Source: Candidatus Aminicenantes bacterium (GTDB lineage Bacteria > Acidobacteriota > Aminicenantia > Aminicenantales > Saccharicenantaceae). From it: DNA of 64,000 bases. A program made the position numbers and the translations under genes. Positions 1-64,000 of this stretch are shown in pieces; positions within the stretch are counted from its first letter, which is position 1; each line of letters starts with the position of its first letter. A model generated the notes under the pieces. The model did not search any database. It was not told where the DNA came from and worked only from the letters and a program-made list of their open reading frames with translations. The stretch covers positions 38,638 to 102,637 of the forward strand of contig CAVWFA010000012.1 in assembly GCA_963754085.1 (NCBI GenBank). Reading direction: 5' to 3'.

Positions 1-188
1 TTCTTATCCGTCACATGGACCTGGAGGAGCTTCAGGACGACGTTGACCTCGTACTGGAGCGGCTTGGCCGGCGCCTGGGCGGCTTGGGCCTGGGATGAGG
101 GCCTCGGGCCGCCGGCTGTGGCGGACGCGCCGGAAACGGCGAACAGGAGGGCTAGGATCCCGGCGAGCGTTCCGAAGCGCTTTTTCAT
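1..188 (-). CDS. Partial secreted protein; only the N-terminus lies in the window (MKKRFGTLAGILALLFAVSGASA...YEVNVVLKLLQVHVTDK). It resembles the N-terminus of Acidobacterial VWA-domain proteins.
   Basis: Translated by hand from the reverse strand. An ATG start (complement of 186-188) is followed by a signal-peptide-like segment. The gene runs off the 5' edge of the window. Confidence 0.4.
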   Translation of the reverse strand, partial: MKKRFGTLAGILALLFAVSGASATAGGPRPSSQAQAAQAPAKPLQYEVNVVLKLLQVHVTDK

Positions 189-253
189 CGCATAACGTCC
201 CTTCTAAGCATGTGTCCCGGCCGCCCCTTTGTCAAGGTCGCGGAAGACAAGAG

Positions 254-345
254 GGGGTCAAACCTAAATTCTTATAATTTTCCGGCGGTGCTGCGACACC
301 TGAATATGGGGAGCTCGAAAATAATAAGAATTTAGGTTTGACCCC
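254..345. repeat. Foldback element family A, copy A1. Arms are GGGGGTCAAACCTAAATTCTTATAATTTTC and GAAAATAATAAGAATTTAGGTTTGACCCC, around a unique 34-nt GC-rich core.
   Basis: An inverted repeat of about 29 bp read directly from the sequence, with one mismatch. The conserved AAGA-G-GGGG lead-in lies at 249-257. Confidence 0.85.
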
Positions 346-381
346 GGGAGGATTGCGGCCTAGAATGGCCGTGAAGGGCGA

Positions 382-573
382 ATGACAATGATCAGCCGGT
401 TCGCGGTCCCGTTCGTGATACTGGCCGTCCTCTTCCTGCCCCTGCCCTTCGCCCTTGGCTCGATCGTCTTCGGCATCCTTCTCGCGGTCCGGCCGCGAGG
501 CGAGCTCTGCGTCGACCGGGCCCCCTCCTCAGGCCTCGCCGGTCCGACCCTCCTCCGCAGTCCGCCTCGCTGA
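382..573 (+). CDS. Possible small two-helix membrane protein of 63 aa.
   Basis: An ORF with two hydrophobic stretches. No homology is recognised, and it could be spurious. Confidence 0.2.
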   Translation: MTMISRFAVPFVILAVLFLPLPFALGSIVFGILLAVRPRGELCVDRAPSSGLAGPTLLRSPPR

Positions 574-631
574 CCTCCTCCATCTCCCCGCCTGCCGCGC
601 TGAGATCCCTGTCTAGAGAGGAGGACCCCCG

Positions 632-3153
632 ATGAGTGAAACGACGACCGCTGCCCCCGACGGGCGCAGCCCTGTCATGAAACGTCCGCCTTCGGCCTTG
701 TCGGCCAAGCTCAAGACCGCCTTCAACCGCTTTCGCGGCGTTCCCGTCGAAACCGACCTTGCGGCGTATGCGAGGACGGTCCGATCGATCCGCGCGGCGC
801 ACGAGGGCGGGGAGATCGCGGCGATCGCCGACGCCGAGATCGCCCGGCGGGCCGCGGCGCTCCGCCGGCCGCCGGCGGACGGGGCCTCCGTTCCGCCGTC
901 GCGGGAAGACGAGCGCGTGCGCGTCGCCATCTTCGCCCTGGCGCTCGAAGCCGCCCGCCGCGCGACCGGGCTCGACGCCCACGACGTCCAGATCATCGCC
1001 GGTCTGGCCATGACCGACGGCCGGATCGCCGAGCTCCCGACGGGGGAGGGCAAGACGCTGGCGGCGGTGTTCTCCGCCTCTTACTTCGCGCTACTCGGCC
1101 GGCCCGTCCACGTCCTGACCTTCAACGATTACCTGGCCCGCCGCGACGCGGTCTGGATGGGCCCGGCCTACCGCCTCCTCGGCCTGTCCGTCGGCGCCGT
1201 CCAGGAGGCCCCGGACAAGGCCGCCAAGAAGGCCGCCTACGCCTGCGATATCACGTATGCCACCGCCAAGGAGGCCGGCTTCGACTACCTGCGGGATCGG
1301 CTGGCTTACGAGCCCGGCGAACTCGTCCACCGGCCTTTCGCCGTGGCCCTCGTCGATGAGGCCGACTCCATCCTCATCGACGAAGCCCGTATCCCGCTCG
1401 TCATCTCCGGGACCTCCGGAGCGACCGGACCCGATGTCTCGCGGCTGGCCGCCGTCGTCCGGGACCTCGAGCGGGGCCGCGACTTCGTGACGGACGCCGA
1501 GAACGCCAACGTCTTCCCGACCGACGCGGGCATCCGCCGCGTCGAGTCGGCCCTCGGCTGCGGCAACCTGTTCACGCCGGAGAACGAGACGCTCCTGGCC
1601 GCGGTCCACTGCGCCCTCCACGCCGGGCTCCTGCTCGAGCGCGACGTCGATTACATCGTCCGCGACGGCCGCATCGAGATCGTCGACGAGTTCACCGGCC
1701 GGGTCATGGACAAGCGGCATTGGCCCGACGGCCTCCAGGCCGCCGTCGAGGCCAAGGAGGGGGTGCGGCGCGGCTCCGAGGGGCGCATCCTCGGGTCGAT
1801 CACGCTCCAGCACTTCTTCCGGCTCTATCCGACGCTCTGCGGCATGACGGCCACGGCCGAGCCCTCGGCGCGAGAGCTCAAGGAATTCTACGGCCTCGGC
1901 GTCGTCGTCGTGCCGTCCCACCGGCCGTGCGTGCGCCGGGACCTGCCCGACGTCGTTTTCACGCATCGGGAGGCCCGGCGAACGGCCCTCGTCCGGGAGA
2001 TCGCCGCGTGTCGGGCCGCGGGCCGTCCCGTGCTCGTCGGGACGTCGAGCGTCCGGGAATCGGAAGAGCTCGCCGCGGCCCTGACCGGGCGGGCGTCCCC
2101 GTGCGAGGTCCTCAACGCCAAGAACGACGAGCTCGAAGCCGGGATCATCGCCCGGGCCGGCGTCCCGGGCGCCGTGACCATATCGACCAACATGGCCGGG
2201 CGCGGCACGGACATCAAGCTCGGCGGGCCGAACAACCCGGTTGTCGCGGACGAAGAAGAGCACGACCGGGTGGCCGGCCTCGGGGGGCTCATTGTCATCG
2301 GTACGAACCGGCACGAGAGCCTGCGCATCGACAGCCAGCTCCGCGGCCGGGCCGGCCGCCAGGGCGATCCCGGCTCGTCCGGTTCTTCATCAGCCTCGAG
2401 GACGATATCTTCGAGCGCTACGGGCTCACCCGCCGGCTGTTTTCCCGTTACAGGCTCGCGCGAAGCGCCGCTCCCGTCGACAACGAGCTCCTGCGCAAGG
2501 AGATCGTCCACGGCCAGCGTGTCATCGAGGGCCGCAATCTGGACATCCGCCGGGCGCTCTGGGATTATTCGACGCTCGTCGAAACGCAGAGGCGGATCGT
2601 CGCCGGCTGGCGCGACGCGGTCTTCGCTCCCGACGGGGGAGAGGCCGGTTCGCCTTTCCGAGTGGCGCCGGAGCTCGCGGAGGCGGGAACCGCCAAGCTG
2701 GGGCGGGATGCGTTCGAGCGGCTCGTCCGGCGGGCCGCGCTCTACCACATCGACGACGCCTGGACCGACCACCTGGCCTGGCTGGCCGACCTCCGCGAGG
2801 GGATCCACCTCGTCTCCATCGGGCGGAAGGAGCCGCTCCAGGAATTTCAAAAGGCCGCGACCGACGCCTTCCTCGAGCTCGAGGACAGGATCGGGGGCGC
2901 GATCGATGGCACGCTCCGTTCCCTCGTCGCCCGTGAGGGCCCGATCGACCTCGAGGCGGCTGGCCTGAAGGGGCCGTCGTCGACCTGGACCTACCTCGTC
3001 AACGAGGACCAGTTCGGCTGGGGCGTCGAGCTGCTCAAGGGGACGAACATCGGCGTCGCCGCGGGGGCCGCGGCGTTTTACGGCCCCCTGTTCCTCCTGG
3101 CCCTCATCGCCAATCGCTTTAAAAGGAAAGATAAAGAAGGGGTCAAACCTTAA
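632..3153 (+). CDS. secA: Preprotein translocase ATPase SecA. The reading frame is interrupted by a 1-bp deletion near 2378-2383, within GDPGSS|RFFISLEDD. The stop codon lies inside foldback element A2.
   Basis: The N-terminal motor motifs (GEGKTLAAVFSASYFALLGRPVHVLTFNDYLA, DEADSILIDEARIPLVISG) and the downstream GRAGRQGDPGSS...RFFISLEDD segment are in two different frames, which can be joined by adding a single C. A GAGGAGG RBS lies upstream of the ATG at 632. Confidence 0.85.
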
Positions 3154-3233
3154 TTCTTATAATATTTCCACGCAATTGGGACGAGCAAGGCCGTAGGGAT
3201 TTTCGAAAATTATAAGAATTAAGGTTTGACCCC
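3139..3233. repeat. Foldback element family A, copy A2. Its arm type is the same as A1 and A4.
   Basis: GGGGTCAAACCTTAATTCTTATAATATTTCC ... GAAAATTATAAGAATTAAGGTTTGACCCC. The secA stop codon TAA (3151-3153) lies inside the left arm. Confidence 0.85.
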
Positions 3234-3299
3234 TTCCGAATTGACAGGGCCGGCGGGGGCGGATAGAGTAAGAACTCCGTCGCTCCGGAGGAAGGACCG

Positions 3300-4727
3300 A
3301 TGACGAACGAGCCGACCAAGGCCCCGGCCGCACCCGCCAGCGGGCTCGAGCGCAAGCTCGGGCTCTTCCCGCTGACCAACATCGTCATCGCCAACATGGT
3401 CGGCGCCGGCATCTTCACGACCTCGGGCCTGCTGATGGCGGACCTCCACAGCCCCCTGATCATGCTCGGCCTCTGGCTCGTCGGCGGCCTCGTCGCCCTG
3501 TGCGGCGCCCTGAGCTACGGCGAGCTCGGCGCCGCTTTCCCGCAGGCCGGCGGGGAGTATGCGTTCCTGTCGCGCCTCTACCATCCCGTCCTCGGCTTCC
3601 TGTCCGGCTGGGTCTCGTTCTTCGTCGGTTTCTCCGCCCCCATCGCCGCTTCGGCCATCGGCTTTTCCGAGTACCTGACCCGGGCTTTCCCCGGCCTGCT
3701 CCATCCCGGCCTCTTCCCCGGCCCTCACGAAGCCGCGGCCATGAAGAAGCTCTACGCCATCCTCATCATCGCCGCCTTCACTTTCCTCCATACCCGCGGC
3801 CTCGAAGCCGGGGCCCGCGTCCAGAACGCCCTGACCGGACTGAAGATCCTCCTCATCGTCGGTCTCGTCGCCGCGGGCTTCGCCTTCGGAAAAGGGAGCC
3901 TGGCCCATCTCACCTCCGCGGCGCCGTTCCGCTTCGACTTCGCCGGCATCAAGACGATGGGCCTGTCGCTGATGTGGATCATGTTCGCCTACAGCGGCTG
4001 GAACGCCTCGGCCTACGTCGGCTCCGAGGTCCGCGACCCCTCGCGCAACCTGCCCCGGTCGCTCCTCCTCGGGACGGCCGTGGTCATGATCCTCTATGTC
4101 GCCCTCAACCTCTTCTACATCTACGCCATCCCGCCGGCCCAGATGGAAGGCGTCATCTCCGTCGGAGGCCTGGCCGCCGGGAATCTGTTCGGCAGGTCCG
4201 CCGAGACCGTCCTGTCCCTCCTCATTTCGTTCGCCCTCTTCTCCTCCCTCAGCGCCTACCTCATTCTCGGCCCGCGCGTCTACTACTCGATGGCCCGGGA
4301 CGGCATCTTCTTCAAATCCATCGCCTATGTCGACCCGAAGTGCAGCGTGCCGACCCGGTCGATCGTCTTGCAGGGGGGGATCGCCGCGGTCATGGTTCTC
4401 TTCGGGACCTTCGAGCAGCTCCTGACCTACATGGGCTTCTCCCTGGGCTTGTTCCCGCTCCTGGCCGTGTTCGGCGTCTTCAAGCTGCGCCGGACGGGCC
4501 GAAGCGCCGTGAAGCTCCCGGGCTATCCGGTCGCCCCCGCCGTCTATCTCCTCGTTGGCACGGCCATCCTGGTCCTGTCGTTCCTGCACAAGCCCGTTCC
4601 GTCCCTGGTCGCGATCGCTACCGCCCTGGTCGGCCTCCCCGTGTACCTCCTGTTCAAGTGGCGAGGGAGCCGGGCTGGCCGAGCCCCCGGGAGCCCCCCG
4701 CCCCCCGCTTCCCGCCGACTTGACTAA
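3300..4727 (+). CDS. APC-family amino acid permease.
   Basis: A 475-aa polytopic membrane protein. The N-terminal amino-acid-permease signature LFPLTNIVIANMVGAGIFTTSG is present. Confidence 0.75.
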   Translation: MTNEPTKAPAAPASGLERKLGLFPLTNIVIANMVGAGIFTTSGLLMADLHSPLIMLGLWLVGGLVALCGALSYGELGAAFPQAGGEYAFLSRLYHPVLGFLSGWVSFFVGFSAPIAASAIGFSEYLTRAFPGLLHPGLFPGPHEAAAMKKLYAILIIAAFTFLHTRGLEAGARVQNALTGLKILLIVGLVAAGFAFGKGSLAHLTSAAPFRFDFAGIKTMGLSLMWIMFAYSGWNASAYVGSEVRDPSRNLPRSLLLGTAVVMILYVALNLFYIYAIPPAQMEGVISVGGLAAGNLFGRSAETVLSLLISFALFSSLSAYLILGPRVYYSMARDGIFFKSIAYVDPKCSVPTRSIVLQGGIAAVMVLFGTFEQLLTYMGFSLGLFPLLAVFGVFKLRRTGRSAVKLPGYPVAPAVYLLVGTAILVLSFLHKPVPSLVAIATALVGLPVYLLFKWRGSRAGRAPGSPPPPASRRLD

Positions 4728-4801
4728 TAGGGGGCATCCGCCTATCCTTGTTGCCGTAGGAATGGGGCGAATTTTCCAGGCTTGGTTAGCGGGAGTGCTG
4801 C

Positions 4802-5770
4802 ATGCAGAGCGTTGAGACCGGACCGGGGACGCTGACGAGAAGGACAGCCGCTCCAGCGGCCGCGTTCCTCCTCCTGGCCGTCCTGGCCGGCGGTTGCTCC
4901 ATCGAAAAGATGGCCCTGAACAAGGCCGCCGGGATGCTCTCCGGCTCGGGCTCGGCCGACGTCTTCAGCTCGGACAACGACCCCGACCTCGTCGGCGAGG
5001 CCCTGCCTTTCGCCATCAAGTTCTACGAGTCGCTCCTGGCCTCGGTGCCCGACCACGCCGGCCTGCGACTCCGTACGGGCAGCCTTTACATCATGTACGC
5101 CAACGCCTTCGTCGAGACGCCCGCCGACATGATCCCCCGCAGCCGGACCGAAGAGAAGGAGTACCTCATGGCCCGGGCCAAGAACCTCTATCTCCGCGGC
5201 CGGGACATGCTCTTTGTCTCTGTGGAAAAGAAGAATCCTGTGATCCGGCGGCAGCTCAAGGACCGGAAATACAAGGAGGCCATGGCCCCGTTCGGCAAGG
5301 GCGACACCCAGCTGCTCTACTGGACGGCGCTCGGCTGGCTGGCCGCCTTTTCCGTCGATCCCTTCGACATGACCCTCGGCCAGACCGTGCCTCAGACCCG
5401 GGCCATGATCGAGCGGATCGAGGCCCTCGAGCCCGGCTACGGCAACGGCGCCCTCGATGGCTTTTATGTCGGCTATTACGGCTCGCTCCCCGACTATCTC
5501 GGGGGCGACCCGGCCAAGGCCCGGGAGCACTTCGCCCGGGCCCAGGAGCGGGCCGGGAAGACGGACACGTCGTCCCTGCTGTCCCTGGCCACGACCGTCT
5601 GCGTCAAGGAGCAGAACGCGGCCGAGTTCAAGGACCTGCTCGGACGGGTCCTGGCCTTCGATCCGGACAGCAGCCCGTCGACCCGGCTGGTCAACATCCT
5701 CAACCAGCGCAAGGCCCGCTGGCTCCTGGCCCACATCGACGATTATTTCATCGAAATGGAACGCCCATGA
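4802..5770 (+). CDS. TRAP transporter TatT-component-family lipoprotein (TPR-like).
   Basis: A signal peptide carries the lipobox LAGGCS. The protein sits directly upstream of a DctP/DctQM TRAP system, which is the TPAT arrangement. Confidence 0.6.
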   Translation: MQSVETGPGTLTRRTAAPAAAFLLLAVLAGGCSIEKMALNKAAGMLSGSGSADVFSSDNDPDLVGEALPFAIKFYESLLASVPDHAGLRLRTGSLYIMYANAFVETPADMIPRSRTEEKEYLMARAKNLYLRGRDMLFVSVEKKNPVIRRQLKDRKYKEAMAPFGKGDTQLLYWTALGWLAAFSVDPFDMTLGQTVPQTRAMIERIEALEPGYGNGALDGFYVGYYGSLPDYLGGDPAKAREHFARAQERAGKTDTSSLLSLATTVCVKEQNAAEFKDLLGRVLAFDPDSSPSTRLVNILNQRKARWLLAHIDDYFIEMERP

Positions 5771-6777
5771 TCAAGAAGGTTTTCGCAGCGCTCGTCCTCG
5801 CCGGGCTGCTTCAGGCCGGCCCCGCCGCCTCGTCCGGCCCGATCGTGATCAAGATCGGCAGCATCGCCCCCAGCCGCTCGCCCTGGGACAAGGCCCTCCA
5901 GCAGGTGGCCAATGATTGGGAGAAGCTCTCGAACGGGGCCGTGCAGGTCAAGATCTATCCCGGCGGCATCGCCGGGGGCGAGCAGGACATGATCCGGAAG
6001 ATGCGCCTGGGCGTTCTCCAGGGCGGCGTTTTCTCGAGCATGGGCATGGCCAAGATCGATCACTCCCTGATCGTCCTGGCCATCCCCTTCCTGTTTCATT
6101 CCCGCGAAGAGTTCAACGCCGTCTTCGATCAGATAAAGCCGACGCTCGAGAAGCTCATCGAGGCGAAGGGCTTCAAGCCGGTGTTGTGGACGCTCGCCGG
6201 CTGGATCAACTTCTTCTCTAAGGTCCCGGTCGTCGAGCCCGACGACCTCAAGAAGCTCAAGATCAGCACGACGGCCGATTTCCCCGAGGTCGAGCAGGTC
6301 TGGAAGCGCATGGGCTACGAGGCCGTCGCCGGCGACCAGAGCGACCTGATGATCCAGCTCCAGAGCGGCGCGGTCACGGCCCTGTACCTGCCCGCGCTCG
6401 TCGCGGGGTCGGGCCAGTTCTTCGCCCTGGCCCCCCACATGCTCGCGCCGTCCCTGGCCCCTCTCTTCGGGGGGCTCATGCTCAGCGACAAGGCCTGGTC
6501 GTCCATCCCCACCGAGCTGCGCCAGCCTTTCCTCGACGCGGTCGTCGCCGCCTCCCGGGGGCTCTATGAAGAGACCATGGGGCTCGAGGCGGACGCCATC
6601 AAGATGATGAAGGACAACGGGCTGGTCGTCCATGATCCTCCGCCGGCCGCGCTGGTCCGGTGGCGGGAATCGACGGACCGGGCCGTGGCGGGCCTTCTTG
6701 GCACGGTCTTCCCGAAGGAGCTCTACGACCAGGTCATGGGCTATCTCCTGGAATACCGAAAGACCCATGGCCAGTAG
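5767..6777 (+). CDS. TRAP transporter periplasmic solute-binding protein (DctP family).
   Basis: Signal peptide MIKKVFAALVLAGLLQAGPAASS followed by a DctP-like fold. It overlaps the upstream gene by 4 bp. Confidence 0.75.
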   Translation: MIKKVFAALVLAGLLQAGPAASSGPIVIKIGSIAPSRSPWDKALQQVANDWEKLSNGAVQVKIYPGGIAGGEQDMIRKMRLGVLQGGVFSSMGMAKIDHSLIVLAIPFLFHSREEFNAVFDQIKPTLEKLIEAKGFKPVLWTLAGWINFFSKVPVVEPDDLKKLKISTTADFPEVEQVWKRMGYEAVAGDQSDLMIQLQSGAVTALYLPALVAGSGQFFALAPHMLAPSLAPLFGGLMLSDKAWSSIPTELRQPFLDAVVAASRGLYEETMGLEADAIKMMKDNGLVVHDPPPAALVRWRESTDRAVAGLLGTVFPKELYDQVMGYLLEYRKTHGQ

Positions 6778-8623
6778 GTTCGGCCGCGCCGTCCGCGCCG
6801 TCGAGGACAGTCTCGCCATTGCGGCCATCTTCGCCCTCGCGGCGATGCTGCTCGCGGAGGTCGTCGCCCGCAAGGTGTTCAACACCGGGATCCGGGATTC
6901 GGGGGCTTACGTCGAACACCTCGTCCTGGCGGCCACGTTCCTTGCCGGGGCGGTCACGTCGCGCGAGAAGAAGCACCTCGCCCTGGCCACCGGCATGTTC
7001 CTGCCCGAGCGCTTCAAGGCCTATGCCGAGACGGTCACGGCGGTCCTGGCCTCGGCCCTGACGTTCGCCTTCGGGGTGAGCGCCTTGTCATTCGTATGGA
7101 CCGCGTTCGGCCCGGCCGACAGGGTCGGCTTCCTGCCCAAGCGGGCCGTCGTGCTGGTCATGGCGGCCGGCTTCCTGGTCATGAGCGCGCGCTTCGTCAC
7201 GACGATCAGGACGAAGAAGGCCAGGGTCTGGGCGGGGGCCGGGGCCCTCGTCCTGGGCCTCCTTCTCGGCTTCGATCCGCTCGTCCAGCTGTTGACCGCC
7301 GGCGGGACGGCCTCCCGGCCGGTCCTCATCGCGGCCGCGGGGTTCATCAAGCCGCTGGTCGGGGGGGCCGCCGGGCCGCTCATCCTCCTTCTCATCGCGG
7401 CCGCCTTCCTCGGCCTGCCCATCTTCACCGTGCTCGGCGGGATCGGTTTCCTCCTCTTCGCCAAGACCGGGCAGCCCCTCGAGATCATCCCCAACCAGGC
7501 CTACGGGGTCCTGACGGGGAGCGCCATCCCGGCCATCCCGCTGTTCGCGGCGGTCGGCTTTTTCCTGTCCGAGAGCAAAGCGGCGGAGCGAATGGTCCGG
7601 TTCTTCCAGGCCGTGTTCGGCTGGTTCCCGGGCGGGCCGACCGTGATGGCCGTCCTCGTCTGCGCCTTTTTTACGACGTTCACGGGCGCCTCGGGCGTGA
7701 CCATCCTGGCCCTCGGCGGGCTCCTGGCCCTGATCCTGGAGAAATCCGGCTATGCCAAGCGTTTCACGGTCGGCATCCTGACCGCCTCGGGCAGCATCGG
7801 TTTGCTCTTCCCGCCCAGCCTTCCGGTCATCATCTACGGGGTGATCGCCCAGACGAGCATCAAGGACATGTTCGTCGGGGGGTTCCTGCCGGGGGTCTTC
7901 CTGGTCGTCTCCGTCGTCGCCGTCGGTATCGTCTACTCCTTCAAGCACCGGGTTCCGCGCCAGCCGTTCAAGGTCCGGGAGGCGGCGGCCGCGTTCCTGT
8001 CCTCTTTCTGGGAGCTCCTGCTGCCGCTCATCGTCTTCGGCCTCTATTTCGGCGGGATCGTCAGCCTGCAGGAGAGCGCGGCGGCGGCCCTGGTCTACGT
8101 CTGGATCGTCGAGACCTTCGTCAAGAAGGACGTGAAGATCCGCGACCTGCGCCGCATCTTCCTCCACGCCGTGCCCATCATCGGCGGCGTGCTGATCATC
8201 CTGGCCCTGGCCAACGGCCTGTCCTATTACATCATCGACGCCCAGATCCCCCAGAAGCTGAGCGAGTGGGTGGCGGCCAAGATCTCCTCTCCCTACGTGT
8301 TCCTGCTCCTGCTCAACCTGGCCCTGCTCGTCGTCGGCTGCTTCATGGACATCTACTCGGCCATTCTCGTCGTCGTGCCGCTCATCATCCCGCTGGGGAA
8401 CTACTTCCACATCCACCCGGTCCACCTGGGCATCATCTTCCTGGCCAACCTGGAGCTCGGATACCTGACGCCGCCGGTCGGGTTGAACCTGTATCTCGCC
8501 TCCTACCGCTTCAACGAGCCCCTGCCCCGGGTCTACAAGGACGTGCTGATCTTCCTCGGCATCGGGCTGGTGGCGGTGCTGCTCATCACCTACGTGCCCT
8601 TCCTGACCATGGCGCTGCTATAA
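6767..8623 (+). CDS. TRAP transporter fused small/large permease (DctQM).
   Basis: A 618-aa polytopic protein with a DctQ-like N-terminus and a DctM-like C-terminus. It overlaps the dctP stop. Confidence 0.75.
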   Translation: MASRFGRAVRAVEDSLAIAAIFALAAMLLAEVVARKVFNTGIRDSGAYVEHLVLAATFLAGAVTSREKKHLALATGMFLPERFKAYAETVTAVLASALTFAFGVSALSFVWTAFGPADRVGFLPKRAVVLVMAAGFLVMSARFVTTIRTKKARVWAGAGALVLGLLLGFDPLVQLLTAGGTASRPVLIAAAGFIKPLVGGAAGPLILLLIAAAFLGLPIFTVLGGIGFLLFAKTGQPLEIIPNQAYGVLTGSAIPAIPLFAAVGFFLSESKAAERMVRFFQAVFGWFPGGPTVMAVLVCAFFTTFTGASGVTILALGGLLALILEKSGYAKRFTVGILTASGSIGLLFPPSLPVIIYGVIAQTSIKDMFVGGFLPGVFLVVSVVAVGIVYSFKHRVPRQPFKVREAAAAFLSSFWELLLPLIVFGLYFGGIVSLQESAAAALVYVWIVETFVKKDVKIRDLRRIFLHAVPIIGGVLIILALANGLSYYIIDAQIPQKLSEWVAAKISSPYVFLLLLNLALLVVGCFMDIYSAILVVVPLIIPLGNYFHIHPVHLGIIFLANLELGYLTPPVGLNLYLASYRFNEPLPRVYKDVLIFLGIGLVAVLLITYVPFLTMALL

Positions 8624-8625
8624 GA

Positions 8626-8712
8626 GGGGGTCAAACCTATACCTTTTTAATTTCATTCTTTGGCGAAGGTCGGGGCTAAGTCGCGAAATTAAAAAGGTAT
8701 AGGTTTGACCCC
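8626..8712. repeat. Foldback element family A, copy A3 (arm type 2, CTATACCTTTTTAATTT).
   Basis: GGGGGTCAAACCTATACCTTTTTAATTTC ... GAAATTAAAAAGGTATAGGTTTGACCCC around a unique 30-nt core. It starts 3 nt after the dctQM stop codon. Confidence 0.85.
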
Positions 8713-8715
8713 ATC

Positions 8716-9063
8716 CTATTTATCCCTATTGAAGTGGGGCAGGTCCCAGGGGATCTCGAGGGAGAGCTCGACGAAGCCGGCGTAAACGCCGTCCCGGAAC
8801 CAGGGCGCCTGGTAGATCAGCTTCTTCTTGCCGTTCTTCTGAATGGTGTAAACGTTCGTCCGCCGTTCCGCCATCATCCCCGCGAGCTGCGTGCGGCTCG
8901 GCTCGGGATGGCAGTCGAAGACGTTCGTGCCGATGAGGGCCGCTCCGCCGTCGGCCGCGAAGACCTCGCGCGCCCGCCCGTTCAGTTCGAGGATCCGGCC
9001 CTCGGTGTCGCAGACCGTGACCGCGCCCGGGAATTCCCGGACCCACGCCTGGTCGCTCATGAC
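8716..9063 (-). CDS. PAS-domain protein of 115 aa.
   Basis: MSDQAWVREFPGAVTVCDTEGRILELNGRAREVF... is a PAS-like sequence. Confidence 0.5.
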   Translation of the reverse strand, partial: VMSDQAWVREFPGAVTVCDTEGRILELNGRAREVFAADGGAALIGTNVFDCHPEPSRTQLAGMMAERRTNVYTIQKNGKKKLIYQAPWFRDGVYAGFVELSLEIPWDLPHFNRDK

Positions 9064-9419
9064 CTCTCCTTTTTCGCCCGCCCCTTGAACAGGGCCCGTA
9101 CGGCGTACCCCGCGTAGCCGGCCAAGCCGGCCGAGAGCGCCGCGACGAGCGCCGTGGCCGCGAGGACCGTCCAAGGCCGGTCCAGACCGAACATCCGGGC
9201 CATCCTGTCCGCGATGAGCTCGCTCCCGGTGAGATAGAAATAGGTCCCGGCCCCGAGCCACAGGAGCCCCGCCGCGAAGAGGCCGGTGCGGATCGCCCTC
9301 CAGCCGCTCGTCGCCGCGGCCGCGCCGTAGGCGAAGGGGACGATCATGATCCACCACCAGTAAGGGGCCACGAGCTGGAGGGCCAGCAAAGCCAGAAGGC
9401 ACACGAGCGTCGCGATCAT
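9057..9419 (-). CDS. Small hydrophobic membrane protein of 120 aa.
   Basis: Three to four predicted TM helices. It overlaps both flanking genes by a few bp, which suggests an operon. Confidence 0.4.
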   Translation of the reverse strand: MIATLVCLLALLALQLVAPYWWWIMIVPFAYGAAAATSGWRAIRTGLFAAGLLWLGAGTYFYLTGSELIADRMARMFGLDRPWTVLAATALVAALSAGLAGYAGYAVRALFKGRAKKERS

Positions 9420-11898
9420 CGTTCCCCTCTCATCACGGTCCGTCCGACGATCCTCGGATCCGGATCGTCCGCCGACTTCAGGAACACCAGCTCGTACGGC
9501 TTTCCGGCGGCCCAGTCGCCGACGCGGTCGTCGTAGAACCTCGAGCCCGGATTCCCCGACTGCCCGCCGGGGTAATTCCCCCAGGCCTTGACCTCCGGGC
9601 CGAGCTCGACGACCATGCGCCAGGATGGCGCCCAGACGGAGCCGATGGCGTTGATGACCTGGCCGGCCCCGTCCGTCTCGATCTTCCGGCCGAAGGCCGG
9701 GATCCTGGCCAGATGCCTTATCTGGGTCCCCTTGGCCTTGCCCCACATCCAGGCCTCGCCGAACGGCCCCAGCCGCTTCTCGAGGTTGGCCGCCGCCGAT
9801 CGCAAAGCCCGTTCGGCGATCTCGGCCAGCGACTCCCGCTCCGGCGTCGATCGGTCGTCGAACCACGGCGCGTCGGGCTCGTTGAGCGCGAGGTCGGTCA
9901 TGACCTGGCTGGCCGGCCTGGACATCCGGCCCGTCGCCTCCGGCGTCTCGTCGTCCCAGGTCAGACGGTTGAGCTCGTCCCAGAGCTCGCGGAAGATCGT
10001 CGGCGCCGCCGAGGCCGCCCGGGCCTCGAGATCCCAGCCCTCGAGCTCCCGGAGGCAGGCTTTCTCGGCGCCCGTCACGGCCTTGTCCCGGACGAGGCGG
10101 AGCAGGCGCGGCAGGACCGCCCGGGCCCGGATGTCCAGAACGTCGGCCTGCATCAGGATCATGTCCTCCGCCGTGACCTGCCGGGCCGACCGCAGGATCT
10201 CGTTGATCCGGGCCCCCCGCTCGAACGACGCGTAGTCCCAGCCGAGATAATAGGGATAGCTCGCGTCGACGGCGGCCTGGTTCGCCGAGCTGACGAAACC
10301 CCGCTCCGGGTCCCGGACGTGCGGGACCTGCTCTCGCGGCACCCAGCCGTGCCACTCGTCGGCCGGATCGGCGCCGTCGAGGACGAAGCGGCCCTGTCCC
10401 TTCCGGCGCAGCGGGAACCGGCCGTTGTGCCAGATGGCGATCGTTCCCTCGCGGTCGGCGTAGACGAAATTCTGGGCCGGGCAGGCCCAGGGCTTGAGCG
10501 CCTCGACGAATTCATCGTAGTTCCCGGCCCTGTCCAGGGCATCGAGGGCCGCGAATTCGTTCGACGGCTCATGCGCGATCCACCGCAAGGCCGCGCCCGC
10601 GGGGACGTCCATGCCGGGGAAGGCCGGTTCGTCCTTCCAGCGGACGATCGGGCCGTAGTGGGTGGTGACCACCCGGTCGATGACGGTCTCGCCGTCCCGG
10701 ACCTCGATCCTCTCCTCGAGCACCCCGGCCTTGCGCCACTCGCCTCCGTACCGGTATTCGGCGTGGGTGTCATCCTTGAACGCGATGTCGTACCAGTCGA
10801 CGGCGTCGTCCGTGCCGTTGGTGAAGCCCCAGGCGATGTTCTCGTTGTAGCCCGCGATGACGAGCGGGGCCGCGGGGAAGGCGACGCCGCGGACGTTGAT
10901 CCCGGGGGCGGCGAGCTGCACCTCGTACCAGACCGCCGGCAGCGACAGCTCCAGGTGCATGTCGTTGCAGAGGATGGGCCGGCCGGTCCGGGTAAGTTTG
11001 CCGCTCACGGCCCAATTGTTGCTGCCGAGGCCCGGTCCGGTCCGGTAGCCGGGCGACGCGAACGCGTCGGCCGGCGCTTCCGGGCCGGCCTCGGGGTCCG
11101 CCCCCGTCCCGCCTTTCCGGGGCTCTGACGCGCCTGGGGGACCGGTCACGGCCTCCGGAGCGAAGTCCCAGGGCGTGCCCGGCGGGATGACGGCTCCACC
11201 AGAGGCGAGGCGAACGGGAAGAGCCTCTCGAGGGCCTTTTCCCACTCGCCGCCCCAGCCCTTCATCCGGGTCATGGCCGCGTCCTGGTTGTAGGAGGACA
11301 GGGAATAGGCCATGGCCTTGACGAGGAGGACGCATTTAAATTCCGACCAAGGCTCCGGCCGGTAGTCCAGGATCTTGTATTCGACGGGCAGGCCCTGACG
11401 GCCAAGGTCCCGAATGCGGGCGTTGACGCCGGCCGTGAAGGCCTCCAGGGCCTCCCGGGTCTTCGGATCGCCGCGCAAGGCCGCGAGGGCCTTCTCCGCG
11501 GCCCAGGGCATCCCGAAGCGCCGGGTGAAGATGTCCTGGCGCAGGCCGGCTTTCCCGACGATCTCGGAGATGCGGCCGGCCGTGTACTGCGCCTGGAAGT
11601 CCATCTGCCAGAGCCTGAGCGTAGCGGCCACGTAGCCCTGGGCGAGGAAGAGGTCGTGGTCGTTCCCGGCGAAGATGTGAGGGACGCGGCGATCGTCCCA
11701 GACGACCCGGACCTCCTGGCGCAGGCCGGGGACCTCGAGCGTCTCCGGGATGTCGTCCGACCGGGCGCCGTTCTGCCAGAATCCCGCGAACGGATCGAGC
11801 AGCCGGCCGAGGGCGGGGAACGTGCCGTGGCGGTTGTCGAGCGCCCAGAACGCCGCGGCCGCGAGGACGAGGGAAACGATGGCCCGGACCCGCTTCAT
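9416..11898 (-). CDS. Penicillin acylase family (S45, Ntn hydrolase), with the alpha and beta subunit regions both present. The frame is interrupted by a 1-bp indel near 11185.
   Basis: The N-terminal ORF (signal peptide, QGYVAATLRLWQMDF) and the C-terminal ORF (SNNWAVSG nucleophile motif) are in different frames. They can be joined across LVEPS|IPPGTPWDF. Confidence 0.7.
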
Positions 11899-11977
11899 GG
11901 GCTCCTCCTTCGCCCCTCTCTATACCATAGCGACTTCGGCGCTGGCAATCTGCTAGAATGGCCCGCGGGAGGGCGAC

Positions 11978-12667
11978 ATGACCGACGCGCCCGTCTTTAC
12001 CGGTTTCAGCAAGGAGACCGTGCGCTTCTACGCCGAGCTCCGGAAGAACAACAACAAGCCGTGGTTCGAGGACCATCGCGGGATCTTCGAGGGCCACGCC
12101 ATGGCCGAGGCCAAGCTCTTCGTCGTGGCCATGGGGGAGAGGCTGAAAAAGATCGCGCCGGGCCTCGTCGCCGTCCCCGCGGTCAACAAGTCCATCTTCC
12201 GCATCTACCGCGACACCCGCTTCAGCCTGGACCCGACGCCCTACAAAACGCACCTGGGCATCTACTTCTGGGACGGCTCCAGGCCGAAGATGGAATCGGC
12301 CGGCTTTTATTTCCAGCTCGAGCCGCCCGACCTCTACATGGGCGGCGGCATGTACATGATCCCCGACAACCTGCTCGACCGCTACCGGAGGGCCGTCGTC
12401 GACAGGACCCGCGGCCCGCAGATCGGGAAGATCGTGGCCGCGCTGCGGGCCCGGCCGGGCTTCACGGTGGAGGGCGTCCACTACAAGCGCGTTCCGGCGG
12501 GCTTCGACCCCGGCCACCCCAACGCGGAGCTGCTCAAGCACAAAGGGCTCTACGCGGGGATCGAGGAGAAGATCCCCGGGGAGTTCTATTCGGCCAAGCT
12601 CATCGATCATTGTCTCGAGCGCTTCGAGCCGATCGTCCCGCTGAACCGCTGGCTGATGAAGCTCTGA
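11978..12667 (+). CDS. DUF2461 (TIGR02453) family protein.
   Basis: A 229-aa protein containing the characteristic NNNKPWFEDHR...IYRDTRFS motifs. Confidence 0.6.
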   Translation: MTDAPVFTGFSKETVRFYAELRKNNNKPWFEDHRGIFEGHAMAEAKLFVVAMGERLKKIAPGLVAVPAVNKSIFRIYRDTRFSLDPTPYKTHLGIYFWDGSRPKMESAGFYFQLEPPDLYMGGGMYMIPDNLLDRYRRAVVDRTRGPQIGKIVAALRARPGFTVEGVHYKRVPAGFDPGHPNAELLKHKGLYAGIEEKIPGEFYSAKLIDHCLERFEPIVPLNRWLMKL

Positions 12668-12671
12668 AATA

Positions 12672-12695
12672 GGGGGACATGATACCCGTTTCCCA
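12672..12695. repeat. Family B repeat, solo half-copy (GGGGGACATGATACCCGTTTCCCA).
   Basis: Identical to the left arm of the 15448-15505 palindrome. It lies 4 nt after the DUF2461 stop codon. Confidence 0.8.
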
Positions 12696-12751
12696 TTTAT
12701 TCGTACCTCACGGTTTCTCCTGAGCTGATGCGGGAACATGAAGAGGGGTTC

Positions 12752-13925
12752 ATGAAAAGAAGAACACTGGTCGCCGCCCTGGCGTATCGCCATGGCCGCC
12801 GCCGAGCCGGCCTGCGCCAGGAAGGCCGGGCCGCTCCCGGTCCGGTTTCGCGCGGCTACACGATCCCGCTCATCGACTTGGCCGCCGATGCGTCGCGCCG
12901 GACCGTCGTCGACCGCGAGCCCGGGCAGTACCTGGGGCATCCGACGACCGTTCTGCTCGAGGACGGCCGGACGATGTCGCCGTCTATCCCCAGGGCCACG
13001 GCCGCGGCGCCGATCGTCCTGAAGCGGAGCGGCGACGGCGGCCTGACCTGGAGCGGGCGCCTGCCCGTGCCGGAGAACTGGGCCACCTCGCTCGAGACGC
13101 CGACCATCCACCGCGTCGTCGGGCCGGACGGGACGAAGCGGCTCATCGTCTGGTCGGGGCTCTACCCGGCCCGCCTGGCGGTCTCCGAGCGACGACGCGG
13201 CGACATGGACGCCGCTCGCGCCGGCCGGGGACTGGGGCGGCATCGTGGTCATGTCGGCGCTCGTCGAGCTGCAGGCCGTTCGGCCGCGGCCGCTACATGG
13301 CCATGTTCCACGACGACGGCCGCTTTTTCGCCAAAGAGGCCCGCGCAGGAGAAGCCGCCGCGTCTTCACCCTCTATGCGACGTTCTCCGAGGACGGGGGC
13401 CTGACCTGGTCCTTCCCGCGGGCGGTCCACGCGGCGTCCGAGGTCCATCTCTGCGAGCCGGGGATCGTCCGCTCGCCCGACGGCCGGACGCTGGCCGCGC
13501 TCCTGCGCGAGAACAGCCGGACCCGCAACTCGTTACGTCATCTTCTCGAAAGACGAGGGCCAGACCTGGACTGCGCCGCGCGAGCTGCCGGGCTCGCTCA
13601 CCGGGGACCGCCACACCGGCGAAGTACGCTCCGGACGGACGGCTCTTCATCTCCTTCCGCGACATGACCCACGACAGCCCGACGCACGGCGATTGGGTGG
13701 CCTGGGTCGGCACGTTCGACGACATCGTCAAGGGCCGCGAGGGCCAGTACCGCGTCCGGCTCATGGACAACACCAAGGACGCCGATTGCGCCTATCCCGG
13801 CGTGGAGGTCCTGCCGGACGGCACGTTCGTCGCTGACGACCTACGGTCACTGGACGTCCGGCGAACCGCCCTACATCGTCAGCGTGCGGCTCAAGCTCGA
13901 CGAGCTCGACCGCCTCGCCCGCTGA
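12752..13925 (+). pseudogene. BNR/exo-alpha-sialidase-like gene disrupted by at least 8 separate 1-bp indels.
   Basis: Recognisable sialidase-like segments (SGDGGLTWS, SDDAATWTPLAPAGDWGGIVVMSALVELQ, GRYMAMFHDDGRFFAKE, TLYATFSEDGGLTWS, RNSYVIFSKDEGQTWTAPREL, KYAPDGRLFISFRDMTHD, TTYGHWTSGEPPYIVSVRLKLDEL) appear alternately in all three forward frames. Confidence 0.6.
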
Positions 13926-13991
13926 TTCCGGGGGGCGCCGGAATTGGACGGCCGGTCCCGTTCCGTTTACAATGGAGACGAAGGTCCCGTG

Positions 13992-15484
13992 ATGAGACCC
14001 GAACGCCTTCCTCTTCCCCTTCTCGTGAGCATGGCCGTCGCCGCGGGCGCGCTGTTCGTCGGCGTTTCGCGGGCCCAGGAATTCGCGACAGGCGACGCTC
14101 GTCGAGCGGGCCGTCTGTCTGAAGGACCCCGGACAGAGCTACGCGCCTCTATCTGCCGTCTTCGTTCGACCCGGCGAGGACGTGGCCCGTCCTTTTCCTC
14201 TTCGATTCGGGCGCGCGCGGATCGTTGGCGGTCGCGGCGTTCAGGGAGGCGGCCGAGACCTACGGGTGGATCCTCATCGGCTCCAACAATTCGCACAACG
14301 GTCCCCAGCGGGACAACGCCCTGGCCGCCCAGGCCGTCTGGGCGGACGCTCTGACGCGGCTGCCGATCGACGCCCGGCGCGTCTACGCCTCCGGCTTTTC
14401 CGGCGGGGCCCGCGCCGCGTCGGCCTTTCCGCAATACGTCGGCCGCGCCATCGCGGGAGTCGTCGGCTGCGGCGCCGGGATCGCCACGGGCCTCGATCCC
14501 GGGAGCCTGGACGCGGCGGCCTATTTCGGCCTGGCGGGATTGGCGGACTTCAACTACGGCGAAATGAAGGGCCTCGACCGGGCCCTCGATCCCTCCGGCC
14601 TCCCGCACGCGTTTTACTATTTCGAAGGAACGCACGATTGGCCGGACCCGTCTTCGTGCGCCCGGGCCGCCGGCTGGATGGAAGTCATGGCCATGCAGCA
14701 GGGGCTTCGTCCGACGGACCCCGCGCTGGCCGCAATCGTGATCGAGCGCGAGCTCGAGGAAGCCCGGACGCTCGAGGACGCGGGCCGGATCTATTGGGCC
14801 GGCGAACGGCTCGAGGCCGCGGCGCTCCTGGCCCGGGGACTGGACCTCGACCTGGCGGGCCTGCAGGACCTGCCTTCGCGCGTCGCGAAGCTGAAAGCCC
14901 GGACGGAATACCGGCAATTCCTCGACGCCGAAAAGGCCAGGGACCGGAAGGAGGCGGAATTCCGGACGAGTTTCGGCCGGGCCTTCGGCGCTGTCGAAGA
15001 CCCGGATACGGGCGGCTCGTCAGCCGTGCCGAAGGTGCTTCAGGAGATGCGGATCGGGTTCTTCAAAAAGGACGCGAAAACCGCCAAGACGGTCGAAGAG
15101 CGGAGCCTGGCGTCACGGCTCCTCTTCGAGTTCAGCCTGGCCGCTCAGGCCCGGGCCGTCGCCCTCTATGACCGGCGCGATTTCGGCCGGTCCGCGGCCT
15201 ATGGGGACCTCGCGATCGCCGCATGCGAGGAGGGGCTACCCCGGGAAAAGGGTCTTTATTACAGCAGGGCGAGCGTCGCCGCGGTTTCGGGCGACAGGAA
15301 AACGGCGCTGAAATGCCTGTCCACCGCCGTGGACAAGGGCTTCGTCGATCTCGGGCTCCTCGAAAGGGACGGCGATTTCGATCCGATCAGGGACACGGCA
15401 GGGTTCCGTGAGATCCTGGAACGGGTCAGGCAGGCCCGGGAGAAAAAGGGGGACATGATACCCGTTTCCCAATTCATTAAATAG
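13992..15484 (+). CDS. Secreted alpha/beta-hydrolase (esterase/depolymerase-like) with a C-terminal TPR-like region. Two frameshifts lie near 14095 and 14150.
   Basis: A signal peptide (MRPERLPLPLLVSMAVAAGALFVGVSRAQEF) is followed by ATLVERAVCLKDPGQSYA in the +1 frame, then LYLPSSFDPARTWPVLFLFDSGARGSLAVAAF...GFSGGARAA (nucleophile elbow) in a third frame. Confidence 0.55.
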
Positions 15485-15511
15485 GAAACGGGTATCATGT
15501 CCCCCTTTTTT
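15448..15511. terminator. Family B perfect palindrome (22-bp stem, 14-nt loop) followed by TTTTTT and preceded by an A-run. It probably acts as a bidirectional intrinsic terminator between convergent genes.
   Basis: GGGGGACATGATACCCGTTTCC-caattcattaaata-GGAAACGGGTATCATGTCCCCC-TTTTTT. The left arm also encodes the last 8 codons of the esterase. Confidence 0.7.
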
Positions 15512-18500
15512 CAGCGGAGGACCAGCAGCCGGCCCTGGCCGGGCTCGACGCGGATCGGGTCGCCGGGCTTGAATTCGGCCGCGTCCTGGAACTTGTCGAT
15601 GGCCGGGGCGGTCAGCACGGCCTTCTTCGGATCGAGGCCGAGCTTCTTCCAATCGATCGCCAGGCGGACGTCGACGGCGCCCTTGGCCCAGGAGGCGAGG
15701 GTGATCATCGCCGTGTTGCCGGCCCCCGCGCCCTTCCGGACGAACGTCGTCGCCAGCACCTCCCGGTTCCCCGTCTTGACCGGATTCGCGTCGACCCACC
15801 AGCCGATCATCTCGCTGGCCGTGATCCCGAACTCGTCCCAAACCTTCCAGAGCGGCCGCGGGTCGCCCGCCCAGGGTAGGCGCGCCGTCATCCCGAAGAC
15901 CATGCCGCGCCAGGCGTTGCCGCCGTCCTGGAGCATCTCGCCCATGAGACCGAAGGGCAGCCCCGACACCTCGACCAGCCAGTAGTCCGGGCCGCTCCCG
16001 TTGTAGTCGAAATATTCGCCGAACCAGAGGCGGTTCAGATAGGGGAAATGCTCGAGGTAGAGGTTGGCGCTCGAGGCGAAGCCGTCGCGGACGTTGTACT
16101 GGTTGGCGCTGTGGAGGTCGATGAGGGCCCCGGGCCGGTTGCGGTCGAGGACCTTGCGGACCCGTTTCATGGTCGTCCGGTCGAAGGCGACGTCGTCGAG
16201 GTAGAGGCCGTCGATGCCGACGTTCTTGGCCACCCAGTCGAGCCCCTCGATGTAGTAGTTGTGCCAGCGCGACATGCCGCTGTTGATGACCGCGGCGTCC
16301 TTGAGCTCGGGCACGAACCAGGCGGCGATGTAGTCGCCCCCGAGGTGCTCCTGGAGCCAGGAATAGCCGCCGCCCGGCCCCGGCGTGAAGATCTCGTGGC
16401 CGAGGCTGCGCAGGGCGAAGAGCTCCGGAGCGCGGTTGGAGAGCTCGCGCACGGTGTCGTAGATCTTGACCCTGAAGCCGCGCCGGTGGGCGTCGTCGAT
16501 GTAGGCCTTCATCTCGGCGACGCGCAGGAAGGGGTAGTTGATGTAGGGATTGACGGCGTTGGCGTGGTGGACGTTGATGACGTTGGCCCCGGTCGCGGCG
16601 ATCTTGTCGAGGGGCTCGAAGGCGTGGAAGTAGCGCTCCTTGAAATGAGCGGGCGGATCGAGGGGCTTGAACGGGGTGAGGAGAAGGGTGAAGTCGAAGC
16701 GGAGGGTCTCGCCCCGGCGGATCGTCCGGGCCCCGGACGCGGCGCACATGACGACGGCGCGGGCCTTGGCGCCGGCCTGGCCCGGTCCCGCCGTCCGCAC
16801 GGTCACCGTGCCCTTGCCGCCGTTCCACCAGGACGGCGGCATGTTCAGGGGCTTCGACAGGTAGAAATTCGTGTTGAGCGGCCGCGAATAGTTCTCGGCC
16901 CGCAGTCCGACCTGGAGCCCGGCGTTGACCGATCCGATCCAGAGCGCGTCCTGGTTCTTTTTCTGGTCCCAGGCCCAGTCGAACGTCTCGGGACGGGCGC
17001 CGCCCTTGTAGCCGAGGCCCATCATGTACCCGGCGGCCTCCGGACTCCAGGGCACTTCGAGCCGGATGTCCGCGACGGACGCGTCGCTCTGGGCGGAGAC
17101 GGCGACCTTGTACTCGACGAACCCGTCGAATTCCATGCGGGCCTCGACCCGCATGAGGAAGCCGCCGTTGCAGTTGTCGGCTTCCCAGACGACCGCCCCG
17201 GGACCGCGCCGGCCCACCCGCGGACCGGTGACGCTCGGCGTCCAGACGTGCTCCTTCCCGTCCTTGCCGATGACCCGGAGCCGGATCGGGCCGGCCGTCA
17301 CGGGAACGGGCTTGGACTGCAGGCGGGTCATCTCGGGCGCGAAGTAGCTCTGGATGAGGGCCGGGAAGCCGTCCCGGCCGATGGTCAAAGAGCGCCCGAG
17401 GCAGCGGACCGTGAACGTGTCGACCGTAAGAGGCGTATAAGGCCGGACGATGTCGTCGTCCTGGGCCAGCCGTCGAATCGAGCCAATGCAGCCGGGACAT
17501 GCGGTAGGGATCGTCGTCGGCCGAGCATCGGGGAGAGGGGCTCCGTCGTGACGTACGGCGCGATTCGAGGATCGTCGCGGCCAGTCCGTTGGGCGCGACG
17601 GTGACCGTCCCGTCGTAGACGCCGAAACGGGCATCGGGAGCGGCATCTGGATGCCGCACCAGAGGGCCTGGACCTTGCCTTTGTCGATGGAGACTTTCTT
17701 CCGGAAGGCCTTCCCGTCCCAGCCGATCCCGCCGGTGTTGATGCAGGTCAGGGCCGAGGCGGGGATGACCGCCGGCTTGGCGGGATCGCCCGTTTCGTTT
17801 CCGAAAGGACGCCACACATAGTCCGAAAACCTCACCTCGAGGTCCTCGACGGCCTGCCGGGCGGCCCAAACCCCGATCTGGAAGGTCGCAAAGTCTCCGT
17901 AATGCCCATCCACTTGATGTCCCCCCGACCACGTCGGGTCGGCCCAATGCCGAGGCAGGTCGTCCGTCATCCGGATGGACATCGTCCGATCTTCGGGAAA
18001 GAGAAGATAGGCCGTGTCGGGATTGCGGGCAAGGAGCGCCCGCACCTCCGCGGCCGTGGCGATCTCCTCCATCATCGTGAACATGTTGAAATCGTCGACG
18101 GACTCGATCCTGACGAACGCGGCTTCGGGGATCGATCCGGAGACAGGGAGCGGGGCCGAGCTGCCGGCCGCCGGGAGCCCGTTGGCGAGGAGCCAGGCAG
18201 GCTCGGCCGTCTCCTTCGGCGGGTCGTATTTGACGTTCGGATAGTTCTTGCGGCCTTCGGACTTGTAGGGCATGTAATAGAAATAGTATTCGCCGGGCAC
18301 GGTGCGGGGCTCGAAGACGAAGTCGCCGGATTCGCGGTCGACGGCGAGAGCGAGGACGTTGCCGACGCGCTCGCCCGTGGCCGCGTCGACGACGATGACG
18401 GCCTTCTTGCCGGGTTCCGCGTCGCGGCGCCGCCAGGGAATGACGACCCGGACGGCGGCGGGCTTGGCGATCTTCGGTGCGGTCGGGGCCTCGACGCGGA

Positions 18501-18675
18501 CGACCGCTCGATGATTACCCAATCCCGTCTCAGAGTCCCAACTCGCGTCGCCGGACTTGCCGGTCTCTCCCTGAGGCGTGCAGGCCGCGAAGAGGGGCGG
18601 CACAATGAGCAGAACGACCAGCATGGCCATTGTTCCAGGGGTCATCGTTCTTTTCGAGGCTTCCGGATCTTTCAT
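15511..18675 (-). CDS. Large secreted lipoprotein, DUF4091/glycoside-hydrolase-like, of about 1050 aa. There are probably two compensating frameshifts near 17540-17660.
   Basis: A long ORF with a signal peptide and lipobox (LFAAC). The segment ARFGVYDGTVTVAPNGLAATILE appears in a second frame within the weak region. Confidence 0.5.
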   Translation of the reverse strand: MKDPEASKRTMTPGTMAMLVVLLIVPPLFAACTPQGETGKSGDASWDSETGLGNHRAVVRVEAPTAPKIAKPAAVRVVIPWRRRDAEPGKKAVIVVDAATGERVGNVLALAVDRESGDFVFEPRTVPGEYYFYYMPYKSEGRKNYPNVKYDPPKETAEPAWLLANGLPAAGSSAPLPVSGSIPEAAFVRIESVDDFNMFTMMEEIATAAEVRALLARNPDTAYLLFPEDRTMSIRMTDDLPRHWADPTWSGGHQVDGHYGDFATFQIGVWAARQAVEDLEVRFSDYVWRPFGNETGDPAKPAVIPASALTCINTGGIGWDGKAFRKKVSIDKGKVQALWCGIQMPLPMPVSASTTGRSPSRPTDWPRRSSNRAVRHDGAPLPDARPTTIPTACPGCIGSIRRLAQDDDIVRPYTPLTVDTFTVRCLGRSLTIGRDGFPALIQSYFAPEMTRLQSKPVPVTAGPIRLRVIGKDGKEHVWTPSVTGPRVGRRGPGAVVWEADNCNGGFLMRVEARMEFDGFVEYKVAVSAQSDASVADIRLEVPWSPEAAGYMMGLGYKGGARPETFDWAWDQKKNQDALWIGSVNAGLQVGLRAENYSRPLNTNFYLSKPLNMPPSWWNGGKGTVTVRTAGPGQAGAKARAVVMCAASGARTIRRGETLRFDFTLLLTPFKPLDPPAHFKERYFHAFEPLDKIAATGANVINVHHANAVNPYINYPFLRVAEMKAYIDDAHRRGFRVKIYDTVRELSNRAPELFALRSLGHEIFTPGPGGGYSWLQEHLGGDYIAAWFVPELKDAAVINSGMSRWHNYYIEGLDWVAKNVGIDGLYLDDVAFDRTTMKRVRKVLDRNRPGALIDLHSANQYNVRDGFASSANLYLEHFPYLNRLWFGEYFDYNGSGPDYWLVEVSGLPFGLMGEMLQDGGNAWRGMVFGMTARLPWAGDPRPLWKVWDEFGITASEMIGWWVDANPVKTGNREVLATTFVRKGAGAGNTAMITLASWAKGAVDVRLAIDWKKLGLDPKKAVLTAPAIDKFQDAAEFKPGDPIRVEPGQGRLLVLR

Positions 18676-18787
18676 TTTCGCCGCCTTGCCAAGAATCGGG
18701 ACCGGGAAGACACTTAAGGGCCCCCAATTTATAAGGGCGGACGGGGGATGTCAAGTTACCGGGTTTTTGGGCTGGAAAATTAATAAC

Positions 18788-18831
18788 TTGACAAACATAC
18801 TACTATGTATTACATTGTATATGGTTATGAA
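18788..18831 (+). promoter_or_regulatory. Putative sigma70 promoter (-35 TTGACA, 17-nt spacer, -10 TACATT) overlapping a palindrome ATGTATTACAT. This is a likely PadR autoregulatory operator.
   Basis: The motifs are read directly from the AT-rich region upstream of the PadR gene. Confidence 0.3.
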
Positions 18832-19221
18832 ATGGAAAACAAAACGACACAGCTGAGAAAAGGGATCCTGGAGCTGGCCATCTTGGGGTGTCTCTCGAGG
18901 GGTCGCCACTACGGCTATTCCCTCGTCAGGACGATCGCCGGGCAGTCCGAGATCGACCTGACCGAAGGCACGATCTACCCCATCCTCGGGCGGCTGGCCA
19001 AGGAAGGGCTCGTCCGGTCCGAATGGGTCGAATCGAGCCAGGGTCCGCCCCGCAAGTACTACACGCTGACCCCCAAGGGGGAAGATGCTTTTCACGTTCT
19101 CGACGGGGAATTCCGGAAGCTGGCCGCGATCGTGGCCAATTCCCGGACCGCCGCCGTTCCCGACGAACGGGACGGAAGCCTCGGCGTTATTGACGTCATC
19201 AAGGAGTCGAACAATGGCTAA
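18832..19221 (+). CDS. PadR-family transcriptional regulator.
   Basis: The winged-helix motifs LRKGILELAILGCL...YGYSL...EGTIYPILGRLAKEGLV are present. Confidence 0.75.
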   Translation: MENKTTQLRKGILELAILGCLSRGRHYGYSLVRTIAGQSEIDLTEGTIYPILGRLAKEGLVRSEWVESSQGPPRKYYTLTPKGEDAFHVLDGEFRKLAAIVANSRTAAVPDERDGSLGVIDVIKESNNG

Positions 19222-19891
19222 CGGTTTCAGCGGCCCGGTCGCCCAGATCGTCGACAACTATCTCGAGCGTTTGAAGAAGGGGCTCAAAGGCATCCCCGCC
19301 CAGGACCAGGAGGAGCTGGTCAAGGAGATCAACTCCCACATCTACGAGTCTTTCCGCGCCGATCCCGCGCCCGACGAGGTCGCCCGCATCCTCAGGGTCC
19401 TCGACAAGCTCGGCGAGCCGGCCGCCGTCATCGCGGCCCGCATGCCCGAAGCCATGGTCACGCTCGGCAAAAAGAAGAAGCTGCCCTTCCTGATCCTGGC
19501 CGGCCTCCTCATCGCGTTCTTCGGCGTCCCGCTCGGCCTGGGCGGCCTGAGCGCGGCTGTCGGTGTGCTCCTTGGCGTGCTGGCCCTCGTCCTGGCCTTC
19601 TACATCGTCGCGTTCAGCCTCATCCTGACGGGTTGGTTGAGCGCCGTGATCATGATCGTCCGCATCTTCAGCCCCGGGTTCCTCGATCCCTGGATCGACA
19701 TCTATCCCCTCGTTTCCGATCCGACGTTCAACACGGTCATTTATATCGTCGGGGCCCTCCTGATCGCGGCCCTCGGATTCGGGCTTCTCTGGCTGGGGTC
19801 CCGGATGATGAGGGGGATCCGGTTCGTCTTCCGGTTCCTCTTCCAAAAAGTGAAGAACTGGCGCAAGAAGGGGCCAGCGCAGGCCCAATAG
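19215..19891 (+). CDS. DUF1700-like membrane protein, the usual partner of PadR.
   Basis: It overlaps the padR stop codon. The N-terminal soluble domain is followed by 3-4 TM helices. Confidence 0.55.
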
Positions 19892-19905
19892 TCTGGGGAA
19901 AAAAA

Positions 19906-19934
19906 GGGGACACGTCCCGAAGGGACATGTCCCC
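19906..19934. terminator. Hairpin GGGGACACGTCCC-gaa-GGGACATGTCCCC between convergent genes, preceded by an A-run. It is a probable terminator for the minus-strand hppA.
   Basis: The palindrome is read directly from the sequence. Confidence 0.45.
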
Positions 19935-19954
19935 GAGTCAGCGTCCTGAGAAGC

Positions 19955-22285
19955 CTATTTTTTCGGGGCCTCCGTGATCTCCACGAAGAGGGACTTGGCC
20001 TCGCGCTTGCTCTTCCAGATGGCCCAGACGGTGGCGGCCAGGAGCACCGCAACGACCGCGGCCAGGCCGGGCGTCATCTTATTGTACTTGACGATGATCG
20101 GCGCCGCGATCAGGCTGACCAGATTGGTGACCTTGATCATCGGGTTGAGGGCCGGGCCGGCCGTGTCCTTGAGCGGGTCGCCGACCGTGTCGCCGACGAC
20201 GCCGGCCTTGTGGCGGTCCGAACCCTTGCCCGTGCAGGCGATAATATCTTTGGGCTCGTCCTCGATCGACTTCTTGGCGTTGTCCCACGCGCCGCCCGCG
20301 TTGGCCATGAAGACGGCCAGGAGCTGGCCGCTCAGGATGATCCCTGCGAGGAAGCCGCCCAGGGCCTCGACCTGGAGGACCAGGCCGACGATGAGCGGAA
20401 GGAAGACCGAGATCAGGGCCAGCGGCACGAGCTCCTTCTGGGCCGCCGCCGTCGAGATCTTGATGACCCCGGCGTAATCCGGCTTGACCTTGCCCTCCAT
20501 GATGCCGGGGATCTTGAACTGGCGCCGGACCTCCTCGACGATGAGGCCGGCCGCCCGGGTGACGGCCCGGAGCGACAGCGAGCTGAAGAGCCAGGGGAAG
20601 GCCCCCCCGAGGAGCAGCCCGACGAAGACCTTGGTCTCGGACAGGCGGATGGAGGTCATGACATTCTGGATGCCGAGCTGGATCTGGACCCGGCCGACAT
20701 CCGTGATATAGGACGCGAACAAGCTGACGGCGGCGATGACCGCCGAGGCGATGGCCACCCCCTTGGTGATGGCCTTGGTCGTGTTCCCGACGGCGTCGAG
20801 GTCGGCCATGATCTGGCGGGCCTTGATCGTCTCCTCGTCGCACTGGTCGTGCCAGGACATCTCGGCGATGCCGTTGGCGTTGTCGGAGATCGGGCCGTAG
20901 GAGTCCATGGCCACGTTGTTGCCCGTGTGGCTGAGCATGCCGATGCCGATCATGGCCACGGCGTACAGGACGTAAAGCGCCCCGGCCGAGCTGTAGAGGG
21001 CCAGGGCGATGATGAAGCTGATGGCGATGATGACGACGGCCCAGACGCTCGACTCCATCCCGACGGCCAGGCCGGAGAGGATGGTCGTCGCCGGCCCGGT
21101 CTTGGTCGACTTGACGATCTCCTTGACCGGGCTCTTGCGGGTCGAGGTGAAGTAGGAGGTCAGGGGGTTGAAGGCCACGGCCAGGCCGACGCCGACCGAG
21201 GTCAGCATGGCCAGCCGCCAGTCATGGGCGTAATTGACGGCCACGACGAAGGACCAGATGATGGTGTTGACGCTCGAGACCTCGTAGGACCGGAACATGG
21301 CCTCCTCGGCGTCCTTGGCCCGCATGAACTTGATCGGGAAGCGCTCCCAGATCGGGACGGTGAACGTCCCCAGGATCGAGGAGATGACGCCGATGGCCCG
21401 GATGATCAGGGGATAGACGATCCACTTCAGGGAGTGGGTCGGGTCGATGGCCATCAGGGCCAGCCCCAGGATCAGCCCGGAGACGATGGTCACTTCGTAG
21501 GACTCGAAGATGTCGGCGGCCATGCCGGCGCAGTCGCCGACGTTGTCGCCGACGAGGTCGGCGATGACCGCGGCGTTGCGCGGATCGTCCTCGGGGATGT
21601 CCTTCTCGACCTTGCCGACGAGGTCGGCGCCGACGTCGGCGGCCTTGGTGAAGATGCCGCCGCCGACCCGCATGAACAGGGCCAGGAGCGTGCCGCCGAA
21701 GCCGAAGCCGAGCAGGGCGTCCGGCGCCGCGGTGCCGAAGACGATGAAGATCAGGGTGCCGCCGAACAGGCCCAGGCCGTCGGTCAGCATGCCCGTGATC
21801 GTTCCGGCGTAATAGGCGATGGACAGGGCCTCGTTGAAGCCGCGCCGCGCCGCCGCCGCGGCCCGCACGTTGGCCTGGATGGCCATGCGCATGCCGAGCT
21901 GGCCGACGAGGAGCGAGAACGTCGCGCCCATGATGAAGGCGATCGTCCGGCCGATGGCCACGATGATCTGGGCGTTCTTCTGGCCGAACTCGGCCACCGC
22001 CTCGCGGCTGGCCGGCACGACGTAGACGCTCAGGAACAGGGCGACCGTCAGGCCGCCGATGATGGGCAGGATCTTGCGCAGCTGCGTCTTGAGGTAGCTG
22101 TCCGCGCCGATGCGGATGGCGTTCCAGACCTCCTGCATCTTGGCCGTGCCCTTGTCCTTCTTGAGCACGACCTTGCGCAGCATCCAGGCGTACCAGAGGC
22201 TGATGAAGGCCGTCAGCATGACGCCGCAGATGGCGATCTGCTCGAACGAGTTCAGCCCGTGGCGGGCGAGACCCAGGATGTTCAT
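19955..22285 (-). CDS. hppA: Membrane-bound proton/sodium-translocating pyrophosphatase (V-PPase).
   Basis: 776 aa with the canonical motifs GGGIFTKAADVGADLVGKVE and DNVGDCAGMAADIFESY. Confidence 0.9.
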   Translation of the reverse strand: MNILGLARHGLNSFEQIAICGVMLTAFISLWYAWMLRKVVLKKDKGTAKMQEVWNAIRIGADSYLKTQLRKILPIIGGLTVALFLSVYVVPASREAVAEFGQKNAQIIVAIGRTIAFIMGATFSLLVGQLGMRMAIQANVRAAAAARRGFNEALSIAYYAGTITGMLTDGLGLFGGTLIFIVFGTAAPDALLGFGFGGTLLALFMRVGGGIFTKAADVGADLVGKVEKDIPEDDPRNAAVIADLVGDNVGDCAGMAADIFESYEVTIVSGLILGLALMAIDPTHSLKWIVYPLIIRAIGVISSILGTFTVPIWERFPIKFMRAKDAEEAMFRSYEVSSVNTIIWSFVVAVNYAHDWRLAMLTSVGVGLAVAFNPLTSYFTSTRKSPVKEIVKSTKTGPATTILSGLAVGMESSVWAVVIIAISFIIALALYSSAGALYVLYAVAMIGIGMLSHTGNNVAMDSYGPISDNANGIAEMSWHDQCDEETIKARQIMADLDAVGNTTKAITKGVAIASAVIAAVSLFASYITDVGRVQIQLGIQNVMTSIRLSETKVFVGLLLGGAFPWLFSSLSLRAVTRAAGLIVEEVRRQFKIPGIMEGKVKPDYAGVIKISTAAAQKELVPLALISVFLPLIVGLVLQVEALGGFLAGIILSGQLLAVFMANAGGAWDNAKKSIEDEPKDIIACTGKGSDRHKAGVVGDTVGDPLKDTAGPALNPMIKVTNLVSLIAAPIIVKYNKMTPGLAAVVAVLLAATVWAIWKSKREAKSLFVEITEAPKK

Positions 22286-22440
22286 GCGTGTCTCCTCAAA
22301 CCGGAATGGGACCGCGCCGGGGACTGTCGGACCCGCCCCCTGACGCCCGGGAAAGTGCTTATTTTACACAAGTCGGGCCAAAAATCAACCCCGGTTTTAT
22401 GCTATAATACCGCTTCTGTCCCCGGGGGACGGATGAACCC

Positions 22441-24369
22441 ATGAGCGAATACGGATTCCTCTTCAAGCCGTTCGCCGAGATGACCGAGGCGGACTACGCC
22501 GAGGTCGGCTTCCGCTCCGGCCTGGAGATCCATCAGCAGCTCCTGACCGAGAAAAAGCTCTTCTGCCGCTGCCCGGCCGGCCGTTACAGCGACAAGTACG
22601 ATGCCGAGATCCTCCGCCACATGCGGCCGACCCTGTCCGAGCTGGGCGAGTACGACGGCACGGCCCTCATGGAGTTCAAGACCAGGAAGGAGATCATCTA
22701 CCGGATCAACCGGGAGACGGTCTGCACCTACGAGATGGACGACACGCCGCCGTTCATGATCGACGAGCACGCCCTCGACATCGCCCTCGGCGTGGCCATG
22801 CTCTACAGCCTCGCCCTTGTCGACGAGCTCCACATCGCCCGCAAGCAGTACCTCGACGGCAGCATCCCGACCGGCTTCCAGCGGACGACCATCGTCGGCG
22901 TCACCGGCTGGGTCCCGTACAAAGATCGCCGCATCTCCATCGTCCAGCTCGGCCTCGAGGAGGACGCCTGCCGCGAGGTCAGCGACGTCGGGCACCGCCG
23001 CGTCTACCGGACCGACCGCCTGGGCATGCCCCTCATCGAGACCGTGACCGGCCCCGATATGCGCATGCCCCGGGAGGTCGCCGAGGTCGCCCAGATCCTC
23101 CGGCGCCTGGTGCGGAGCACCGGGCAGGTCCGGACCGGGATGGGCGCCGCCCGCGAGGACGTCAACGTCAGCGTCCGCGGCGGCACCCGCGTCGAGATCA
23201 AGGGCGTGCCCCGCATCCCCCGCATCCCGCTCCTGACCTATCACGAGGCCATGCGCCAGTGGAACCTGCTGCGCCTGCGCGAGGAGCTCCGCGGCCGCGG
23301 CATCACTCCGGAGACCTTCAAGTCCGAATCCGAGGACGTCACCCGGATCCTCGTCAAGACGAGCTACGAGCCCATCCGCGACGCGATCGGCGCCGGCGCG
23401 GTCGCCGCGGCCGTCGCGCTGCGCGGCTTCCGCGATCTCCTGGGCTGGCAGACGCAGACCAACACCCGCTTCTCCCGCGAGATCTCCGACCGCGTCCGGG
23501 TCGTCGCCTGCCTGACCAAGCTCCCCAACATCATCCACTCCGACAGTCTCTCGGAGACCCTCTCGAGCTCCCGCTGGGATTCCGTGCGCAAGGCCGTCCG
23601 GGCCGCCGCGGACGACACCGTGGTCGTCGTCTGGGGGCCGGCCGAGGATGTCAGGACGGCCGTCCAGGAGATCGCGATCCGGGCCAGGGAAGCCACGGTC
23701 GGCATCCCGTCCGAGACGCGCCAGGCCCTGCGCGACGGCACGAACGGCTTCGAGCGCATCCTGCCCGGGCCGGACCGGATGTACCCCGACACCGACCTGC
23801 CGCCCAAGCAGGTCACCGAGGAGCGCCTGGCGGCCATCCGCCGGCGCCTGCCCGTTCCGGTCTGGACGCGCGAAGCCTGGTACCGCGAGCTCGGCCTGCC
23901 CGCGGACGTCGTCGAGGTCCTCTCAGTCTCCCGGCTGGCCGGCCTCTTCGAGATCCTGGTCAAGGACTGGCGGATCGATCCCGTGGCCGCGGCCGTGGCC
24001 CTCGTCCAATTCCCCAAGCGGCTGAAAAGAAAGGGGCTCGACCCGGCCGTGCTCACCGAGGAGACCCTCCGCCGCATCTTCGCCCTGTTCCGCGACCGGA
24101 GGATCTCCCGCGACGGCGTGTGGGCCCTGATGGACCGGGCCGCCCGGGGCGGGCCTCTGCCCGAGGCGGGCGAGGTCCGGCCGGCGACCGAAGAGGAGAT
24201 CTACGCCCAGGTCGTCGAGTCGAACGGCCGGCTCCGGACGATGAAGGTCCACAACGCCGACAGGAAGACCCATGTCCTGATGGGCCTGGTCATGACCGCC
24301 CTGCGCGGCCGCGTCGAAGGCGGGGCCATCGTCGAGCGCGTCCGGGCGGCCGCCGAAGGGACATGCTGA
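22441..24369 (+). CDS. gatE: Glutamyl-tRNA(Gln) amidotransferase subunit E (archaeal-type GatE).
   Basis: GLEIHQQL...KLFCRCP and the AspRS-like insertion are characteristic of GatE rather than GatB. The protein is 642 aa. Confidence 0.75.
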   Translation: MSEYGFLFKPFAEMTEADYAEVGFRSGLEIHQQLLTEKKLFCRCPAGRYSDKYDAEILRHMRPTLSELGEYDGTALMEFKTRKEIIYRINRETVCTYEMDDTPPFMIDEHALDIALGVAMLYSLALVDELHIARKQYLDGSIPTGFQRTTIVGVTGWVPYKDRRISIVQLGLEEDACREVSDVGHRRVYRTDRLGMPLIETVTGPDMRMPREVAEVAQILRRLVRSTGQVRTGMGAAREDVNVSVRGGTRVEIKGVPRIPRIPLLTYHEAMRQWNLLRLREELRGRGITPETFKSESEDVTRILVKTSYEPIRDAIGAGAVAAAVALRGFRDLLGWQTQTNTRFSREISDRVRVVACLTKLPNIIHSDSLSETLSSSRWDSVRKAVRAAADDTVVVVWGPAEDVRTAVQEIAIRAREATVGIPSETRQALRDGTNGFERILPGPDRMYPDTDLPPKQVTEERLAAIRRRLPVPVWTREAWYRELGLPADVVEVLSVSRLAGLFEILVKDWRIDPVAAAVALVQFPKRLKRKGLDPAVLTEETLRRIFALFRDRRISRDGVWALMDRAARGGPLPEAGEVRPATEEEIYAQVVESNGRLRTMKVHNADRKTHVLMGLVMTALRGRVEGGAIVERVRAAAEGTC

Positions 24370-25826
24370 TGGCCGGGAACGACGACTACAAAGGCTACCG
24401 GGGCGAGGCCCTCGAGACGCTCAAGAATTTCGGGGCCCTGGTCTGGAGCGACGTCGAGATCCGGACCTCCCGCGGCACCTACACCGGCATCATCCTGCCG
24501 CGCTCCGAGACGGCCGACCCCCACCACATCGTCGTCAAGCTCCGCTCGGGCTACAACATCGGTTTGGCGTCCCGGTCGATCGAGGCCGTCGCCATCAGCG
24601 GCCGCAAGGAAGCCCACTACAAGATCCCCGAGAAGGAGTTCCCCTTCGATCCGGCCAAGCCCAAGGTCAAGCTCCTGGGCACGGGCGGGACGATCGCCAG
24701 CCGCCTCGATTACCGGACCGGGGCCGTCATCCCGGCCTTTTCGCCGGGAGAGCTGTACGGGTCCGTGCCGGAGCTGGCCGACATCTGCAACCTCGAGACC
24801 GAGAAGCTCTTCGGCGTCTTCAGCGAGAACATGGGCCCCGAACAATATATCGCCACGGCCCAGGCCATCGGCCGGGAGATCGAAAAGGGGGTCCAGGGGA
24901 TCGTCATCGGCCACGGCACGGACACCATGCACCACACCGCGGCCATCCTGTCGTTCATGGTCCAGGATTCGCCGGTGCCCATCGTCATGGTCGGGTCCCA
25001 GCGCTCCTCGGACCGGCCGTCCTCCGACGCCGCGCTCAACCTCATGCACAGCGTCAAGACGGCGGCCGAAAGCGACATCGCCGAGGTCATGGTCTGCATG
25101 TTCGGGCCGACCTCGGACACCTACGGCCTCCTCCACCGGGGGACGCGGGTCCGGAAGATGCACTCGAGCTACCGGTCGACCTTCCGGACGATCGGCGACA
25201 TCCCCATCGCCATGGTCAGCCGGGACCGGATCACGCCTCTCCGGCAGGATTACAAGCGCCGCCGGCCGGACCGGTCGGTCAAGATCGACACGGCTTTCGA
25301 GGAGCGCGTGTCCATCGTCTATTACTACCCGAATATGAAGCCGGACATCGTCGACTCGCTCATCGACAACGGCTACCGCGGCATCGTCATCGCCGGGACG
25401 GGACTGGGCCACGTCAACAAACCTCTCTATCCCGCGCTGAAGCGGGCCCGGGACAAGGGCATCGCCGTTTTCATGACCGTCCAGACGCTCTGGGGCTACG
25501 TCCAGATGTACGTCTATGATACGGGGCGCGACATGATGGAGCTCGGCGTCATCCCGGCCGCGAACATGCTGCCCGAGGTGGCCTACGTCAAGCTGGCCTG
25601 GGCGCTCGGAAAGACCGCCGATCTCGAGGAGGTCCGTCGGATCATGCTGACGCCGATCGCCGGCGAGACCACGGAACGGGAGCCGTCCAACGGCTACCTC
25701 ATCTTCCAGGGCGGCATTCCCGAGGTCGAGGAGTTCATCTCGACCATCAAGAAGTGGGACATCCCTCCTCAGAACTCGAAGCGCAGCCCCAGCCGCATGA
25801 CCCGCGGGTTGAGGATCTCGTTGTAG
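24366..25826 (+). CDS. gatD: Glutamyl-tRNA(Gln) amidotransferase subunit D (GatD, asparaginase-like). The C-terminal approx. 20 aa may be artefactual read-through into the convergent gene.
   Basis: Asparaginase motifs LLGTGGTIAS and GIVIGHGTDTM are present. Its start overlaps the gatE stop (ATGCTGA), indicating translational coupling. Confidence 0.75.
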   Translation: MMAGNDDYKGYRGEALETLKNFGALVWSDVEIRTSRGTYTGIILPRSETADPHHIVVKLRSGYNIGLASRSIEAVAISGRKEAHYKIPEKEFPFDPAKPKVKLLGTGGTIASRLDYRTGAVIPAFSPGELYGSVPELADICNLETEKLFGVFSENMGPEQYIATAQAIGREIEKGVQGIVIGHGTDTMHHTAAILSFMVQDSPVPIVMVGSQRSSDRPSSDAALNLMHSVKTAAESDIAEVMVCMFGPTSDTYGLLHRGTRVRKMHSSYRSTFRTIGDIPIAMVSRDRITPLRQDYKRRRPDRSVKIDTAFEERVSIVYYYPNMKPDIVDSLIDNGYRGIVIAGTGLGHVNKPLYPALKRARDKGIAVFMTVQTLWGYVQMYVYDTGRDMMELGVIPAANMLPEVAYVKLAWALGKTADLEEVRRIMLTPIAGETTEREPSNGYLIFQGGIPEVEEFISTIKKWDIPPQNSKRSPSRMTRGLRISL

Positions 25827-28800
25827 AGCCGGTTGGAGGGGTTGGCCGACGACTCTTCCGTGTCCACGTAATAGACGCCGTAGTAGGCGTCGTAGGCCCT
25901 GTTGACGACCGCCGAATTCAGGACGTTGAAGACGTCGATCATCGCGTACAGGCGGCCGCTGCCCACGTTGAACTTCTTCTCGAGCCGGAGCGACAGGTTG
26001 CTGAAGACGGGGAGGCTGTCTTTCGTCGCCGTCTGCAGGTAGACCGTGTTCGACCCGTACAGGCCGGGCCACAATTCGCTGTCGGCGTAGGCCAGCGTGA
26101 CGTAGTTCGGGATCTTCCAGCCCTCCCGGGCGACCAGCGTGGCCGAGGCGTCGAAGCCCCAAGGCAGCTGGTAGAGGGCGCTGATCTTGGTCATCCACCG
26201 CGCGTACATCTGGGCCGGGATCTTGCCGCCGGACGAGCCGCCCCAGTTGCCGTAGGACTTGCCGTCGATGGCCCACACGTTCGTCGGGTCGAGATAGGAA
26301 TCGCCCCAGTGGACGCGCTGGTCCTGGAGCGTCACCGAGGCGTTCAGGAACCAGCGGTTGGCGAGGCGCTTGGTCACGGCCAGGTCGAGGCCGAGATAGG
26401 TCCGGGAGGCCGAGCTCTTGTCGACCAGCCGGTAGGGTGTGTCTCCCGGGAAGGCCGCGGACGGCAGGTACCAGGTCCGGCCGGCGGCCGCGCCCATGGC
26501 GACGGTCTCCTCGCCGATCTCGACGGTGTCCGGGATGGTCCCGGCCTCGACGTACCAGGGGCCGGTGGTGTTGTCGATGACCAGGTCCGGCGTCGACGGA
26601 TAGATGTCGGCCGGGTAGAAGTACTTGGCCCAGTCGAAGTTGTCGTAACGCCGATAGGTCGCGGCGATGGACGCGGCCAGGTCGGGCCGCAGCTCCTTCT
26701 CGAGGCTGAGCATGATCTCGCGCGTCCGGGGCGAGGTCTTGACGTTCTTGGCGTTGGGATCGATATCGCTGCGGAAGAACGTCGTCTGGCTGTCGTAGTT
26801 GACGGTCGAGCTGTGGGTGAAGTCGTAGTCGCTGTAGTTCCCGGCGAGATAGGCGTCGCCTTCGAAGCCGCCCGCGAGCGCGGCCGAGGTTTCGGCGGTG
26901 AGGGCGCTGTTCTCGTCGAGCAGGGCGTAGAGCTGGTTCGGCGTTTCGGGGTGGACCGCGGAATACTGCCAGAACATCTCCAAGACATCGACCCTCTTGT
27001 CGGCGTCCAGGTCCTTCCACCAGAAGGCCATGCTGCCGGTCACGCCCAGCGGCCGGGGGGTGTTGGCGCCGGCGGCCAGGACGTCCCCGTACTGGGCCAG
27101 GGAGAGCTTGAGCATGGTCCGGCCGTCGCCCTTGAGGTCCCAGCTGATGCCGATGCGGGGCGACCAGGTGCTCCATTCGTAGCGGGGGTCGATCGGATCG
27201 ACGGTGAGGGCCGGGATGTAGTTGGCCAGGGCCGTCATCGCATCGTTCGTATAGACGTTCGACCAGCTCGAGACGACCGTGGAGATGCCGACGGCGTCGG
27301 TCGAGGGCTGCTGGTAGTCGTAGCGGAGGCCGAGCTGGAACGTGAACCGGTCCTTGGAGAACGTGTCCTGGATGAAGGCGGAGGTCCGCTTGGCCAGGTT
27401 GGCCTGCCAGTTCGACCGGGTGACGACGAACCGCTGCCATTCCGGCGGCGGGACGACCAGGCCCTCGCCGAGATCGATGAGCGGGTCGGTGAAGTTCCGG
27501 GTGATCTCGTAGTTCTGGGGCATCCCGGAAATGCTTCGGGCTTCCCTGTCCGAGAACAGGAGCCCGCCCTTGATCTCGTGGGCCAGGCCGAGGAAGGCGT
27601 CCTTGTAGAGGGTGCCCGTGAGCTCGATGTCCCGGCCGGACCGGAGGATCTCGCTGGCGTCCCAGGACCGTCCGAACGAGGCCGAGAAGGGGACATACGT
27701 GCCCTCGGCGACGTCGGTGACGACCGGGTACGCCATGGCCTCGTCGATCATGGGCTTGGTCACGGCCCCCGTGTTCGTCGAAGTCAGCTTGACCGAGAGA
27801 TAGAAGGAGTTGCCGAAGACCTGCTCGTCCTGGAATTTGAAGATCGGGCTGCCCAGGTCGTAGCGGCCCCGGCGGTGGTCGCCCTCCGGCTTGGCGAAGC
27901 TGGCGTTGGCGCCGTACTTTTCGTTCTGGCTGGTCGTGGACAGGATCTCGATCCGGTTCCCGCGGATGGGTTGGGCGTTGAGCTTGAAGGTGAAGTTGTT
28001 GAAGAGGGTCCGGTCCGGCTGGTCGTAGATGGTGTAATTGAACAGGTCCTGGACGCCGTAAGCGCCCCAGAACCAGACCCTGTTCTTGATGATGGGGCCG
28101 CCGAAGCCGGCGCCGAAGTCGCTGATCCGCTCGATCCGGTTCGTGTTGGTGACGCCTTGGGACCGCAGCTCCGCGGTCATGTTGGAGGCCTGGAAGGCGC
28201 TGTCGGTCAGGTAGAACCGGGCCGTCGCCGAGAGCTTGTTGCCGCCGCGGCGGGTGACCATGTTCATGGACAGGCCGCCCGTCGGCTGGGTCACGTCGGC
28301 GGCGCCGCCCGTCGTGACCGAGATCGTCTCGATCGCGTCGAAATCGAAATTGACGTCGGACATGCCGAGAACGTAGGGATCGGTGACGTCGATGCCGTCG
28401 ACCGACCAGGTGTTCTGGGCGCCGTTGGTGTTATCGCCCCTGGCCACGAGCCCGGACTGCTGGGCCGACTCGTTGCCGCCGACGTTCTCGCGGTCGATCA
28501 TGACCGCGGGGACGAGCTGGGCGATGACCCAGGGGTCCCGGGCCGTCGGCAGGCTCTGGAGCTCCGTCCAGCCGAGCTCCGCGCCCGTCGTGAATTTCTT
28601 CCCGTCGACCGGCGCGGAGGGGCCGGCCGCGGTCACCTCTTCCCCCGGCTTGCCGGGCTCGAGGACGAAGTCGACCGTGACGTGACCGCCGACCGCGATC
28701 GCCAGGCCGGACCGGACGGCCGCCTTGTACTCGTCCAGCTCCGCCCTGACGACGTAATCCGGGCCCGGGAAGACCGCGGGGAAGCGGAACACGCCGGACG

Positions 28801-28981
28801 AGGCTGTGACGGCCTTCAGATCGGCGGCTTGCGGGCAGGACAGGGTGACCTTGACGCGGGCCAGGGGTTTGCCCTGTTTGTCCACGATCCGGCCCTGCAC
28901 CTGGCCGGTCCGGAGCTGTGCCGACAGGGACAGGGATAGGGCGAGCAGGAGAAGGGGGGCGATGAGCACAGCTTTTTTCAA
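25769..28981 (-). CDS. TonB-dependent receptor with an N-terminal carboxypeptidase-regulatory-like domain.
   Basis: 1070 aa with a signal peptide, a CarbopepD_reg-like N-terminus and a C-terminal ...RLGLRFEF. This is a typical Acidobacterial TBDR architecture. Confidence 0.8.
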   Translation of the reverse strand: MKKAVLIAPLLLLALSLSLSAQLRTGQVQGRIVDKQGKPLARVKVTLSCPQAADLKAVTASSGVFRFPAVFPGPDYVVRAELDEYKAAVRSGLAIAVGGHVTVDFVLEPGKPGEEVTAAGPSAPVDGKKFTTGAELGWTELQSLPTARDPWVIAQLVPAVMIDRENVGGNESAQQSGLVARGDNTNGAQNTWSVDGIDVTDPYVLGMSDVNFDFDAIETISVTTGGAADVTQPTGGLSMNMVTRRGGNKLSATARFYLTDSAFQASNMTAELRSQGVTNTNRIERISDFGAGFGGPIIKNRVWFWGAYGVQDLFNYTIYDQPDRTLFNNFTFKLNAQPIRGNRIEILSTTSQNEKYGANASFAKPEGDHRRGRYDLGSPIFKFQDEQVFGNSFYLSVKLTSTNTGAVTKPMIDEAMAYPVVTDVAEGTYVPFSASFGRSWDASEILRSGRDIELTGTLYKDAFLGLAHEIKGGLLFSDREARSISGMPQNYEITRNFTDPLIDLGEGLVVPPPEWQRFVVTRSNWQANLAKRTSAFIQDTFSKDRFTFQLGLRYDYQQPSTDAVGISTVVSSWSNVYTNDAMTALANYIPALTVDPIDPRYEWSTWSPRIGISWDLKGDGRTMLKLSLAQYGDVLAAGANTPRPLGVTGSMAFWWKDLDADKRVDVLEMFWQYSAVHPETPNQLYALLDENSALTAETSAALAGGFEGDAYLAGNYSDYDFTHSSTVNYDSQTTFFRSDIDPNAKNVKTSPRTREIMLSLEKELRPDLAASIAATYRRYDNFDWAKYFYPADIYPSTPDLVIDNTTGPWYVEAGTIPDTVEIGEETVAMGAAAGRTWYLPSAAFPGDTPYRLVDKSSASRTYLGLDLAVTKRLANRWFLNASVTLQDQRVHWGDSYLDPTNVWAIDGKSYGNWGGSSGGKIPAQMYARWMTKISALYQLPWGFDASATLVAREGWKIPNYVTLAYADSELWPGLYGSNTVYLQTATKDSLPVFSNLSLRLEKKFNVGSGRLYAMIDVFNVLNSAVVNRAYDAYYGVYYVDTEESSANPSNRLYNEILNPRVMRLGLRFEF

Positions 28982-29066
28982 TGAAGCCTCCTAGGTCGAA
29001 ACGGGACCGCGATCATAAAACCGTCCGATGGCCGGAATTGTTCCACCCGATTATAGCAAATCGGGC

Positions 29067-29801
29067 TCACTTCGTCTTGAGGAAATGCAGGCTCCGGGGC
29101 TCCCGCTCCATATGGTAGACGATCATGGCCTGGAGGGACCTGCGGATGGCGGCCGTCTCCCCGGGCGGGAACGGCGGGGCGCAGACCCCGGTCGGCGGGT
29201 TTTTGCGGATCCAGCGGAGGAACTCCCGGATCGCGGGCGGGATCTCGTCCTTCCTGGCGGGCGTGCAATCGGGGCAGTAGGCGCCGTCCTTCTTGAGGGC
29301 CAGCCAGCTCGCGACGAGGGGTTTACGGCAATTCCGGCAGCCGGAGAGGTCCGGCATTAGCCCGTTGGACTGGAGGAACCAGGCCTCGAAGTAGGCCGCC
29401 GTGAACTCCCGGTCGCCGCCGCTCTTGAGGCAGCGGAGGACGGAGAGGAGGAGCCGGTAAAGGACCTCCTCTCGGGCCCGGGCCGGGGCGAACTCCTCGA
29501 TGAGCTCGGCGAAATAGGTCAGCAGGAAGGCCGTCGCGGGCTCGGCCTGGATCTCGAAGAAGGACTCGATGAGGTCGCAGCCGGAGACGGTGACGAGCTC
29601 GCGGCGTTCCTTCTCGTAGTAGAACACGCGGACGACGGACATGGGCTCCAGGCTGCTGCCGAAGCGGTTGCCGAACTTGCGGGCGCCCTTGGCCACTCCC
29701 CGGAGGACGCCCTTTTCGCGGCAGAAGAAGACGGCGATCTTGTCCTGGTCGCCGACGTTCGAGGTTCGCAGGACGACGGCTTCGGCCTGGTCGGTGGGCA
29801 T
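29067..29801 (-). CDS. recO: DNA repair protein RecO.
   Basis: A 244-aa protein with an OB-fold N-terminus and a CxxC...CxxC zinc motif (CRNC...CPDC). Confidence 0.75.
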   Translation of the reverse strand: MPTDQAEAVVLRTSNVGDQDKIAVFFCREKGVLRGVAKGARKFGNRFGSSLEPMSVVRVFYYEKERRELVTVSGCDLIESFFEIQAEPATAFLLTYFAELIEEFAPARAREEVLYRLLLSVLRCLKSGGDREFTAAYFEAWFLQSNGLMPDLSGCRNCRKPLVASWLALKKDGAYCPDCTPARKDEIPPAIREFLRWIRKNPPTGVCAPPFPPGETAAIRRSLQAMIVYHMEREPRSLHFLKTK

Positions 29802-29833
29802 GATTCAGGCGCTCGGGAGCATGGGGCGGGACG

Positions 29834-30883
29834 TCACCCCGTCGGCAGGCCGGAGGACGGGCTCTCGAGGAAGTCCTTGATATTCTCCAGCGTGATCTTG
29901 ATGTCCGTCAGGACCTGCCCCGATCGGCCGAGGGGTTTGGCCGGCTGGCCGTTCAGCCGGAGCGTGAAGCCTCCGGCGTTGCCGGTGTGGATGAGGAGAC
30001 GTTCGTCGGCCTGGGCCCGGGCTGTGGAGCCGGGAGGGAAAAGGCCGTCGATCTTGAGCTCGCCGTCCGTACGGACCTGGATCCAGGTCTCGGCCTGGAA
30101 GGTGATCTCGACCGTGAGGCCCTTCCAGGCCTTCTCGGCGGCCGGGGCCAACCCGGTCGACCCGGTCGGCGCGGCTGTCGCGGACGGCGCGGACGGCGCG
30201 GGCTCGGCCTGGGCGGCGGGAGCGGTCACCGTCTCCGAGCGCGGCGCGGATGAGGGGGTCGTTTCCGGCGTGTTCGTCGTCGTCGGCGGGACGACGGCTT
30301 CGGCGGCGGTCTTCCCGGGTTGGGGCTCGTCGGCCTTGTGCCGCCGGGACGGCCAGACGACGATGATCACGGCCACGAGGAGAACGGCCGCGAGGCTGCG
30401 CCAGGTCCAGGCCAGGATGCGCTTGCGGGCCGCTTCCGAGAGCCTGGGCTTGGGGGCTTCTTCGAAGTGGACCGTGGGGGCGGCTTTCTCGATATCCGGG
30501 GGGGCTTCGGGCTCTGCGGCCGGGGCCGGTTCGATCGCCGGCGCGGGTTCGGCGGGGACGACGGGGGTGATGGTCTCGGCAGGCTCGGCCCGCGGCGCGG
30601 CTTTTGGAGCGAACCTCGGAAAGGGCTTCCTTTCCGGCGCGTCGGCTTCGAGAAGTCCGGCCGCCTTGTAGCGGTTCAGGACCTCCTCGGGATCGAGCCC
30701 GACCGATTTGGCGTAGGTGCGGATGATCCCCCGGATGAAGAACCCGCCGGGCATCTGGTCCAGGCGGTCGGCCTCCAGGGCCTCGAGATAGCGAGGGACG
30801 ATCTTGGTGGCCGAGGCGATCTCCTCGATGGAGATGTTGCGCGCCTCGCGCTCCTCCCGTAAGGCCTGACCCAGAGATGCCAT
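29834..30883 (-). CDS. rodZ: RodZ-like cytoskeleton protein, with HTH, TM and DUF4115 regions.
   Basis: An N-terminal XRE HTH (ISIEEIASATKIVPRYLEALE) is followed by a Pro/Ala-rich linker, a TM segment and a DUF4115-like C-terminus. Confidence 0.65.
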   Translation of the reverse strand: MASLGQALREEREARNISIEEIASATKIVPRYLEALEADRLDQMPGGFFIRGIIRTYAKSVGLDPEEVLNRYKAAGLLEADAPERKPFPRFAPKAAPRAEPAETITPVVPAEPAPAIEPAPAAEPEAPPDIEKAAPTVHFEEAPKPRLSEAARKRILAWTWRSLAAVLLVAVIIVVWPSRRHKADEPQPGKTAAEAVVPPTTTNTPETTPSSAPRSETVTAPAAQAEPAPSAPSATAAPTGSTGLAPAAEKAWKGLTVEITFQAETWIQVRTDGELKIDGLFPPGSTARAQADERLLIHTGNAGGFTLRLNGQPAKPLGRSGQVLTDIKITLENIKDFLESPSSGLPTG

Positions 30884-30912
30884 TTGCGTTGATTCTAGGA
30901 TAAAAGAGAGAA

Positions 30913-31008
30913 GGGGTCAAACCTAAATTCTTACAATTTTCGATTCCCTGGGCGCAAGAGGCGACCCTGCCTAGGCGACGAAAATTATAAGAATTTAGGT
31001 TTGACCCC
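30913..31008. repeat. Foldback element family A, copy A4 (arm type 1).
   Basis: GGGGTCAAACCTAAATTCTTACAATTTTCG ... CGAAAATTATAAGAATTTAGGTTTGACCCC around a unique 37-nt core. It lies between the rodZ start and the ftsX stop. Confidence 0.85.
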
Positions 31009-31011
31009 CTC

Positions 31012-31908
31012 CTAGACCTTCAGGAACTTCGAGACCGAGGTGGCGCTGCCGATGAAGCCGGTGGCCGCCCCGCCGACGAGCAGGGCGACGGCCTGGGTCA
31101 GGTCGGGATAGCGGAAGCGCAGGAGCTCCTGGAGCGCCCCGAGGGACGCCCCGAGATAGACGGGGAAGAGCTGGATGACGATGAAAAGAAGGCCCAGCGA
31201 GAGCAGGCTCCCGAGGAGCCCCAGCGTGATGCCCTCGAGCCAGAAGGGGATGCGGATGAACAGGTTCGTCCCGCCGACGAGCCGGAGGATCTCGATCTCG
31301 TTCCTGCGGGCGAAGACGTTGAGCTTGACGACGTTGGAGATGATGAAGAACGAGGTCAGGATAAGGATACCGCCCAGGAACGCCCCGATGGCCCCGGCCA
31401 GGCGGCTGAAGCCCTGCATCTTCTCGACCCAATCCTGATTGAACAGGACATCGGTGACGCCCGGGCGCTTCTTCATGCCCTCGACGAAGGCGACGACCTC
31501 CTTCGAGGCGGAGGCCCTGGCGTTGACCCGGACTTCGAGCGCCGGCGGAAACGGATTGGCCTTGAGGCCGGCCACGACGTCGGCGAGCTCGGGAAAATTC
31601 AGGCGGAACCTCTCCAACGCTTCGTCGGCCGAGACCAGCTTGACGCTCTCGACGAAGGCCGGCCGGGCGATCTCCTGGCGAACGGCCTCCACGGCGCCGG
31701 CCGAGAGCTTGGCATCGAGATAGAAGGCGATGCTCATGTTGCTCGACAACTCGCGGGCCGTGTCCCGGAGATTGTTGGTCAGCGACACGAAGATGCCGAC
31801 CGTGAGGAAGGACAGGCAGATGATGGTCACGGAGAAGAGGTTCCGCGTCCGGAACTGCCACAGGTTGTTGCCCGTGACCCGGAAGAAGAACTTCACCTTC
31901 TCGATCAC
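31012..31908 (-). CDS. ftsX: Cell division permease FtsX, with a probable GTG start.
   Basis: The FtsX topology and the C-terminal TM bundle are present. The start overlaps the ftsE stop (GTGA). Confidence 0.75.
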   Translation of the reverse strand: MIEKVKFFFRVTGNNLWQFRTRNLFSVTIICLSFLTVGIFVSLTNNLRDTARELSSNMSIAFYLDAKLSAGAVEAVRQEIARPAFVESVKLVSADEALERFRLNFPELADVVAGLKANPFPPALEVRVNARASASKEVVAFVEGMKKRPGVTDVLFNQDWVEKMQGFSRLAGAIGAFLGGILILTSFFIISNVVKLNVFARRNEIEILRLVGGTNLFIRIPFWLEGITLGLLGSLLSLGLLFIVIQLFPVYLGASLGALQELLRFRYPDLTQAVALLVGGAATGFIGSATSVSKFLKV

Positions 31909-32573
31909 CGGTGCGCTTCCTTCCCGACGATCTTGCCCTTCTGGAGGAACAGGATGTTGTCGCCGAAATGCCGGATGAGCTCCCGGTCGTGGCTGCCGAT
32001 GATGACCGTGGCCCCCTGCTTGCTGATCTCCTTGAAAAGGGTGATGATCTCGAAGGCCAGCTCCGGGTCGAGGTTGCCGGTCGGCTCGTCGGCCAGGATG
32101 ATCTCGGGGTTGTTGACGACAGCCCGGGCGATGGCCACGCGCTGCTGCTCGCCGTAGGACAGGCGGCCGGGCAGCTCCCACATCTTCTGGTGGAGGTTGA
32201 CCTTCTGGAGCGTGGCGAAGACGCGCCGCCGGATCTCCTTGCGGCCGACGCCGATGACCTGGAGGGGCACGGCCACGTTGTCGAAGACCGTCCGGTGGAA
32301 CATGAGCCGGAAGTCCTGGAAGACGAGGCCCATGGTCCGTCGCAGCGTGTAGATCCGGCTGTCGCGGACCTTGAGGATATTGATGCCGTTGATGAGGATC
32401 TGGCCCTCGGTCGGCAGGATCTCGCGGAAGATCGTCTTGAGGAGCGTCGTCTTGCCCGAGCCGCTCGGCCCGGTGATGAAGTAGAAGTCGCCGTCGTTGA
32501 TCTGGAGGGTGACGTCCGACAGGGCCCAGTACGGCTTCTGGTACTGCTTCCAGATGTGAAAGAGCTCGATCAC
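31905..32573 (-). CDS. ftsE: Cell division ATP-binding protein FtsE.
   Basis: Walker A (GPSGSGKTT), the ABC signature (LSYGEQQR) and Walker B (ILADEPTGNLD) are all present. Confidence 0.9.
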   Translation of the reverse strand: MIELFHIWKQYQKPYWALSDVTLQINDGDFYFITGPSGSGKTTLLKTIFREILPTEGQILINGINILKVRDSRIYTLRRTMGLVFQDFRLMFHRTVFDNVAVPLQVIGVGRKEIRRRVFATLQKVNLHQKMWELPGRLSYGEQQRVAIARAVVNNPEIILADEPTGNLDPELAFEIITLFKEISKQGATVIIGSHDRELIRHFGDNILFLQKGKIVGKEAHR

Positions 32574-32574
32574 T

Positions 32575-32757
32575 CTATTTCTTGATGAACAGGAACATGA
32601 GCCAGCCGAAGAGCAGGGCCCCGGCCGTCATGACGGCGAACAGGAGCAGGCCGTAGCGGAGCCGGCTCTTGAGGTCGGGCCGGCGGATGAGGGCCAGGAC
32701 GAGCGCGACGAAGGCGGCGTATACGACCATCGACAGAAGGTGGCTCTCGAAGATCAT
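32575..32757 (-). CDS. Small 60-aa membrane protein upstream of ftsE.
   Basis: A short hydrophobic ORF in operon position. It overlaps its neighbours by 1-4 bp. Confidence 0.35.
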   Translation of the reverse strand: MIFESHLLSMVVYAAFVALVLALIRRPDLKSRLRYGLLLFAVMTAGALLFGWLMFLFIKK

Positions 32758-33131
32758 GGTTTCTTCCCGGCTCCGATGTCGTAAGCGTCGAGGGCGATGA
32801 GGAAATTGAGCAGCCCGGCCCCGGCGATGTAAGCGGTCCCGAACTCGAACGTGGCCCGCTCGAGCGATCCGCCGCCCCAGTGGAAGTAGTGCGACAGGCC
32901 GTAGAAGAGCCCGTTGCCCAGGTCGGCGAAGAAGGCCAGGATGGTCAGCGGGTTGTCGGTCTGGAAAGGATAGACGCGGCCGCCCATGGCCAGGCCGAGG
33001 CCGGTCATGGCGAAGATCGAGACGAAGAAGAGGGCGGCCCTCGCGTACTTCTTCTGGATCGCGTGGCCGAGGCCGGGGACGGCCCAACCCAGGATCATGG
33101 CCAAAATGCCTTTGATTTTCATCAAGGGCAT
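32754..33131 (-). CDS. Hypothetical 125-aa membrane protein.
   Basis: An ORF with 3-4 TM helices at the head of the ftsEX operon. Confidence 0.4.
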   Translation of the reverse strand: MPLMKIKGILAMILGWAVPGLGHAIQKKYARAALFFVSIFAMTGLGLAMGGRVYPFQTDNPLTILAFFADLGNGLFYGLSHYFHWGGGSLERATFEFGTAYIAGAGLLNFLIALDAYDIGAGKKP

Positions 33132-33203
33132 CTTAATGGAATCCCGGGGGCAAATCAATAGGGGACAGGTCCCCGATTTCCCGCCGCGTGCTAGAATATC
33201 CCC

Positions 33204-34060
33204 ATGCCCGAGCTGCCCGAGGTCGAAACGATCGCCCGGTCGCTCCAGCCGCGCGTCAAAGGCCGGGCCATCGCCGCGGTCGAACTCCTCTATCGTCCGC
33301 TCCTCCGGACCGGCGGGCGGAGGGCGCTCGAGGCCTTGCGCGGCCGTCGCATCCTCCGGGTCCGGCGTCGCGGCAAGCTGCTCCTCATCGAGTGCGAGGG
33401 CGCCCGGACGCTCGTCTTCCATCTCAAGATGACCGGCCAGTTCCTGTTCGCCGGGGAGGGCGCGCCGCGCGACAAGCACGTCCGGCTCGCCATCCGCTTC
33501 GAGGACGGACGGGACGAGGTCCGGTTCCGCGACGTCCGGAAGTTCGGATTCCTGCTCTGCCTCGAAGGCGAGCCGGAGCGGGCCTGCGCCGAGCTCGCCG
33601 GCCTGGGTCCCGAGCCGCTCGACGTCGGACTTGCGGAGTTCCGGGCCATCCTCGAAGGCGCGCAAGGGCCGCGTCAAGAGCCTGCTCCTCGACCAAACCC
33701 GGATCGCCGGCGTCGGCAATATCTACGCCGACGAGACGCTCTTCGATGGCCCGCATCCACCCGGAGACGCCGGCTTCGTCGCTGAAGCCCGGCGAGGTCG
33801 AGCGGCTTTACCTGTCCATGCGGAAGATCCTCGCCGCGGCCGTCGAGGCCGGCGGCTCGACGCTCACGGATGCCGGGTATCACGACGCGGACGGCAACGC
33901 CGGCGACTTCCAGTTCTCCCACAAGGTCTACGGCCGGAAGGGGGAGCCGTGCCTCGCCTGCGGCACCCCTGTCGCCATGAAGCGCGTCGGCGGCCGCTCG
34001 AGCCATTTCTGCCCCAGGTGTCAGAGGAAGCGGGCGCGCCGCCGCACAAAGTCCTTGTAA
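33204..34060 (+). CDS. mutM: Formamidopyrimidine-DNA glycosylase (Fpg/MutM). The frame is interrupted by two 1-bp indels near 33662 and 33742.
   Basis: MPELPEVE (the N-terminal Pro nucleophile), the H2TH segment KSLLLDQTRIAGVGNIYADE and the C-terminal zinc finger CLACGTP...CPRCQ are found in three different frames. Confidence 0.75.
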
Positions 34061-34124
34061 GTGGAGCCCGGCCGCATTGAAAACCCATCCCCGTTCGGCT
34101 ATAGTAAGGGCGCTTCCTCAGAAT

Positions 34125-34199
34125 GCCCCTGTAGCTCAGTATGGATAGAGCAGCAGATTCCTAATCTGTTTGTCGCCTGTTCGAGTCAGGCCAGGGGCA
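34125..34199 (+). tRNA. tRNA-Arg (anticodon CCT).
   Basis: A hand-folded cloverleaf: 7-bp acceptor stem GCCCCTG/CAGGGGC, D-arm GCTC/GAGC, anticodon stem GCAGA/TCTGT with loop TTCCTAA, T-arm GCCTG-TTCGAGT-CAGGC and discriminator A. Confidence 0.8.
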
Positions 34200-34311
34200 T
34201 TTCCTTTATCCCCCCCAAGGCCGCCGCCCTCCGGAACAGCCCCCGCATGGTGGAACCTATCGACATCGCTGTTCGTCCTTCAAGATGGAAGTCCTTACCA
34301 AGGAGGTCCTC

Positions 34312-36552
34312 ATGCTCCCCGGATCCCGTCGCTTCCTCGGCCGAACCGCCGGACTTCTCGCGGTCCTATTCCTCCTCCCGGGCCGCCCGTTTCTGCAGGA
34401 CAAGCCGGACGACGTCGCGATCAAGTACCCCGAGATCGCGGGCGTCTACGAGCTGCCCGTGCCCGGAGAGGGGACGCTCGTCCTCCAAGTGTATTTCAAG
34501 GACGGAACGCTCCGGACCGTCAAGGCCGGCGACGCCGAATCGACGACGTGGGATCCGGTCGAAGGGAAAGAGCTGGAATTCGCGAAGGTTTCCCAAAAAC
34601 AGGGGACCTTTCATCTCGTTTTCGCGAAAGACGAGCAGGGGCGCTACACGAGATTCCGGGTCGTCAACGAGGCGGCGAAGATGGACTCGACGGGCGTCAA
34701 AATAGCGGACCTGGACGACGCCAAGTCCGATCCCGCCTCGCCCAGCGACCGCCAGGGCTATTTCGAGAGGCATTACCGGAAATCCGAGCATCGGATCCCC
34801 ATGCGGGACGGCGTCCGTCTCTTCACCCAGGTCTACAGTCCGCTCGACCGGTCCGAGCTCCATCCCATCGTTCTTTTCCGGACGCCCTACGGGATCTCGC
34901 CTTACGGCGAGGCCTTCCAGAACATGACCTTCCCCTCTCTTTTCTTCGCCAAGGAGAATTATATCCTCGTCTGCCAGGACGTCCGGGGCACGACCATGTC
35001 CGAAGGGACGTTCGTATACAACACCCCTTATATCAAGGACAAGAAGACCCCCGCCGACGTCGACGAGAGCAGTGACGCTTACGACACGATCGAATGGCTG
35101 CTCAAGACGGTCCCCGGCCATAACGGCAAGGTCGGGGTTTGGGGCATCTCTTATCCCGGCTTCACCGCGGCGATGGCCGCCATCTCCGCGCATCCGGCCG
35201 TGCGGGCCGTCTCGCCCCAGGCTCCCATGGCCGATCTCTTCCTGGGCGATGACGGCCACCACAACGGAGCCCTGTACCTCGCTCACTACGTGAATTACCT
35301 GTATTCCATGGGGCAGCCCCGCAAAGGACCCTCGGCGGACCCGGTTCCCAGGCTTCGCTTCCCCACGCCGGACGGGTATTCGTTCTTCCTCCGATCAGGC
35401 CCCCTGAAGAGCATCACCGAGAAGGTCCTGACGGTCGACAACAAGCCTTGGGCCGACTTGATGGCGCACGAAACCTACGATGCGTACTGGAAGACGCATT
35501 CGATCTACCCGCACCTGCAAGGCATCAAGCCGGCGATCCTGACGGTCGGGGGCTGGTACGACGCCGAAGACCTCCTCGGCACGCTGCTGACGTATAAAAC
35601 GGTCGAAAAGCGGAACCCCGGCCTGCAGAACACGATCGTCATGGGTCCCTGGGCCCACAGCCGATGGAATCTGCTGGCGGGCGGGACGGAGGACAGGGGC
35701 GTTTTCGCCTTCAGCGGGACCAGGGCCTATTTTCAAGAGAAGATCGAGCTCCCGTTCTTCAATCACTACCTGAAGGGCGGAGGGCCCTTGGACATCCCCG
35801 AGGCCGTCGTCTTCGAAACCGGCACCGATCAGTGGCGGTCCTATGACACCTGGCCTCCCGCGGCCGCGAAGGAGCGGAAGCTGTTCTTCGCGGATGGCGG
35901 CCGGCTGTCCTTCGGCCAGGCCGCGGGCCCGTCGAGCGCGGAATTCGATGAATACGTCAGCGACCCGTCCAAACCCGTGCCCTATACCATGCGGACCACG
36001 GCCACATATTACCGGGATTATTTCGTCGAGGACCAGCGGTTCGCGGCCTCGCGGCCGGACGTTCTCGTGTTCTCCAGCGAGGCGCTCGCGGAGGACCTCA
36101 CGATCACGGGGCCGATCAAGGCCGAACTCTATGTCTCGACGACCGGGACGGACGCGGATTGGGTCGTCAAGGTGATCGACGTCTACCCCGACGATTCCCC
36201 CGACCCGAAGACCAATCCCGGGAATATCCGCATGGGCGGCTACCAAAGGCTCATCCGCGGGGACATCATCCGCGGGAAATTCCGCAACAGCTTCGAAAAG
36301 CCGGAGCCGTTCGTTCCGGGCCGCGTGACCGAGGTCGAATTCGAGCTGCCCGATATTCAGCACGCCTTTCTCAAAGGGCACCGGATCATGGTCCAGGTCC
36401 AAAGCTCGTGGTTCCCCCTCTTCGACCGCAATCCCCAGACGTTCTGTGACATCCGGACGGCCCGCGAAACGGATTTCCGAAAGGCGACTCACCGTCTCTA
36501 TCATACGCGCCGCCATCCGTCGGGCCTGGTGTTCAAGGTTCTCGCCAACTGA
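34312..36552 (+). CDS. CocE/NonD-family hydrolase (S15 X-Pro dipeptidyl-peptidase-like) with an N-terminal extra domain.
   Basis: The GISYPG nucleophile elbow, an AAGGAGG RBS 7 nt upstream of the ATG at 34312 and a C-terminal beta-sandwich domain are present. Confidence 0.7.
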   Translation: MLPGSRRFLGRTAGLLAVLFLLPGRPFLQDKPDDVAIKYPEIAGVYELPVPGEGTLVLQVYFKDGTLRTVKAGDAESTTWDPVEGKELEFAKVSQKQGTFHLVFAKDEQGRYTRFRVVNEAAKMDSTGVKIADLDDAKSDPASPSDRQGYFERHYRKSEHRIPMRDGVRLFTQVYSPLDRSELHPIVLFRTPYGISPYGEAFQNMTFPSLFFAKENYILVCQDVRGTTMSEGTFVYNTPYIKDKKTPADVDESSDAYDTIEWLLKTVPGHNGKVGVWGISYPGFTAAMAAISAHPAVRAVSPQAPMADLFLGDDGHHNGALYLAHYVNYLYSMGQPRKGPSADPVPRLRFPTPDGYSFFLRSGPLKSITEKVLTVDNKPWADLMAHETYDAYWKTHSIYPHLQGIKPAILTVGGWYDAEDLLGTLLTYKTVEKRNPGLQNTIVMGPWAHSRWNLLAGGTEDRGVFAFSGTRAYFQEKIELPFFNHYLKGGGPLDIPEAVVFETGTDQWRSYDTWPPAAAKERKLFFADGGRLSFGQAAGPSSAEFDEYVSDPSKPVPYTMRTTATYYRDYFVEDQRFAASRPDVLVFSSEALAEDLTITGPIKAELYVSTTGTDADWVVKVIDVYPDDSPDPKTNPGNIRMGGYQRLIRGDIIRGKFRNSFEKPEPFVPGRVTEVEFELPDIQHAFLKGHRIMVQVQSSWFPLFDRNPQTFCDIRTARETDFRKATHRLYHTRRHPSGLVFKVLAN

Positions 36553-36652
36553 TCGGAGACCTTGCGCTGGGCGTGAGGGCTTATTGACAAATAAACGGTG
36601 TGTGGCAGATATTAATGATCGGGAAAACCGGGGCACCTGGAGCGTGAATCAA

Positions 36653-37051
36653 ATGAAGAAGATCATTGTGATAGGCGTTATCATCCTTGTCCTGGTCGGC
36701 GGAGGCCTTTTCTGGTGGCGGCATTATTTCGTCTTCGGCGAGGGCGTCAAGGCGGGGACGCTCAACTACATCGTCAAGAAGGGCTATGTCTTCAAGACCT
36801 GGGAGGGCAAGCTGATCCAATCGGGTTTCAAAACCCCGACTCCCGGAGCCATCCAGAGCAACGAGTTCCAGTTCAGCATCGTGAACGACAGCGTCGCCAT
36901 GGCCCTCGAGAGGGCGAGCGGCAAGTTCGTCGAGCTGCGTTATAAAGAGTATCTTTCGACGCTGCCCTGGAGAGGGATGAGCAAATATGTTGTCATCGAA
37001 ATATTGAACATCAAAGATCTCGATCCGGCGACCGGACTGCCCTATCGCTGA
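36653..37051 (+). CDS. Hypothetical protein with an N-terminal TM anchor (132 aa).
   Basis: An ORF whose N-terminal hydrophobic segment is MKKIIVIGVIILVLVGGGLFWW. Confidence 0.4.
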   Translation: MKKIIVIGVIILVLVGGGLFWWRHYFVFGEGVKAGTLNYIVKKGYVFKTWEGKLIQSGFKTPTPGAIQSNEFQFSIVNDSVAMALERASGKFVELRYKEYLSTLPWRGMSKYVVIEILNIKDLDPATGLPYR

Positions 37052-37135
37052 GCGGCCCGCCGGCGCGAATGACGCGAACGACTTTTTCGCATTTCTGATC
37101 TCATTTCTCCGACCGCTGAGGGAGGGCTCCCGCCG

Positions 37136-37504
37136 ATGAAGCCGCGCTATCGGAGCATGATCCGGAAGATGGAGGTCCGGGAAGGCCGGGCCCCGGCCCC
37201 CGCGGACGGGGCCAACTGGTCGCTCTACATCTTGAAGTGCAGCGACGGGAGCTTCTACACGGGGGTCACCAACGATATCGACAGACGCTTCCGGGCGCAC
37301 CAGGAGGGCAAGGCCTCCCGGTTCACCCGCACGCGCCGGCCCGTCGCCCTCGTCCATCAGGAACCGTGCGGCACCCGTTCCCAGGCGCTGACCCGGGAGT
37401 GCGCCGTCAAGTCCCTGAGCCGGCAGAAGAAGGAAGATCTCGTCGCCGGCGGGCCGTCAGCGGGCCCGTCGAGGAAGCGGGATAATCAGCGCGATCGGGG
37501 CTAG
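37136..37504 (+). CDS. GIY-YIG nuclease family protein (UPF0213-like).
   Basis: The GIY-YIG core WSLYILKCSDGSFYTGVTNDIDRRFRAHQ is present. The start may instead be an internal Met. Confidence 0.6.
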   Translation: MKPRYRSMIRKMEVREGRAPAPADGANWSLYILKCSDGSFYTGVTNDIDRRFRAHQEGKASRFTRTRRPVALVHQEPCGTRSQALTRECAVKSLSRQKKEDLVAGGPSAGPSRKRDNQRDRG

Positions 37505-37708
37505 TCTGCCGGCCGGACCCGCCTTTTCCGGCTGAAGGGACCCGCCATGGGCTTAACGGTCATATGGGGACAATCCGCTTTTGGTGGCTTTTTGGCCGGA
37601 ATCCTGATATAAATACCCCTGGGCAACGACCTCCCGGCCGAGGAAAGACGGCTTTCCCCACTGGTGGCTATGCCGGGCCAACATCGTTCGATCGAAGAGG
37701 AGACACAA

Positions 37709-38140
37709 ATGGGATTCATGCGGAAACAAATGCTCCTGCAGCAAAGAGCGTCTTTCGAGCAGACTCTCCAGGAACGCATGTCCTCGCTATCCAAGAAGGG
37801 GATCCAACCTCCCAAGACCGACAAGGACCCGATCGTCAAGAAGCTGAAGGCCGACATCAAAGCGGTCAACAAGAGGCTTCGGGCGGTCGCCGAAAACGAT
37901 AAGAAGACGGAAGAGAATACGAAGAGGAAAGCCGATAGGGCCGCCGCCCCCAAGGTGGAGGAAGCCCCTAAGAGCGAGAAGCCGAAGAAAGCCTCCGAAG
38001 AGGGCAAGGTCAAGAAGGCCAAGCCCGAAGGCGGCAAGAGCCCGAAGCCTGCCGGAGAAGGCAAGGCCGAGAAGAAAAAGGGCGCCGCGGGGCCAGCGGA
38101 GGCGCCGGCCGGCCCCGTCAAGACCCCCGAAACATCCTGA
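37709..38140 (+). CDS. Lys/Ala/Pro/Glu-rich basic protein, histone-H1-like.
   Basis: A GAGGAG RBS precedes the gene. The low-complexity C-terminal tail is KAPE-rich. Confidence 0.4.
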   Translation: MGFMRKQMLLQQRASFEQTLQERMSSLSKKGIQPPKTDKDPIVKKLKADIKAVNKRLRAVAENDKKTEENTKRKADRAAAPKVEEAPKSEKPKKASEEGKVKKAKPEGGKSPKPAGEGKAEKKKGAAGPAEAPAGPVKTPETS

Positions 38141-38220
38141 GGTCTTGAAAAAGGAGGGAACGGAGCCCGACGCGTCGCCGCCTCCGGGCGCCGCCCCCTC
38201 TTCGTGTCAACGTTTCCGGC

Positions 38221-39543
38221 CTACTTCTTCTCGACCTTTTTCTCGACGGCCTGCTTTTCCACACCCGGGGACGCGTTGCGGACGAACTCGGCTTTCTTGA
38301 GGTAGTCGTCGGCCTCGGCCTTGAGCTGGGCCAGCTTCTTCTCGAGATCGGCCTTCTTCGCCGCATCGGTCTCCTTCGACATCGCGAACTCGACCTTCTT
38401 CATCTGCAGCATGCGCTCCTTCGCGCCGATCTCCAGGGACAAGACCTTTTGGCTCTTTAGCTCGGCCTGGATCTTCTCCCGCTCGGCGGCATCGGTCGTC
38501 TCGTCGAGCCGCGCCTTGAGCTTGGCCATCTCCTCCGCGTTCTGCTGCTTCATCTGCTCGAGCTTGAGCATCTTGTCCTGGAAAGCCTTGGCCATCTCCT
38601 CCTCGGACTGCTTCGCGGGCGCTCCGCCGACTTTCGCCGCGCCCTCCTGCCCGCTCTGCACCGACGCGCCCGGGGCCGCTTTGACGATCGTCCTGGACTC
38701 GGCGAAGGCCAGAACGAGGGCCAGCGCCAAGGGCAGCGCGAGCAGCGGTTTCCACCGGGCCAATCCTCTTGTTTCCTGTCGGGATAGCATGACGATTCTC
38801 CTTTTGATTTGGGATGTCCGGAAGCTGCTCGCCAATTCGAGCAGCTGTCCGCCCACATGCTGCTCGACGATGAGCAGCTGATACCGGGCCAGACCGCAGC
38901 CCTGCGCGATGACGGCGCGGTCGGCCAGGTATTCGTGGGTTTCGCGCAGCGAACTTTTGTACGGCCATACAAAAGGATTGAACCATTGGATGACGGTCAA
39001 CAATTCCGAAAAGATGATATCGAACGAATGGAGCTGCCGGACGTGGGCCAGCTCGTGGGTCAGGACCCGGTCCATGTCCGCCTCGGGGATGTGCGACTTG
39101 TTGAGAAAGACGAATTTGAAGAACGAGAAGGACTCGCCGGGGTGGCCGCAGAGGACGACCTTCAAGCCATGGTGGCGGACGCAGCCGCAGCGGCCGACCA
39201 GGAGCGCCAGACGCCCCAGGCGGACGAGGAAGAGGAGGAGGAACAGTCCGGCGCCGGCGAGATAGGCGACAGACAGGATGTCGGGAAGGCCGATGCTTTG
39301 GGCCGGCGCTGCGGCGGCCGCCGTGTCCACAGAGACCGGCAGGGCCCGGGAATAGACCACGGTCCTGACGAAAGGCGACGGGACCCGGAGCAAGGGCAGG
39401 CCCAGCGAGAGGACGGCCCCCCCCAGGAGGAACGCGCGGTTGAGGGCGAAGAACGTCTCCCGCCTCAGGACGAGCCAGTAGAAGGCGTAGAAAAGGGCGA
39501 GGTACGCGCCGGAACGGATGAGATAGGCGGCGGGGTCAGCCAT
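38221..39543 (-). CDS. blaR1: BlaR1/MecR1-family M56 peptidase sensor-transducer.
   Basis: The zinc-peptidase motif HELAHVRQLH is embedded in a TM region, and the extracellular C-terminal domain is coiled-coil-rich. The start overlaps blaI. Confidence 0.7.
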   Translation of the reverse strand: MADPAAYLIRSGAYLALFYAFYWLVLRRETFFALNRAFLLGGAVLSLGLPLLRVPSPFVRTVVYSRALPVSVDTAAAAAPAQSIGLPDILSVAYLAGAGLFLLLFLVRLGRLALLVGRCGCVRHHGLKVVLCGHPGESFSFFKFVFLNKSHIPEADMDRVLTHELAHVRQLHSFDIIFSELLTVIQWFNPFVWPYKSSLRETHEYLADRAVIAQGCGLARYQLLIVEQHVGGQLLELASSFRTSQIKRRIVMLSRQETRGLARWKPLLALPLALALVLAFAESRTIVKAAPGASVQSGQEGAAKVGGAPAKQSEEEMAKAFQDKMLKLEQMKQQNAEEMAKLKARLDETTDAAEREKIQAELKSQKVLSLEIGAKERMLQMKKVEFAMSKETDAAKKADLEKKLAQLKAEADDYLKKAEFVRNASPGVEKQAVEKKVEKK

Positions 39544-39922
39544 GTGTTTCCGCTTTCTGCTTCTTGATCTCTTCGCGGAGGGCGGTCAGGATCTCCTCGA
39601 GCTCGGCCAGGGTCAGGGTCCTGTCCTTGGCGAAGAAAGACACCAGCTCCTGGTAGGAGTCGCCGAAATAGTCCTTGACGAAGTTTTTGAGGAAGGCCTG
39701 AGTGTAGTCCTCCTTGGCGACGATCGGCCGGTAAAGGTGGGTCTTGCCGAACGCCTCGTGGTCGACGAAGCCCTTCTTCTCCAGGATCCGGACGACGGTC
39801 GAGACCGTGTTGTACGCGGGCTTGGGCGAGGGCAGGCGCTCGATGATGTCCTTGACGTAGGCCTTTTCGAGGGCCCACAGGACGTGCATGATCTGCTCTT
39901 CGGCTCGGGTGAGTTCTTTCAT
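39536..39922 (-). CDS. blaI: BlaI/MecI/CopY-family transcriptional repressor.
   Basis: A 128-aa winged-helix protein (HVLWALEKAYVKDIIERL...NTVSTVVRILEKKGFV). Confidence 0.8.
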   Translation of the reverse strand: MKELTRAEEQIMHVLWALEKAYVKDIIERLPSPKPAYNTVSTVVRILEKKGFVDHEAFGKTHLYRPIVAKEDYTQAFLKNFVKDYFGDSYQELVSFFAKDRTLTLAELEEILTALREEIKKQKAETHG

Positions 39923-39931
39923 GGCGCTCCT

Positions 39932-39960
39932 AATATAAAACTAAATCGTTAGTTTGTCAA
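39932..39960 (-). promoter_or_regulatory. blaI promoter on the minus strand (-35 TTGACA, 17-nt spacer, -10 TATATT) with a perfect dyad AAACTAA-cgat-TTAGTTT in the spacer. The dyad is a likely BlaI operator.
   Basis: The motifs are read directly from the sequence. An AGGAG RBS and the ATG follow. Confidence 0.5.
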
Positions 39961-40234
39961 CTATTAATTTAGTTAATAATGATGCTGCATGTAAAATTCT
40001 TTAGCTTGGAGCGTCGGCCCAGATTCCCCGGCCCGGCCGACCTGAGGGGAGCTCCCCCGTAGAGGTCCGCTTGACACGGCATTTCAACCGGTATGCAGCA
40101 ACCGGTATGCCAAATGAGGGGGAGAGAGCGGGAAATCCCCGCCGCCGGACGGACCTCCGGCGAGCGGGGATTAACGGACAGGATCCCGGCTGACGCCCCG
40201 GGGCCGGGACGTCAGCGGGGGGATGAGCCAGTCG

Positions 40235-40822
40235 TTACTTGACCTTGGCGACGTCTTTCAGCCAGACCTTGACGGCGCCGTAATCGTCGATGACGATGGA
40301 ACCCGACGCGGCGTCGACTTTGATCTTGGCCGCGGGATCGATCTCACCGTCGCCCTTGTCGCTCGAGTCGAGGATCAGCATCGCCAGCCCGAGCACGAAA
40401 TCTTCCTTGGGCTTGCTGCCGGACATGCCGGCCATCACGTAATGGATCGGCTTGGCGGTGACGACGGTCACGATCCGGCCGGCGCCGGGACCCATCGAAC
40501 GGGACCAGGCGTACTTGATCGGCGTGCTTTTGCCAAGAACGTCGAGAGTGCCGAGGTCCGGCATCTTCTCGAGGACATCGCGGGCGGCCAGGCTGCCCCC
40601 CTTGGACAGGGCGTCCATGACGGACATGCGCTCGGCATCCGTCAAGTACCGGTCGATGACGATCTTGACGGGCTCAGCGGCTTTCTGGCTCCCCGTCTTC
40701 GCTGTGGCCGTGGCCGTGAACGTTTCCGCCGTTCCCTGGGCCGACAGGACGGACGGCAGCAGGAAGAGACCCGCCAATACCAGCGCCCCGACGTATGTCA
40801 AACCGAAGATCCTACGCTTCAT
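40235..40822 (-). CDS. Hypothetical secreted protein of 195 aa.
   Basis: An ORF with a signal peptide. Confidence 0.45.
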   Translation of the reverse strand: MKRRIFGLTYVGALVLAGLFLLPSVLSAQGTAETFTATATAKTGSQKAAEPVKIVIDRYLTDAERMSVMDALSKGGSLAARDVLEKMPDLGTLDVLGKSTPIKYAWSRSMGPGAGRIVTVVTAKPIHYVMAGMSGSKPKEDFVLGLAMLILDSSDKGDGEIDPAAKIKVDAASGSIVIDDYGAVKVWLKDVAKVK

Positions 40823-41034
40823 CTCGACTCTCCTTTCTTCGGCAGGGATTTCATGGCCCGTCTCCCGGGCGGCCCCTGCGAGCTTCGTACGTTATTCCGT
40901 ATTCTACCGTCGGGCGGCGTCGGCGTCAATGGGACCTAAGTCCAGAGGTCCGAGACCCGGCGCTTGACAGCCCGCTTCGTCCGGGCCAATCTATAGGGAA
41001 GCTGTGCCATTCTCCCGTGCGAAAGGACGCCCTC

Positions 41035-41946
41035 ATGCCATCGTCCCATGAATTCCAGGCCCGGACCCTCCCTGCCTTTCTCGTGCTGGCCGCCGTTTTC
41101 GCCGGCGGGCTCCAGGCGGCCCCCCAGACAGTCTCCGGAAAGGATGAGAAGCCTTCCTACTTCACCCGGCTCTGGCAGCTCGATGAGCAGGCCCGCGCCG
41201 GCCGGCCCTGGGTCACCTTCCACCGGTCCAACTACGCCTTGGCCTTCTCCTACAACTTCTGGCCCAACCCCGAGCCCCTGCAGGAAGTCGATCCGGCGAA
41301 GACCCTGGTCAAGCCCGAGGTCACGTTCCAGCTGAGCTTCAAGGCCAAGCTCTGGCAGGACATCTTCGGCAAGAAGATCGACCTCTGGTTCGCCTACACC
41401 CAGCGGTCCTTCTGGCAGCTCTACAATTTCGCCGACAGCTCGCCCTTCCGGGAGACGAATTACGAGCCCGAGGTTCTTTTTAATTTCCGGACCAACTTCG
41501 GCATCCTCGGATTGAAGACCCGCTTCATCCAGGTCGGCTTGAACCACCAGTCGAACGGCCAGTCGGAGCCCCTGTCCCGGAGCTGGAACCGGCTGGTGGC
41601 CAACGTCGGCCTCGAGCGGGGGAGCTTCTCGCTCCTCCTGAAAGGCTGGTACCACTTCCCGGAAAGCCCCGAGGAGGACGACAATCCCGGGATCAATTCG
41701 TACATGGGTTACGGGGAGGTCTGGGGCTACTATTTCATCAAGTCCCACCGGCTGGGTCTCATGCTCCGCAATAATCTGGACTTCGACGAGAACCACGGCG
41801 CCATCCAGCTCGAGTGGAGCTTTCCGTTGTTCGCCCAGATGGCCGGCTACGTCCAGTACTACCTCGGCTACGGCGAGTGCCTGCTCGACTACGACCACCG
41901 CGTCAACCGGATCGGGATCGGGTTCATCTTCGCCGATTGGAAGTAG
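41035..41946 (+). CDS. pldA: Outer-membrane phospholipase A1 (OMPLA/PldA family).
   Basis: A signal peptide is followed by the OMPLA beta-barrel motifs (YTQRSFWQLYN, HQSNGQS). Confidence 0.7.
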   Translation: MPSSHEFQARTLPAFLVLAAVFAGGLQAAPQTVSGKDEKPSYFTRLWQLDEQARAGRPWVTFHRSNYALAFSYNFWPNPEPLQEVDPAKTLVKPEVTFQLSFKAKLWQDIFGKKIDLWFAYTQRSFWQLYNFADSSPFRETNYEPEVLFNFRTNFGILGLKTRFIQVGLNHQSNGQSEPLSRSWNRLVANVGLERGSFSLLLKGWYHFPESPEEDDNPGINSYMGYGEVWGYYFIKSHRLGLMLRNNLDFDENHGAIQLEWSFPLFAQMAGYVQYYLGYGECLLDYDHRVNRIGIGFIFADWK

Positions 41947-42035
41947 CGGCCCTTCTCGGAAACCCAGGTTCACCTGCACGCCGCATTTCCATCCTCAGGG
42001 TAAGCCGGGCGGGCAGGGGAGTCGTCAGGAAGCTG

Positions 42036-42911
42036 TCAAGAATTTGTCAGCATTTCCGTGTAGGTGGCGTTCTGGCGGATCTGGTCGACGGCGTTCTCGG
42101 CGTAGATGCCGACGCAGACGCCGTCCTTGCGCCGGATGTGGTTGAACGCGTATTCGAACCCTTCGGCGGCCGTGAGCCGGCCGGCCGCGAGGATCTTGTA
42201 GGCGATGACCGGCTTCCCCAGCCGGGTGATCGTCGCCGCGGCCTTGTCCCGTTCGGCGGCGCTGTAATCGCTCGTCTTGGAAGCGTTATACATGCACTGA
42301 TAGTAGAAATCCGTCGGGAAGCCCCGCCGCTCGAGCTCCGGATGGATCTCCGGCCAGTGGGCGGCGGCCCCGGCCGGCAGCCCGGCCTTCTTGATGTGCT
42401 CGATCCAGGTCCTCAGGCTGTCGAAGGCACCCTTGGCGAACTGTTCCTCGACCCGGGCGCCCTGGATGAAGACCGCCGCCGCGCCGGCCTCGACGGACCG
42501 GTCGATCTCCTGGAGCATCTGCTCCGGGGCGCCGTGGCACTGCGAGATCCAGTTCTCGAGCTTGCCGCCGCCGGCCCTGTAACGCGTCCAGAGCTTCCGC
42601 CAGCGCTCGTCCGGGGGACTGGCCAGGGCGGTCAGCCCGCACGAAGCCGCTTCGTCGAGGATGCGCATGATCCTCTCGTCCGTATGGAACCGCCGCATCT
42701 CCTCGTCGAGCCGGGCCGACTTGTGGGAATACCCCCAGAACGGGTTCGAGCCCAGGATGAGGCGCGAAACCTCGAGCGTCCCCAGGCGCACGGTCGGGAG
42801 CACGGCTTTATCCCCCGGCCGTCGGGCCGCTCCCGACAAAGCGTTCCGGCCGGCCGCCGCGCCGCTCGCCGCAAGGGCCGCGCCCGCCACCAGGAATTCG
42901 CGCCGTTTCAT
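42036..42911 (-). CDS. Hypothetical Tat-signal periplasmic protein of 291 aa.
   Basis: The N-terminus MKRREFLVAGAALAASGAAAG is Tat-signal-like. Confidence 0.45.
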   Translation of the reverse strand: MKRREFLVAGAALAASGAAAGRNALSGAARRPGDKAVLPTVRLGTLEVSRLILGSNPFWGYSHKSARLDEEMRRFHTDERIMRILDEAASCGLTALASPPDERWRKLWTRYRAGGGKLENWISQCHGAPEQMLQEIDRSVEAGAAAVFIQGARVEEQFAKGAFDSLRTWIEHIKKAGLPAGAAAHWPEIHPELERRGFPTDFYYQCMYNASKTSDYSAAERDKAAATITRLGKPVIAYKILAAGRLTAAEGFEYAFNHIRRKDGVCVGIYAENAVDQIRQNATYTEMLTNS

Positions 42912-42915
42912 GGGC

Positions 42916-43806
42916 CTACTTCCCGTTCTTTTCGAGGCTCCGGAAGACGAGCTCCAGCCATTGGGCCGGCTTCAGGAAGCCCTTGGCCCAGGCCTCCAGG
43001 TCCGGAGGCAGGCCCGCGGCCTTGATCTCGTCGAGAGTCTTGCCCGCCTTCATCTGTTTCCGGACGAGGTCGGCCGAAGAGACGAGCATGCCGCGGAAGG
43101 CCTTGAGCTCGGCCACGCCGGCGAGCGGGCCGTGGCCGGGGATGATCTTCGCGTCCGCCGGCAGGCCGGCCAGGATCGTGTCCAGGTCGCGGACCCAGTT
43201 GTCGATGTCGCCGCCGTTAGCCACGTCGAGGAAGGGGAACATGCCGTTGAAGAACATGTCGCCCATGTGGACGACCTTCAGCCCGTCGATGAAGACGACC
43301 GTGTCCCCGCCCGTGTGGGCGCGGGGAAAATGGACCAGCCGGACGACCTGGCCGCCCGCATACAGCGTCAGTTTGTCGGAAAAGGTGATCACGGGGAGGG
43401 CCGCCGCCGGAAGGGCCTTGGTCGTGCCGCCCATGAGGGACTGGTCCTTCTCGACGAGCGCCCGGACGTTCTCGTGAGAGATGATGACCGCGGCGGGCCC
43501 GAACGCCTTGTTCCCGTCCGTGTGGTCGGAGTGCCAGTGGGTGTTGACCAGGAAACGGACGCGGTCGCCGCCGGGAAGGGCCTTGACGGCGTCCCGGATC
43601 CCGGCCGCCACGCGCTCGAACATGGCGTCGATCATGACCAGCCCGGCCTCATCGGCCACGATGCCGATATTGCCGCCTCCGCCTTGGACCATATAGACCG
43701 GCCCGGCGACCGGGATGAGCTCGATCTTCGGCGGGGCCTGCTGGGCTTGGGCGAAAAGGGCCAGGCAGGGGACCAGGATCAGGATGTCGAGGACTTTTTT
43801 TCTCAT
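42916..43806 (-). CDS. MBL-fold metallo-hydrolase with a signal peptide (B3 beta-lactamase-like or a related family).
   Basis: The HWHSDH metal-binding motif, a later H and DH ligands are present in a secreted protein. Confidence 0.65.
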   Translation of the reverse strand: MRKKVLDILILVPCLALFAQAQQAPPKIELIPVAGPVYMVQGGGGNIGIVADEAGLVMIDAMFERVAAGIRDAVKALPGGDRVRFLVNTHWHSDHTDGNKAFGPAAVIISHENVRALVEKDQSLMGGTTKALPAAALPVITFSDKLTLYAGGQVVRLVHFPRAHTGGDTVVFIDGLKVVHMGDMFFNGMFPFLDVANGGDIDNWVRDLDTILAGLPADAKIIPGHGPLAGVAELKAFRGMLVSSADLVRKQMKAGKTLDEIKAAGLPPDLEAWAKGFLKPAQWLELVFRSLEKNGK

Positions 43807-43853
43807 TTCGAACTCTCCTTCAGATCAAGAGGGATAGTCCCTATCGGGAGTCC

Positions 43854-44717
43854 CTATCGGGCGCCGATCACGTCTTTGAGACCCTCGAGATTGGCCGCGG
43901 CGATCTGCTCGCCCTTCAAGGCGATCCGTCCCGGTTCGGAAAAGCTCAGCAGCCCCAGGTCGACGGGGATCCTCAGGACGAAATCGGCGTGGCGCGTCCG
44001 TTCCTCGAACGACGCCGCGGTGGCCACCTCGACCGTCCTCTGGATGATCTGGAACGTGCTCTTGAGCTTTTCCCGGGGCAGTCTTTTCAACGGACGGTGG
44101 ACGTCGACGAGGACGGCGACCTCGGCTCCCGCCGCCCGGGCCGCCTCGACGGGGGCGTTGTTGAGGACGCCGCCGTCGAGAAGGAGCATTCCGCCCATCC
44201 GGACGGGTTCGAAGACGAGGGGCACCGACATGGTCGCCCTGAGGGCCCGGCTGAGCCGGCCCCGGGTGAACAGCACCTCCCGCCCGGAAACGAGATCGAC
44301 GGCGTTGCAGACGAACTTCACCGGCAGGTCCTCGATGCGGACCGGGCCGACGCACTTCTTCAGAAAAGCCTCGATCGAGTCGCCCTTGTCCCCGCTGATC
44401 TTGTTGATGAACCTGTTCTTATAGTCGGCGAGCAGAAGGTCCTCGAACAGGTTCCGCGGCCGCTTTTTGAGGAGGCCGGGGCGGGCCGCCTTTCCGGCGG
44501 GAACGCCCAAGCCCATGCCGTCGAAGAGCATCTCGGTCAGCTGTGTCCCGGACATGCCGGCCGCATAGAGCCCGCCGACCAGCGCCCCCATGGACGTGCC
44601 GGCGACGACGTCCGGGACGAGCCCGTGCTTCTCGAGGACCCGGATGACGCCCACGTGGGCCAGCCCGCGGGCGCCGCCGCCCATGAGGACCAGGGCCCAT
44701 TTCTTTGAGGATGTCAT
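43854..44717 (-). CDS. Patatin-like phospholipase.
   Basis: The motifs GGGARG and GTSMGA (the catalytic Ser in GxSxG) are present. Confidence 0.75.
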   Translation of the reverse strand: MTSSKKWALVLMGGGARGLAHVGVIRVLEKHGLVPDVVAGTSMGALVGGLYAAGMSGTQLTEMLFDGMGLGVPAGKAARPGLLKKRPRNLFEDLLLADYKNRFINKISGDKGDSIEAFLKKCVGPVRIEDLPVKFVCNAVDLVSGREVLFTRGRLSRALRATMSVPLVFEPVRMGGMLLLDGGVLNNAPVEAARAAGAEVAVLVDVHRPLKRLPREKLKSTFQIIQRTVEVATAASFEERTRHADFVLRIPVDLGLLSFSEPGRIALKGEQIAAANLEGLKDVIGAR

Positions 44718-44880
44718 CGAATGCGCCCCAAGGATAACACTGCAACGGAGGCCCGTCAACGGAGGTTCCCGGGGGTGGGAAATCACCGCCCGAATCACCT
44801 CCCGGGGGGATTCCCCCGCGTCTCGCTCCGCCGGAGAATGGGGAACGAAGAGCGGACAACGCACGCCCCAGGAGCCGGAC

Positions 44881-45243
44881 ATGTACGAGAGACGCAAGAG
44901 ACACCGGTTCATCGAACGGAACGACGTCCTCATCCGGACCGCCGTCGACCGGTACCAGGGCGCGGGCATCGCCGCCCATACCTTCGATCTGTCCACCGGC
45001 GGGGCGAGGATCGTCACGTCAAAGAGCTACACCATCGGAACGGCCATCCGGATCCGACTCTGCCTCAACGGGACCGACCATCCGGTCAACCTCGACGGGG
45101 TCGTCCGGTGGGTCAAAGAAAGGGACGGCGAGGACCTCTACGAGATCGGCGTGGAGTTCGAGCGCCTGACGTCCCAGGCCGTCCTGACGCTGATCCGGCA
45201 TCTCTACGGCCGGCAGGAAGGCATCCCCTCGACCGTCGCCTAG
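44881..45243 (+). CDS. PilZ-domain protein.
   Basis: The RxxxR motif (RHRFIERNDV) and DLSTGGARI are present. Confidence 0.55.
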   Translation: MYERRKRHRFIERNDVLIRTAVDRYQGAGIAAHTFDLSTGGARIVTSKSYTIGTAIRIRLCLNGTDHPVNLDGVVRWVKERDGEDLYEIGVEFERLTSQAVLTLIRHLYGRQEGIPSTVA

Positions 45244-46365
45244 CTAGTTCCCGCCTTTTAAGAAGAACCCGGCCACCTTGAGGGCCATGTCCGTGGCCTC
45301 GGCGTCGGACCGGTTGGCCAGGACGATGACCGTGAGGCCGTCGGCCGTGAAGCGGTGGATGGCCGTCCGGAATCCCGCCGTTTCCCCGTAGTGCCACATC
45401 CGCGGATGCCCCTCCCAGCCGTTGAGGAACCAGCCGAATCCGTAGTCGGCCGGCTCGCCGTCGGGTCCGCTCGGACCCTTGCCCGGCACGCGCACCGGGG
45501 TCAGGGCCGGCTTCATGTCCGCCTCGCCGAGCAGGCGGTGGCTGCGGAGCGCTTCGTCCCACAGAGAGAGATCGTAGAGCGAGGAATAGACTCCGCCGTC
45601 CCCGAGGGTCGCCGAGGTCGGGCTCTGGTCGGTGAAGCGCCAGCGGCCGCCCTCCTTCGTGTAGCCGAACGCGCGGTCGGGGACGGCGGTCCGGCCGCGG
45701 ACGAAGGCCACGGTGTTGGACATCCTCAGAGGCTCGAAGATCCGCTCGCGCAGGAACGTGGGAAAGGACCGGCCCGAGACCTTGGCGACGATGAGGCCGA
45801 GCAGGACGTAGCCGGAGTTGCTGTAGCGCCAGAGCGCCCCGGGCTTGAACCACCCGGCCGGCTGGCCTTTCAGGAGCTCGAGGACCCCGGCGTCGTCGAT
45901 CTGCGTCTCCTCGACCGGCCCGGCCGGACCGGCGGCCGGCATGAGGCCCTCGTAATCGGGCAGGCCCGAGGTGTGATCGAGGAGGTGGCGCACGCGGATG
46001 CCGCGGCCGTATTCCGGGAAGTCCGGGAAGAGATCGGTCAGGCTGTCCTCGTAGCGGAGCTTGCCGTCGCGCACCAGGAGCATCACGGCCATGGCGGTGA
46101 ACTGTTTCGTGACCGAGGCCAGGCGGAACGACGTCCGGCCGTCGATCGGCCGCATCCCCTGGAGCTCCGCGACGCCGCGCGTGCCGAGGTAGACGACCTT
46201 TCCGTCCCGCAGCACCAGGATGCCTGCGCCGGGCTCGCGTTCCGAGCCGAGGCCCGCGAGGATCGCGTCGGCGAGCTGGTGGGGCTTGTCGGCGGCCCCG
46301 GCCGGGCGGCCGGCGGAAGCGAACGGCAGGGCCAGGACGAGGAGAAAGAGCGCGGCGATCTTCAT
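45244..46365 (-). CDS. Secreted serine hydrolase of the beta-lactamase (class C/PBP4-like) family.
   Basis: A signal peptide is followed by the SxxK motif (SVTKQF) and YSN. Confidence 0.7.
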   Translation of the reverse strand: MKIAALFLLVLALPFASAGRPAGAADKPHQLADAILAGLGSEREPGAGILVLRDGKVVYLGTRGVAELQGMRPIDGRTSFRLASVTKQFTAMAVMLLVRDGKLRYEDSLTDLFPDFPEYGRGIRVRHLLDHTSGLPDYEGLMPAAGPAGPVEETQIDDAGVLELLKGQPAGWFKPGALWRYSNSGYVLLGLIVAKVSGRSFPTFLRERIFEPLRMSNTVAFVRGRTAVPDRAFGYTKEGGRWRFTDQSPTSATLGDGGVYSSLYDLSLWDEALRSHRLLGEADMKPALTPVRVPGKGPSGPDGEPADYGFGWFLNGWEGHPRMWHYGETAGFRTAIHRFTADGLTVIVLANRSDAEATDMALKVAGFFLKGGN

Positions 46366-46444
46366 GGCGGGTCCCCCGGCGGAATTCCTCTCGAGCGCAT
46401 CGTAGACCATGGGCCCGGGGAATTCAAGGGCCGGGCGGAGGTGG

Positions 46445-48839
46445 TCAGTCGAACTTGAACTGCTTGTCGCGGAACAGGCGCAGGCAGGCGTCGACGACCT
46501 CACGGTCGTAGAGGATGCCCCGCTTCAGCGAGATCTCTTCGAGGGCGGCCCCGACGCCCAGGGCCGGGCGGTAGGGACGGTGGGAGGACATGGCTTCGAC
46601 GACGTCCGCGACGCACAGGATCCGGGCCTCGAGGAGGATGTCCTTGCCGGCCAGGCCCTGAGGGTAGCCGGAGCCGTTGACGAGCTCGTGGTGTTCGTGG
46701 ACGATCCTGGCGATGGGCCAGGGGAAGTCGATCTTGCTCAGGATGGTAAAGCCGGCCTGGGAGTGCATCTTGATCAGGGCGTACTCGAGGTCCGTCAGCT
46801 TGGTCGGCTTGCTCAGGATCTCGGCGGGCACATAGAGCTTGCCGATGTCGTGGATGACCCCGGCGATCTCGATGGCCTCCACGCTTTCCTCGGGGAGGCC
46901 CATCTCGCAGGCGATGGCCCGGGCCAGGCGGGTGGTGCGCTCCTGGTGGCCGGCCGTGTAGGGGTCCCGCATCTCGATGGCCGATGACAGCGAATCGATC
47001 GAGGCCTTCAGGGTCGACCGCAGCTTGGTCAGGCCTTCCCGGAGGTCCGTCTCGGCCCGCTTGCGCTCGGTGATGTTCCGGCAAAGATAGACGATGCTGT
47101 AGGGGGCCCCCCCCGCGTCGCGGAGGATGGCGCCGTCGATCTCGAACGGGATCCGGCCCCCGGACTTGAAGACCAGGCCGATCTCCTGGGGCCCGATCTT
47201 CTTGTCGAACATGAGCCGCGAGGCGAAGACGGCCTTCTCCCGGTCCTCGGGAGCGACGAAATCGAAGACGTTCAGGCCGGACAGGCCCTCCGGGCCGGCG
47301 TCCCCGTACATCCGGTTGGCGACTTCGTTGGCGAACAGGACGTTCCCGGACAGGTCTGTCCGGATGATGAGGTCCGGGATCGAGGCGACGAGCCGGCGGT
47401 AGAGCTCCTCGCTGTCGCGCAGCGCCGTCTCCGTCCGGAAGCGCTCCGTGACGTCCTCGACGAGAGAGGCCACGCCGATGACCTTGCCCGACCCGTCGAC
47501 GAGCGAGGTGTTGTACCACTCGCAGAAGATGGCCCGGCCGTCCTTGGTGACGTTCTCATTGGTGCTCCGCTCGCCGCCCCGGTTGGCCATGAGGTCGGAC
47601 CAGGTGCGTTCCACCTGGCCCTTGAACTTCTCGGGGACGATGAACTCGGCGTGCCGCCCGACGGCCTCCGCCGCCGAGTGAGCCGAAGATGCGCTCGGCG
47701 GCGTGGTTCCATTGGAGGATGCAGAAGCTGGTGTCCCACTCGATGACCGCCAGGGGCGTCTTCTGGATGTGGAGGGAGAGCCTCTGCTCGCTCCGGCGGA
47801 GGGCTTCTTCGGCCCCGACGCGCTCGATCGAGCGGGCGACTTGGGAGGAGACGAACTCGAGCATGCGCTGTTCGACCGGGCCGTAGGCGCTCGGGTTGCC
47901 GTAGTGCTGCACGACCATGGCCCCCTTCGTCTTGCCGTCGACGATGAGCGGGACGCCGAGCCAGACCGTGGACGGGGCTCCGACGATCTCGACCTCGCCG
48001 CGGCTGCGCAGGATCCGGTCCGTCATCTCGTCGCAGAGGAGGGACCGTCCCGTCCGGATGACGTACTCCGTCAGCCCCTTGCCGGGCTTGATCGGCGGCG
48101 GGGGAGGATCGATCTCGTCGACGAAATAGGGGAAACGGATGAGGTCCTTCTCCTTGTCGTAGAGGGCGATGTAGAAGTTCGAGGCCGGCATGACGGTGCC
48201 GATGATGCCGTGGACCGACCGGAACAGGCTGTCCAGCCCGGACGACAGATCGGCGGCCTGGGCGATCTTGTAGACGGCGTTCTGGAGCAGCTCCCCCTGC
48301 TTCCGGTGATGGATGTCCTGCATCATGCCGATCATGCGCCGGAGGTCTTTGTCGTCCTCGATGAGGAAGAAGCCGCGGTCGTGGAGCCAGCGGTAGCTTC
48401 CGTTCTTGTGCCGGAACCGGTAGTCGACGTCGTAGGTCTGGCGGTCCCGTTCCGCGGCCTCGAGGAGCCGGACGGCCTCCTCCCTGTCGTCGGGATGGAT
48501 GCGCGCCGTCCACTCGTCGATGCCGCCCATCTCGTGGGGCTCGTAGCCGAGGACCTCTTCGACGCGGCCGCTCCACTTGATCTCGCCCGTCGGCAGGTCG
48601 TAATCGTAGACGACCTGGCCCGAGGCGGCGATGATGAGCTCGTACTTCTTGCGCTCGTTGATGTAGGGCGCCTTGTAGGTCCGGGCCTCGGACTTGACGA
48701 TCGGAACGGCCGGCTCGATCGCGCCGTCCCAGGCGTCGGCGGAGGGGGGGGCCGCATCGGCCAGGATCGTATAGTTCTTGCCGAAGATCCGCATCTTATC
48801 CTCGGCGGGAGTTTCGCTCAGGGGGCTCCCCCCGTCCAT
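46445..48839 (-). CDS. Multidomain signalling protein with PAS, GAF, PAS and HD-GYP regions. A 1-bp frameshift lies near 47675-47685.
   Basis: The HD-GYP motifs (HHE...GSGYP) lie in the C-terminal ORF and the PAS/GAF regions in the N-terminal ORF. The two ORFs join across ERIFG|YSAAEAVGRHAEFIVPEKFKGQ. Confidence 0.6.
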
Positions 48840-48904
48840 CCCCTTGGGGTGCTATTCGGGGGGTGATATTCGGCCCGCCCGCCTCACCCTCAGGGAGGGG
48901 GCGC

Positions 48905-51091
48905 TCAAATGCGGAGCAGGTAGGAGACCTTAAGGGTGGCGGAATATCCGCTCAGCCGGCCCAGAAGATCGTTCCGCTCGTTCTTCTTGAGCGCCAGCTG
49001 GATGATGTTCCCGGCCCCGAAATAGTAGCCGACGAGGAAATCGAGGCTGTACTGCTTTTCGATGGTCTCGCCGAACAGGCGCGCATTGAGGAACAGGCTC
49101 CGGGTCAGCTGGTAGTGGAGCGCGGTCTGGTAGGTGAGGCCGTCGAATAATGCGCCCTCCGTGCCGTCGACCGTCTGGCGGATCCATCCGCCCTCGAGGG
49201 ACCATTCCAGGAAAGACTTCGGCCGCAGGACGATCTGGCCCTCGACGTTCAGCTCGGAACCCGGGGCGACGGTGGACCACTCCTCCAGATCGACATAGAC
49301 GCCGCGCTTCTCCCAGCCGCCTTCGATGCCGATCTCCTTGAGGAAGCCGCCGCGCTCCCAGCTGATGTCGACGTCCGTGCCGTAGGTCTGGATGTAGTCG
49401 GGTGTCCAGACGAGCGCGCCCTCGGGATCGAGGATCTGGTACTTGCTCCGGCCGAGGCTGAAGCTGATGTGGCCGTCCATCCGGTTGAACAGTTCGGCCA
49501 TGGCGAACACCTCCAACCCCTGGCCCGTGTCGGTGCCGCGGGTGTCCTGGCGGGCTTCGCCGCCGAGGTCGAAGCTCAGGCGCTTGAACACGCCCTTGTT
49601 GTACCGCCAGGCGTAGCCGGCCATGAGGTCGAACGATTGGACGTCGATCTGGTCGACGTAGCCCGACTCGATGTTGACGTTCTCCTCGATCCTCTGGAAT
49701 CCCGACATGATCTGCAGGCCCGCGTCCGGCTCGCGCTGGAAGTTGAGCTGGTAGATGCCGTTATGACCGCCTTCGGCGTTCTCGTTGAACGTGTACGCGC
49801 CCATGCCCCGGATATAGTAGATATCGCTGAAATTGAAGTTGAAGTCGACGGCGGCGTTCTGGTTCCGGACGTCCCCGTCGCGGATGCCGGCGTAATAGAA
49901 ACCGATCTGCGAGTTCTTGAGGATGTCCTTCTGGACGCGGAAGACGCCGAAATACGAGTCGCGGGGGTCTTCGCCGGGCTCGACGCCCACCTTGTTGATG
50001 GCGCCGAGGACACCGAAGCCCCAGCCGCCGGTCTTTCCGGTGACCTTGGCCGCGAATCTCGGATTGCGGATGCGCCGGGAGTAGAACAGGCTGACACCTC
50101 CGCCGTGGTAATCTTCTTCGCCCGTCGACAGGTTGAAATAGCGGGCCCCCTCGGTGAAGAACGGCCGGTTCTCTTGGAGGTAATTCTCGTAGGGGGAAAG
50201 CTGGAAAATGAAGGGATCCGACTCGACTTCGCTGAAGTCCGGGCTGGCCGTGACGTCGAGATAGAGGTTGGGCTGGATGCCCCACTTGGCGTCCAGGCCG
50301 CCGGCGGCTTTGCTGTCCTTGTTCGTGGCGCCCGCCTCGTCCTCCCACTGCGAGGCCCGCACGCCCGCGTAGGGGAAGAACTCGAGGTTGTAGCCCGGGC
50401 GGAGCCCGGCCAGGCCGCGCAGCTCGCCGCTCTGCTGGAGCTCGGGCAGGTCGCGGTCGACGTCCGTCCAGTAGTCCGTCTCGTTGAGCCGGTGGATGTA
50501 GCGCTCGAAGTTGATGCCCCAGACCTCGAGCTTTTTCGCCGAGAAGCGGAGCGACTTGAAGGGGATGGCCATCTCGACGCTCCAGCCGTCGGAGCGCATG
50601 ACCGCTTCGGACTTCCAGATCGTCTCGACGGAGTTCTTCTGGACGCCGCGCGGATTGACCGTGAAGGAGATGCTCGTCCGCTTGTCGTTGTAGGCGTCGA
50701 GGATGAGCTTGATCGAATCGTTGTTCTCGAACTCGTTGCGCGGGGTCAGCTCGGCCCAGATCTTGCCGGGCTGGGCGTCCTTCATCAGGAAGGCGAAATA
50801 GAGATTGTCCCTGTCGTAGGCGGCCCAGATGAAGGTCTCTTCTGAGGCCGGCACGCCGTTGATGGGATCGTGCTGGTAGAAACCGGAAACCGGCTCGACG
50901 GCCTTCCAGCAGGCGTCGTCGATGAGGCCGTCGATCTTCGGCGGCGTCGCCGCGACCGGATTCACGCCGAGGCGCTTGACCGGCCCCTGCGCGGCGAGCG
51001 ACAGGGCGAGCAGGGGAAGGAGGGCGGCGGCGGTCCGCCAAGGGGAGGGGCGATGTCGGCGCTTCGGCATCCGGGACTCTCCAGTAGGCAT
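48905..51091 (-). CDS. DUF5916/CBM9-like secreted beta-barrel protein.
   Basis: A 728-aa protein with a signal peptide and a carbohydrate-binding-family-9-like N-terminus (KIDGLIDDACW). Confidence 0.5.
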   Translation of the reverse strand: MPTGESRMPKRRHRPSPWRTAAALLPLLALSLAAQGPVKRLGVNPVAATPPKIDGLIDDACWKAVEPVSGFYQHDPINGVPASEETFIWAAYDRDNLYFAFLMKDAQPGKIWAELTPRNEFENNDSIKLILDAYNDKRTSISFTVNPRGVQKNSVETIWKSEAVMRSDGWSVEMAIPFKSLRFSAKKLEVWGINFERYIHRLNETDYWTDVDRDLPELQQSGELRGLAGLRPGYNLEFFPYAGVRASQWEDEAGATNKDSKAAGGLDAKWGIQPNLYLDVTASPDFSEVESDPFIFQLSPYENYLQENRPFFTEGARYFNLSTGEEDYHGGGVSLFYSRRIRNPRFAAKVTGKTGGWGFGVLGAINKVGVEPGEDPRDSYFGVFRVQKDILKNSQIGFYYAGIRDGDVRNQNAAVDFNFNFSDIYYIRGMGAYTFNENAEGGHNGIYQLNFQREPDAGLQIMSGFQRIEENVNIESGYVDQIDVQSFDLMAGYAWRYNKGVFKRLSFDLGGEARQDTRGTDTGQGLEVFAMAELFNRMDGHISFSLGRSKYQILDPEGALVWTPDYIQTYGTDVDISWERGGFLKEIGIEGGWEKRGVYVDLEEWSTVAPGSELNVEGQIVLRPKSFLEWSLEGGWIRQTVDGTEGALFDGLTYQTALHYQLTRSLFLNARLFGETIEKQYSLDFLVGYYFGAGNIIQLALKKNERNDLLGRLSGYSATLKVSYLLRI

Positions 51092-51224
51092 AGATTGACC
51101 ATAGACGCCCGTTTAGACGTCGCGGACAGGGGTTTCTTCCCCGGGCCGGGGCCGTCGGGCGCGCCGCTTGAAAGGACCTTCCCGGAAACGGGACGATCCC
51201 TCTCGGGCCTGTCGCGAGGGGAGA

Positions 51225-52262
51225 TCACCACAGAGAGGACGGGTGTGTCGCCGGCGCGGCCTGACCGTTCGGGTGGCAGGCGTAGCAGGCCTGCGAATTG
51301 TACGCGTATCCCGTGACGTCGTCGTGCCTGGAGTTCGTACTCGACTGTTCGTGACAGCCGAGGCAATTGAAGACGCGGTAGTCGCTCGTCGTGTGACACT
51401 CGGAACAGGCGACGCCGGAGTGCCGGCCGGACGTGATCGGGAAGGGGTGGTCGAAGTCCGCGCCCGACCAGCCGCTCGCGGAGGTCCCGTGGCACTCCTC
51501 GCAGTTGAGCGGGAAGCCCGCGGCCCGGTGGTCGGGATCGGTCGTGCCGTTGTAATCGTCGAGGTGGCAGGACGCGCACTCCGTCGAGGTGCCCTGGTAG
51601 ACGCCGTTCTTGTGGCATTCCACGCACGAGGCCGAGGCGTGTTGTCCTTGGAGCGTGAAGCCCGTGTGGTTGAAGGACGCGCTCTCCCAGGCCCGCTGAT
51701 CATGGCAGGACGGGCAGCTCGTCGGGAAGCCGGCCTGGAGGTGGTTCGGATCGTCCGCCCCCCGGTAATCGGATTCGTGGCAGGCGTAGCAGTCCGTCGG
51801 CTGGGGGGTGAAGCCGCCGGTGCCGTGGCAGGCCTCGCAGTCAAGCGTCCGGTGGGTCCCCTCGAGGGCATAGCCCACGTCCGTTTCGTGGCTCCACAGG
51901 GCGGGGTCGACCTTTTTCCAGGACTGGGGCGTGTGGCAGTCTGAGCAGCGCATCCCCAGGCGCAGCGAGTAGCGGTCGTCCTGTCGGCGCTGCCAGTGAC
52001 AGGCCTCGCAGTCGGTCGGCGTGCCTTCGAAGACCAGGTTGAGATGGCATTCCCGGCATGACAGCGTCCGGTGTTTCCCGGTGAGCGGGAAGCTGGTCCG
52101 GTCGTGGGACTCGACCGTCCAGTCCTGTCCCGTGCGGGGGGGGGTGGGAGGGGCCGCCTTTTCCTGTCCCGGGCTCGATCGAGCGGCGAGGATCAGGAGG
52201 AGAGGGATGATGAACGCCCCGGCCAGGGCGATCGCCGGCGTGGATTTCATTCGAAGGATCAT
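51225..52262 (-). CDS. Dodecaheme c-type cytochrome with 12 CxxCH motifs.
   Basis: The CxxCH motifs were counted by eye from the translation. A signal peptide is present. Confidence 0.8.
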   Translation of the reverse strand: MILRMKSTPAIALAGAFIIPLLLILAARSSPGQEKAAPPTPPRTGQDWTVESHDRTSFPLTGKHRTLSCRECHLNLVFEGTPTDCEACHWQRRQDDRYSLRLGMRCSDCHTPQSWKKVDPALWSHETDVGYALEGTHRTLDCEACHGTGGFTPQPTDCYACHESDYRGADDPNHLQAGFPTSCPSCHDQRAWESASFNHTGFTLQGQHASASCVECHKNGVYQGTSTECASCHLDDYNGTTDPDHRAAGFPLNCEECHGTSASGWSGADFDHPFPITSGRHSGVACSECHTTSDYRVFNCLGCHEQSSTNSRHDDVTGYAYNSQACYACHPNGQAAPATHPSSLW

Positions 52263-52269
52263 GGCGTCC

Positions 52270-53571
52270 TCATCGGCTCCTGTAGATCAATCGGACGAAC
52301 AGGAAGTGCTCGTCGTTGCCGGACTGGAGGAACCCCCCGTATTCGACCTGGGCCGAGAGCCCGCGGCTGATCCGGACGAGGGTCCCGAGGGTGACGTTCC
52401 GGTGATCGTCCAGGGCGATCGGCACGGGCTCCCCCGAAGCCTGGTCGAAGCGGATCCCCTTGAAGGTGTTGGAGAAGCTGGCGTTCAGGGAGAACCGTCC
52501 GAAATCCTTGGTCAGAGAGGCGTAATAGGAATCGTTCTCGGACAGGTCGCCCCGATTGAGAGCGTAGTTCGCGACGAAGGAGAAGCCCTGGCCGAAGAGA
52601 TCCGAGGCGGAGGCCCCGAAGCGCCAGGTGTGGTTGACGTAGCCGAGGTCTTTCTGCTCGCTTTCCTGGCGGGCGACCGACAGGCGCAGGGTGCGCACGG
52701 GCTTGACGCTGAGCCGGACGCCGTAATAGCTCGAGTAATAGAAGCGCTCGACGTCCTGGTTGAAGATCGTCGGGTCCTGGGACGCTTCCAGGAGGTACTG
52801 GTGGAAATCGAGCCCCTTGCCCGAGCTGTAGCTCGCCGTCACGTCGGCCATGCGACCGAGGTCCAGTCGGACGTTCCCGAACAGCCGCGACAGGCGGTTC
52901 TCGCCGGCGACGTGGTCGCCCAGCTCGTATTCGGCGTCGCCGTAGACGACGAGCACTTTCTGGACGGGGAGGAAGACGTTCGCATAGGCGAACTGCCTCT
53001 CGACGCTGCCGCCATACCGGAGCTGGCTGAAGGTCAGGCCGGCCGTCCGGCCCTGCGTGCCGAGCCAGCGGACGAAAGCGCCGGCCTTGAGATAGTTCGT
53101 TTCGAGCCGGGCGATATACGGCGTCGACTGGAGGCCGCCGAAAGCGCCGACCAGGAAGTCGCGGCCGAGCTTGAAACCGGCGACCCCTCCGAGGAGAGAG
53201 CCGATCCCCGCGGTGTCGTAGAGATTCATCTGGCCGAGCGACAGATAGAACCGCGAGCCGGGCCTATCGTAGGTCAGGCGGGCGCTGTAGAGGATGAGCT
53301 GGTTGGTCAGGTCCTCCCGGATGCCGAGCCGGTCCCGGGCGTCGATGCTCAGGGTCCAGCCCTGTCCGGCCGGACGGATGAGATCGAACTTGAACCTGGC
53401 CGAGACCTGGTTGAAGACGACGCCGTCGGCGTAGCGCGAGCCGCTCCAGTCGAAGTAGATCGTGCCTCTCTGATAGAAGCCGGGCCCCGAGGACTGCGAG
53501 GCGAGGGGAAGACCGGCGAGGACGAGCCCCGCGGCCACGAACAGCAACAGCGGACCCGTCGAGCGGCGCAC
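52270..53571 (-). CDS. Outer-membrane beta-barrel (porin-like) protein sitting between two multiheme cytochromes.
   Basis: A signal peptide is followed by alternating amphipathic beta-strands, and the C-terminal residue is aromatic (…IYRSR is near the end). Confidence 0.6.
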   Translation of the reverse strand: MRRSTGPLLLFVAAGLVLAGLPLASQSSGPGFYQRGTIYFDWSGSRYADGVVFNQVSARFKFDLIRPAGQGWTLSIDARDRLGIREDLTNQLILYSARLTYDRPGSRFYLSLGQMNLYDTAGIGSLLGGVAGFKLGRDFLVGAFGGLQSTPYIARLETNYLKAGAFVRWLGTQGRTAGLTFSQLRYGGSVERQFAYANVFLPVQKVLVVYGDAEYELGDHVAGENRLSRLFGNVRLDLGRMADVTASYSSGKGLDFHQYLLEASQDPTIFNQDVERFYYSSYYGVRLSVKPVRTLRLSVARQESEQKDLGYVNHTWRFGASASDLFGQGFSFVANYALNRGDLSENDSYYASLTKDFGRFSLNASFSNTFKGIRFDQASGEPVPIALDDHRNVTLGTLVRISRGLSAQVEYGGFLQSGNDEHFLFVRLIYRSR

Positions 53572-53574
53572 GGC

Positions 53575-54156
53575 TCAGTCCTCCTCCGGCATCCGTCCGA
53601 CGCCCCAATGGCCTTGTTGATGACAAGCCAGGCATTCGTCCTGTCGGCCCGGATGCGGCGCATTATGGCAGCCCCGGCAGCCCGGGACCTTGAAAAGGTA
53701 GGACCGGCCCTGGCTTCTCGCCAGGGTCCTGGCCGGCGTGTGGCACGTGTCACAGGCCTTGACCTTCAAGTGGGCGCCCTGGAGGTCGGCGCCGGTCTCG
53801 GCATGATCGAAATCGGCGGGGTCCAGCGGCACGAGATCGGCCTGGCGGCCCTGATGTTCGGCGTGGCAGACGGCGCAGTCGTCGGCCTTGTCCCGGTGAT
53901 AGCCCTTGTTGGCCGCGATCCGGGTGCCGATCTCGGTGTGGCAGGCCAGGCACTTGGCCGGGGCGATTTTGCCGGGAGCGACGTGACAGGCCGCGCAATC
54001 GGCTTCGCCGGGCTTGACCGCGTGGGCCGCGCTCAGAGGGCCGGGGATCTCCTGGCCGGAACCCGGCCGGCCGGCGGCCGGGGTCAAGACCAGGGCCAGC
54101 CAGAGGCCTAGGCCGAGGAGCGGGAGAAGACGTCGTATCGCTTCCATTATTCCCAC
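53575..54156 (-). CDS. Hexaheme c-type cytochrome with 6 CxxCH motifs.
   Basis: A 193-aa protein with a signal peptide. It is the first gene of the probable cytochrome-porin-cytochrome operon. Confidence 0.8.
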   Translation of the reverse strand: MGIMEAIRRLLPLLGLGLWLALVLTPAAGRPGSGQEIPGPLSAAHAVKPGEADCAACHVAPGKIAPAKCLACHTEIGTRIAANKGYHRDKADDCAVCHAEHQGRQADLVPLDPADFDHAETGADLQGAHLKVKACDTCHTPARTLARSQGRSYLFKVPGCRGCHNAPHPGRQDECLACHQQGHWGVGRMPEED

Positions 54157-54263
54157 TGTTCCTATGTATCCTATATATATGATATGAAGTTGTCAAACGG
54201 CTCCCGGGACGTCTGCCCCGGCCGGGAGGGGAATTTCCTCCCGGGGTTCACCTTTAGGGGTGA

Positions 54264-54296
54264 TTGACGGTGGTCACGGCTAATCCGATGATAAAC
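54264..54296 (+). promoter_or_regulatory. Putative promoter for the 54322 gene (-35 TTGACG; -10 region GATGATAAAC). A dyad CCGGGAGG-N7-CCTCCCGG lies just upstream.
   Basis: The motifs are read directly from the divergent intergenic region. Confidence 0.3.
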
Positions 54297-54321
54297 CTGA
54301 ATTTACCCAAGGAGTAGGCCT

Positions 54322-55641
54322 ATGGCCAAGATACTGCTGGTCGATTTCAGCCCGGCCGACCGGGATCGTCTTATTGCCGAAAAGTACGATGTCGATGCGC
54401 GCTCGACCGGCTGGACCACCGGCCTCGACGAGCCCCTGGATCTCTCGGGCGAACATGACGTCGTCTTTTACCAGGTCGGCGGCGAGGCCGCGGCCGGCCG
54501 CCCTGATCTTCACGCCGATGCGCACGAGGCGCTCCTGGAGCGCGCGCGCGAAGGCGCCCGGATCGTCTGCTTCATCGGCGGCGGGGAGACGTTCCAGCTG
54601 ACGAACATCGTCGGGCCCCTGGACGGGCTTCAGATCAAGGATAGCGCCCGGGCCGAGGCCGTCGTCTTCAGCCCGCGGGCCCTGTTCCACGTCCCTTTCG
54701 AGAGGTTCCGGCCGTACATCGCCAGCGCCTTCCGCCTCCTGCCCGAAACGTTCGGCGACGGGATCTGGGAGACGGAATCGTCCGCGAACGGCAAGTTCGA
54801 GTTCCTGGCCAAGACGACCGACGGCGCGCCCGTGGCCATGGTCGTCCGGAAAGGGAAGGGCGAGCTCCTGCTCCTGCCCTCGTTCGGGCCCAAGACGATC
54901 GAGGTCGTCGATTACATCCTCAAGGATAAGCTGCCGCTCACGCCCGAGCCTCCCGGCGAGGCGGGCGCCGGCTGGCTCGAAGGCGAAGACTACGTCTTCC
55001 CCGAGCTCCGGGCCCTGGTGGCCAAGCGCGACGAGGAGAAAAAGAAGCTCGAGGAGGCCTTGGCCGACTACGACCGCCAGATCAAGGACCTCAAGGCCGG
55101 CGGCCAGGAGGAGTTCCACCGCCTGCTCAGCGGCGAAGGAGCGGTCCTCAAGAACGCCGTCGTCCACGCCCTCCGCTACCTCGGCTGGGGCCGCGTCGTC
55201 GACGTCGACCAGTACTGGAAGAAGACCATCCGGAACAAGGAGGAGGACGCCTGGGTCATCGATCCCCCCGATATGCCCGTGGAGGCCGGCCTGCGCAAGG
55301 GCGAGCTGGTCATCGTCCTCGCCCGGGGCGGCAAGAACTGGGCCACGGACGACGAGTGCGCCCTGCTTCAGAAGTTCAAGGGCCGGCGGATGCAGGAGTT
55401 CGACAACACCCGGATGAAAGCGGTCCTCGTCGGCAACTACTTCTCGGCGGCCGAGGCCAAAAGCCGGCCCAATCCGTTCTCGGCCGCGCAGATCGAGGAG
55501 ACCCAGAAGGACGGCAACGGCCTGGTCACGACCTACGAGCTGTTCCGGGCCATCAAGGCCGAGAAGGAGGGCCGCGTTTCCAAGGACGCCATCCGCGAGC
55601 AGATCAGGCGCAAGACCGGACTGATCACTTTCGATATTTGA
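54322..55641 (+). CDS. Hypothetical 439-aa cytoplasmic protein of unknown family.
   Basis: A clean ORF with a good RBS (AAGGAG). No family is recognised from the sequence. Confidence 0.5.
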   Translation: MAKILLVDFSPADRDRLIAEKYDVDARSTGWTTGLDEPLDLSGEHDVVFYQVGGEAAAGRPDLHADAHEALLERAREGARIVCFIGGGETFQLTNIVGPLDGLQIKDSARAEAVVFSPRALFHVPFERFRPYIASAFRLLPETFGDGIWETESSANGKFEFLAKTTDGAPVAMVVRKGKGELLLLPSFGPKTIEVVDYILKDKLPLTPEPPGEAGAGWLEGEDYVFPELRALVAKRDEEKKKLEEALADYDRQIKDLKAGGQEEFHRLLSGEGAVLKNAVVHALRYLGWGRVVDVDQYWKKTIRNKEEDAWVIDPPDMPVEAGLRKGELVIVLARGGKNWATDDECALLQKFKGRRMQEFDNTRMKAVLVGNYFSAAEAKSRPNPFSAAQIEETQKDGNGLVTTYELFRAIKAEKEGRVSKDAIREQIRRKTGLITFDI

Positions 55642-55648
55642 GAAAGAT

Positions 55649-55735
55649 GGGGTCAAACCTATACCTTTTTAATTTTTGCCAGATGTGACTCGACCTATGA
55701 GGCAAAAAAACTAAAAAGGTATAGGTTTGACCCCC
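55649..55735. repeat. Foldback element family A, copy A5 (arm type 2).
   Basis: GGGGTCAAACCTATACCTTTTTAATTTTTGCC ... GGCAAAAAAACTAAAAAGGTATAGGTTTGACCCCC around a unique 21-nt core. It lies 7 nt after the upstream gene's stop codon. Confidence 0.85.
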
Positions 55736-55818
55736 TTTGCCAGCCGTCTTGCTATTCGCTCCCTCCCCATATAGAATTCTTTTCCGCGTGACCCCGTGAG
55801 CAACGGAGGAGGAGAGCG

Positions 55819-57757
55819 TTGAACCTGACCTGGATCGATTGGGGGATCGTCCTCGCCGTCTTCGCCTTCATCATCGCCGTCGTCATCCTCAGCAAGCCGC
55901 TCATGCGCAGCGTCTCCGACTTCCTGGCCGCCGGCCGGACCGGCGGGCGCTACCTCATCAGCCTGTCCCAGGGCACGGCCTCCCTCGGCGCCATCACCAT
56001 CGTCGGCATGCTCGAGATGAACTACATCGCCGGCTTCAATATGCGCTGGTGGGAGATGGTCATGGCCGTCGTGGTCGTCGGGATCAGCGTCTCGGGCTGG
56101 GTCCTCTACCGGTTCCGCCAGACCCGGGCCCTGACCATGGCCCAGTTCTTCGAGATCCGCTACAGCCGGCAGCTTCCGCATCTTCGCCGGGACCATGGCC
56201 TTCCTGTCCGGGATCATCAATTTCGGCATCTTCCCGGCCGTGAGCGCCCGCTTCTTCATCTACTTCTGCGGCCTGCCGCAGACGGTCGACCTCCTCGGCC
56301 TTCACGTCTCGACCTTCGCCCTGATCATGATCGTCATCCTCTGGATCCCGCTCTACTTCGTCTTCAGCGGCGGCCAGATCGCGGTCATGATCACCGACTT
56401 CATCCAGGGCATCTTCGTCAACGTCGTCTTCATCGTCATCGTCGTCGTCCTGATGCTCAAGATCGACTGGGGCCAGATCTTCCAGGCCCTGTCCCAGGCT
56501 CCGGCGAGCGCCTCGCTGGTCAACCCGTTCCATACGGGCAGCACCAAGGACTACAACTTCTGGTACTTCTTCATCGGCATGATCGGGGTCATCTACGGCA
56601 AGCTCTCCTGGCAGGGGACCCAGGCCTATAACGCCTCGGCCAAGAGCGCCCACGAAGCCAAGATGGGCGATGTCCTGGCCAACTGGCGCGGCATCCCGCA
56701 GTGGGGCCTGTTCCTCGTGTTCGTGCCCATCGTGGCCTACACGTTCTGGCATGGGCAGGCGTTCACGGCCGCGGCCGCCTCGGTCCGGCCCGTCCTCGAC
56801 GGGCTGGCCTCGGACGCCCTGAGAAGCCAGCTGACCGTGCCGATCGCCCTGACCAAGCTCCTGCCGGTCGGGCTGATGGGCGCGTTCGCGGCGGTCATGC
56901 TGGCCGCGGCCATCGGCTGCAACGAGACCTACCTCCACTCCTGGGGCAGCATCTTCATCCAGGACGTGATCATGCCTCTGCGGAAGAAGCCCTTCGCGCC
57001 GGAGCAGCACCTCAAGGCCCTCAAGCTCTCCATCCTGGCCGTCGCGGCCTTCTCGTTCGTCTTCAGCCTGCTCTTCCAGCAGAGCGAGTACATCTTCCTC
57101 TTCTTCGCCATCACCGGCGCCATCTTCGCCGGCGGGAGCGGCGCGGTCATCATCGGCGGCCTGTACTGGAAGCGGGGCACGACGGCCGCGGCCTGGTCGG
57201 CCATGATCGTCGGCTCCGTCGTCGCCGTCGGCGGCATCGCCGTCAAGCAGCTCGTGCCCGGCTTCCCCGTCAACGGCCAGATGTTCTGGGGCCTGGCCAT
57301 GGCCGGGTCGAGCGTCGTCTACATCGTCGTCTCGCTCCTCACGGGCGGCCGGAAGACCTTCGACATGGACAAGATGCTCCATCGGGGGAAGTACCTGGTC
57401 AAGGAGGAATACGCCGTCGTCGATACGGTCCCGGTCAAGGGCTGGAAGGTCCTGGGCATGGGCCGGGAGTTCACCCGCTGGGACAAGGTCATCTACGTCG
57501 CGACCTACGCCTGGACGGCCAGCTGGGTCGTCGTCTTCGTCGTCGGGACGGTCCTCAACCTGACCCGCGAGGTCTCGACGGCCGCCTGGCTCGGCTTCTG
57601 GCGGACCTACACGATGATCTTCCTGGCCGTCTCCGTCTTCGTCATCGTCTGGTTCTCGATCGGCGGCATCATCAACCTCAAAGAGATGGTCCGGACGCTC
57701 AAGGTCATGAAGCGCGACCACTCCGATCAGGGCTTCGTCGAGCGGGACCGCGGCTGA
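55819..57757 (+). CDS. Sodium:solute symporter (SSS family) with a TTG start. A 1-bp insertion lies near 56168.
   Basis: FFEIRYSR|SFRIFAGTMAFLSGIINFG becomes continuous after removing one C. The protein has about 13 TM helices. Confidence 0.65.
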
Positions 57758-57765
57758 GGGCGGCC

Positions 57766-60159
57766 ATGGCGACGTTCGGGAATTTCTCCGAAGACGGCCG
57801 GGAGTTCCTCGTCACCGACGTCCGCACGCCCAGTCCCTGGATCAACTACCTCCAGAACGGCCGCTATTTCGCGACCATCTCCGCCAACGGCGGCGGCATC
57901 TCCTACGACCGTTCGCCGCTCCACGGCCGGATCACGCGCTACCGCATCAACGACGTCCCGCCCGACCGGCCGGGGAAGTACATCTACGTCAAGGACCGCG
58001 ACACGGGGGACGTGTGGAGCCTGACCTGGCAGCCGGTCGGGCACGAGCCCGCGTCGGACTACCGCGCGGCCCACGGCTTCGGCTACACGAGGGTCGAAGC
58101 CGGGGTCGGGGACATCGCCTCGTCGGTCGTGTTCTTCGTCCCGGCCGGCGACGACCGGGAGATCTGGAAGGCGACGCTGCGGAACGCGTCGGGGCGGCGG
58201 CGGCGGCTCACGGTCGTCGGCTATGTCGAGTTCGCGCTGGGCCACGCCCTGGTCGACCTCATCAACCAGTGCGACGATCAGCACTTCAACCGGGTCCGTT
58301 TCGAGAAGGATCTCGACGCGCTCTTCGCCACCAAGACCTATTGGGTGACGGAGACGCGGGGCACCCAGCACCAGGAGAACAAGGAGTGGGACCGCTGGGC
58401 CTTCTTCTCGGTCAACAGGCCCGTCGCGGCCTACGAGACGGTGCGGGAGCGGTTCATCGGGCCGTTCCGCAGCGAGTCCGACCCGGAAGGGCTGGAGAAG
58501 GGCCTCTCGTCGAAGGACATGGACTGCGGCAACGCGGTCGGCGCGCTCCAGGTCGACCTCGAGCTCGGGGCCGGGGAGTCGGCCGACGTCATCTTCTCGC
58601 TCGGGGTCATCGCCAAGCCGGAGTTCGAGCGGACGAAGGCGGAGGTCGTCGGAAAATACCGCGACGCCGGGTCGGTCGACGCGGCCCTGGCCCGCGTCGA
58701 GGCCGAGTGGGACCGCTTCCTCGGGCACACCCGGGCCGCGACGCCGGACCCCGAGGCCGATGTCTTCCTGAACTATTGGATCCCCTATCAGGCCAAGGTC
58801 GCGTTCGACGTCGGCCGCGTGGCCAGCTTCTATTACTGGGGCATCGGGCGCGGCTACGGCTATCGCGACACGGCCCAGGACACGATCGCCATCGTCATCG
58901 CCGACGCGGCCGGGGCCCGGGCGCGAGTGGGGCTCCTGGCCCGGCAGATGCGGCGGGACGGCCAGGTCTATCATCATTTCTACGGCGACGGACAGGGCGA
59001 ATTCACCGGGCACTGCGACGACCCGCTCTGGTTCATCCTGGCCGTTACCGAATACCTCAAGGAGACGGGCGACTTCGGGCTCCTCGACGCGAAGGAGCCG
59101 TTCCTCGACGGGGGCGAGGGGACCGTTCTGGACCACCTCCTGGCGGTGGTTCGCTTCGCCGGGGCGGATCCGGGCCCCCACGGCCTCCCGAAGTTCGGCC
59201 GCGGCGATTGGAACGACACGCTCGATTACATCGGCGGCCGGGACGGCGGCGAGAGCGTCTGGGGCGCCATGTTCTATGTCGCCATGCTCAACCGGCTCAT
59301 CGAGCTGCTGGAGGTCCTGAAGGCGCCGGAGAAGGTCCCCGACGTCTGTGCGCTGAGGGACCGGCTGGTCACGGCGATCGAGACCCACGCCTGGGACGGC
59401 GAGTGGTACGTGAGGGCCTTCGGCGAGGCCGGCCGGAAGATCGGTTCGAAGCCGAACCGGTACGGGCAGATCTTCATCAACACCCAGAGCTGGGCCGTCA
59501 TCGCCGGGCTGCCGGACCGGGACCGGCTGGCCGCGGCCATGGGCAGCCTCCGCGACCGGCTCGATACGCCCTACGGGCCGAAGATCTGCGCCCCGGCTTT
59601 CCGCGAGATCGACCCGACGATCGGCCTCATCACCCGGTGCATTTGGGGCAAGAAGGAGAACGGGGCCGTCTTCTGCCATCCGGCGGCGTGGGTCGTCCAG
59701 GCGTGGTGCCTCCTGGGGTCGGGGGATGCGGCCTTCGAGACATTCAAAAAGCTCTTGCCGGGCCGGATCGACCAAACGACCTTCTCGGCCGAGCCCTACG
59801 TCTACTCGCAATACATCACGAGCGACGAGCACGAAACGGCCGGAAAGGCCAGCCATTCCTGGCAGACCGGCACGGCCGCGTGGATGTACCGGGTGGCCTA
59901 CGACCACATCCTGGGCCTGCGGCCGTCGTATGAGGGGTTGGTCATCGATCCCGTCATCCCGGCGTCGTGGCCGGGGTTCAAGGCCGAGCGGGTCTTCCGC
60001 GGGGCGCGCTACCTCGTCGAAGTCGAGAACCCCGAAGGCGTCATGTCGGGGGTCGCGTCGATCGACGTCGACGGCAGGCCGATCGACGGCAAGATCATCG
60101 CGCCCCGGCCGGCCGGCACGGTCTGCCGGGTCTCCGTCAAAATGGGGAGGACCGCATGA
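57766..60159 (+). CDS. GH94-family glycoside phosphorylase (cellobiose/chitobiose/cellobionate-phosphorylase-like).
   Basis: A 797-aa protein with GDWNDTLD and the (alpha/alpha)6 catalytic region. Confidence 0.7.
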   Translation: MATFGNFSEDGREFLVTDVRTPSPWINYLQNGRYFATISANGGGISYDRSPLHGRITRYRINDVPPDRPGKYIYVKDRDTGDVWSLTWQPVGHEPASDYRAAHGFGYTRVEAGVGDIASSVVFFVPAGDDREIWKATLRNASGRRRRLTVVGYVEFALGHALVDLINQCDDQHFNRVRFEKDLDALFATKTYWVTETRGTQHQENKEWDRWAFFSVNRPVAAYETVRERFIGPFRSESDPEGLEKGLSSKDMDCGNAVGALQVDLELGAGESADVIFSLGVIAKPEFERTKAEVVGKYRDAGSVDAALARVEAEWDRFLGHTRAATPDPEADVFLNYWIPYQAKVAFDVGRVASFYYWGIGRGYGYRDTAQDTIAIVIADAAGARARVGLLARQMRRDGQVYHHFYGDGQGEFTGHCDDPLWFILAVTEYLKETGDFGLLDAKEPFLDGGEGTVLDHLLAVVRFAGADPGPHGLPKFGRGDWNDTLDYIGGRDGGESVWGAMFYVAMLNRLIELLEVLKAPEKVPDVCALRDRLVTAIETHAWDGEWYVRAFGEAGRKIGSKPNRYGQIFINTQSWAVIAGLPDRDRLAAAMGSLRDRLDTPYGPKICAPAFREIDPTIGLITRCIWGKKENGAVFCHPAAWVVQAWCLLGSGDAAFETFKKLLPGRIDQTTFSAEPYVYSQYITSDEHETAGKASHSWQTGTAAWMYRVAYDHILGLRPSYEGLVIDPVIPASWPGFKAERVFRGARYLVEVENPEGVMSGVASIDVDGRPIDGKIIAPRPAGTVCRVSVKMGRTA

Positions 60160-61172
60160 ACAACAAAAAGGGAGGGACCCTGCGCCGGGATCCGTCCAAT
60201 CCGATCCTGACCCGGGCGGACCTGCCGGACATCCCGCCTGGTCTCATGGACGCCACTTCGGTGTTCAACCCGGGCGCGGTCAAGGCCGCCGGGATCACCT
60301 ATCTCGTCCTCCGCGTCCAGGCCCGGTCGCGCGAGACCTTCATGGTCATGGCCGAGAGCGCCGACGGCGTCCGTTTCGTCGTCCGCCCGGAGATCGTGGA
60401 CCTCAAGGGGATCGAACAGGTCCGGGAGAGGATCTATCACGTCTATGACGGCCGCATCACCCGGCTCGAGGGGGTCCATTACGTCATGTTCGCCATGGAC
60501 ATGGACGGCGGCTGCCGGCTGGGACTGGCCCGGACGGACGACCTCCGGGAGTTCCGGTTCATGGGCGTCACGTCGACCGACGACGTCCGCAACGGCGTCC
60601 TGTTCCCGGAGAAGATCGGAGGCCTGTACCTCAGGCTCGAGCGGCCCAACAAGGCCAAGCTCGAAGGCGGCCCGACCACGGGCTCGGAGATCTGGCTGGC
60701 CGGCTCGGACGATCTGCTCACCTGGCGGCGGCTCGGCCCGGTCATGGGCGGGCGCTTCCACTACTGGGACGAGTTCATCGGCTCGGGGCCGCCGCCGGTC
60801 AAGACCCGGAGCGGCTGGCTGCATGTCTATCACGGCGTGGCGACGCATTTCGGCAGCGCCAACATCTACCAGGCCGGGGTCTCCCTGCTCGACCTTCGCG
60901 ATCCGGCCAAGGTCCTGGGCCGCTCCCGGGGCAACATCCTCGAGCCGCGGGAGCCCTACGAGCTCTGCGGCCAGGTCCCCAACGTGGTCTTCCCCTCGGG
61001 CCTGGTGGTCGAGGACTTCGACGCCGAGGGCTTCGCCCTGCCCTCGAGCCCGGTCAAGGTCTACTACGGCGCCGCCGACACCGTGGTGGGCCTGGCCGTG
61101 ACGACGGTCGGCGAGCTCCTCGACGCCTGCGGCGATCCCGGATGGGGTCAAACCCGGGAGCAAGCTTCTTAA
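60156..61172 (+). CDS. GH130-family glycoside phosphorylase (beta-mannoside phosphorylase-like).
   Basis: A 338-aa five-bladed beta-propeller-like sequence. Its start overlaps the GH94 stop (ATGA). Confidence 0.65.
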   Translation: MNNKKGGTLRRDPSNPILTRADLPDIPPGLMDATSVFNPGAVKAAGITYLVLRVQARSRETFMVMAESADGVRFVVRPEIVDLKGIEQVRERIYHVYDGRITRLEGVHYVMFAMDMDGGCRLGLARTDDLREFRFMGVTSTDDVRNGVLFPEKIGGLYLRLERPNKAKLEGGPTTGSEIWLAGSDDLLTWRRLGPVMGGRFHYWDEFIGSGPPPVKTRSGWLHVYHGVATHFGSANIYQAGVSLLDLRDPAKVLGRSRGNILEPREPYELCGQVPNVVFPSGLVVEDFDAEGFALPSSPVKVYYGAADTVVGLAVTTVGELLDACGDPGWGQTREQAS

Positions 61173-61175
61173 GAC

Positions 61176-61268
61176 GGGGTCAAACCTCCATTTTTACAGT
61201 TTCCCGCCGTATCGCCCCGAGCGCCTGGCAACGCGTTCGGGAAACTGTAAAAATGGAGGTTTGACCCC
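61176..61268. repeat. Foldback element family A, copy A6 (arm type 3). It is nested inside an outer 21-22-bp inverted repeat that itself starts GGGGTCAAACC (61144-61165 and 61285-61305).
   Basis: GGGGTCAAACCTCCATTTTTACAGTTTCCCG ... CGGGAAACTGTAAAAATGGAGGTTTGACCCC. The outer repeat is GGGGTCAAACCCGGGAGCAAGC ... GCTTGCTCCCGGTTTGACCCC. Confidence 0.85.
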
Positions 61269-61356
61269 GTCTGAAAATCCCCGGCTTGCTCCCGGTTTGA
61301 CCCCTTCTTATTTATATGCTAAAAAAGAGGTTCGATCCGGCCGTTTGGAGAGAACC

Positions 61357-62013
61357 ATGAAGAGAACGGAGAGGCATCACCTCAAAGAAGACGAGATGGC
61401 CACCGGCGTCCATTGGCTCGTCGAGCTCTATCAGACCTACAAGCGCGAGATCACCCTCGTCGCCGGGGCGCTCGTCCTCGCCGCCGTCGTCTTCAGCGGG
61501 CTCCTGATCATCCGCTCCCAAACCCGGAGCGTCCGGAGCCGGGCCATTGGCGAGGTCATGGACCTGGCCGCCGAAGTCGCCCAGAAGCCCGAGAAGCTGG
61601 CCGATCTCGAGAAGCTGGCTGCCAAGGGGCGGACATCGCGCCTGGCCAATATGGAGCTGGCCAAGTATTGGGCCGAGAAGAGCGATTGGGCCAAGGCCGA
61701 ATCCTATCTGGGCAAGCTCCCGGCCGGACCCAAGGACCTCCTCTATTACCAGGCCGAGGACCTCAAAGCCCAGATCGCGATGGGCCGCAAGGACTACGAC
61801 AAGGCCATCGCCATCTACACGAAGATCGGCGACGAGAAGCCCGAGACCTACCCCCTCGACGCCGCCCGGTTCCGCCTGGCCGAATGCCACGAGCTCAAGG
61901 GCGACGCCGCGACGGCCCTGGAGCTCTACAAGAAGCTCCAGACGGAGTTCCCCCAGTCCTATTTCGGCTACGAGGCCTCCCTCAAGCTCAGCAAGCTCGA
62001 GGCCCGGAGATAG
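61357..62013 (+). CDS. TPR-like membrane-anchored protein (YfgM-like).
   Basis: An N-terminal TM segment is followed by TPR-like repeats. Confidence 0.5.
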   Translation: MKRTERHHLKEDEMATGVHWLVELYQTYKREITLVAGALVLAAVVFSGLLIIRSQTRSVRSRAIGEVMDLAAEVAQKPEKLADLEKLAAKGRTSRLANMELAKYWAEKSDWAKAESYLGKLPAGPKDLLYYQAEDLKAQIAMGRKDYDKAIAIYTKIGDEKPETYPLDAARFRLAECHELKGDAATALELYKKLQTEFPQSYFGYEASLKLSKLEARR

Positions 62014-62049
62014 GAGCGGACGTTGCCATTTTGACCGGAAGGGATATAA

Positions 62050-62328
<279 letters not shown>

Positions 62329-62353
62329 TCCCGCGTCACTGAGCCTTCACCGG

Positions 62354-62388
62354 AAGAGGAGTGAACCCGTTTCACTCCTCTTTTTTTT
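62354..62388 (+). terminator. Rho-independent terminator.
   Basis: AAGAGGAGTGAA-cccgt-TTCACTCCTCTT followed by TTTTTT. Confidence 0.8.
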
Positions 62389-62397
62389 CGGCCGGCC

Positions 62398-63354
62398 ATG
62401 AGCGAAGCGACGTCCGAACAGAAAACCTGGCTGAACGGGCTGCTGTTCGTCCTGACCGTCGTCACGGTCTGTTACGCCGGGCTCTCTTGGAGCGCGAGCT
62501 TCATCCAAGCCGGCGATGCCGCGGGGGCGGACCTGCTCGTCTCACCCGACCGGGTGCTTCACGACCCCCGGCTCTTCCCCTTGAGCGCCCTTTATGCGGC
62601 CTTCCTGATGACCATCCTCGTCGGCCACGAGCTCGGCCATTACCTGACCTGCCGCCGCTACGGCGTCCGGGCCACCCTGCCCTTCTTCATGCCCGGACCG
62701 CCTTTCCTGGGGACCTTCGGGGCTTTCATCCGCATCAAGTCGCCCCTGTACTTCAAGCGGCAGGTCTTCGATATTGGCGCCAACGGCCCGCTCGCCGGAT
62801 TCGCGCTGGCCTTGCCGACGCTGGCTGTCGGGATGTCGCTGTCCAAATGGGCCCCGTTCGTCCCGTCGGAGAATGTCCTCTTCTTCGGGGAGCCGCTTCT
62901 CTTCAAGATCCTGAGCCGTCTCTTTCTCGGCCCCATCCCGCAGGGTTCGGAGCTCATCCTCCACCCGATCGGCTGGGCCGGCTGGGTCGGGCTTCTGATG
63001 ACCGCCCTCAACCTGCTGCCGATCGGCCAGCTGGACGGCGGGCACATCGCCTACGCTCTGCTCGGCCGCCGGGCCGGCCGGCTTTCCGTGTTCATGGTCG
63101 GTCTGCTGGTCGTCATGGGCGTCTTTTTTCACATGACTTGGCTTTTCCTGGCCGTCCTCATCCTCGTCCTGGAGTTCCGATCGAAGACGGGCCTCCGCCA
63201 CCCGCCCGTTCTCGACGAGGACGCGCCGCTCGGCCGGAAAAGAGCGGTCCTCAGCGCCGTTGTCATCGCCATTTTCATTCTGTCGTTCGTGCCCGACCCG
63301 GTCCGGGGCTTCGGCCTCTTGGACCTGCTCAAGGGCCGTGCGGGCGGGTTCTGA
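62398..63354 (+). CDS. Site-2 protease family (M50) membrane metalloprotease.
   Basis: HELGHY (HExxH) lies within a TM helix. The second motif is LNLLPIGQLDGGH. Confidence 0.75.
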   Translation: MSEATSEQKTWLNGLLFVLTVVTVCYAGLSWSASFIQAGDAAGADLLVSPDRVLHDPRLFPLSALYAAFLMTILVGHELGHYLTCRRYGVRATLPFFMPGPPFLGTFGAFIRIKSPLYFKRQVFDIGANGPLAGFALALPTLAVGMSLSKWAPFVPSENVLFFGEPLLFKILSRLFLGPIPQGSELILHPIGWAGWVGLLMTALNLLPIGQLDGGHIAYALLGRRAGRLSVFMVGLLVVMGVFFHMTWLFLAVLILVLEFRSKTGLRHPPVLDEDAPLGRKRAVLSAVVIAIFILSFVPDPVRGFGLLDLLKGRAGGF

Positions 63355-63593
63355 TGCCCGGCATCGAACGCTCCGCGAGCCTCGTATTTATTCACAGGTT
63401 CTGTGGAAATGCTGTGGATAAGACCCGCTTTGGCCGTGGCAAGGTCCACTCCTGCATGCACATAGCTCGGACTGCACAAAAATCCGTCAGCCGCGCATTC
63501 TTTGTCTTTTCAACGGGTTAATAACTCATTGAAAAGACAGACGTTGTGGCGTTAAGATGAAGGCACGATGAAGGACGGCCGAAGGAGGCATTG

Positions 63594-64000
63594 ATGGCCG
63601 ACCAGTTCCGCGAAGCCGAGGCGACGTTCTCGCACCTGCGCGAGAAATTCAAGGAAAAAAGGATCTCTCCCCAGGAGTTCGCCGATTCCCTGAAGCAGCT
63701 CCGCATCAAGGACGACGAAGGCCGCTTCTGGGTGATCGGCGCCCAGAGCGGCAAGTGGTACGCCTTCGAGAGCGGCGAATGGGTCGAGGCCAAGCCCCCG
63801 TCCCAGCTGGAAAAGAAGGCCATCTGCATCGCCTGCGGCTTCGAGAACGACCTCGAGGCCGAATCTTGCGCCCGCTGCGGCAACACGTCCGACGAAGCCG
63901 CCCCGGAGGCCGTGGCGGAAGCGGCCGGAACGGCCGCGGGGGCCGCCGCCGAGGCCGTCCCCGCCGGACAGGATCCGGTCCTCACGGTCCGCTCCCTGGA
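63594..64000 (+). CDS. Zinc-ribbon domain protein, partial at the 3' edge of the window.
   Basis: The CIACG...CARCG motif follows a GGAGG RBS. The gene continues past the window. Confidence 0.4.
   Translation, partial: MADQFREAEATFSHLREKFKEKRISPQEFADSLKQLRIKDDEGRFWVIGAQSGKWYAFESGEWVEAKPPSQLEKKAICIACGFENDLEAESCARCGNTSDEAAPEAVAEAAGTAAGAAAEAVPAGQDPVLTVRSL

Follow-up and report, generated by a model that had tools for sequence, protein, structure and literature searches.

Foldback elements of a Candidatus Aminicenantes genome as probable REPIN-like doublets of a TIRtron terminal inverted repeat

The 64-kb stretch of Candidatus Aminicenantes DNA analysed here (the window) carries a family of ~90-bp foldbacks, and the question that it raises is whether these are a new kind of element, as the original prediction had it, or members of a class already described. 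We consider the foldbacks to be, probably, REPIN-like hairpins, each an inverted doublet of a TIRtron's terminal inverted repeat (TIR). The original prediction had set them outside REP/BIME-type elements, but the same 11-mer and arm design form the TIRs of a clade of RAYT-like Y1 transposases, the TIRtrons/TIRYTs (PMC3733652; PMC6006769). The specific 11-mer family appears undescribed, though its class of mobile repeat is known: a full-text literature search with the 11-mer returned only unrelated papers. Rfam, a check that had been proposed, gave no match to an element above threshold, a tRNA being the only feature of the window to reach it, and a permissive search added sub-threshold matches to plant miRNA precursors, i.e., to generic long hairpins.

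A search for GGGGTCAAACC that allowed at most one mismatch found 14 matches in the window, all of them exact, compared with 1.35 +/- 1.08 in shuffled windows (0/100 shuffles reached 14), so the predicted repeat family with a conserved terminus is real. These heads form seven inverted pairs (Table 1), one nested in another, at a density of ~1 per 9 kb, and every copy is intergenic. The paired arms are ~29-38 nt long and 94-97% complementary, and the loops (28-39 nt) are mutually unrelated. The base of the element is GGGG/CCCC, flanked by AAGAA/TTCTT, and in copy 6 the flanks AAGAC/GTCT pair as well. When folded as single-stranded DNA, six of the foldbacks gave -28 to -46 kcal/mol (z = -7.6 to -13.5). 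As first described, the arms are of three types and are flanked by AAGA-N and N-TCY. The six pairs agree too, four of them to the nucleotide; of the other two, one had been started at 8626 instead of 8627 and one ended at 55735 instead of 55734. The seventh, outer pair had gone uncounted, though it lies inside the end coordinate then given, and a genome GC content of 68% had been stated where the window measures 65.9%. The arms of this outer pair, copy 7, are GC-rich, and copy 7 is interrupted by copy 6, which sits within its loop; the orthologue in contig L023 retains one outer head and an inner copy. Nested copies and solo-head remnants occur likewise in L008, L046, and L089.

Table 1. Positions of the foldback copies in the window and of their arms.
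Copy	Position	Left arm	Right arm	Loop	Remarks
1	254-345	254-282	317-345	283-316	GGGGTCAAACCTAAATTCTTATAATTTTC; 1 mismatch
2	3139-3233	3136-3166	3206-3236		GAA/TTC flank counted in arms
3	8627-8712	8627-8654	8685-8712		arm TATACCTTTTTAATTTC
4	30913-31008	30913-30942	30979-31008		1 C/T mismatch
5	55649-55734	55649-55677	55706-55734		
6 (inner)	61176-61268	61176-61206	61238-61268		TCCATTTTTACAGTTTCCCG
7 (outer)	61144-61304	61144-61165 (GGGGTCAAACCCGGGAGCAAGC)	61284-61304 (GCTTGCTCCCGGTTTGACCCC)		1-nt bulge

The same design was found in more than 113 contigs of metagenome-assembled genomes (MAGs), mostly of Ca. Aminicenantes, with others that bear the labels Desulfobacterales, Syntrophaceae, Nitrospirota, Verrucomicrobiota, and Actinomycetota. 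In all, 140 pattern matches, overlapping nested matches counted, came from the window and 113 other contigs, and 115 distinct copies from this set were used to examine the arms. At arm positions 13-24, 84-94% of copies are complementary, compared with 30-63% when right arms are shuffled among copies, and each of these positions shows at least three, mostly all four, pair types. Over positions 12-28 complementarity is 0.86, against 0.50 in shuffles (maximum 0.53), and the covariation claimed to keep each copy a near-perfect hairpin is supported. That the 11-mer never varies in external copies follows from the search, which demanded exact matches; one orthologue carries a compensated head variant, GGGGTCAAATC/GATTTGACCCC. 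Mismatches on the transcribed strand show no G-U bias (8 versus 8), and so give no direct sign that the elements function as RNA.

Taken singly, an arm consists of GGGGTCAAACC and an AT-rich stretch of 17-20 nt, with an internal palindrome of no more than 2-4 bp and without GTAG. The arms contain sub-repeats with a period of 7-9 nt (z = 7-11), and arm identity is 0.83 within a MAG versus 0.57 between MAGs. Loops, in contrast, average 57% GC against 20% in the arms, are themselves unstructured (mean z -0.27) and mutually unrelated, and resemble one another only at the random level both within and between MAGs. The cores thus differ as freely between copies as had been claimed. Their uniqueness is already a reported trait of REPINs, no spacer sequence being common to any two REPINs of P. 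fluorescens SBW25 (PMC3337134). Of 76 pairs of copies from one genome whose arms are 86% identical or more, only 2 have related loops; copying of whole doublets would give recent copies common loops, so simple hairpin copy-and-paste does not explain the data. Doublets dominate, with 260 paired versus 35 unpaired heads.

Filled and empty versions of an orthologous site were found in the contig pairs L043/L037, L057/L113, and L069/L109. The site orthologous to that of copy 5 is empty in L029 and holds a copy with different arms in L070, and that of copy 3 is occupied in three related genomes too, each time with different self-complementary arms. In 102 copies, whatever the offset, direct repeats of 2-9 nt that would mark a target duplication were not detected, the best 3-mer case reaching 6/102. 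In MAG s13_117 (L007, L022, L040, L063) the terminal repeat forms tandem and inverted clusters, and in L189 a repeat cluster adjoins a TIRYT gene. Extrapolation from the window's density would give roughly 100-400 copies per genome, a reasonable prediction.

The search for a RAYT/IS200-like transposase, as originally proposed, is the right check, and it succeeded in other lineages: Y1 genes there are flanked by the repeat. In a Desulfobacterium MAG (contig L086, with another copy on contig L032), an ORF of 338 aa (3945-4961, minus strand) lies between complete foldbacks at 3868-3959 and 4995-5087, and its terminal codons (GVKP*) are encoded by the 11-mer. The ORF matches Pfam Y1_Tnp (E 1e-11, 45 bits, cut-off 23), and its top NCBIfam match is the REP-associated tyrosine transposase (REP_Tyr_transpos; E 6e-20, 71.6 bits, just under the cut-off of 80). 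In a Syntrophaceae MAG (L035), a 37%-identical homologue has a full foldback on one side and, on the other, a solo right end whose arm is the same, and the foldback loops there resemble sequence upstream of the transposase gene. In these two MAGs, then, a transposase is flanked by the same repeat that occurs in the same genome.

Relatives of this transposase are encoded on 553 metagenome contigs. Among the best 80 of these, GGGGTCAAACC lies 64-66 nt upstream of the ATG (in two, ~100-110 nt) in most of those with 48% identity or more, which also have GGTTTGACCCC at the stop codon or up to ~100 nt beyond. Most of the rest, more distant, have inverted repeats beginning with GGGGTCA (CATC, GGTC, AGTC, GCCC, GATC) at similar positions. 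When compared with the motif GGGGWSAS, most of the best 80 loci show GGGGTCAA (7/8) or GGGGTCAC/G (8/8) ~64 nt upstream and 0-100 nt downstream of the gene. Of 360 homologues retrieved, 93 have ...KV as their last residues, in keeping with a right TIR that contains AAG GTT TGA. The HUH motif (N-H-x-H) and a Y-x-H-x-N-P motif are invariant in 16 diverse homologues, and the C-terminal 90 residues match DnaA domain IV (PDB 1j1v, E 3.5e-8; precomputed Pfam PF08299).

Neither the 64-kb window nor the ~85 Aminicenantes loci sampled yielded a TIRYT gene. If a genome has roughly one such gene but repeats in the hundreds, its absence from sampled loci is expected. That a TIRYT mobilises the foldbacks in this Aminicenantes genome is our inference. 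Two candidate homologues with a high-GC-like amino-acid composition have the variant heads GGGTCAACCC and GGGGTCAACGC, not the exact 11-mer. The sole Y1 match among the Aminicenantes loci, in L068, was rejected; it is of another Y1 clade, and the upstream sequence that lies within the locus does not contain the 11-mer (the 3' end of the gene is beyond the locus).

The parent unit proposed here, the TIRtron, is ~1.1 kb long and encodes TIRYT, a RAYT-like Y1 (HUH) tyrosine transposase (RAYT group 1, TnpA-Y1 subclass 2.1). Each arm of a foldback would be one TIR, i.e., a near-invariant head, GGGGTCAAACC, followed by two tandem ~8-nt sub-repeats that are largely genome-specific. By analogy with the biochemistry of IS200/IS605 and TnpA-REP, the hairpin would form when the element is single-stranded at the replication fork, and its base would be recognised and cleaved by the Y1 domain and rejoined without target duplication, the stem sub-repeats perhaps being read by the C-terminal domain that resembles DnaA domain IV. 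Such a single-stranded DNA mechanism would account for the complementary arms, the fixed head, the arm sequence that tracks the genome, and the free loop.

The positions of the elements relative to genes raise a different possibility, namely that they are bidirectional intrinsic terminators or mRNA-stabilising hairpins selected by the host and spread for that function, with the transposase link incidental. Placement at gene ends is tight: 17 copies start exactly 3 nt past a stop codon, the TAA of TAAGAn, which is the mode, and the median distance from stop codon to element is 9 nt. For instance, copy 3 begins 3 nt past the TAA of a DctQM gene (6632-8623) and its right end is 3 nt short of the end of a convergent ORF (8716-9402), copy 5 begins 7 nt past the stop of an ORF at 54322-55641, and copy 4 lies between two minus-strand genes, rodZ-like (29834-30883) and ftsX-like (31012-32181). 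By crude gene calls, 42 copies are in tandem and 24 in convergent contexts, which suits termination, but 21/87 placed copies have divergent neighbours. At the orthologous positions, relatives carry long hairpins, unrelated and of the classic terminator kind, with A-run and T-run flanks (e.g., a hairpin at 15443-15510 of the window opposite an element in L077; hairpins in L013 and L098 opposite elements in L061/L006). The GGGG/CCCC base with its AAGAA/TTCTT flanks, 3-9 nt after stops, is also in keeping with a terminator, whereas loops as long as 20-60 nt and a tail of TTCTT suit one poorly, and a consensus scan did not call the elements. SBW25 REPINs with A/T flanks have likewise been read as co-opted terminators (PMC3337134). 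Termination, however, needs neither an 11-nt head kept across phyla nor genome-specific arms, and the same head bounds TIRYT genes. We therefore regard this explanation of the family as unlikely. Co-option of foldbacks as bidirectional terminators is nevertheless likely, and many copies, at terminator positions, probably double as terminators that work in both directions or as hairpins at the 3' ends of mRNAs; termination is likely a secondary role and not the origin of the elements.

Two copies have promoter-like surroundings. Copy 2, with secA (632-2968) on one side and a gene for an amino-acid permease (3300-4727) on the other, is directly upstream of TTGACA-17-TAGAGT (3241-3269), whose boxes, TTGACAG and TAGAGT/TAGCGT, are kept in four orthologous loci. 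In copy 1 the right end contributes a -35-like hexamer, TTGACC, at a spacing of 17 nt from the TAGAAT that follows (338-366), and the outward-facing TTGACC of the elements can plausibly supply a -35 box.

It is very improbable that the foldbacks are instead MITEs of a DDE transposon. Such an element, e.g., a Tn3-like one, has inverted repeats that likewise start with GGGGTC, and the foldbacks are small and intergenic, with ~30 bp inverted termini. Tn3 inverted repeats, however, typically have an internal TAAG motif, which the arms lack; the 102 copies lack any 2-9 nt duplication; and the genes seen bounded by these ends are Y1 genes, with no DDE gene so bounded.

There is hardly any more room for attC-like folded recombination sites of an integron-type tyrosine recombinase. 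GTCAAAC/GTTTGAC fit the attC core sites RYYYAAC/GTTRRRY at 6/7 positions, and attC sites share with the foldbacks a size (here 77-107 bp), a variable centre, conservation of folded structure and not of sequence, and placement just past stops. Nevertheless, the stems here are fully paired, with no extrahelical bases and no unpaired central spacer, copies stand 3-25 kb apart and not in a cassette array, identifiable neighbours are housekeeping genes (secA, rodZ, ftsX, transporters), and the adjoining enzyme is a Y1 HUH transposase, not an integrase. Equally far-fetched is the idea that the unique loops are acquired spacer-like or guide-like sequences in a constant hairpin scaffold: loop (mean 34 nt, the range partly fixed by the search pattern used) and arm (~28 nt) do resemble CRISPR spacers and repeats in size, and within a genome arms are constant and loops unique, but the repeats are inverted, not direct, and scattered singly, loop matches elsewhere in 0.9 Mb of related sequence are not above control level (116 vs 100), viral contigs gave zero matches to the element pattern, and spacer diversity is already known from REPINs (PMC3337134).

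Among known systems, integron attC sites are alike in being folded single-strand sites just past stops that keep structure over sequence, with a near-matching core and a variable centre, and unlike in their extrahelical bases, cassette arrays, and integrase. Correia/NEMIS, ERIC, and RUP elements are also ~100-bp intergenic units with ~26-30 bp terminal inverted repeats that form long hairpins and may act as promoters or terminators. They have conserved interiors and target-site duplications, e.g., TA for Correia, whereas the foldbacks have neither. The BIMEs/REP clusters of enterobacteria are intergenic mosaics of inverted short repeats with variable linkers and a TnpA-REP type enzyme, but differ in sequence and head motif, and BIME linkers fall into few defined motif types where every linker here is unique. 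REPINs with RAYT groups 2/3 (P. fluorescens SBW25, E. coli; PMC3116915, PMC3337134) are closer: they are extragenic, spacer-separated inverted doublets, far outnumbering singlets, that form hairpins from complementary halves, their spacers vary in length and sequence, their A/T-type flanks suggest terminator co-option, and a single gene for a Y1 transposase has the repeat on its flanks. The canonical REP unit, however, is an imperfect palindrome with a GTAG head, and since the arm here is neither palindromic nor GTAG-bearing, the foldbacks are not canonical REPs. In addition, the hairpin does not extend into the loops here, which defy alignment altogether, and the associated transposase, a member of another RAYT group, carries one more DNA-binding domain.

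The closest likeness is to TIRtrons/TIRYTs, whose genes are flanked by TIRs with the motif GGGGWSAS, with TIR copies dispersed as single copies, dimers, and clusters, in Acidobacteria among others, for which a specific TIRYT group was reported (Di Nocera, De Gregorio & Rocco 2013, PMC3733652). Both have a RAYT-like Y1 enzyme of ~320 aa, which exceeds classical RAYTs in length, bears HUH and Y---NP motifs, and has DnaA_C/HTH at its C-terminus, its gene bounded by GGGGWSAS-type inverted repeats, and both disperse these as single copies, dimers, and clusters (seven dimers in the window). The differences are that the head here, GGGGTCAA, fits the motif at 7/8, while relatives with GGGGTCAC or GGGGTCAG fit at 8/8, that the 11-mer family, its AT-rich sub-repeat arms, and its cross-phylum spread are absent from the searchable literature, and that ~1 copy per 9 kb looks denser than the families reported as 'moderately abundant'. 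TIRYT equals TnpA-Y1 subclass 2.1 and RAYT group 1 (PMC6006769), a group that surveys describe as without association to abundant repeats (PMC5581495; PMC6006769), and a high copy number here would be an exception to that statement.

The original prediction listed six foldback loci in the window, and all six are real inverted pairs, with a 1-nt coordinate correction at two of them; a seventh, outer pair exists as well, so the count of six does not stand. When up to one mismatch is allowed, the conserved 11-mer head of the left end, GGGGTCAAACC, has 14 matches in the window, every one of them exact (14/14), which resolve into seven inverted pairs, whereas shuffled sequence is expected to give 1.35 +/- 1.08 matches and 0/100 shuffles reach 14. 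The arms of the window copies are 29-38 nt long and 94-97% complementary, and the loops between them (28-39 nt) have no mutual relationship. For the six listed copies, folding energies as single-stranded DNA range from -28 to -46 kcal/mol (z -7.6 to -13.5). The repeat is the top-frequency 12-mer family of the window, which has a GC content of 65.9%; all of the copies are intergenic, and their recognisable neighbours are ordinary chromosomal genes (secA, an amino-acid permease, the TRAP transporter genes DctQM, a rodZ-like gene, an ftsX-like gene, and GH94). The foldback family is real, statistically solid, and under structural constraint. At gathering score, Rfam matched only a tRNA gene in the window (34125-34199) and none of the foldbacks, and at E <= 1 just sub-threshold miRNA-precursor hairpins were matched.

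Inverted-repeat features of the window discussed in the text
Feature	Position	Structure	Setting
Foldback copy 1	254-345		
Foldback copy 2	3139-3233		
Hairpin	15443-15510	perfect 32-nt stem, 4-nt loop (AAAAAGGGGGACATGATACCCGTTTCC...)	A5 and T6 flanks, between convergent genes
Foldback copy 5	55649-55734		
Foldback copy 6	61176-61268		
Foldback copy 7 (outer pair)	61144-61304	GC-rich arms	encloses the sixth copy

Representative genomes were scanned with the pattern GGGGTCAAACC-N55-85-GGTTTGACCCC, where GGTTTGACCCC is the right-end counterpart of the head, and at least 113 contigs were matched; the exactness of the 11-mers in these external copies holds by construction, and their range of loop lengths is bounded by the search pattern. 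The majority of the listed matches are Ca. Aminicenantes/Acidobacteriota MAGs, several of them with contigs syntenic with the window at 70-85% identity, which places the window in this group. Other listed matches are labelled Desulfobacterium/Desulfobacteraceae, Desulfosudis, Syntrophaceae, Thermodesulfovibrionia, Verrucomicrobiota, Actinomycetota, and Auribacterota, and some automatic labels ("Eubacteriales") are clearly wrong since the contigs are syntenic with Aminicenantes. The same DNA pattern had 0 matches in viral contigs.

Some loci carry other arrangements. MAG s13_117 (L007, L022, L040, L063, L081) and the Actinomycetota MAGs (L047, L065, L104, L105) have the same head with arms that are GC-rich (CGGCAAnnGGACA) or made of TTGC repeats, and in them the head occurs in direct tandem runs with an inverted copy at the end of the run; one such locus holds a perfect palindrome from which the loop is absent (L081 3334-3385). 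An Acidobacteriota MAG contains a tandem array of alternating GGGTCAAACC-like and GGTCTGACCCTGG units (L092 7587-7666), an arrangement unlike that of the foldbacks, and a second repeat family in Aminicenantes has the motif GGTCGCTCC-N-CAGAATCCGCTCCCTGC (L003, L097; also L069 1143-1272, L058, and L109).

The anatomy of the repeat was worked out on 115 distinct copies, in which the palindrome extends from the head through about position 28. The proposed arm covariation was borne out: positions 13-24 are complementary in 84-94% of cases versus 30-63% after the right arms have been swapped at random between copies, and each of these positions shows at least three pair types, with all four at most of them. 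The first flanking base covaries as well (53% versus 29%), and the flank consensus is A-A-G-A-n / n-T-C-T-T. Inside each arm, sub-repeats follow one another in tandem at a period of 7-9 nt (z = 7-11), e.g., TAAACTTT-TAAACTTT and TCAACATT-CAACAA, and TCAAACC in the head is a possible third sub-repeat unit. Mean GC content is 57% in the loops versus 20% in the arms, and folding revealed no intrinsic loop structure (z -0.27). An origin of the loops as copies of nearby or related DNA was rejected, as matches to 0.9 Mb of such DNA were not above the control level. Heads are paired in 260 cases versus 35 unpaired, and there is no target-site duplication, whatever the offset or length.

A search of the first 113 loci for an autonomous element, defined as matched ends 200-8000 bp apart, retrieved just pairs of separate elements. 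The transposase was located by reading the ORFs between clustered copies in L086, a contig of a Desulfobacterium sp. MAG. Several copies surround a 338-aa ORF there, with a complete foldback on either side of it, and the final four codons of this ORF are encoded by the 11-mer. The ORF matches Pfam Y1_Tnp (E 1e-11); in NCBIfam it comes closest to the REP-associated tyrosine transposase (E 6e-20), at 71.6 bits, short of the equivalog cut-off of 80. The MAG has a dispersed copy with similar arms on another of its contigs (L032). In a Syntrophaceae MAG (L035), a homologue with 37% identity has a full foldback on one side and a solo right end on the other, and the foldback loops there are similar to sequence upstream of the transposase gene, as would be expected for deletion derivatives.

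A metagenome scan with these two proteins retrieved 553 relatives. Among the best 80, most of those with an identity of 48% or more have GGGGTCAAACC ahead of the ATG, at a distance of 64-66 nt (~100-110 nt in two), and have GGTTTGACCCC either at the stop codon or within ~100 nt downstream; most of the others of these 80 have inverted repeats at similar positions, in which GGGGTCA is followed by CATC, GGTC, AGTC, GCCC, or GATC. The ending ...KV, found in 93 of 360 retrieved homologues, fits what AAG-GTT-TGA within the right repeat would encode. The NHxH and YxHxNP motifs are invariant in the family, and the C-terminal domain shows homology to DnaA domain IV (PDB 1j1v, E 3.5e-8; precomputed PF08299), which was the sole match of a profile-based PDB search, a single-sequence PDB search having found nothing. 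JGI labels these proteins "REP element-mobilizing transposase RayT". At two loci the head is reiterated several times in tandem, accompanied by a short flanking motif, on both sides of the gene for a TIRYT, a RAYT-like Y1 (HUH) tyrosine transposase bounded by terminal inverted repeats (TIR) (L189 1060-1200 and 2170-2240; L123 upstream and downstream), which resembles the REP clusters at RAYT genes.

The window and the sampled Aminicenantes loci (0.7 Mb; HMM over all loci) yielded no TIRYT gene, and three protein searches and look-ups of the window proteins likewise turned up no Aminicenantes TIRYT. Such an absence in 0.7 Mb is expected with about one gene against hundreds of repeats per genome, the copy number being extrapolated. 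Two candidate homologues chosen by high-GC-like composition carry variant heads. The sole Y1 gene among the sampled Aminicenantes loci, at L068 7466-8000 (MAG RBG_19FT_COMBO_65_30), codes for a Y1_Tnp-like protein from another clade with an HIH motif, which scores 80 bits to the TIRYT profile versus 313-380 for members, and GGGGTCAAACC is absent from the available sequence upstream of it. We infer that a TIRYT mobilises the repeats in the window's genome.

Across the four or five genomes compared, orthologous sites retain the head and differ in their arms, which are nevertheless self-complementary in each genome; one orthologue is without a recognisable right arm, and another has a compensated change within the head. 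Arm types are largely genome-specific (identity 0.83 within versus 0.57 between MAGs), and loop similarity is at the random level both within and between MAGs. Of 76 same-genome pairs whose arms are near-identical, just 2 have related loops, and such loops are kept in only 1-3 of 23 orthologous pairs. At 80-86% flank identity neutral sites are probably saturated and the loss of loop similarity may reflect this, drift and replacement not being separable there; two orthologous pairs whose flanks are 88-91% identical differ completely in both arms and loops, a sign of replacement. Filled and empty orthologous sites both exist, the inserted unit spanning AAGAA...TTCTT and the loop being absent from the empty site, and solo heads abutting full copies, together with the nested window copy, show insertion into or beside older copies.

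Two other possibilities were discarded. An inversion of the loop between supposed orthologues proved to involve two paralogous copies in one MAG, MFD01872.bin.1.66 (L003 6180-6560 and L097 420-800), of a composite repeat of ~300 bp that contains a GGGGTCAAACC foldback, with the inner foldback and its shared loop inverted relative to the flanks between them. The 5.6-kb stretch that separates copy 5 from copy 6 is no cassette, given that a related MAG (L029) has an unrelated gene there and an empty copy-5 site; where the window has 55634-61294, including a GH94 glycoside phosphorylase-like gene, L029 2865-3547 has a single flavodoxin-like gene instead.

Positional counts rest on crude gene calls and give 42 tandem, 24 convergent, and 21 divergent gene pairs. 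Copies most often begin 3 nt after the upstream stop codon (17 cases, with the stop being the TAA of TAAGAn; median 9 nt), and at 8 further loci, in several genomes, the upstream ORF extends 15 nt into the arm and stops there (GGG GTC AAA CCT TAA), so the repeat encodes the last residues, ...GVKP, of host proteins. In relatives, orthologous sites hold unrelated long hairpins flanked by A-runs and T-runs, which supports a probable co-option of the elements as bidirectional terminators or 3' hairpins. The window hairpin at 15443-15510 (-33.3 kcal/mol as DNA, z -11.8) looks like a classic bidirectional terminator, and at the orthologous site L077 has a GGGGTCAAACC element in its place. A terminator scan did not call the elements, and with 8 G-U versus 8 A-C mismatches the transcribed strand showed no bias. 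At its right end, copy 1 forms an outward-facing promoter-like site, TTGACC-17-TAGAAT (338-366), upstream of secA. Copy 2 is followed closely by a promoter-like TTGACA-17-TAGAGT (3241-3269), whose TTGACAG and TAGAGT/TAGCGT boxes recur in four aligned orthologous loci.

Candidate explanations for arms that are homogeneous while loops are never shared are ectopic conversion confined to the arms and arm-only copying with hairpin templating. It seems rather unlikely that in Aminicenantes such arm-only evolution, a mechanism undescribed for REPINs, has been combined with domestication as the lineage's standard bidirectional terminator. Under arm-only evolution, arms of ~30 nt would be kept near-identical over hundreds of loci per genome with loops never co-copied, and would differ between genomes even at orthologous sites; a TIRYT might initiate cleavage at the head, the arm might then be re-synthesised or gene-converted from another copy, and the partner arm could be copied with the hairpin as template.

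A full-text literature search for the 11-mer retrieved unrelated papers only, and this specific family appears to be undescribed. Assemblies of Aminicenantes MAGs probably break at these repeats, which are also likely to be useful as sequence markers. If the link to a transposase in the same genome is true, REPIN-like populations would extend beyond Proteobacteria and RAYT groups 2 and 3, and the family would offer a clean test system for how a two-part site, whose head is fixed and whose sub-repeats vary, is read by a Y1 domain with a DnaA-like HTH, and for how repeats turn into terminators. The TIR head of the Aminicenantes repeats is common to MAGs labelled as several other phyla, and RAYT group 1, the TIRYTs, is the largest and most widely distributed RAYT group.

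TIRYTs and the TIRtrons that encode them were named by Di Nocera et al. 2013, who described the shared TIR motif GGGGWSAS, TIR copies that form repeat families as dimers or clusters, and a well-defined Acidobacteria TIRYT group (PMC3733652). Quentin et al. 2018 equate TIRYT with TnpA-Y1 subclass 2.1 and RAYT group 1, assign its C-terminus to Bac_DnaA_C/HTH, and found no REP-like structures near TIRYT genes (PMC6006769), and Bertels et al. 2017 found abundant flanking 16-mers in RAYT groups 2 and 3 only (PMC5581495). Group-1 RAYTs have thus been reported without abundant repeats, whereas here the density in uncultured Aminicenantes is apparently REPIN-like. In P. fluorescens SBW25, the spacer sequence is never common to two REPINs, spacer length varies, and A/T flanks suggest terminator co-option (Bertels & Rainey 2011; PMC3337134). 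The repeats are not a new class: the features that made them look new, namely a constant end, halves that pair with each other, and an unconstrained centre, are hallmarks of REPIN-type elements; with a head that places it among the TIRYT repeats, the foldback family is of the REPIN/TIRYT-repeat kind.

Follow-up and report, generated by a model that had tools for sequence, protein, structure and literature searches.

Foldback elements near stop codons in Candidatus Aminicenantes are probably dimers of a TIRtron terminal repeat

The foldback elements found in a 64-kb stretch of DNA from Candidatus Aminicenantes (hereafter the window) are probably non-autonomous hairpin repeats, each an inverted dimer of a TIRtron's terminal repeat. 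The term TIRtron denotes a gene for a RAYT-like Y1/HUH tyrosine transposase (TIRYT, TnpA_Y1 subclass 2.1) together with terminal inverted repeats of the GGGGWSAS type. The family's closeness to stop codons is genuine and not random, as observed in a census of 121 copies from more than 40 assemblies, mostly of Candidatus Aminicenantes. The original prediction had described these elements without recognising their likely identity as repeats cognate to a RAYT/TIRYT tyrosine transposase. An abundant repeat of this poorly known, uncultured group thus gains a name and a likely enzyme.

Foldback elements of the window

The window holds seven foldbacks, spaced 3-25 kb apart among housekeeping genes (secA, ftsX, dctQM), none of which lies within a gene body. 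Half-sites GGGGTCAAACC were observed 14 times against 1.35 expected, and all seven elements fold into hairpins of ~33 bp, with z-scores of -6 to -13 and predicted fold energies of -47 to -72 kcal/mol. Only six had been counted originally; the outer foldback at 61144-61304, in whose loop A6 is nested, had been overlooked. The elements and the signals that adjoin them are as follows.

254..345: core of foldback A1 (GGGG...CCCC), with AAGAG as left box (249-253); lies between divergent genes and away from any 3' end
338..366, plus strand: promoter-like TTGACC-17-TAGAAT, whose -35 hexamer is the right terminus of A1
3134..3238: foldback A2 with boxes; AAGAA 3134-3138, core 3139-3233, TTCCG 3234-3238
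3136..3153, plus strand: last five secA codons and stop (E G V K P *), in the A2 box and left arm; TAA at 3151-3153
3241..3269, plus strand: promoter-like TTGACA-17-TAGAGT of an amino-acid permease gene, 7 nt past the A2 core and 2 nt past TTCCG
8622..8717: foldback A3 with boxes, core 8627-8712; the AAGAG box overlaps the DctQM stop TAA (8621-8623)
30908..31013: foldback A4 with boxes, core 30913-31008; the right box overlaps the FtsX stop at 31012-31014 (minus strand)
55644..55739: foldback A5 with boxes, core 55649-55734; stop TGA of the upstream gene at 55639-55641
61171..61273: foldback A6 with boxes, core 61176-61268; the AAGAC box overlaps the GH130 stop TAA (61170-61172)
61144..61304: seventh (outer) foldback, GGGGTCAAACCCGGGAGCAAGC ... 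GCTTGCTCCCGGTTTGACCCC, then TTCTT

A stop codon lies 3-7 nt away from, or inside, five of the seven. The placements given earlier agreed with the coordinates above: the cores of A3 and A6 start 3 nt past the TAA of DctQM and GH130, that of A5 starts 7 nt past a TGA, and A4 adjoins the ftsX stop on the other strand, its core ending 3 nt before it. In A3 and A6, the conserved AAGAN box, a component of the element's extended stem, shares bases with the seemingly 'native' TAA, and the last nine GH130 codons, encoding the tail (W)GQTREQAS, are contributed by the left arm of the seventh foldback. The upstream neighbour of A3 is a DctQ-DctM fusion gene; on its other side a second stop may adjoin the element, that of a minus-strand ORF (8716-9402) with a weak coding signal. 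The earlier statement that every element sits next to a stop failed for A1, which occupies a divergent promoter region between the start of a minus-strand gene at 188 and that of a plus-strand ORF near 382.

Copies are built from (C/T)AAGAN, GGGGTCAAACCT, a T-rich inner arm of 16-17 nt, a loop, the complementary arm and N'TCTT, and the hairpin foot in all of them is (C/T)AAGAN-GGGGTCA. At arm positions 13-28, pairing reaches 87-96% and each position shows 3-5 pair types, indicating covarying arms; in the loop and in the flanks past position -5, pairing is ~35%. Arm subfamilies include TTAATTCTTATAA, ATACCTTTTTAA and CCATTTTTACAG. The loops (25-45 nt) diverge like neutral DNA at orthologous copies and are simply unconstrained. 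Near-identical arms almost always enclose unrelated loops, a few pairs excepted, which fits old elements with constrained arms, unlike an actively replicating population. We rejected the idea that loops are captured spacers or target DNA, since they are absent from empty sites and travel with the arms in loci L081 and L113. These two unrelated loci, from two species, share a 130-nt unit of box, arms and loop at 94% identity, with no similarity beyond it across 8 kb. Orthologous sites were found filled, empty (as is that of A1 in L115) or filled by a different subfamily, and copies nest within each other.

At gathering thresholds, Rfam gave a single match, a tRNA-Arg, and matched no foldback; at E <= 1 the A2 region gave sub-threshold microRNA-hairpin matches only, and a literature search with the terminal 11-mers returned only primer coincidences. 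Other foldback families, in L119 and in the GGGGGACATG family at 15443-15510, have the same A-tract/T-tract flanks and also lie at gene ends.

Link to a Y1 transposase

The termini GGGGTCAAACC...GGTTTGACCCC match terminal repeats around a Y1/HUH transposase of ~320 aa, which is a TnpA_Y1 subclass 2.1 enzyme, the 'TIRYT' of TIRtrons. In L070, a 326-aa protein lies between two foldbacks and ends ...GVKP* in one of them; it has a Y1_Tnp domain (E 1e-11) and matches NF047646, REP_Tyr_transpos (E 6e-20), with 71.6 bits, below the cut-off of 80. L121 has the arrangement GGGGTCAAACCTTGAATTT - gene - AAATTCAAGGTTTGACCCC, with the TGA stop within the right repeat, the usual place for this transposase's own stop. 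The resulting tail ...IKV* is present in most of 120 transposase homologues among the matches listed, and is encoded by AAG GTN TGA(CCCC) in L121 and many metagenome loci. Among 70 metagenome loci of the transposase family, a GGGGTCAnnnC-like site lies ~64 nt upstream of the start in 38 and a complementary site at the stop in 24, and the variable triplet covaries between the two. The gene in L184 is flanked by two full foldbacks, one with an AAGAC box. P0256, labelled 'Candidatus Aminicenantes', has an upstream foldback GGGGTCAAAGCTACAC... and its stop in the right arm, the terminus being the sister variant GGGGTCAAAGC (AAAGC variant) and not the exact GGGGTCAAACC.

Inverted repeats bracket the Y1 gene in L121, L070, L028, L184, L204 and L207, all of them relatives and not the window's genome. 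A search of the 64-kb window and of ~95 Aminicenantes loci, 8 kb apiece, found no transposase gene, so that for the exact GGGGTCAAACC subfamily a cognate enzyme in the window's genome is unproven. A Y1 gene in L055 (Aminicenantes) was rejected as the cognate enzyme, being of a different subfamily and without matching termini.

TIRYT, TnpA_Y1 subclass 2.1 and Group 1 RAYTs are one class, for which an Acidobacteria-specific subgroup has been reported (PMC3733652; PMC6006769; PMC5581495). In subclass 2.1 enzymes, NH[YF]H and Y[IV]HLNP motifs are accompanied by a DnaA-like helix-turn-helix domain at the C-terminus (PMC6006769). The transposase found here shares NHYH, YIH(R/L)NP and that C-terminal domain: P0121 has GNHYHLLL and YIHRNP, PF01797 matches, and PF08299 is precomputed for P0241 and many homologues. 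For TIRtron repeats the published consensus is GGGGWSAS, and some of them occur repeatedly in dimers or clusters (PMC3733652). The foldbacks resemble them in the GGGGTCA start, in the repeats ~64 nt upstream of the transposase gene and overlapping its 3' end, and in their dispersal as dimers and clusters. They differ at position 8, which is A in GGGGTCAA and G or C in the consensus, so that GGGGTCAA fits GGGGWSAS at 7/8 positions in 14/14 half-sites; around homologous genes, the sister variants GGGGTCAC and GGGGTCAG agree with it at 8/8. The Aminicenantes copies also add an AAGAN/N'TCTT stem extension, and their density in the window is far above reported counts. The class has been described as not, or weakly, associated with repeats, with few to ~12 copies (PMC6006769; PMC5581495). 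REP-like repeats were not found near subclass 2.1 genes by Quentin et al. 2018 (PMC6006769), and Bertels et al. 2017 counted just ~12 flanking 16-mers per replicon for Group 1 RAYTs (PMC5581495). Seven hairpins per 64 kb is unusually dense by comparison.

The repeats are of a known kind, and stop-codon donation and a 3'-end location have already been described for the TIRYT class, as has the supply of a neighbouring ORF's stop by REP termini (PMC3733652). Like REP/REPIN elements (Nunvar 2010; PMC3116915), the foldbacks are high-copy extragenic palindromes with long hairpins, clusters and nesting and without target duplications, and both have as cognate transposase a Y1 enzyme whose gene is present once and bordered by the repeats. 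Unlike REPs, all copies lack a GT[AG]G tag at the hairpin foot. A REPIN joins two inverted REPs, each a short palindrome, and its copies have the spacer in common, near-identical master sequences dominating the population; the loops of different foldback copies are unrelated, apart from the few pairs noted above. No internal palindrome was seen by eye in the arms, the pairing counts covering arm-to-arm pairing only; since the arms are not small palindromes, the element is a repeat dimer and not a doublet of REP hairpins.

Two other kinds of element had to be weighed against a TIRtron origin. The inverted repeat of Tn3 starts GGGGTC. This likeness, together with a size of ~100 nt and the terminal-repeat layout, would suit classical MITEs of a DDE transposon, such as Tn3-derived TIMEs, but we regard these as very improbable: no target-site duplication was found in 121 copies at offsets 0-7 and k = 2-5, where matches did not exceed shuffled controls, and the matching full-length units encode a Y1 transposase and not a DDE enzyme. 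Bacterial MITEs at gene ends such as Correia/NEMIS, ERIC and RUP are likewise foldbacks of ~100 nt that neighbour coding sequences; they are transcribed together with these and can alter mRNA stability or donate promoter elements or stop codons, but they are DDE-derived and leave target duplications (TA for Correia, for example). Least probable of all are integron attC-like recombination sites marking gene cassettes, which likewise are palindromes of imperfect conservation, constant at the ends but variable in the loops and in the covarying stems, located right after ORFs and sometimes holding the stop; GTCAAAC/GTTTGAC even agrees with the RYYYAAC/GTTRRRY boxes at 6/7 positions. The anatomy and context of the foldbacks contradict this, as the stems are paired continuously, without extrahelical bases or an unpaired spacer, the copies are scattered among secA, ftsX and dctQM and not in cassette arrays, the regions examined lack an integrase context, and the elements are linked to Y1 transposase genes instead.

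Position relative to stop codons

Gene calls for the census were crude (GC3 filter) and several loci represent one orthologous site in different genomes, so that the position statistics are somewhat inflated: in co-directional spacers the stop lay within 10 nt in 25/52 cases against 5.8 expected, and 0/20,000 simulations reached 25; 53% of 3' flanks but 4% of 5' flanks fell within 10 nt; and the stop-to-core distance had its mode at 3 nt (TAA GAN GGGG; 19/123 flanks), a spacing of exactly 3 nt being observed 10 times against 0.53 expected. The crude ORF calls contain 3/121 copies. The excess of stops was far above chance, and the proposed departure from random placement therefore withstood comparison. 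The crowding is real across the 121 copies, but the rule is not absolute, as A1 and the ~15% of copies between divergent gene starts lie outside it. The sharp 3-nt mode goes beyond what purifying selection alone explains. Such spacing makes target choice, or selection, of hairpins borne by Y1 transposases directly testable. A 2015 study of E. coli reportedly found many REPs within ~15 nt of a stop, lowering translation through trans-translation.

It is possible, and compatible with a TIRtron origin, that host function drives this position, the elements being retained where they serve as intrinsic terminators in both directions or as 3' stabilisers, with a transposon origin of secondary importance. 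The G+C-rich stem base (GGGG/CCCC), with AAGAN and A-rich positions upstream and N'TCTT downstream on both strands alike, would suit such a role. So would the enrichment of convergent gene pairs (26% of copies against a 15% baseline), the like flanks of the L119 and GGGGGACATG families, and the orthologous A2 copy in L114, whose arms diverge ~5 times more slowly than its loops. However, a simple terminator consensus scan of the A1 and A2 regions called neither element, the loops being large and the T-tract just TTCTT; copies between divergent starts do not fit, and the next gene's promoter or start lies 7-30 nt past A2 and A4. Genome compaction, in which short spacers force any surviving 100-nt insert against a stop and AT-rich DNA trivially holds stops, is an unlikely cause. 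At the empty secA site the stop and the -35 box are only 4-10 nt apart, 5' flanks require 20-80 nt for a promoter or ribosome-binding site, and stops inside the core are the first in-frame TAA or TGA of the arm, all as expected from compaction. It does not account for 11 co-directional spacers with a stop within 15 nt but the next start more than 100 nt away, for the exact 3-nt spacing, or for the single 10-nt site downstream of secA that was hit by at least four different elements across seven relatives.

If the foldbacks are TIRtron repeat dimers, a transposase encoded elsewhere in the genome would move them as single-stranded DNA hairpins, in the manner of IS200/IS605 and REP-type elements, and nearly all surviving copies would be those lodged in the handful of nucleotides separating a stop codon from the following signal. 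Because the element's outer box and arms are rich in A+T and dense with stop triplets, in a genome of 66% G+C, an insertion landing at a gene's end or slightly within it would bring its own stop, either the TAA of the box or the CCT TAA of the arm. The outward-facing TTGACC at each end could replace a -35 box. A transcribed copy is predicted to give the mRNA 3' end a 33-bp hairpin with A-rich and U-rich tracts on its two sides, a structure that would presumably stop 3' exonucleases or weaken read-through; the role of terminator or stabiliser is purely our inference. More speculatively, and on balance doubtfully, Aminicenantes may hold the first high-copy REPIN-like population driven by a Group 1/subclass 2.1 (TIRYT) transposase, a mobile 'punctuation mark' with a real preference for the position just after a stop, in which one 100-nt unit would bring together a stop codon, an RNA hairpin working in both directions and a -35 box facing outward and so rewire a gene end and the next start. 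This would extend the RAYT/REPIN picture to the TIRYT class, a poor repeat spreader in earlier surveys. The class was previously thought not to spread repeats.

Gene ends and gene starts

The secA frame reads GAA GGG GTC AAA CCT TAA into A2 and ends ...EGVKP* within its left arm, as originally described. SecA orthologues end in ...NRF and a few basic residues; the tail EGVKP or EGVKPKFL is restricted to element-bearing SecA genes, and three other foldbacks at the same site produce three other tails. The suggestion that insertion remodels protein C-termini was thus upheld, SecA tails changing with the element present. Replacement of a zinc-binding C-terminal domain was ruled out by the orthologue tails; this SecA clade has none, and the short basic tail alone is remodelled. 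The site is occupied by an A2-type element in the window and L114, by the three other foldbacks in L115, L116 and L119, and is empty in L117 and L118. For annotation, this means that many proteins of Aminicenantes genomes will bear element-encoded tails (...GVKP, ...GVKPKFL, ...GST).

Some promoters will similarly be hybrids that use the TTGACC of an element. Where the A1 site is empty, in L115, the native sequence is TTGACG-18-TAGAAT. On the side of A4 away from FtsX, a RodZ-like gene (30883) has its ATG 8 nt past TTGACC-17-TAGAAT, and in 5'-adjacent copies the terminal TTGACC is often aligned as the -35 box. The secA and A1 sites prompted the idea that TTGAC (the -35 box) is targeted; as a general rule this was rejected, with one enriched position in 240 flanks, mostly from the same orthologous locus. 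The promoter-like site of the permease gene downstream of A2 is conserved in relatives with and without the element. The seeming frameshift of secA near 2270 resembles an assembly indel and not biology, and secA is likewise fragmented in related long-read assemblies.

Foldbacks in the window and their anatomy

Repeat finding and a pattern search recovered 14 half-sites GGGGTCAAACC in the window, compared to 1.35 expected by chance, and these form seven paired foldbacks (inverted-repeat hairpins with a GGGG...CCCC core). The original prediction counted six; those six exist, but a seventh, which houses A6 in its loop, had been overlooked.

Foldback cores in the window
254-345, A1
3139-3233, A2
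8627-8712, A3
30913-31008, A4
55649-55734, A5
61176-61268, A6
61144-61304, seventh (outer) foldback, nested around A6

The window has a G+C content of 62-70%, and the foldback arms are AT-rich. Each window copy is predicted to fold into a hairpin of ~33 bp (-47 to -72 kcal/mol; z -6 to -13). Neighbouring genes, identified by Pfam, encode SecA, a DctQ-DctM fusion, FtsX, a RodZ-like protein, a GH130 enzyme and an amino-acid permease.

We then searched each species, represented by one genome, for GGGGTCAAACCT-N55-85-AGGTTTGACCCC, which gave at least 113 loci, and derived the anatomy from 121 copies. Hosts among the matches listed were mostly Candidatus Aminicenantes or other Acidobacteriota, with a minority from Desulfobacterota, Verrucomicrobiota, Nitrospirota, Actinomycetota and others. 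In the 121 copies the stem runs 5 nt past the core as a box, (C/T)AAGAN...N'TCTT, with N matching N' in 51% of copies (31% expected). Pairing at positions 13-28 was 87-96%, with 3-5 pair types per position, as against only ~35% in the loop and in the flank past position -5. Copies with identical arms still carry unrelated loops. In the orthologous copy of A2 at comparison locus L114 (SecA identity 92%), arm identity is ~93% and loop identity ~70% by manual count, indicating that the arms are constrained while the loops drift. A target-site duplication, sought around the 121 copies, was absent at every offset examined. In two pairs of orthologous or paralogous copies (L053 2524-2617 and L106 1032-1125; L003 and L079) the loop is reverse-complemented between flanks of the same orientation, which suggests flipping by recombination between the two arms.

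A transposase family and foldback mobility

The foldback termini belong with one family of transposases, which gives the elements their identity. At L070, from a Desulfobacterium assembly, the gene for a 326-aa Y1_Tnp protein lies between two foldbacks; the NCBIfam model for REP-associated tyrosine transposases matches this protein with a score under the cut-off, and its tail ...GVKP* is coded by GGG GTC AAA CCT TGA, as in the window secA. At L121, GGGGTCAAACCTTGAATTT and AAATTCAAGGTTTGACCCC bracket the transposase gene, whose TGA lies within the right repeat. Most of the 120 homologues listed end in ...IKV*, coded in L121 and many metagenome loci by AAG GTN TGA(CCCC). In metagenomes, 38 of 70 loci of the family carry a GGGGTCAnnnC-like site ~64 nt upstream of the transposase gene and 24 the complementary site at its stop; the triplet inside the site covaries from one end of the unit to the other (AAA/TTT, CAC/GTG, CAT/ATG and GAC/GTC). 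A complete foldback stands on each side of the gene at L184, one with an AAGAC box, and L207, a locus of 62% G+C, is arranged likewise, its box being GTCTT. The gene for P0256, a homologue labelled Candidatus Aminicenantes, has the foldback GGGGTCAAAGCTACAC... upstream and its stop in the matching right arm.

RAYT-like Y1 transposases of this kind were named TIRYTs, and their units with terminal inverted repeats TIRtrons, by Di Nocera et al., with the repeat consensus GGGGWSAS and some repeats dispersed as dimers or clusters (PMC3733652). TIRYTs are TnpA_Y1 subclass 2.1 of Quentin et al., defined by the motifs NH[YF]H and Y[IV]HLNP together with a DnaA-like helix-turn-helix domain at the C-terminus (PMC6006769), and Group 1 RAYTs of Bertels et al., with only ~12 flanking 16-mers per replicon (PMC5581495). 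The foldback family is new and unusually abundant, but the class of transposase-linked repeats is already known.

The foldbacks are mobile. A 130-nt unit of box, arms and loop is common to L081 and L113, from two Aminicenantes species, with 94% identity, and no further similarity was found beyond it across 8 kb. At the secA 3' site (window 3134-3238) the occupants differ among relatives. The window and L114 share one element there; L115 carries a nested pair (3918-4054; stop in GGGGTCAACCTGA, tail ...GST), L116 an element of the GGGGTCAGAT type (3646-3773; stop in the TAA GAT box) and L119 a foldback of the GGTCCCAG type, flanked by AAGAA/TTCTT (~2474-2537; stop in the loop). The site is empty in L117 and L118, where 4-10 nt separate the stop from the permease promoter TTGACA. 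A Y1 transposase coded elsewhere in the genome may move the elements as single-stranded hairpins, which would persist in the narrow gap behind stop codons, and their AT-rich ends would take over stop codons and -35 boxes.

The gap that separates the secA stop from the -35 box of the permease gene appears to be a hot spot, with at least four foldback types in seven relatives, two of them empty.

Placement relative to stop and start codons

All six foldbacks had been placed at gene 3' ends, and this holds for five. The secA frame (GAA GGG GTC AAA CCT TAA) terminates at a TAA (3151-3153) within the left arm of A2. The cores of A3 and A6 begin 3 nt past the TAA of dctQM and of the GH130 gene, respectively, and that of A5 7 nt past a TGA, while the core of A4 finishes 3 nt short of the ftsX TAG (minus strand). 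A1, however, is upstream of both flanking genes, ~65 nt from the minus-strand gene start at 188 and ~35 nt from the start of a plus-strand ORF. The GH130 tail (W)GQTREQAS* comes from the outer element, whose left arm codes for it, and the TAA belongs to the A6 box. Stop-codon donation and location at 3' ends have been described for REP-type repeats (PMC3733652).

Position statistics rest on crude GC3-filtered ORF calls, for copies among the matches listed.

Elements by spacer type, and element-free spacers in the same loci
Co-directional: 60 with element, 307 element-free
Convergent: 26 with element, 68 element-free
Divergent: 15 with element, 78 element-free
Inside an ORF call: 3 elements, comparison not applicable

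The distance from stop to core peaked at 3 nt (19/123 flanks), and 53% of 3' flanks, including 15 with the stop inside the core, lay within 10 nt of the core, compared to only 4% of 5' flanks, most of which were 20-80 nt off. The nearer neighbour was the stop in 40 of 59 co-directional cases (p = 0.009). A stop within 10 nt was seen in 25 of 52 co-directional copies, against 5.8 expected under uniform placement, a count reached in 0 of 20,000 simulations, and the exact 3-nt spacing occurred 10 times in co-directional spacers (0.53 expected). Placement across the listed copies is therefore unlike random intergenic placement, and the bias is strong, although with 15 divergent copies it is not an absolute rule. 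A T at -6, giving TAA with the box, was present in 41% of stop-adjacent and 19% of 5' flanks.

Element ends in putative promoters and in proteins

The foldback terminus GGTTTGACCCC includes TTGACC. By consensus matching, the terminal TTGACC of A1 and a conserved TAGAAT are 17 nt apart (338-366), and the corresponding site in L115, which has no element, carries its own TTGACG-18-TAGAAT. At A4 the match TTGACC-17-TAGAAT (30884-30920, minus strand) stands just 8 nt ahead of the rodZ-like ATG, so that a transcript from this match would be leaderless or near-leaderless. Consensus matches to a suitably spaced -10-like hexamer accompanied 16/97 5'-adjacent but 3/123 3'-adjacent ends (Fisher p = 4e-4). 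These matches point to a second donation, of the element end as a putative -35 box. A putative terminator or stabiliser role agrees with the GGGG/CCCC stem base and the A-rich/U-rich flanks; a simple terminator scan around A1 and A2 called neither. In L116, the site equivalent to A1 (~846-906) is occupied by a short hairpin from another subfamily, AAGAT GGTGTCAGACCTACCTTTTACCC...GGGTAAAAGGTAGGTCTGGCACC ATCTT, which stands 1 nt ahead of the native TTGACG -35 box.

Remodelling of C-termini by insertion, as originally predicted, is borne out for SecA: tails EGVKP or EGVKPKFL occur only in the homologues P0001, P0007, P0014 and P0035, with the element confirmed in the DNA of P0014 (L114). The change extends to a handful of residues. 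At the C-terminus, orthologues of the clade have a hydrophobic segment followed by NRF and several basic residues; none has a zinc-finger domain, which argues against the suggested replacement of a zinc-binding C-terminal domain.

This SecA clade (window 632-3153) has an unusual N-terminus and a membrane-anchor-like hydrophobic C-terminal segment with a basic tail and no zinc-binding domain; one relative, P0016, carries the NCBI name 'accessory Sec system translocase SecA2'. Apparent frameshifts in secA (~2270, GDPGSS|RFFISLEDD), a sensor-type gene (~9402/9416) and a sodium/solute symporter-like gene (~55819-56195) are probably assembly indels and not biology, since related long-read assemblies break secA likewise. 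The spacer after A5 is probably just ~85 nt (55735-55818), because the symporter-like ORF begins near 55819 before it frameshifts.

A second palindromic family, GGGGGACATGATACCCGTTTCCC, is also present in the window. Its full hairpin at 15443-15510, with A- and T-runs, separates two convergent genes: the ORF on the plus strand (14123-15484) continues across the left arm to end at a TAG within the right one, and the minus-strand ORF 15511-18750 stops directly past the T-run. A lone arm at 12672-12699 lies 5 nt past a TGA (12665-12667).

Follow-up and report, generated by a model that had tools for sequence, protein, structure and literature searches.

The gatE-gatD pair and its products

Two genes on the plus strand of the window, by which is meant the whole 64-kb stretch of DNA that was analysed, encode the subunits of a GatDE-type amidotransferase; coordinates below are on the plus strand unless stated otherwise. 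The first, gatE (22441..24369), encodes 642 amino acids and corresponds to Glu-tRNA(Gln) amidotransferase subunit E, the kinase/amidase and tRNA-binding subunit, and the second, gatD (24363..25826), encodes the 487 amino acids of subunit D, the glutaminase/asparaginase subunit. As the initial annotation had it, the genes are translationally coupled, with the ATG of gatD lying over the TGA of gatE in the heptamer ATGCTGA (24363..24369). Directly 3' of gatE is also where gatD is found in all of the approximately 68 bacterial loci in which the contig reaches far enough, and the pair is a native two-gene operon by which both GatDE subunits are encoded and co-inherited. In one related locus, L089, glnA sits between gatD and gatE.

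Upstream, the intergenic region that separates gatE from the divergent H+-PPase gene (22286..22440) has a GGGGGA some 10 nt ahead of the gatE start codon and presumably holds both the promoter and the ribosome-binding site of the operon; in this region an Rfam search matched no family, and no plus-strand sigma70-consensus promoter was called. At the other end, the last ~58 nt of gatD overlap the 3' end of a gene on the minus strand (25769..28981) that converges on it and encodes an outer-membrane protein, and the portion of gatD that is conserved throughout the bacterial clade stops near residue 464.

The gatE product exceeds the cut-offs of both NCBIfam equivalogs for GatE, NF003107 (527.5 bits, cut-off 456) and TIGR00134 (455.9 bits, cut-off 319.55), and all GatB models fall far under theirs (e.g., TIGR00133 with 112.8 against 314.8), which rules out that the protein is a GatB. 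Pfam finds GatB_N and GatB_Yqey, and from the stretching of the GatB_N profile, positions 4-275, across residues 27-462 it follows that GatE carries a large insertion, with about 160 extra residues inside the match. The AspRS-like (GAD) insertion domain named in the initial annotation is matched over the full length of PF02938 at residues 312-407 (23374..23661); this is a weak match (21.3 bits, slightly short of the cut-off of 23.4; E = 3.2e-4), and in the alignment the same stretch is collinear with the insertion seen in the archaeal structures 1zq1_C and 2d6f_C. The YqeY-like C-terminal tail domain occupies residues 502-635 (23944..24345; PF02637, 29.2 bits, cut-off 27) and serves in the archaeal enzyme as D-loop sensor. 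Alignment to archaeal GatE further locates GLEIHQQL at residues 27-34, with H31 (22519..22542), which together with KLFCRCP at residues 39-45 forms the GatE signature already noted in the initial annotation, as well as LEEDACR with E173 (22954..22974) and MPLIE with E200 (23026..23040). These three residues align with His15, Glu157 and Glu184 of M. thermautotrophicus GatE, which are the Mg2+ ligands of its kinase site (PMC2330236), and the alignments to the archaeal crystal-structure chains 1zq1_C (350 bits) and 2d6f_C (324 bits) run from one end of the protein to the other.

The gatD product likewise scores above cut-off with both NCBIfam equivalogs for GatD, NF003217 (518 bits against 310) and TIGR02153 (515.6 bits against 324), and is composed of the Pfam domains GatD_N (PF18195), Asparaginase (PF00710) and Asparaginase_C (PF17763). 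The N-terminal domain covers residues 30-73 (24450..24581; 48.5 bits, cut-off 25.7). Of the motifs, TGGTIAS with the asparaginase-type nucleophile Thr (residues 107-113, 24681..24701) is the same in both crystallised archaeal GatD proteins, and alignment to archaeal GatD places HGTDTM, which contributes the Thr and Asp of the Thr-Lys-Asp triad (residues 184-189, 24912..24929), and RVRKMH, which contributes the Lys (25146..25163). All three are conserved with both crystallised proteins, the triad is described in PMC2330236, and the end-to-end alignments reach 417 bits (1zq1_A) and 406 bits (2d6f_A). GatD also passes the subfamily model TIGR00519 (390 bits, cut-off 260.5), at a score lower than those of the GatD equivalogs, while the other asparaginase models fail; these higher scores, the GatD_N domain and the gatE partner rule out an ordinary asparaginase. 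Type I L-asparaginases (AnsA family) have the same asparaginase fold and catalytic motifs as the core of GatD, but GatD adds the GatD_N domain, and its gene always has gatE as a neighbour. The GatD signature of an N-terminal domain, TGGTIAS and HGTDTM was correctly recognised in the initial annotation, and equivalog scores and domains identify a true GatE and a true GatD, not members of some other GatB-like or asparaginase family.

To compare with known systems, consider archaeal GatDE as seen in 2D6F (M. thermautotrophicus, with tRNA(Gln)) and 1ZQ1 (Pyrococcus abyssi). It consists of the same two subunits, alignable over their full lengths, with the same order of domains (cradle, AspRS-like insertion and YqeY tail in GatE; N-domain and asparaginase fold in GatD), the same Mg2+ ligands and the same catalytic Thr/Asp/Lys motifs, in agreement with the passing of the GatD and GatE equivalogs by both window proteins. 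The window pair differs in that its host is a bacterium, in that its GatE falls in a clade of its own (mean identity about 32% to archaeal GatE, against 46% among clade members), and in that its two genes overlap within a gatE-gatD operon. A bacterium would normally be expected to have GatCAB, which carries out the same overall reaction and whose GatB subunit is a paralogue of GatE sharing its cradle domain and YqeY tail. However, GatB is without the ~160-residue insertion of GatE, and the GatCAB glutaminase is an amidase-fold GatA together with GatC, whereas the window has an asparaginase-fold GatD and no GatC. That the pair could be a GatCAB is excluded by the GatB models below cut-off, the asparaginase-type GatD partner and the lack of gatA or gatB nearby.

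Genomic setting

The genes around gatED are bacterial, as had been stated before, and encode SecA, a TRAP transporter, penicillin amidase, H+-PPase, RecO, RodZ, FtsX, FtsE, outer-membrane phospholipase A1 and an outer-membrane beta-barrel protein with a CarboxypepD_reg domain; only the earlier label of TonB-dependent receptor is approximate, the Pfam matches being OMP_b-brl_4 and CarboxypepD_reg. GC content is flat across the region, GC3 (0.95 for gatE and 0.93 for gatD) matches that of neighbouring genes, and the codon-usage distances (0.068 for gatE and 0.049 for gatD) lie inside the range of these neighbours. The gene order GH123-HAAS-H+PPase-gatE-gatD-OMP-recO-rodZ-ftsX-DUF6677, with a downstream tRNA-Arg(CCT), is syntenic on at least 13 independent Aminicenantes MAG contigs, which come from different studies and are up to 2.1 Mb long. 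Within Aminicenantes the identity is 84-89% for GatE and 91-94% for GatD, with a divergence that tracks that of neighbouring housekeeping genes, and comparison with five Aminicenantes orthologues gives dN/dS values of 0.18-0.29 for gatE and 0.09-0.11 for gatD. Both genes are under purifying selection, and gatED is a native, lineage-wide pair that is inherited vertically within Aminicenantes.

Distribution and origin of bacterial GatDE

Close homologues of the pair fall in more than 120 clusters, several of which are named Aminicenantes or Acidobacteriota, and the best 80 of 590 genome matches all bear bacterial labels, including those to the complete genomes CP054675.1 and OY820579.1. The labels in the bacterial-type clade are Aminicenantes/Acidobacteriota, Ignavibacteria/Bacteroidota, Zixibacteria, Desulfobacterota, Planctomycetota and CSSED10-310, with Deltaproteobacteria and Desulfaltia also among its members, and one member, P0321 (CP070751.1), which may be archaeal or bacterial, carries a Thermoplasmata label. 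The GC content of the host loci spans 31 to 66%, which points to a long residence in each lineage. The window's pair is an ordinary member of a large, old and phylum-spanning bacterial GatDE clade, whose proteins public pipelines already name GatD and GatE.

That the literature treats GatDE as an archaeal hallmark was rightly stated in the initial annotation: "archaeal signature protein" is the term used in a review from 2008 (PMC2330236), and reviews as late as 2022 describe it as confined to archaea. GatDE is not restricted to Archaea, with bacterial labels on megabase contigs and complete genomes and with bacterial flanks verified, and the size of the bacterial clade puts the archaea-only distribution out of date. 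Textbooks present GatDE as an example of a translation enzyme peculiar to archaea, and it figures in arguments about the evolution of Gln-tRNA(Gln) synthesis from LUCA onwards and about the reasons for which GlnRS was never taken up by archaea. The bacterial clade is a natural experiment on how a GatDE would deal with tRNA(Gln) of the U1-A72 type, on whether it coexists with GatCAB or replaces it, and on why some genomes retain it beside a GlnRS.

The phylogeny proposed as a check in the initial annotation was run for GatE by neighbour joining (NJ) with Kimura correction, and a rooted version included GatB as an outgroup with a very long branch. A distinct bacterial-type clade emerges as a clan in 92.5% of the unrooted bootstraps and in 75.5% of those with the GatB outgroup, and mean GatE identity is 46% inside the clade and about 32% to archaea. 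Among archaea, the sequences closest to the clade come from Heimdall-, Loki-, Thor- and Hel-archaeota, Bathyarchaeia, Verstraetearchaeota and Thermoprotei; the clade and Asgard/TACK-like sequences group together in 65% of the unrooted replicates, and a Heimdall cluster is candidate sister in 22% of the GatB-rooted ones. In the GatB-rooted tree the bacterial clade falls, with weak support, among the archaeal sequences and close to Asgard/TACK, which favours an ancient transfer from archaea to bacteria. Most likely the clade goes back to one such transfer, whose direction and age are inferred; the donor would have been nearer to Asgard/TACK than to Euryarchaeota, and the gene pair would then have spread among bacteria. 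Later spread between bacteria is suggested by the similarity of Aminicenantes and Ignavibacteria, the GatD proteins of which are 77-89% identical across phyla in a subclade with 96% bootstrap. Of the inter-domain transfer put forward in the initial annotation, the transfer itself is the better-supported reading of the rooted tree, but the event was neither recent nor singular to this genome, as seen from the synteny on at least 13 contigs and the multi-phylum clade.

Two other accounts of how the genes came to be where they are can be set against these data. One is that the contig is an assembly chimera, or that this particular genome received a very recent archaeal insertion; the sole support for this is that a GatDE would in advance be expected to come from archaea, and the flat GC, the GC3 and codon usage equal to those of the neighbours, the identical gene order on independent contigs of up to 2.1 Mb and the homology relations, with all closest homologues bacterial at 76-91% identity and archaeal proteins at only ~31-40%, leave it barely credible. 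Mis-binning as the source of gatED in Aminicenantes is, given contigs of 1-2 Mb, very unlikely. The check for chimerism advised in the initial annotation therefore shows, by composition, codon usage and synteny, a contig that is not chimeric, with genes that are real, native and rightly named gatE and gatD. The other account is that bacterial GatDE was inherited vertically from LUCA, or from the last common ancestor of bacteria, with loss in most bacteria. A LUCA with GatDE was proposed by Sheppard & Soll, as cited in PMC9499178, the clade is deep, diverse and a well-supported clan, and rooting by GatB is prone to long-branch artefacts. Vertical descent is nevertheless improbable when confronted with the split it predicts, all archaea monophyletic with the bacteria outside, which occurs in only 1.5% of GatB-rooted bootstraps, with the Asgard/TACK-like grouping, with the patchy occurrence among bacteria and with the close similarity of the Aminicenantes and Ignavibacteria sequences.

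Predicted reaction and possible other roles

Taken as a whole, the probable explanation of the locus is a complete heterodimeric tRNA-dependent amidotransferase of GatDE type, vertically inherited in Aminicenantes and of ancient archaeal origin. By analogy with the archaeal enzyme, its function is most likely the amidation of Glu-tRNA(Gln) to Gln-tRNA(Gln). From homology the mechanism would be as follows. [quoted passage not shown] No biochemical evidence for a bacterial GatDE was found in the searchable literature. Archaeal GatDE recognises the D-loop of tRNA(Gln) and reads the A1-U72 pair of the archaeal molecule, whereas bacterial tRNA(Gln) has U1-A72 (PMC2330236), which is then the pair expected in the cognate tRNA of the window's enzyme. 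A tRNA(Gln) gene was found neither in the window nor in ~90 related loci.

Within the 64-kb window there is no gatCAB and no GlnRS, and neither this stretch nor a total of 1.3 Mb from related loci contains gatA or gatB. GlnRS is absent from all archaea (PMC9499178), yet present in some bacterial carriers of GatDE: in two related bacterial loci, L051 and L074, the contig that carries gatED also encodes a bona fide GlnRS (TIGR00440, 716 bits, cut-off 425.8), which in L051 is adjacent to the pair and convergent with it, and GlnRS together with gatCAB has been reported from Ignavibacterium album (PMC3927822). This co-occurrence implies that a Glu-tRNA(Gln) amidotransferase may be dispensable in some carriers, where the role of GatDE could differ.

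One form of such a difference is a changed or broadened job, in which bacterial GatDE acts on Asp-tRNA(Asn), or on Asp and Glu both, and replaces GatCAB. It draws on the GlnRS genes of L051 and L074 and on a parallel from other bacteria. In GlnRS-bearing bacteria such as Thermus, Deinococcus and P. aeruginosa, GatCAB serves the synthesis of Asn-tRNA(Asn). PMC4206432 is consistent with this, and because GluRS in these organisms discriminates against tRNA(Gln), the retained amidotransferase is unnecessary for Gln-tRNA(Gln) (PMC3927822). Moreover, U1-A72 is common to bacterial tRNA(Gln) and tRNA(Asn), so that adaptation to bacterial tRNA might leave an enzyme able to use either (our extrapolation from PMC2330236). 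We regard the changed job as rather unlikely, since the archaeal enzyme acts strictly on Glu-tRNA(Gln) alone (PMC2330236), the catalytic pocket motifs are unchanged, and the GlnRS evidence comes from L051 and L074, with none for the window's Aminicenantes lineage. Equally doubtful is its general form, in which the deep bacterial branch of GatDE, re-tuned to bacterial tRNAs, is a general or Asn-directed amidotransferase replacing GatCAB at least in GlnRS carriers; a replacement of GatCAB, if true, would be a non-orthologous, cross-domain replacement of an essential translation enzyme not yet recorded in reviews of the field. A role outside translation, for instance with GatD as a metabolic asparaginase or glutaminase in these protein-degrading bacteria, is very improbable. 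Genes of amino-acid and peptide catabolism (HutH-like lyase, aspartase-like lyase, peptidases) do neighbour the pair in several loci, and the glnA of L089 would fit as well, but the catabolic neighbours are not kept between lineages, GatD invariably has a full-length GatE as its partner, with the tRNA-binding tail and the kinase site retained, and archaeal GatD is inactive as a glutaminase when Glu-tRNA(Gln) is absent (PMC2330236).

Family identity of the gatE and gatD products

The gatE gene (22441..24369, plus strand, encoding 642 aa) and the gatD gene (24363..25826, plus strand, encoding 487 aa) overlap in the heptanucleotide ATGCTGA (24363-24369), which contains both the start codon of gatD and the stop codon of gatE. 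GatE scores above the NCBIfam equivalog cut-offs of NF003107 (527.5 bits, cut-off 456) and TIGR00134 (455.9 bits, cut-off 319.55), and all GatB models remain far under their own cut-offs for this protein. GatD exceeds the equivalog cut-offs of NF003217 (518 bits, cut-off 310) and TIGR02153 (515.6 bits, cut-off 324), and has the Pfam domains GatD_N, Asparaginase and Asparaginase_C. The Pfam GatB_N match to GatE is stretched over residues 27-462, which points to some 160 inserted residues; a YqeY-like tail is also present. When the insertion is scanned alone, it matches the whole profile of the GAD / AspRS-insertion domain, weakly and just below the cut-off (E = 3.2e-4, 21.3 bits vs 23.4).

Over their full length, both proteins can be aligned with the archaeal subunits of known crystal structure, those of P. 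abyssi (1ZQ1) and M. thermautotrophicus (2D6F). In the kinase site of M. thermautotrophicus GatE, Mg2+ is bound by His15, Glu157 and Glu184 (PMC2330236), which have their equivalents in H31, E173 and E200 of the window GatE, and the asparaginase-type motifs TGGTIAS, HGTDTM and RVRKMH are intact in GatD. A GatB-like or asparaginase family of the kind widespread in bacteria is ruled out, since the scores exceed the GatE and GatD equivalog cut-offs and stay under those of the GatB models. Judged by every sequence criterion that can be tested, the two proteins belong to the GatE and GatD families, and neither is a GatB, a GatA or an ordinary asparaginase, so that the initial annotation of a GatE-GatD pair with an ATGCTGA overlap is confirmed in every detail. 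The only defining feature of GatDE that fails for this pair is the taxonomic one, i.e., restriction to archaea.

Over its last ~58 nt (25769-25826), gatD shares sequence with the 3' end of an outer-membrane barrel gene that converges on it (25769..28981, minus strand), and the GatD tail past residue ~464 is conserved in the closest relatives only. An Rfam scan of the region upstream of gatE gave no regulatory RNA and no T-box.

The bacterial host of gatED

The two genes lie among genes of bacterial type. The H+-pyrophosphatase gene is divergent from gatE, the gene for the outer-membrane beta-barrel, which carries a CarboxypepD_reg domain, is convergent with gatD, and the window also codes for a TRAP transporter, a penicillin amidase, a GH123 protein and an outer-membrane phospholipase A1. 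The bacterial surroundings noted in the initial annotation are borne out by SecA, RecO, RodZ, FtsX and FtsE (TIGR02673, 272.6 bits, cut-off 264.85), together with the outer-membrane proteins.

The GC content is flat across the gatED region, with GC3 values of 0.95 for gatE and 0.93 for gatD. The codon-usage distance to the rest of the window is 0.068 for gatE and 0.049 for gatD, and lies between 0.036 and 0.131 for the neighbouring genes. The best matches in the species-representative genome collection are contigs of Aminicenantes metagenome-assembled genomes (MAGs), up to 2.1 Mb in length, and at least 13 Aminicenantes contigs have the gene order GH123 - HAAS - H+PPase - gatE - gatD - OM barrel - recO - rodZ - ftsX - DUF6677 in common. 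Aminicenantes contigs of 1-2 Mb include CAVTOI010000003.1 and JAGNLW010000001.1. Across the syntenic contigs GatE is 84-89% and GatD 91-94% identical, in line with how far the neighbouring housekeeping genes have diverged. In comparisons with five orthologues, gatE has a dN/dS of 0.18-0.29 and gatD one of 0.09-0.11. A useful synteny marker is tRNA-Arg(CCT) at 34124-34200, the sole RNA gene that ARAGORN and Rfam find in the window, which lies ~11.6 kb downstream of gatE and keeps this position in Aminicenantes contigs.

From composition, codon usage, synteny and selection taken together follows that both an assembly chimera, which the initial annotation had wished to see checked, and a recent acquisition are rejected. 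The gatED pair is a vertically inherited and selected component of this Aminicenantes lineage.

Elsewhere in the window, 38221-39922 and 42916-46503 contain a BlaR1-like M56 peptidase / BlaI-like repressor pair near metallo-beta-lactamase-fold and serine beta-lactamase-family proteins, and this region may be a neighbourhood for beta-lactam sensing and resistance. A multihaem cytochrome c with c7/c3-type domains is encoded at 51225-52262, beside several open reading frames without Pfam match (52270-53571, 54322-55641 and 58014-59933).

Extent and origin of the bacterial GatDE clade

The window operon is an ordinary member of a bacterial GatDE clade, and the type of enzyme is well known and already annotated. 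Hundreds of bacterial proteins carry the label GatD or GatE from the NCBI and JGI pipelines, so the existence of bacterial gatD and gatE genes is already public in databases. A report of bacterial GatDE, or of GatDE tied to Ignavibacteria or Aminicenantes, was not found in the searchable literature, a scope that most subscription journals fall outside. Bacterial GatDE contradicts the textbook distribution of the enzyme and raises testable questions about tRNA recognition and pathway redundancy; the part worth pursuing is the deep bacterial clade, at times found beside glutaminyl-tRNA synthetase (GlnRS).

In a first protein search, the closest GatE homologues (76-91% identity) make up at least 120 clusters at 90% identity, several of them named Candidatus Aminicenantes or Acidobacteriota. 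A scan of species-representative genomes gave 590 relatives, the best 80 of which are all bacterial by label: Aminicenantes/Acidobacteriota, many Ignavibacteria, Melioribacteraceae and Bacteroidota, and one Rhodothermaceae MAG. Complete genomes occur among these 80 (CP054675.1, from Ca. Tepidiaquacella proteinivora, and OY820579.1). In the related loci, gatD lies directly 3' of gatE wherever the contig is long enough, and across genomes of 31-66% GC the identity to the window protein is 77-94% for GatD and 60-89% for GatE. Outside Aminicenantes no conserved functional neighbourhood of gatED was seen, the neighbours being unrelated and varied metabolic genes, so that the pair behaves as a self-contained unit.

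Of 1.84 billion cluster representatives, searched exhaustively, 685 match at E<1e-30, and by identity to the window protein these fall into two tiers, one of ~35 full-length sequences at 44-57% and one of classic archaeal sequences at 31-40%. The names in the first tier are candidate division CSSED10-310, Deltaproteobacteria (twice), Zixibacteria, Ca. Desulfaltia, Planctomycetota, Bacteroidetes, Aminicenantes, one 'Clostridiales' MAG and a lone 'Thermoplasmata archaeon'; the other members examined have a bacterial-looking context (hybrid histidine kinases, GH9, a GWxTD protein).

The GatE tree is based on 131 aligned sequences (the window protein, labelled bacterial loci, cluster representatives, the two PDB sequences and one Natrinema GatE), with neighbour joining on Kimura distances and four bacterial GatB sequences from annotated replicons as outgroup. 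In the unrooted tree (614 columns, 200 bootstraps) a clan of the bacterial-type sequences is recovered in 92.5% of the bootstraps, and in 65% these sequences together with a small archaeal set are split from the remaining archaea. When GatB serves as root (431 columns), monophyly of the bacterial-type clade has 75.5% support, and a subclade of Aminicenantes and Ignavibacteria has 96%. The archaeal representatives nearest to the bacterial clade come from Heimdall-, Loki/Prometh-, Thor- and Helarchaeota, Bathyarchaeia, Verstraetearchaeota and Thermoprotei.

Two histories may account for this clade. If it descends vertically from a GatDE as old as LUCA, all archaea are expected to be monophyletic with the bacteria outside; this is a live rival, but the topology appears in only 1.5% of the GatB-rooted bootstraps. 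An ancient transfer from an Asgard/TACK-like archaeon, followed by spread among bacteria, is the better-supported though unproven reading of the trees. As sister group, the Heimdall cluster obtains 22% support in a distance-based tree with a long outgroup branch, and the transfer is therefore held tentatively. The inter-domain transfer proposed in the initial annotation thus stands in so far as the origin of the clade is probably inter-domain, and requires amendment in that the event is ancient and clade-wide rather than specific to this genome.

Several loci depart from the common pattern. The 'Thermoplasmata archaeon' with bacterial-type GatE (cluster representative P0321) has a 5.16-Mb chromosome (L089; CP070751.1, 3717581-3739518), on which gatD and a glutamine-synthetase-like gene (glnA) are divergent from gatE, with glnA placed between the two; its TatC scores with the archaeal as well as the general model, and whether the clade is purely bacterial hinges on the domain to which this organism belongs. 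The only exception seen to gatE-gatD adjacency is a deep-branching bacterial-type gatE (L081/L082, representative P0147; GCA_028279585.1, JANQNL010000189.1) without adjoining gatD and followed by a large FG-GAP/Big_7 protein. Between Aminicenantes and Ignavibacteria loci (L020-L080, 31-66% GC) GatD is 77-89% and its partner GatE 60-68% identical, and Aminicenantes-labelled MAGs are spread over two or more distinct positions in the GatE tree; the high GatD identity across phyla and the split placement hint that bacterial phyla have exchanged the operon, or that bins are mislabelled.

Predicted reaction and the presence of GlnRS

By homology to archaeal GatDE, as reviewed in PMC2330236 and PMC9499178, GatE would bind Glu-tRNA(Gln) from a non-discriminating GluRS and phosphorylate the gamma-carboxylate with ATP/Mg2+. 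GatD would hydrolyse Gln or Asn, and the ammonia would pass through an intramolecular tunnel to amidate the intermediate to Gln-tRNA(Gln), with an alpha2-beta2 tetramer built on a GatD dimer as the likely holoenzyme. At the level of sequence, the pair has every feature that this chemistry requires, and these features are under selection. For the window enzyme we infer the activity, the tRNA substrate and the partner GluRS from the archaeal case.

The window and ~1.3 Mb of related loci were searched by tblastn for gatA, gatB, glnS, gltX and asnS. Neither the 64-kb window nor the Aminicenantes loci gave a hit to any of them, and the Pfam annotation of ~30 window ORFs contains no aminoacyl-tRNA synthetase or amidotransferase genes. 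The only hits are to GlnRS: with the E. coli protein as query, genuine glnS genes turn up on the gatED-bearing contigs of two MAGs labelled Ignavibacteria/Bacteroidota (TIGR00440 ~716 bits, cut-off 425.8; 57-59% identity to E. coli GlnS). On the L051 contig (1.02 Mb, labelled Bacteroidota), glnS (13312-14994, minus strand) directly adjoins gatD and is convergent with it; in L074, from Ignavibacteriae, it lies at 64-1989 (minus strand), ~8 kb upstream of gatE. Ignavibacterium album is listed in a 2014 survey (PMC3927822) with both GlnRS and gatCAB. GlnRS is missing from all archaea (PMC9499178), and the co-occurrence of gatED and GlnRS is therefore without archaeal precedent.

In genomes with GlnRS, GatDE would be either redundant or engaged in a different task. 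It might make Asn-tRNA(Asn), the task for which GatCAB is retained in the GlnRS-bearing Thermus and Deinococcus. It might also accept the two substrates alike, since U1-A72 is common to the tRNA(Gln) and tRNA(Asn) of bacteria; tRNA(Gln) genes, from which the 1-72 pair could be read, were found neither in the window nor in any related locus.

The gatD gene of L051 is broken at 12990-13015, where a short homopolymer ('agaggccc') has one G too many, and reads through when one base is removed. A long-read assembly error is the most likely cause, and a gatD that is decaying next to glnS is a less probable one.

Follow-up and report, generated by a model that had tools for sequence, protein, structure and literature searches.

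The analysed window is a 64-kb stretch (64,000 nucleotides) of a Candidatus Aminicenantes contig. In GTDB this lineage forms a class of the Acidobacteriota, in agreement with the "Acidobacteriota-like" genome suspected in the first-pass annotation of this DNA. The region described here contains three genes and two upstream elements:

51225 to 52262, minus strand: cytC, dodecaheme cytochrome (345 aa, 12 CxxCH motifs, 24 Cys, 12 further His)
52270 to 53571, minus strand: barrel gene (433 aa, no Cys)
53575 to 54156, minus strand: cytA, hexaheme c-type cytochrome (193 aa from the listed start, 6 CxxCH motifs, 12 Cys)
54168 to 54196, minus strand: candidate σ70-like promoter, TTGACA-17-TAGGAT (10 of 12 consensus positions; a consensus match only)
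54228 to 54269, minus strand: conserved intergenic element, CGTCAATCACC-CCTAAA-GGTGAAC-CCCGGGAGGAAATTCCCC, containing the inverted repeat TCACC-N6-GGTGA

All three genes are located on the minus strand, separated by only 3 bp (cytA-barrel) and 7 bp (barrel-cytC), and are co-transcribable. The co-directional series of a 6-CxxCH gene, a porin-like gene and a 12-CxxCH gene that had been described initially was thereby confirmed. The three reading frames have GC3 values of 0.80-0.90, the coding signature of a 66% GC genome. Judged from its orthologs, cytA probably starts at the ATG at 54147 (MEAIRRLL...) rather than at the GTG at 54156, which results in a protein of 190 aa. A six-frame scan of the whole window for ORFs of at least 60 aa revealed 18 CxxCH motifs, which are confined to cytA and cytC, and none in any other ORF of this size. 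The window also encodes an outer-membrane phospholipase A1 and a TonB-type barrel, which supports a diderm host.

The barrel protein starts with a signal peptide (approximately residues 1-24). In its AlphaFold2 model (mean pLDDT 80.9, pTM 0.68), DSSP assigns 22-24 strand segments, which merge to about 22 and hold 274 of the 409 mature residues (67%). The model has neither a plug nor an N-terminal domain, and all loops comprise at most 11 aa, except for one of 21 aa (residues 255-275). A Foldseek search returned outer-membrane barrels only (OprD/Occ, PapC/FimD and AlgE, and also chitoporin), with a probability of 1.00 and low TM-scores of 0.35-0.48. The C-termini of the barrel family end in ...YRF or ...RF, a motif typical of outer-membrane proteins. 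The first-pass annotation had proposed such a barrel and had stated beforehand that a middle protein of another type would speak against it; both AlphaFold2 and Foldseek identify the protein as an outer-membrane β-barrel. The polypeptide has no cysteine and no heme-binding motif, and is not a fused porin-cytochrome of the Cyc2 type. A 1007-aa protein (P0130) considered as a cytochrome-barrel fusion was discarded, since an internal signal peptide and an out-of-frame-looking stretch mark it as an artefact of read-through or a frameshift.

The barrel did not match any entry in Pfam, NCBIfam or the PDB sequences. MtrB was not among its best 50 Foldseek matches, and a profile of the barrel family did not detect any Mtr chain among the PDB sequences at E-values up to 10. 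Only 253 clusters matched among 1.84 billion representatives, and a search with an alignment of distant barrels returned only six proteins. Porin-cytochrome systems as such are known; it is the barrel family that has no Pfam or NCBIfam model, and therefore these two libraries annotate nothing at this position. Barrel relatives of 517-587 aa carry N-terminal extensions that are not cytochromes. Some barrel relatives have N-terminal domains of the CarboxypepD_reg, SPOR or AMIN-like type (the last recognized by eye only), and therefore the superfamily is not exclusively linked to cytochromes.

We subsequently compared the locus with 58 related loci, almost all from Candidatus Aminicenantes MAGs, with barrel identities of 40-96%. 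A multiheme cytochrome homologous to cytC is encoded downstream of the barrel in all loci with enough flanking sequence (50/50), and a multiheme cytochrome upstream in 46 of 53; a hexaheme cytA ortholog occupies the upstream position in 38 related loci. Among distant barrel relatives (profile E-values of 1e-15 to 1e-27), all seven examined adjoin a multiheme gene, which is c7/c3-like and abuts or overlaps the start of the barrel gene. At barrel identities as low as 16-40%, barrel and cytochrome are still adjacent, whereas no other synteny is left. The other neighbouring genes are conserved in the close clade only, and genes for DUF5916, a 439-aa protein (for which PADLOC gave no match) and PAS/HD-GYP regulators were dropped as parts of the module for this reason. 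In one distant relative (L063), cytA-type and cytC-type modules are fused in a single 15-heme protein, with the cytA part at the N-terminus: its first part aligns over the full length of mature cytA (38% identity, E = 1e-35), and the part that follows, up to the C-terminus, aligns to cytC (43% identity, E = 5e-70).

These data bear on a further explanation of the locus, namely the chance position of an ordinary porin gene between two unrelated genes for periplasmic cytochromes. The lack of a family annotation for the barrel and the unrelated N-terminal domains in its wider superfamily would fit such an incidental adjacency. But the downstream link in 50 of 50 loci and in seven of seven distant relatives, the overlapping starts and the otherwise unrelated flanks make it very improbable, and by the synteny counts it is already strongly disfavoured. 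Together, barrel fold and conserved adjacency uphold the core idea of the first-pass annotation, an outer-membrane barrel coupled to multiheme cytochromes in a porin-cytochrome module.

Judged from its sequence, cytC is a class-III (c3/c7-like) dodecaheme cytochrome, with Pfam matches to Cytochrome_C7 (58.6 bits in two stretches), Cytochrom_CIII (51.9 bits) and Cytochrom_c3_2 (42.6 bits). After a signal peptide and a Pro-rich linker, the chain consists of four modules, each with three hemes and about 72 aa long: one head module, two in the middle and one tail module. The protein has 12 CxxCH motifs and exactly 12 further histidines, and therefore every heme can be bis-His. CytA carries an N-terminal Sec-type signal or anchor and seven further histidines beyond those of the CxxCH motifs, and matches Cytochrome_C7 with 27.6 bits, above the cut-off. 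Neither cytochrome has a lipobox, as no cysteine precedes the first heme motif; the cytA orthologs likewise lack a lipobox, and in 38 of 39 cytC homologs the first cysteine is that of the first heme motif. An AlphaFold2 model of cytC alone (39 homologs) was a poor fold (pLDDT 48, pTM 0.24). Searches of the PDB with cytA, cytC, their profiles and a profile of the triheme module did not detect MtrA, MtrC or GSU1996 and gave only marginal matches, to nine-heme cytochrome c, with a best E-value of 2e-3.

The downstream cytochrome family is modular, consisting of a head, a variable number of triheme units and a tail, and grows in steps of three hemes. The heme counts range from 9 to 36 and are a multiple of three in 45 of 48 complete ORFs; one member (L058) contains near-identical tandem triheme repeats. 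This architecture resembles that of the GSU1996-type c7-polymer "nanowire" cytochromes, which are likewise wire-like dodecaheme proteins of about 340 aa with four triheme c7-like modules in series, and with expansion by the addition of modules. In cytC, the motif triads recur every ~72 residues, the tandem-triheme pattern of this group. In contrast, its score against the TIGR04257 (nanowire_3heme) model was only 16.7 bits versus a cut-off of 40, and none of the solved chains, including GSU1996, matched cytC significantly (none with E <0.002). GSU1996 contains one His-Met heme per domain and is not all bis-His, whereas all 12 hemes of cytC can be. Moreover, GSU1996 is periplasmic and not linked to a barrel.

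Porin-cytochrome (Pcc) systems are defined by a porin-like protein of 18-22 strands and an adjacent c-type cytochrome with 5-14 hemes that is exported to the periplasm, and most, but not all, clusters include an outer-membrane cytochrome (PMC4245776). The locus combines a barrel of ~22 strands in the AlphaFold2 model, matched by Foldseek to outer-membrane barrels, with adjacent cytochromes of six (cytA) and 12 (cytC) hemes, the localisation of which is deduced from their Sec-type N-termini. An OmcB-like outer-membrane lipoprotein cytochrome is absent, given that neither cytochrome has a cysteine ahead of its first heme motif. Anaeromyxobacter and Kuenenia have two-gene Pcc clusters, the "periplasmic" cytochromes of which comprise 338-344 aa and 12-14 hemes (PMC4245776). 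Compared by description, the 345-aa, 12-heme cytochrome and the ~22-strand barrel resemble this arrangement, and the extra hexaheme gene upstream is the difference.

The first-pass annotation had instead seen a mirror of Geobacter OmaB/OmbB/OmcB, a comparison that does not hold, because gene order and heme counts differ and neither cytochrome is a lipoprotein. Geobacter OmcB is a lipoprotein, while the dodecaheme protein described here has no lipobox. What the operon does share with the OmbB-OmaB-OmcB and Ext clusters is a small porin-like barrel co-encoded with multiheme cytochromes, one of them dodecaheme, and the proposed role in electron transfer across the outer membrane. The Geobacter order is ombB-omaB-omcB, encoding an 8-heme periplasmic and a 12-heme outer-membrane cytochrome (PMC4245776), whereas the order here is cytochrome-barrel-cytochrome, the periplasmic partner has six hemes instead of eight, and an OrfR-type regulator is missing. 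Neither Pfam nor NCBIfam detected a relation to Geobacter Pcc components. With MtrAB(C) of Shewanella and with MtoAB and PioAB, the operon would share a design principle, a barrel that sheathes a rod-like multiheme cytochrome, and a minimal two-component form without a surface cytochrome. The barrels of these systems are much larger: the solved MtrB/PioB-type structure has 26 strands and about 700 aa, compared to ~22 strands and 433 aa here, a size and strand number that do not fit the MtrB/PioB family. For MtrB/PioB, 28 trans-membrane motifs have been predicted (PMC4245776). Likewise, MtrA is a decaheme protein, in contrast to the six and 12 hemes found here, and neither cytA nor cytC falls into the decaheme family: MtrA-type family models and the solved MtrA did not match them, and the NCBIfam OmcA/MtrC model gave 24.9 bits versus a cut-off of 209. 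Again by description, the design of the operon has more in common with MtrAB/PioAB and the two-gene Pcc clusters than with OmaB/OmbB/OmcB.

On balance, we lean towards reading the operon as one for a porin-cytochrome conduit, which most likely conducts electrons through the outer membrane. A 22-strand barrel of standard geometry has a C-alpha diameter of about 40 Å, and would therefore need to be filled. In the proposed conduit, the barrel would enclose a rod-like cytC in the way MtrB encloses MtrA, and closely spaced hemes would form an insulated chain from one side of the outer membrane to the other. CytA may dock end-to-end on the periplasmic end of cytC as an entry or exit adaptor, and both proteins together would form an 18-heme path. 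An inner-membrane dehydrogenase, encoded at another site, could supply the electrons from the quinol pool. In one relative (L001, identical to L013), the operon continues with a pentaheme cytochrome whose C-terminal TM helix acts as a membrane anchor, and with a cytochrome b of the Ni_hydr_CYTB type, which we counted as support for such an input module. As parts of the module proper, these two genes were rejected, since they are linked on this one contig only. Several observations count against a conduit: the 64-kb window contains neither an inner-membrane quinol dehydrogenase nor any other respiratory gene, the operon lacks a surface lipoprotein cytochrome, no relation to experimentally proven conduit components is detectable at the sequence level, and the barrel superfamily is not exclusively cytochrome-linked.

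The same features allow a different assignment of roles, in which both cytochromes are purely periplasmic carriers or reductases and neither spans the membrane. The barrel would then be a dedicated channel through which their substrate diffuses in soluble or colloidal form, for example chelated Fe(III), polysulfide/S0 or a humic analogue. The ordinary Sec-type N-termini without lipobox would agree with this, as would the best structural matches of the barrel, which are substrate channels (OprD/Occ, AlgE, chitoporin), and organisms in which solid Fe or Mn is not reduced can have pcc clusters too (PMC4245776). We nevertheless consider it unlikely: the TM-scores to these channels are low, long constriction loops, a feature of specific porins, are missing from the barrel, and a 22-strand pore without a plug would make the membrane very leaky. 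Moreover, both cytochromes are devoid of catalytic-type heme motifs and of extra domains, and gaps of 3-7 bp or overlapping starts, maintained over a large evolutionary distance, better fit a stoichiometric complex.

The expansion of the downstream cytochrome from nine to 36 hemes by triheme amplification, including the near-identical repeats of L058, would fit yet another arrangement. The barrel could serve as an export or anchoring device, with the modular cytochrome at the surface as an extracellular wire of tunable length that does not reside in the barrel. GSU1996 is described as spanning 12 nm with 12 hemes (Pokkuluri 2011, cited in PMC11492766); if extended in the same manner, these lengths would far exceed the distance needed to cross the outer membrane. 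The shortest forms, with 9-12 hemes, suit a membrane-spanning sheath instead, and we give the export arrangement only a small chance.

If the operon does encode a conduit, electrons may be passed on to acceptors outside the cell, for example Fe(III)/Mn(IV) minerals, humics or partner cells. This outward direction is favoured only by ecology, that of an anaerobic sediment lineage and potential iron reducer according to FeGenie: Aminicenantia MAGs have been flagged by this tool as potential iron reducers (PMC12740246). The same hardware could also conduct electrons inwards to the periplasm, with extracellular Fe(II), minerals, cathodes or partner cells as donors, a direction that has been proposed for PioAB and MtoAB. 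The minimal conserved unit, a barrel plus one non-lipoprotein multiheme cytochrome without a surface cytochrome, is an architecture typical of Fe(II)-oxidising mtr-type clusters according to Shi et al. (PMC4245776), and cyc2 matches have led to the proposal of Aminicenantes as iron oxidisers (PMC7005843; 10.1101/2020.09.22.307553). But MtrAB alone can work outward too (PMC4245776), and the window encodes neither carbon fixation nor a high-potential acceptor module, its context being saccharolytic and proteolytic. Hemes of the all-bis-His c3/c7 type are, furthermore, usually of low potential. Inward flow therefore appears improbable to us.

In anoxic sediments and aquifers, Aminicenantia rank among the most abundant uncultured bacteria, and most models treat them as fermenters. 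With a conserved electron conduit in the outer membrane, they would take part directly in electron cycling that involves Fe/Mn, humics or other species. A more far-reaching reading, possible but rather doubtful, is that the barrel founds an unrecognised family of outer-membrane sheaths, without detectable homology to MtrB/PioB and dedicated to one lineage of modular class-III heme wires, the length of which is adjusted between 9 and 36 hemes by triheme amplification. Were this true, the longest wires could bridge periplasm and outer membrane as a single polypeptide, and Aminicenantia would be widespread, overlooked mineral-respiring or electroactive bacteria that manage without a surface lipoprotein cytochrome. 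The family would also represent a natural series of graded heme wires, each paired with one small barrel, and could be a useful system in which to investigate the construction of porin-cytochrome complexes. The annotation of iron-cycle genes would benefit from an HMM of the barrel.

Finally, we inspected the region for regulatory elements. Two promoter-like sites were observed in it compared to 0.3 expected, and Rfam did not detect any RNA family in this region. The TTGACA...TAGGATATATAG arrangement of the promoter candidate is kept in close-clade loci. The intergenic element overlaps the -35-like hexamer of a promoter-like site on the plus strand (54264-54292) and can be regarded, from its sequence and position, as a candidate operator common to the operon and the divergent 439-aa gene. 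It occurs at the same position in 15 locus entries, corresponding to 14 distinct contigs, and is also present in L002/L018 (one contig), which lacks cytA.

Three co-directional genes on the minus strand make up the module, and the ORFs with 6-CxxCH, 433-aa and 12-CxxCH products described in the first-pass annotation are all present:

54156..53575, minus strand: cytA, hexaheme cytochrome, 193 aa, 6 CxxCH motifs
53571..52270, minus strand: barrel, 433 aa, no cysteine
52262..51225, minus strand: cytC, dodecaheme cytochrome, 345 aa, 12 CxxCH motifs

Neighboring ORFs are separated by 3 and 7 bp. Since third-codon-position GC is 0.80-0.90 in all three, in a sequence of 66% GC, they represent genuine coding frames. 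Translation of cytA probably starts at the ATG at 54147 (MEAIRRLL...) rather than at the GTG at 54156 given by the ORF finder; GGGAAT precedes this ATG, and cytA orthologs open with M(A/E)... at the matching position. A six-frame scan of the whole 64-kb window found CxxCH motifs confined to the cytA and cytC ORFs, and their clustering is therefore far beyond chance. The window also encodes an outer-membrane phospholipase A1 and a TonB-type barrel, which indicates a diderm host. All named homologs come from Candidatus Aminicenantes or Acidobacteriota MAGs, the closest (96% identity) from a Lake Pavin sediment MAG (L014; L001-L069 denote related loci, contigs carrying barrel relatives).

Both cytochromes have a hydrophobic, Sec-type N-terminus but no lipobox; their first cysteine belongs to the first heme motif, as it does in 38/39 CytC homologs. 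CytC contains exactly 12 histidines outside its CxxCH motifs, so that each of its 12 hemes can be bis-His. The motifs form four triads with a period of roughly 72 residues and the recurring signature F-x-H ... G-x-H-x4-CxxCH ... G-T-x-x-x-CxxCH-x2-DY ... DPNH-x2-AGFP-x2-CxxCH. Pfam assigns CytC to class III (Cytochrome_C7, 58.6 bits; Cytochrom_CIII, 51.9; Cytochrom_c3_2, 42.6), and it falls far under the NCBIfam cut-offs of the MtrC/OmcA, HmcA and GSU1996-type nanowire_3heme models. PDB searches gave no match better than E 2e-3, to nine-heme cytochrome c. The AlphaFold2 model of CytC reached a pLDDT of 48, and we therefore infer its shape from the modular sequence alone.

The barrel, searched singly and as a profile, has no sequence match in Pfam, NCBIfam or the PDB. 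Its AlphaFold2 model, based on 32 homologs, is confidently all-beta (mean pLDDT 80.9, pTM 0.68), with a signal helix at the N-terminus and 22-24 strand segments, ∼22 once merged. Foldseek matched this model in the PDB solely to outer-membrane barrels (OprD/Occ, PapC/FimD ushers, AlgE, chitoporin); MtrB was absent from the top 50 matches. Because the probability was 1.00 but TM-scores were just 0.35-0.48, the fold class is settled, without a specific structural relative. As modeled, the middle protein is thus certainly of the outer-membrane beta-barrel class, in agreement with the first-pass annotation. Strands hold 274 of the 409 mature residues, loops do not exceed 11 residues with the sole exception of 255-275 (21 residues; highly conserved in sequence, low in model confidence), and the model contains neither a plug nor a periplasmic domain, making for an unusually economical predicted build. 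By standard barrel geometry, 22 strands would give a C-alpha diameter of ∼40 Å, and such a pore would need filling. In more distant members of the family, the chain terminates in ...YRF or ...RF, as is usual for outer-membrane proteins.

Scanning one genome per species yielded 58 loci with a barrel at 40-96% identity, nearly all in Aminicenantes MAGs. A multiheme cytochrome gene lies downstream of the barrel in all 50 loci whose contig continues for 1.5 kb or more past it, and upstream in 46/53, the upstream cytochrome being hexaheme in 38 of those 46. The genetic coupling is obligate, and these synteny counts effectively exclude a chance adjacency of barrel and cytochromes. Downstream cytochromes carry 9, 12, 15, 18, 21, 24 or 36 hemes, and 45 of the 48 complete ORFs have a count divisible by three; between a conserved head and a conserved tail module, the middle triheme modules differ in number. 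L058 (8697-11441) and L052 encode the 36-heme form (∼914 aa), which contains near-identical triheme units in tandem that point to recent amplification. Barrels of this subgroup have a CarboxypepD_reg-like domain at the N-terminus, and a gene for a TM-anchored FeS/FAD pyridine-nucleotide oxidoreductase lies between barrel and cytochrome. Three locus pairs, each on contigs of one MAG (L027/L041, L040/L055, L042/L046), appear to be two paralogous modules per MAG. The broken or fused module genes of L025 were treated as artefacts of long-read MAG assembly, with what look like frameshifts or read-through.

A barrel profile search found only 253 related clusters among 1.84 billion representative proteins. 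We inspected seven distant relatives (L063-L069; 430-475 aa, profile E 1e-15 to 1e-27), and in every one of them a c7/c3-like multiheme gene lies directly upstream, often overlapping the barrel start. The upstream cytochromes of L065 and L066 end in the tail module of CytC. That of L063 has 15 hemes and combines both types in one chain: residues 30-174 align with the entire mature CytA (38% identity, E 1e-35), and the rest with CytC up to its C-terminus (43%, E 5e-70). Such a fusion speaks for CytA and CytC acting as a single continuous heme chain. Beside four distant clusters lie genes for FAD/NAD(P)/FeS oxidoreductases; FAD_binding_6/NAD_binding_1 genes lie at L064 1-448, L068 803-1660 and L069 1-800, those of L064 and L069 also with a Fer2 domain. 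L064 has an 1837-aa ORF with 59 CxxCH motifs upstream of its barrel. Among barrel-family relatives (P-numbers), some have N-terminal CarboxypepD_reg or SPOR domains according to Pfam, in those members that were scanned. Since such non-cytochrome extensions occur (P0125, P0128, P0160, P0171, P0178, P0190-P0195), the wider superfamily is not exclusively cytochrome-linked. Some extensions look AMIN-like by eye only, and Pfam detected no domain in P0160. A 1007-aa cytochrome-barrel fusion call, P0130, contains an internal signal peptide and was, like L025, treated as an assembly artefact (apparent frameshift or read-through).

The best-supported reading of the operon is a porin-cytochrome conduit across the outer membrane. 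The barrel would sheathe the modular CytC, and CytA would dock at its periplasmic end, together providing an 18-heme path. Here we infer the threading, orientation, direction of electron flow and inner-membrane partner. Identical hardware could instead take electrons inward. Rival roles for the barrel are a substrate porin in the service of periplasmic cytochromes, or a device that exports or anchors an extracellular wire.

The module falls within the operational definition of porin-cytochrome clusters (Pcc; Shi et al. 2014, PMC4245776), in which a porin-like protein with 18-22 strands is encoded next to a cytochrome with 5-14 hemes, save for the lipoprotein cytochrome; identity between Pcc porins can drop to 8% (PMC4245776). 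Of the first-pass claim of a Pcc-like module mirroring Geobacter OmaB/OmbB/OmcB, the coupling of a barrel to multiheme cytochromes holds, whereas the likeness to OmbB-OmaB-OmcB does not, as gene order and heme counts differ. The two-gene clusters found in Anaeromyxobacter and Kuenenia, with cytochromes of 12-14 hemes and 338-344 aa, are nearer. The module does not belong to the MtrAB/PioAB families, and GSU1996 has no detectable relation to CytC but shares its c7-polymer design (PMC11492766). The barrel family is unannotated; the module is otherwise of a known sort, real and well conserved. According to the accessible text of FeGenie-based studies (PMC12740246, PMC7005843, 10.1101/2020.09.22.307553), Aminicenantia MAGs were flagged earlier as potential iron reducers or oxidisers, so iron-redox capacity is not a new claim; that text does not describe a dedicated barrel family, a length-variable modular cytochrome or the fusion.

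No electron-supplying gene for the module was found within the window, which otherwise encodes transporters, glycoside hydrolases, peptidases, an H+-pyrophosphatase and cell-division genes. On a single contig, L001 (= L013), from an Aminicenantes relative, the operon extends (12368-13758) to a pentaheme cytochrome with a TM helix at its C-terminus and to a cytochrome b of the Ni_hydr_CYTB type, a possible quinol dehydrogenase that would feed the conduit. The immediate surroundings are:

54322-55641, plus strand: divergent 439-aa protein, adjoining the module in 17 locus entries (58-97% identity)
54228-54269, minus strand: conserved element CGTCAATCACC-CCTAAA-GGTGAAC-CCCGGGAGGAAATTCCCC, inside the 165-bp intergenic region 54157-54321
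48905-51091, minus strand: CBM9-like + DUF5916 protein, 728 aa, 133 bp downstream of cytC
46445-48839, minus strand: PAS-GAF (427 aa) and PAS-HD-GYP (389 aa) sensor-type ORFs, overlapping by 59 nt in different frames

The element contains the inverted repeat TCACC-N6-GGTGA, has no Rfam match and overlaps a promoter-like site of the divergent gene at the -35-like box. It is a candidate shared operator; the 15 locus entries that have it represent 14 distinct contigs, among them L002/L018 (one contig), where the hexaheme gene is lacking. The 439-aa protein has no Pfam, NCBIfam or PADLOC match. Its gene, an SSF transporter, GH94 and the DUF5916 gene are conserved in the close clade only (at least 66% identity), and these neighbors therefore reflect relatedness, not function. 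In 15 loci, most of them from the close clade with few exceptions, the DUF5916 gene keeps its position, which it does not in distant loci; its product may be a separate outer-membrane protein and was left out of the module. The intergenic RNA between cytC and this gene folds strongly (-51 kcal/mol, a value without shuffle control). The PAS-GAF and PAS-HD-GYP ORFs are conserved solely in L014 and L015 and could be separate genes or a single gene split by a frameshift.
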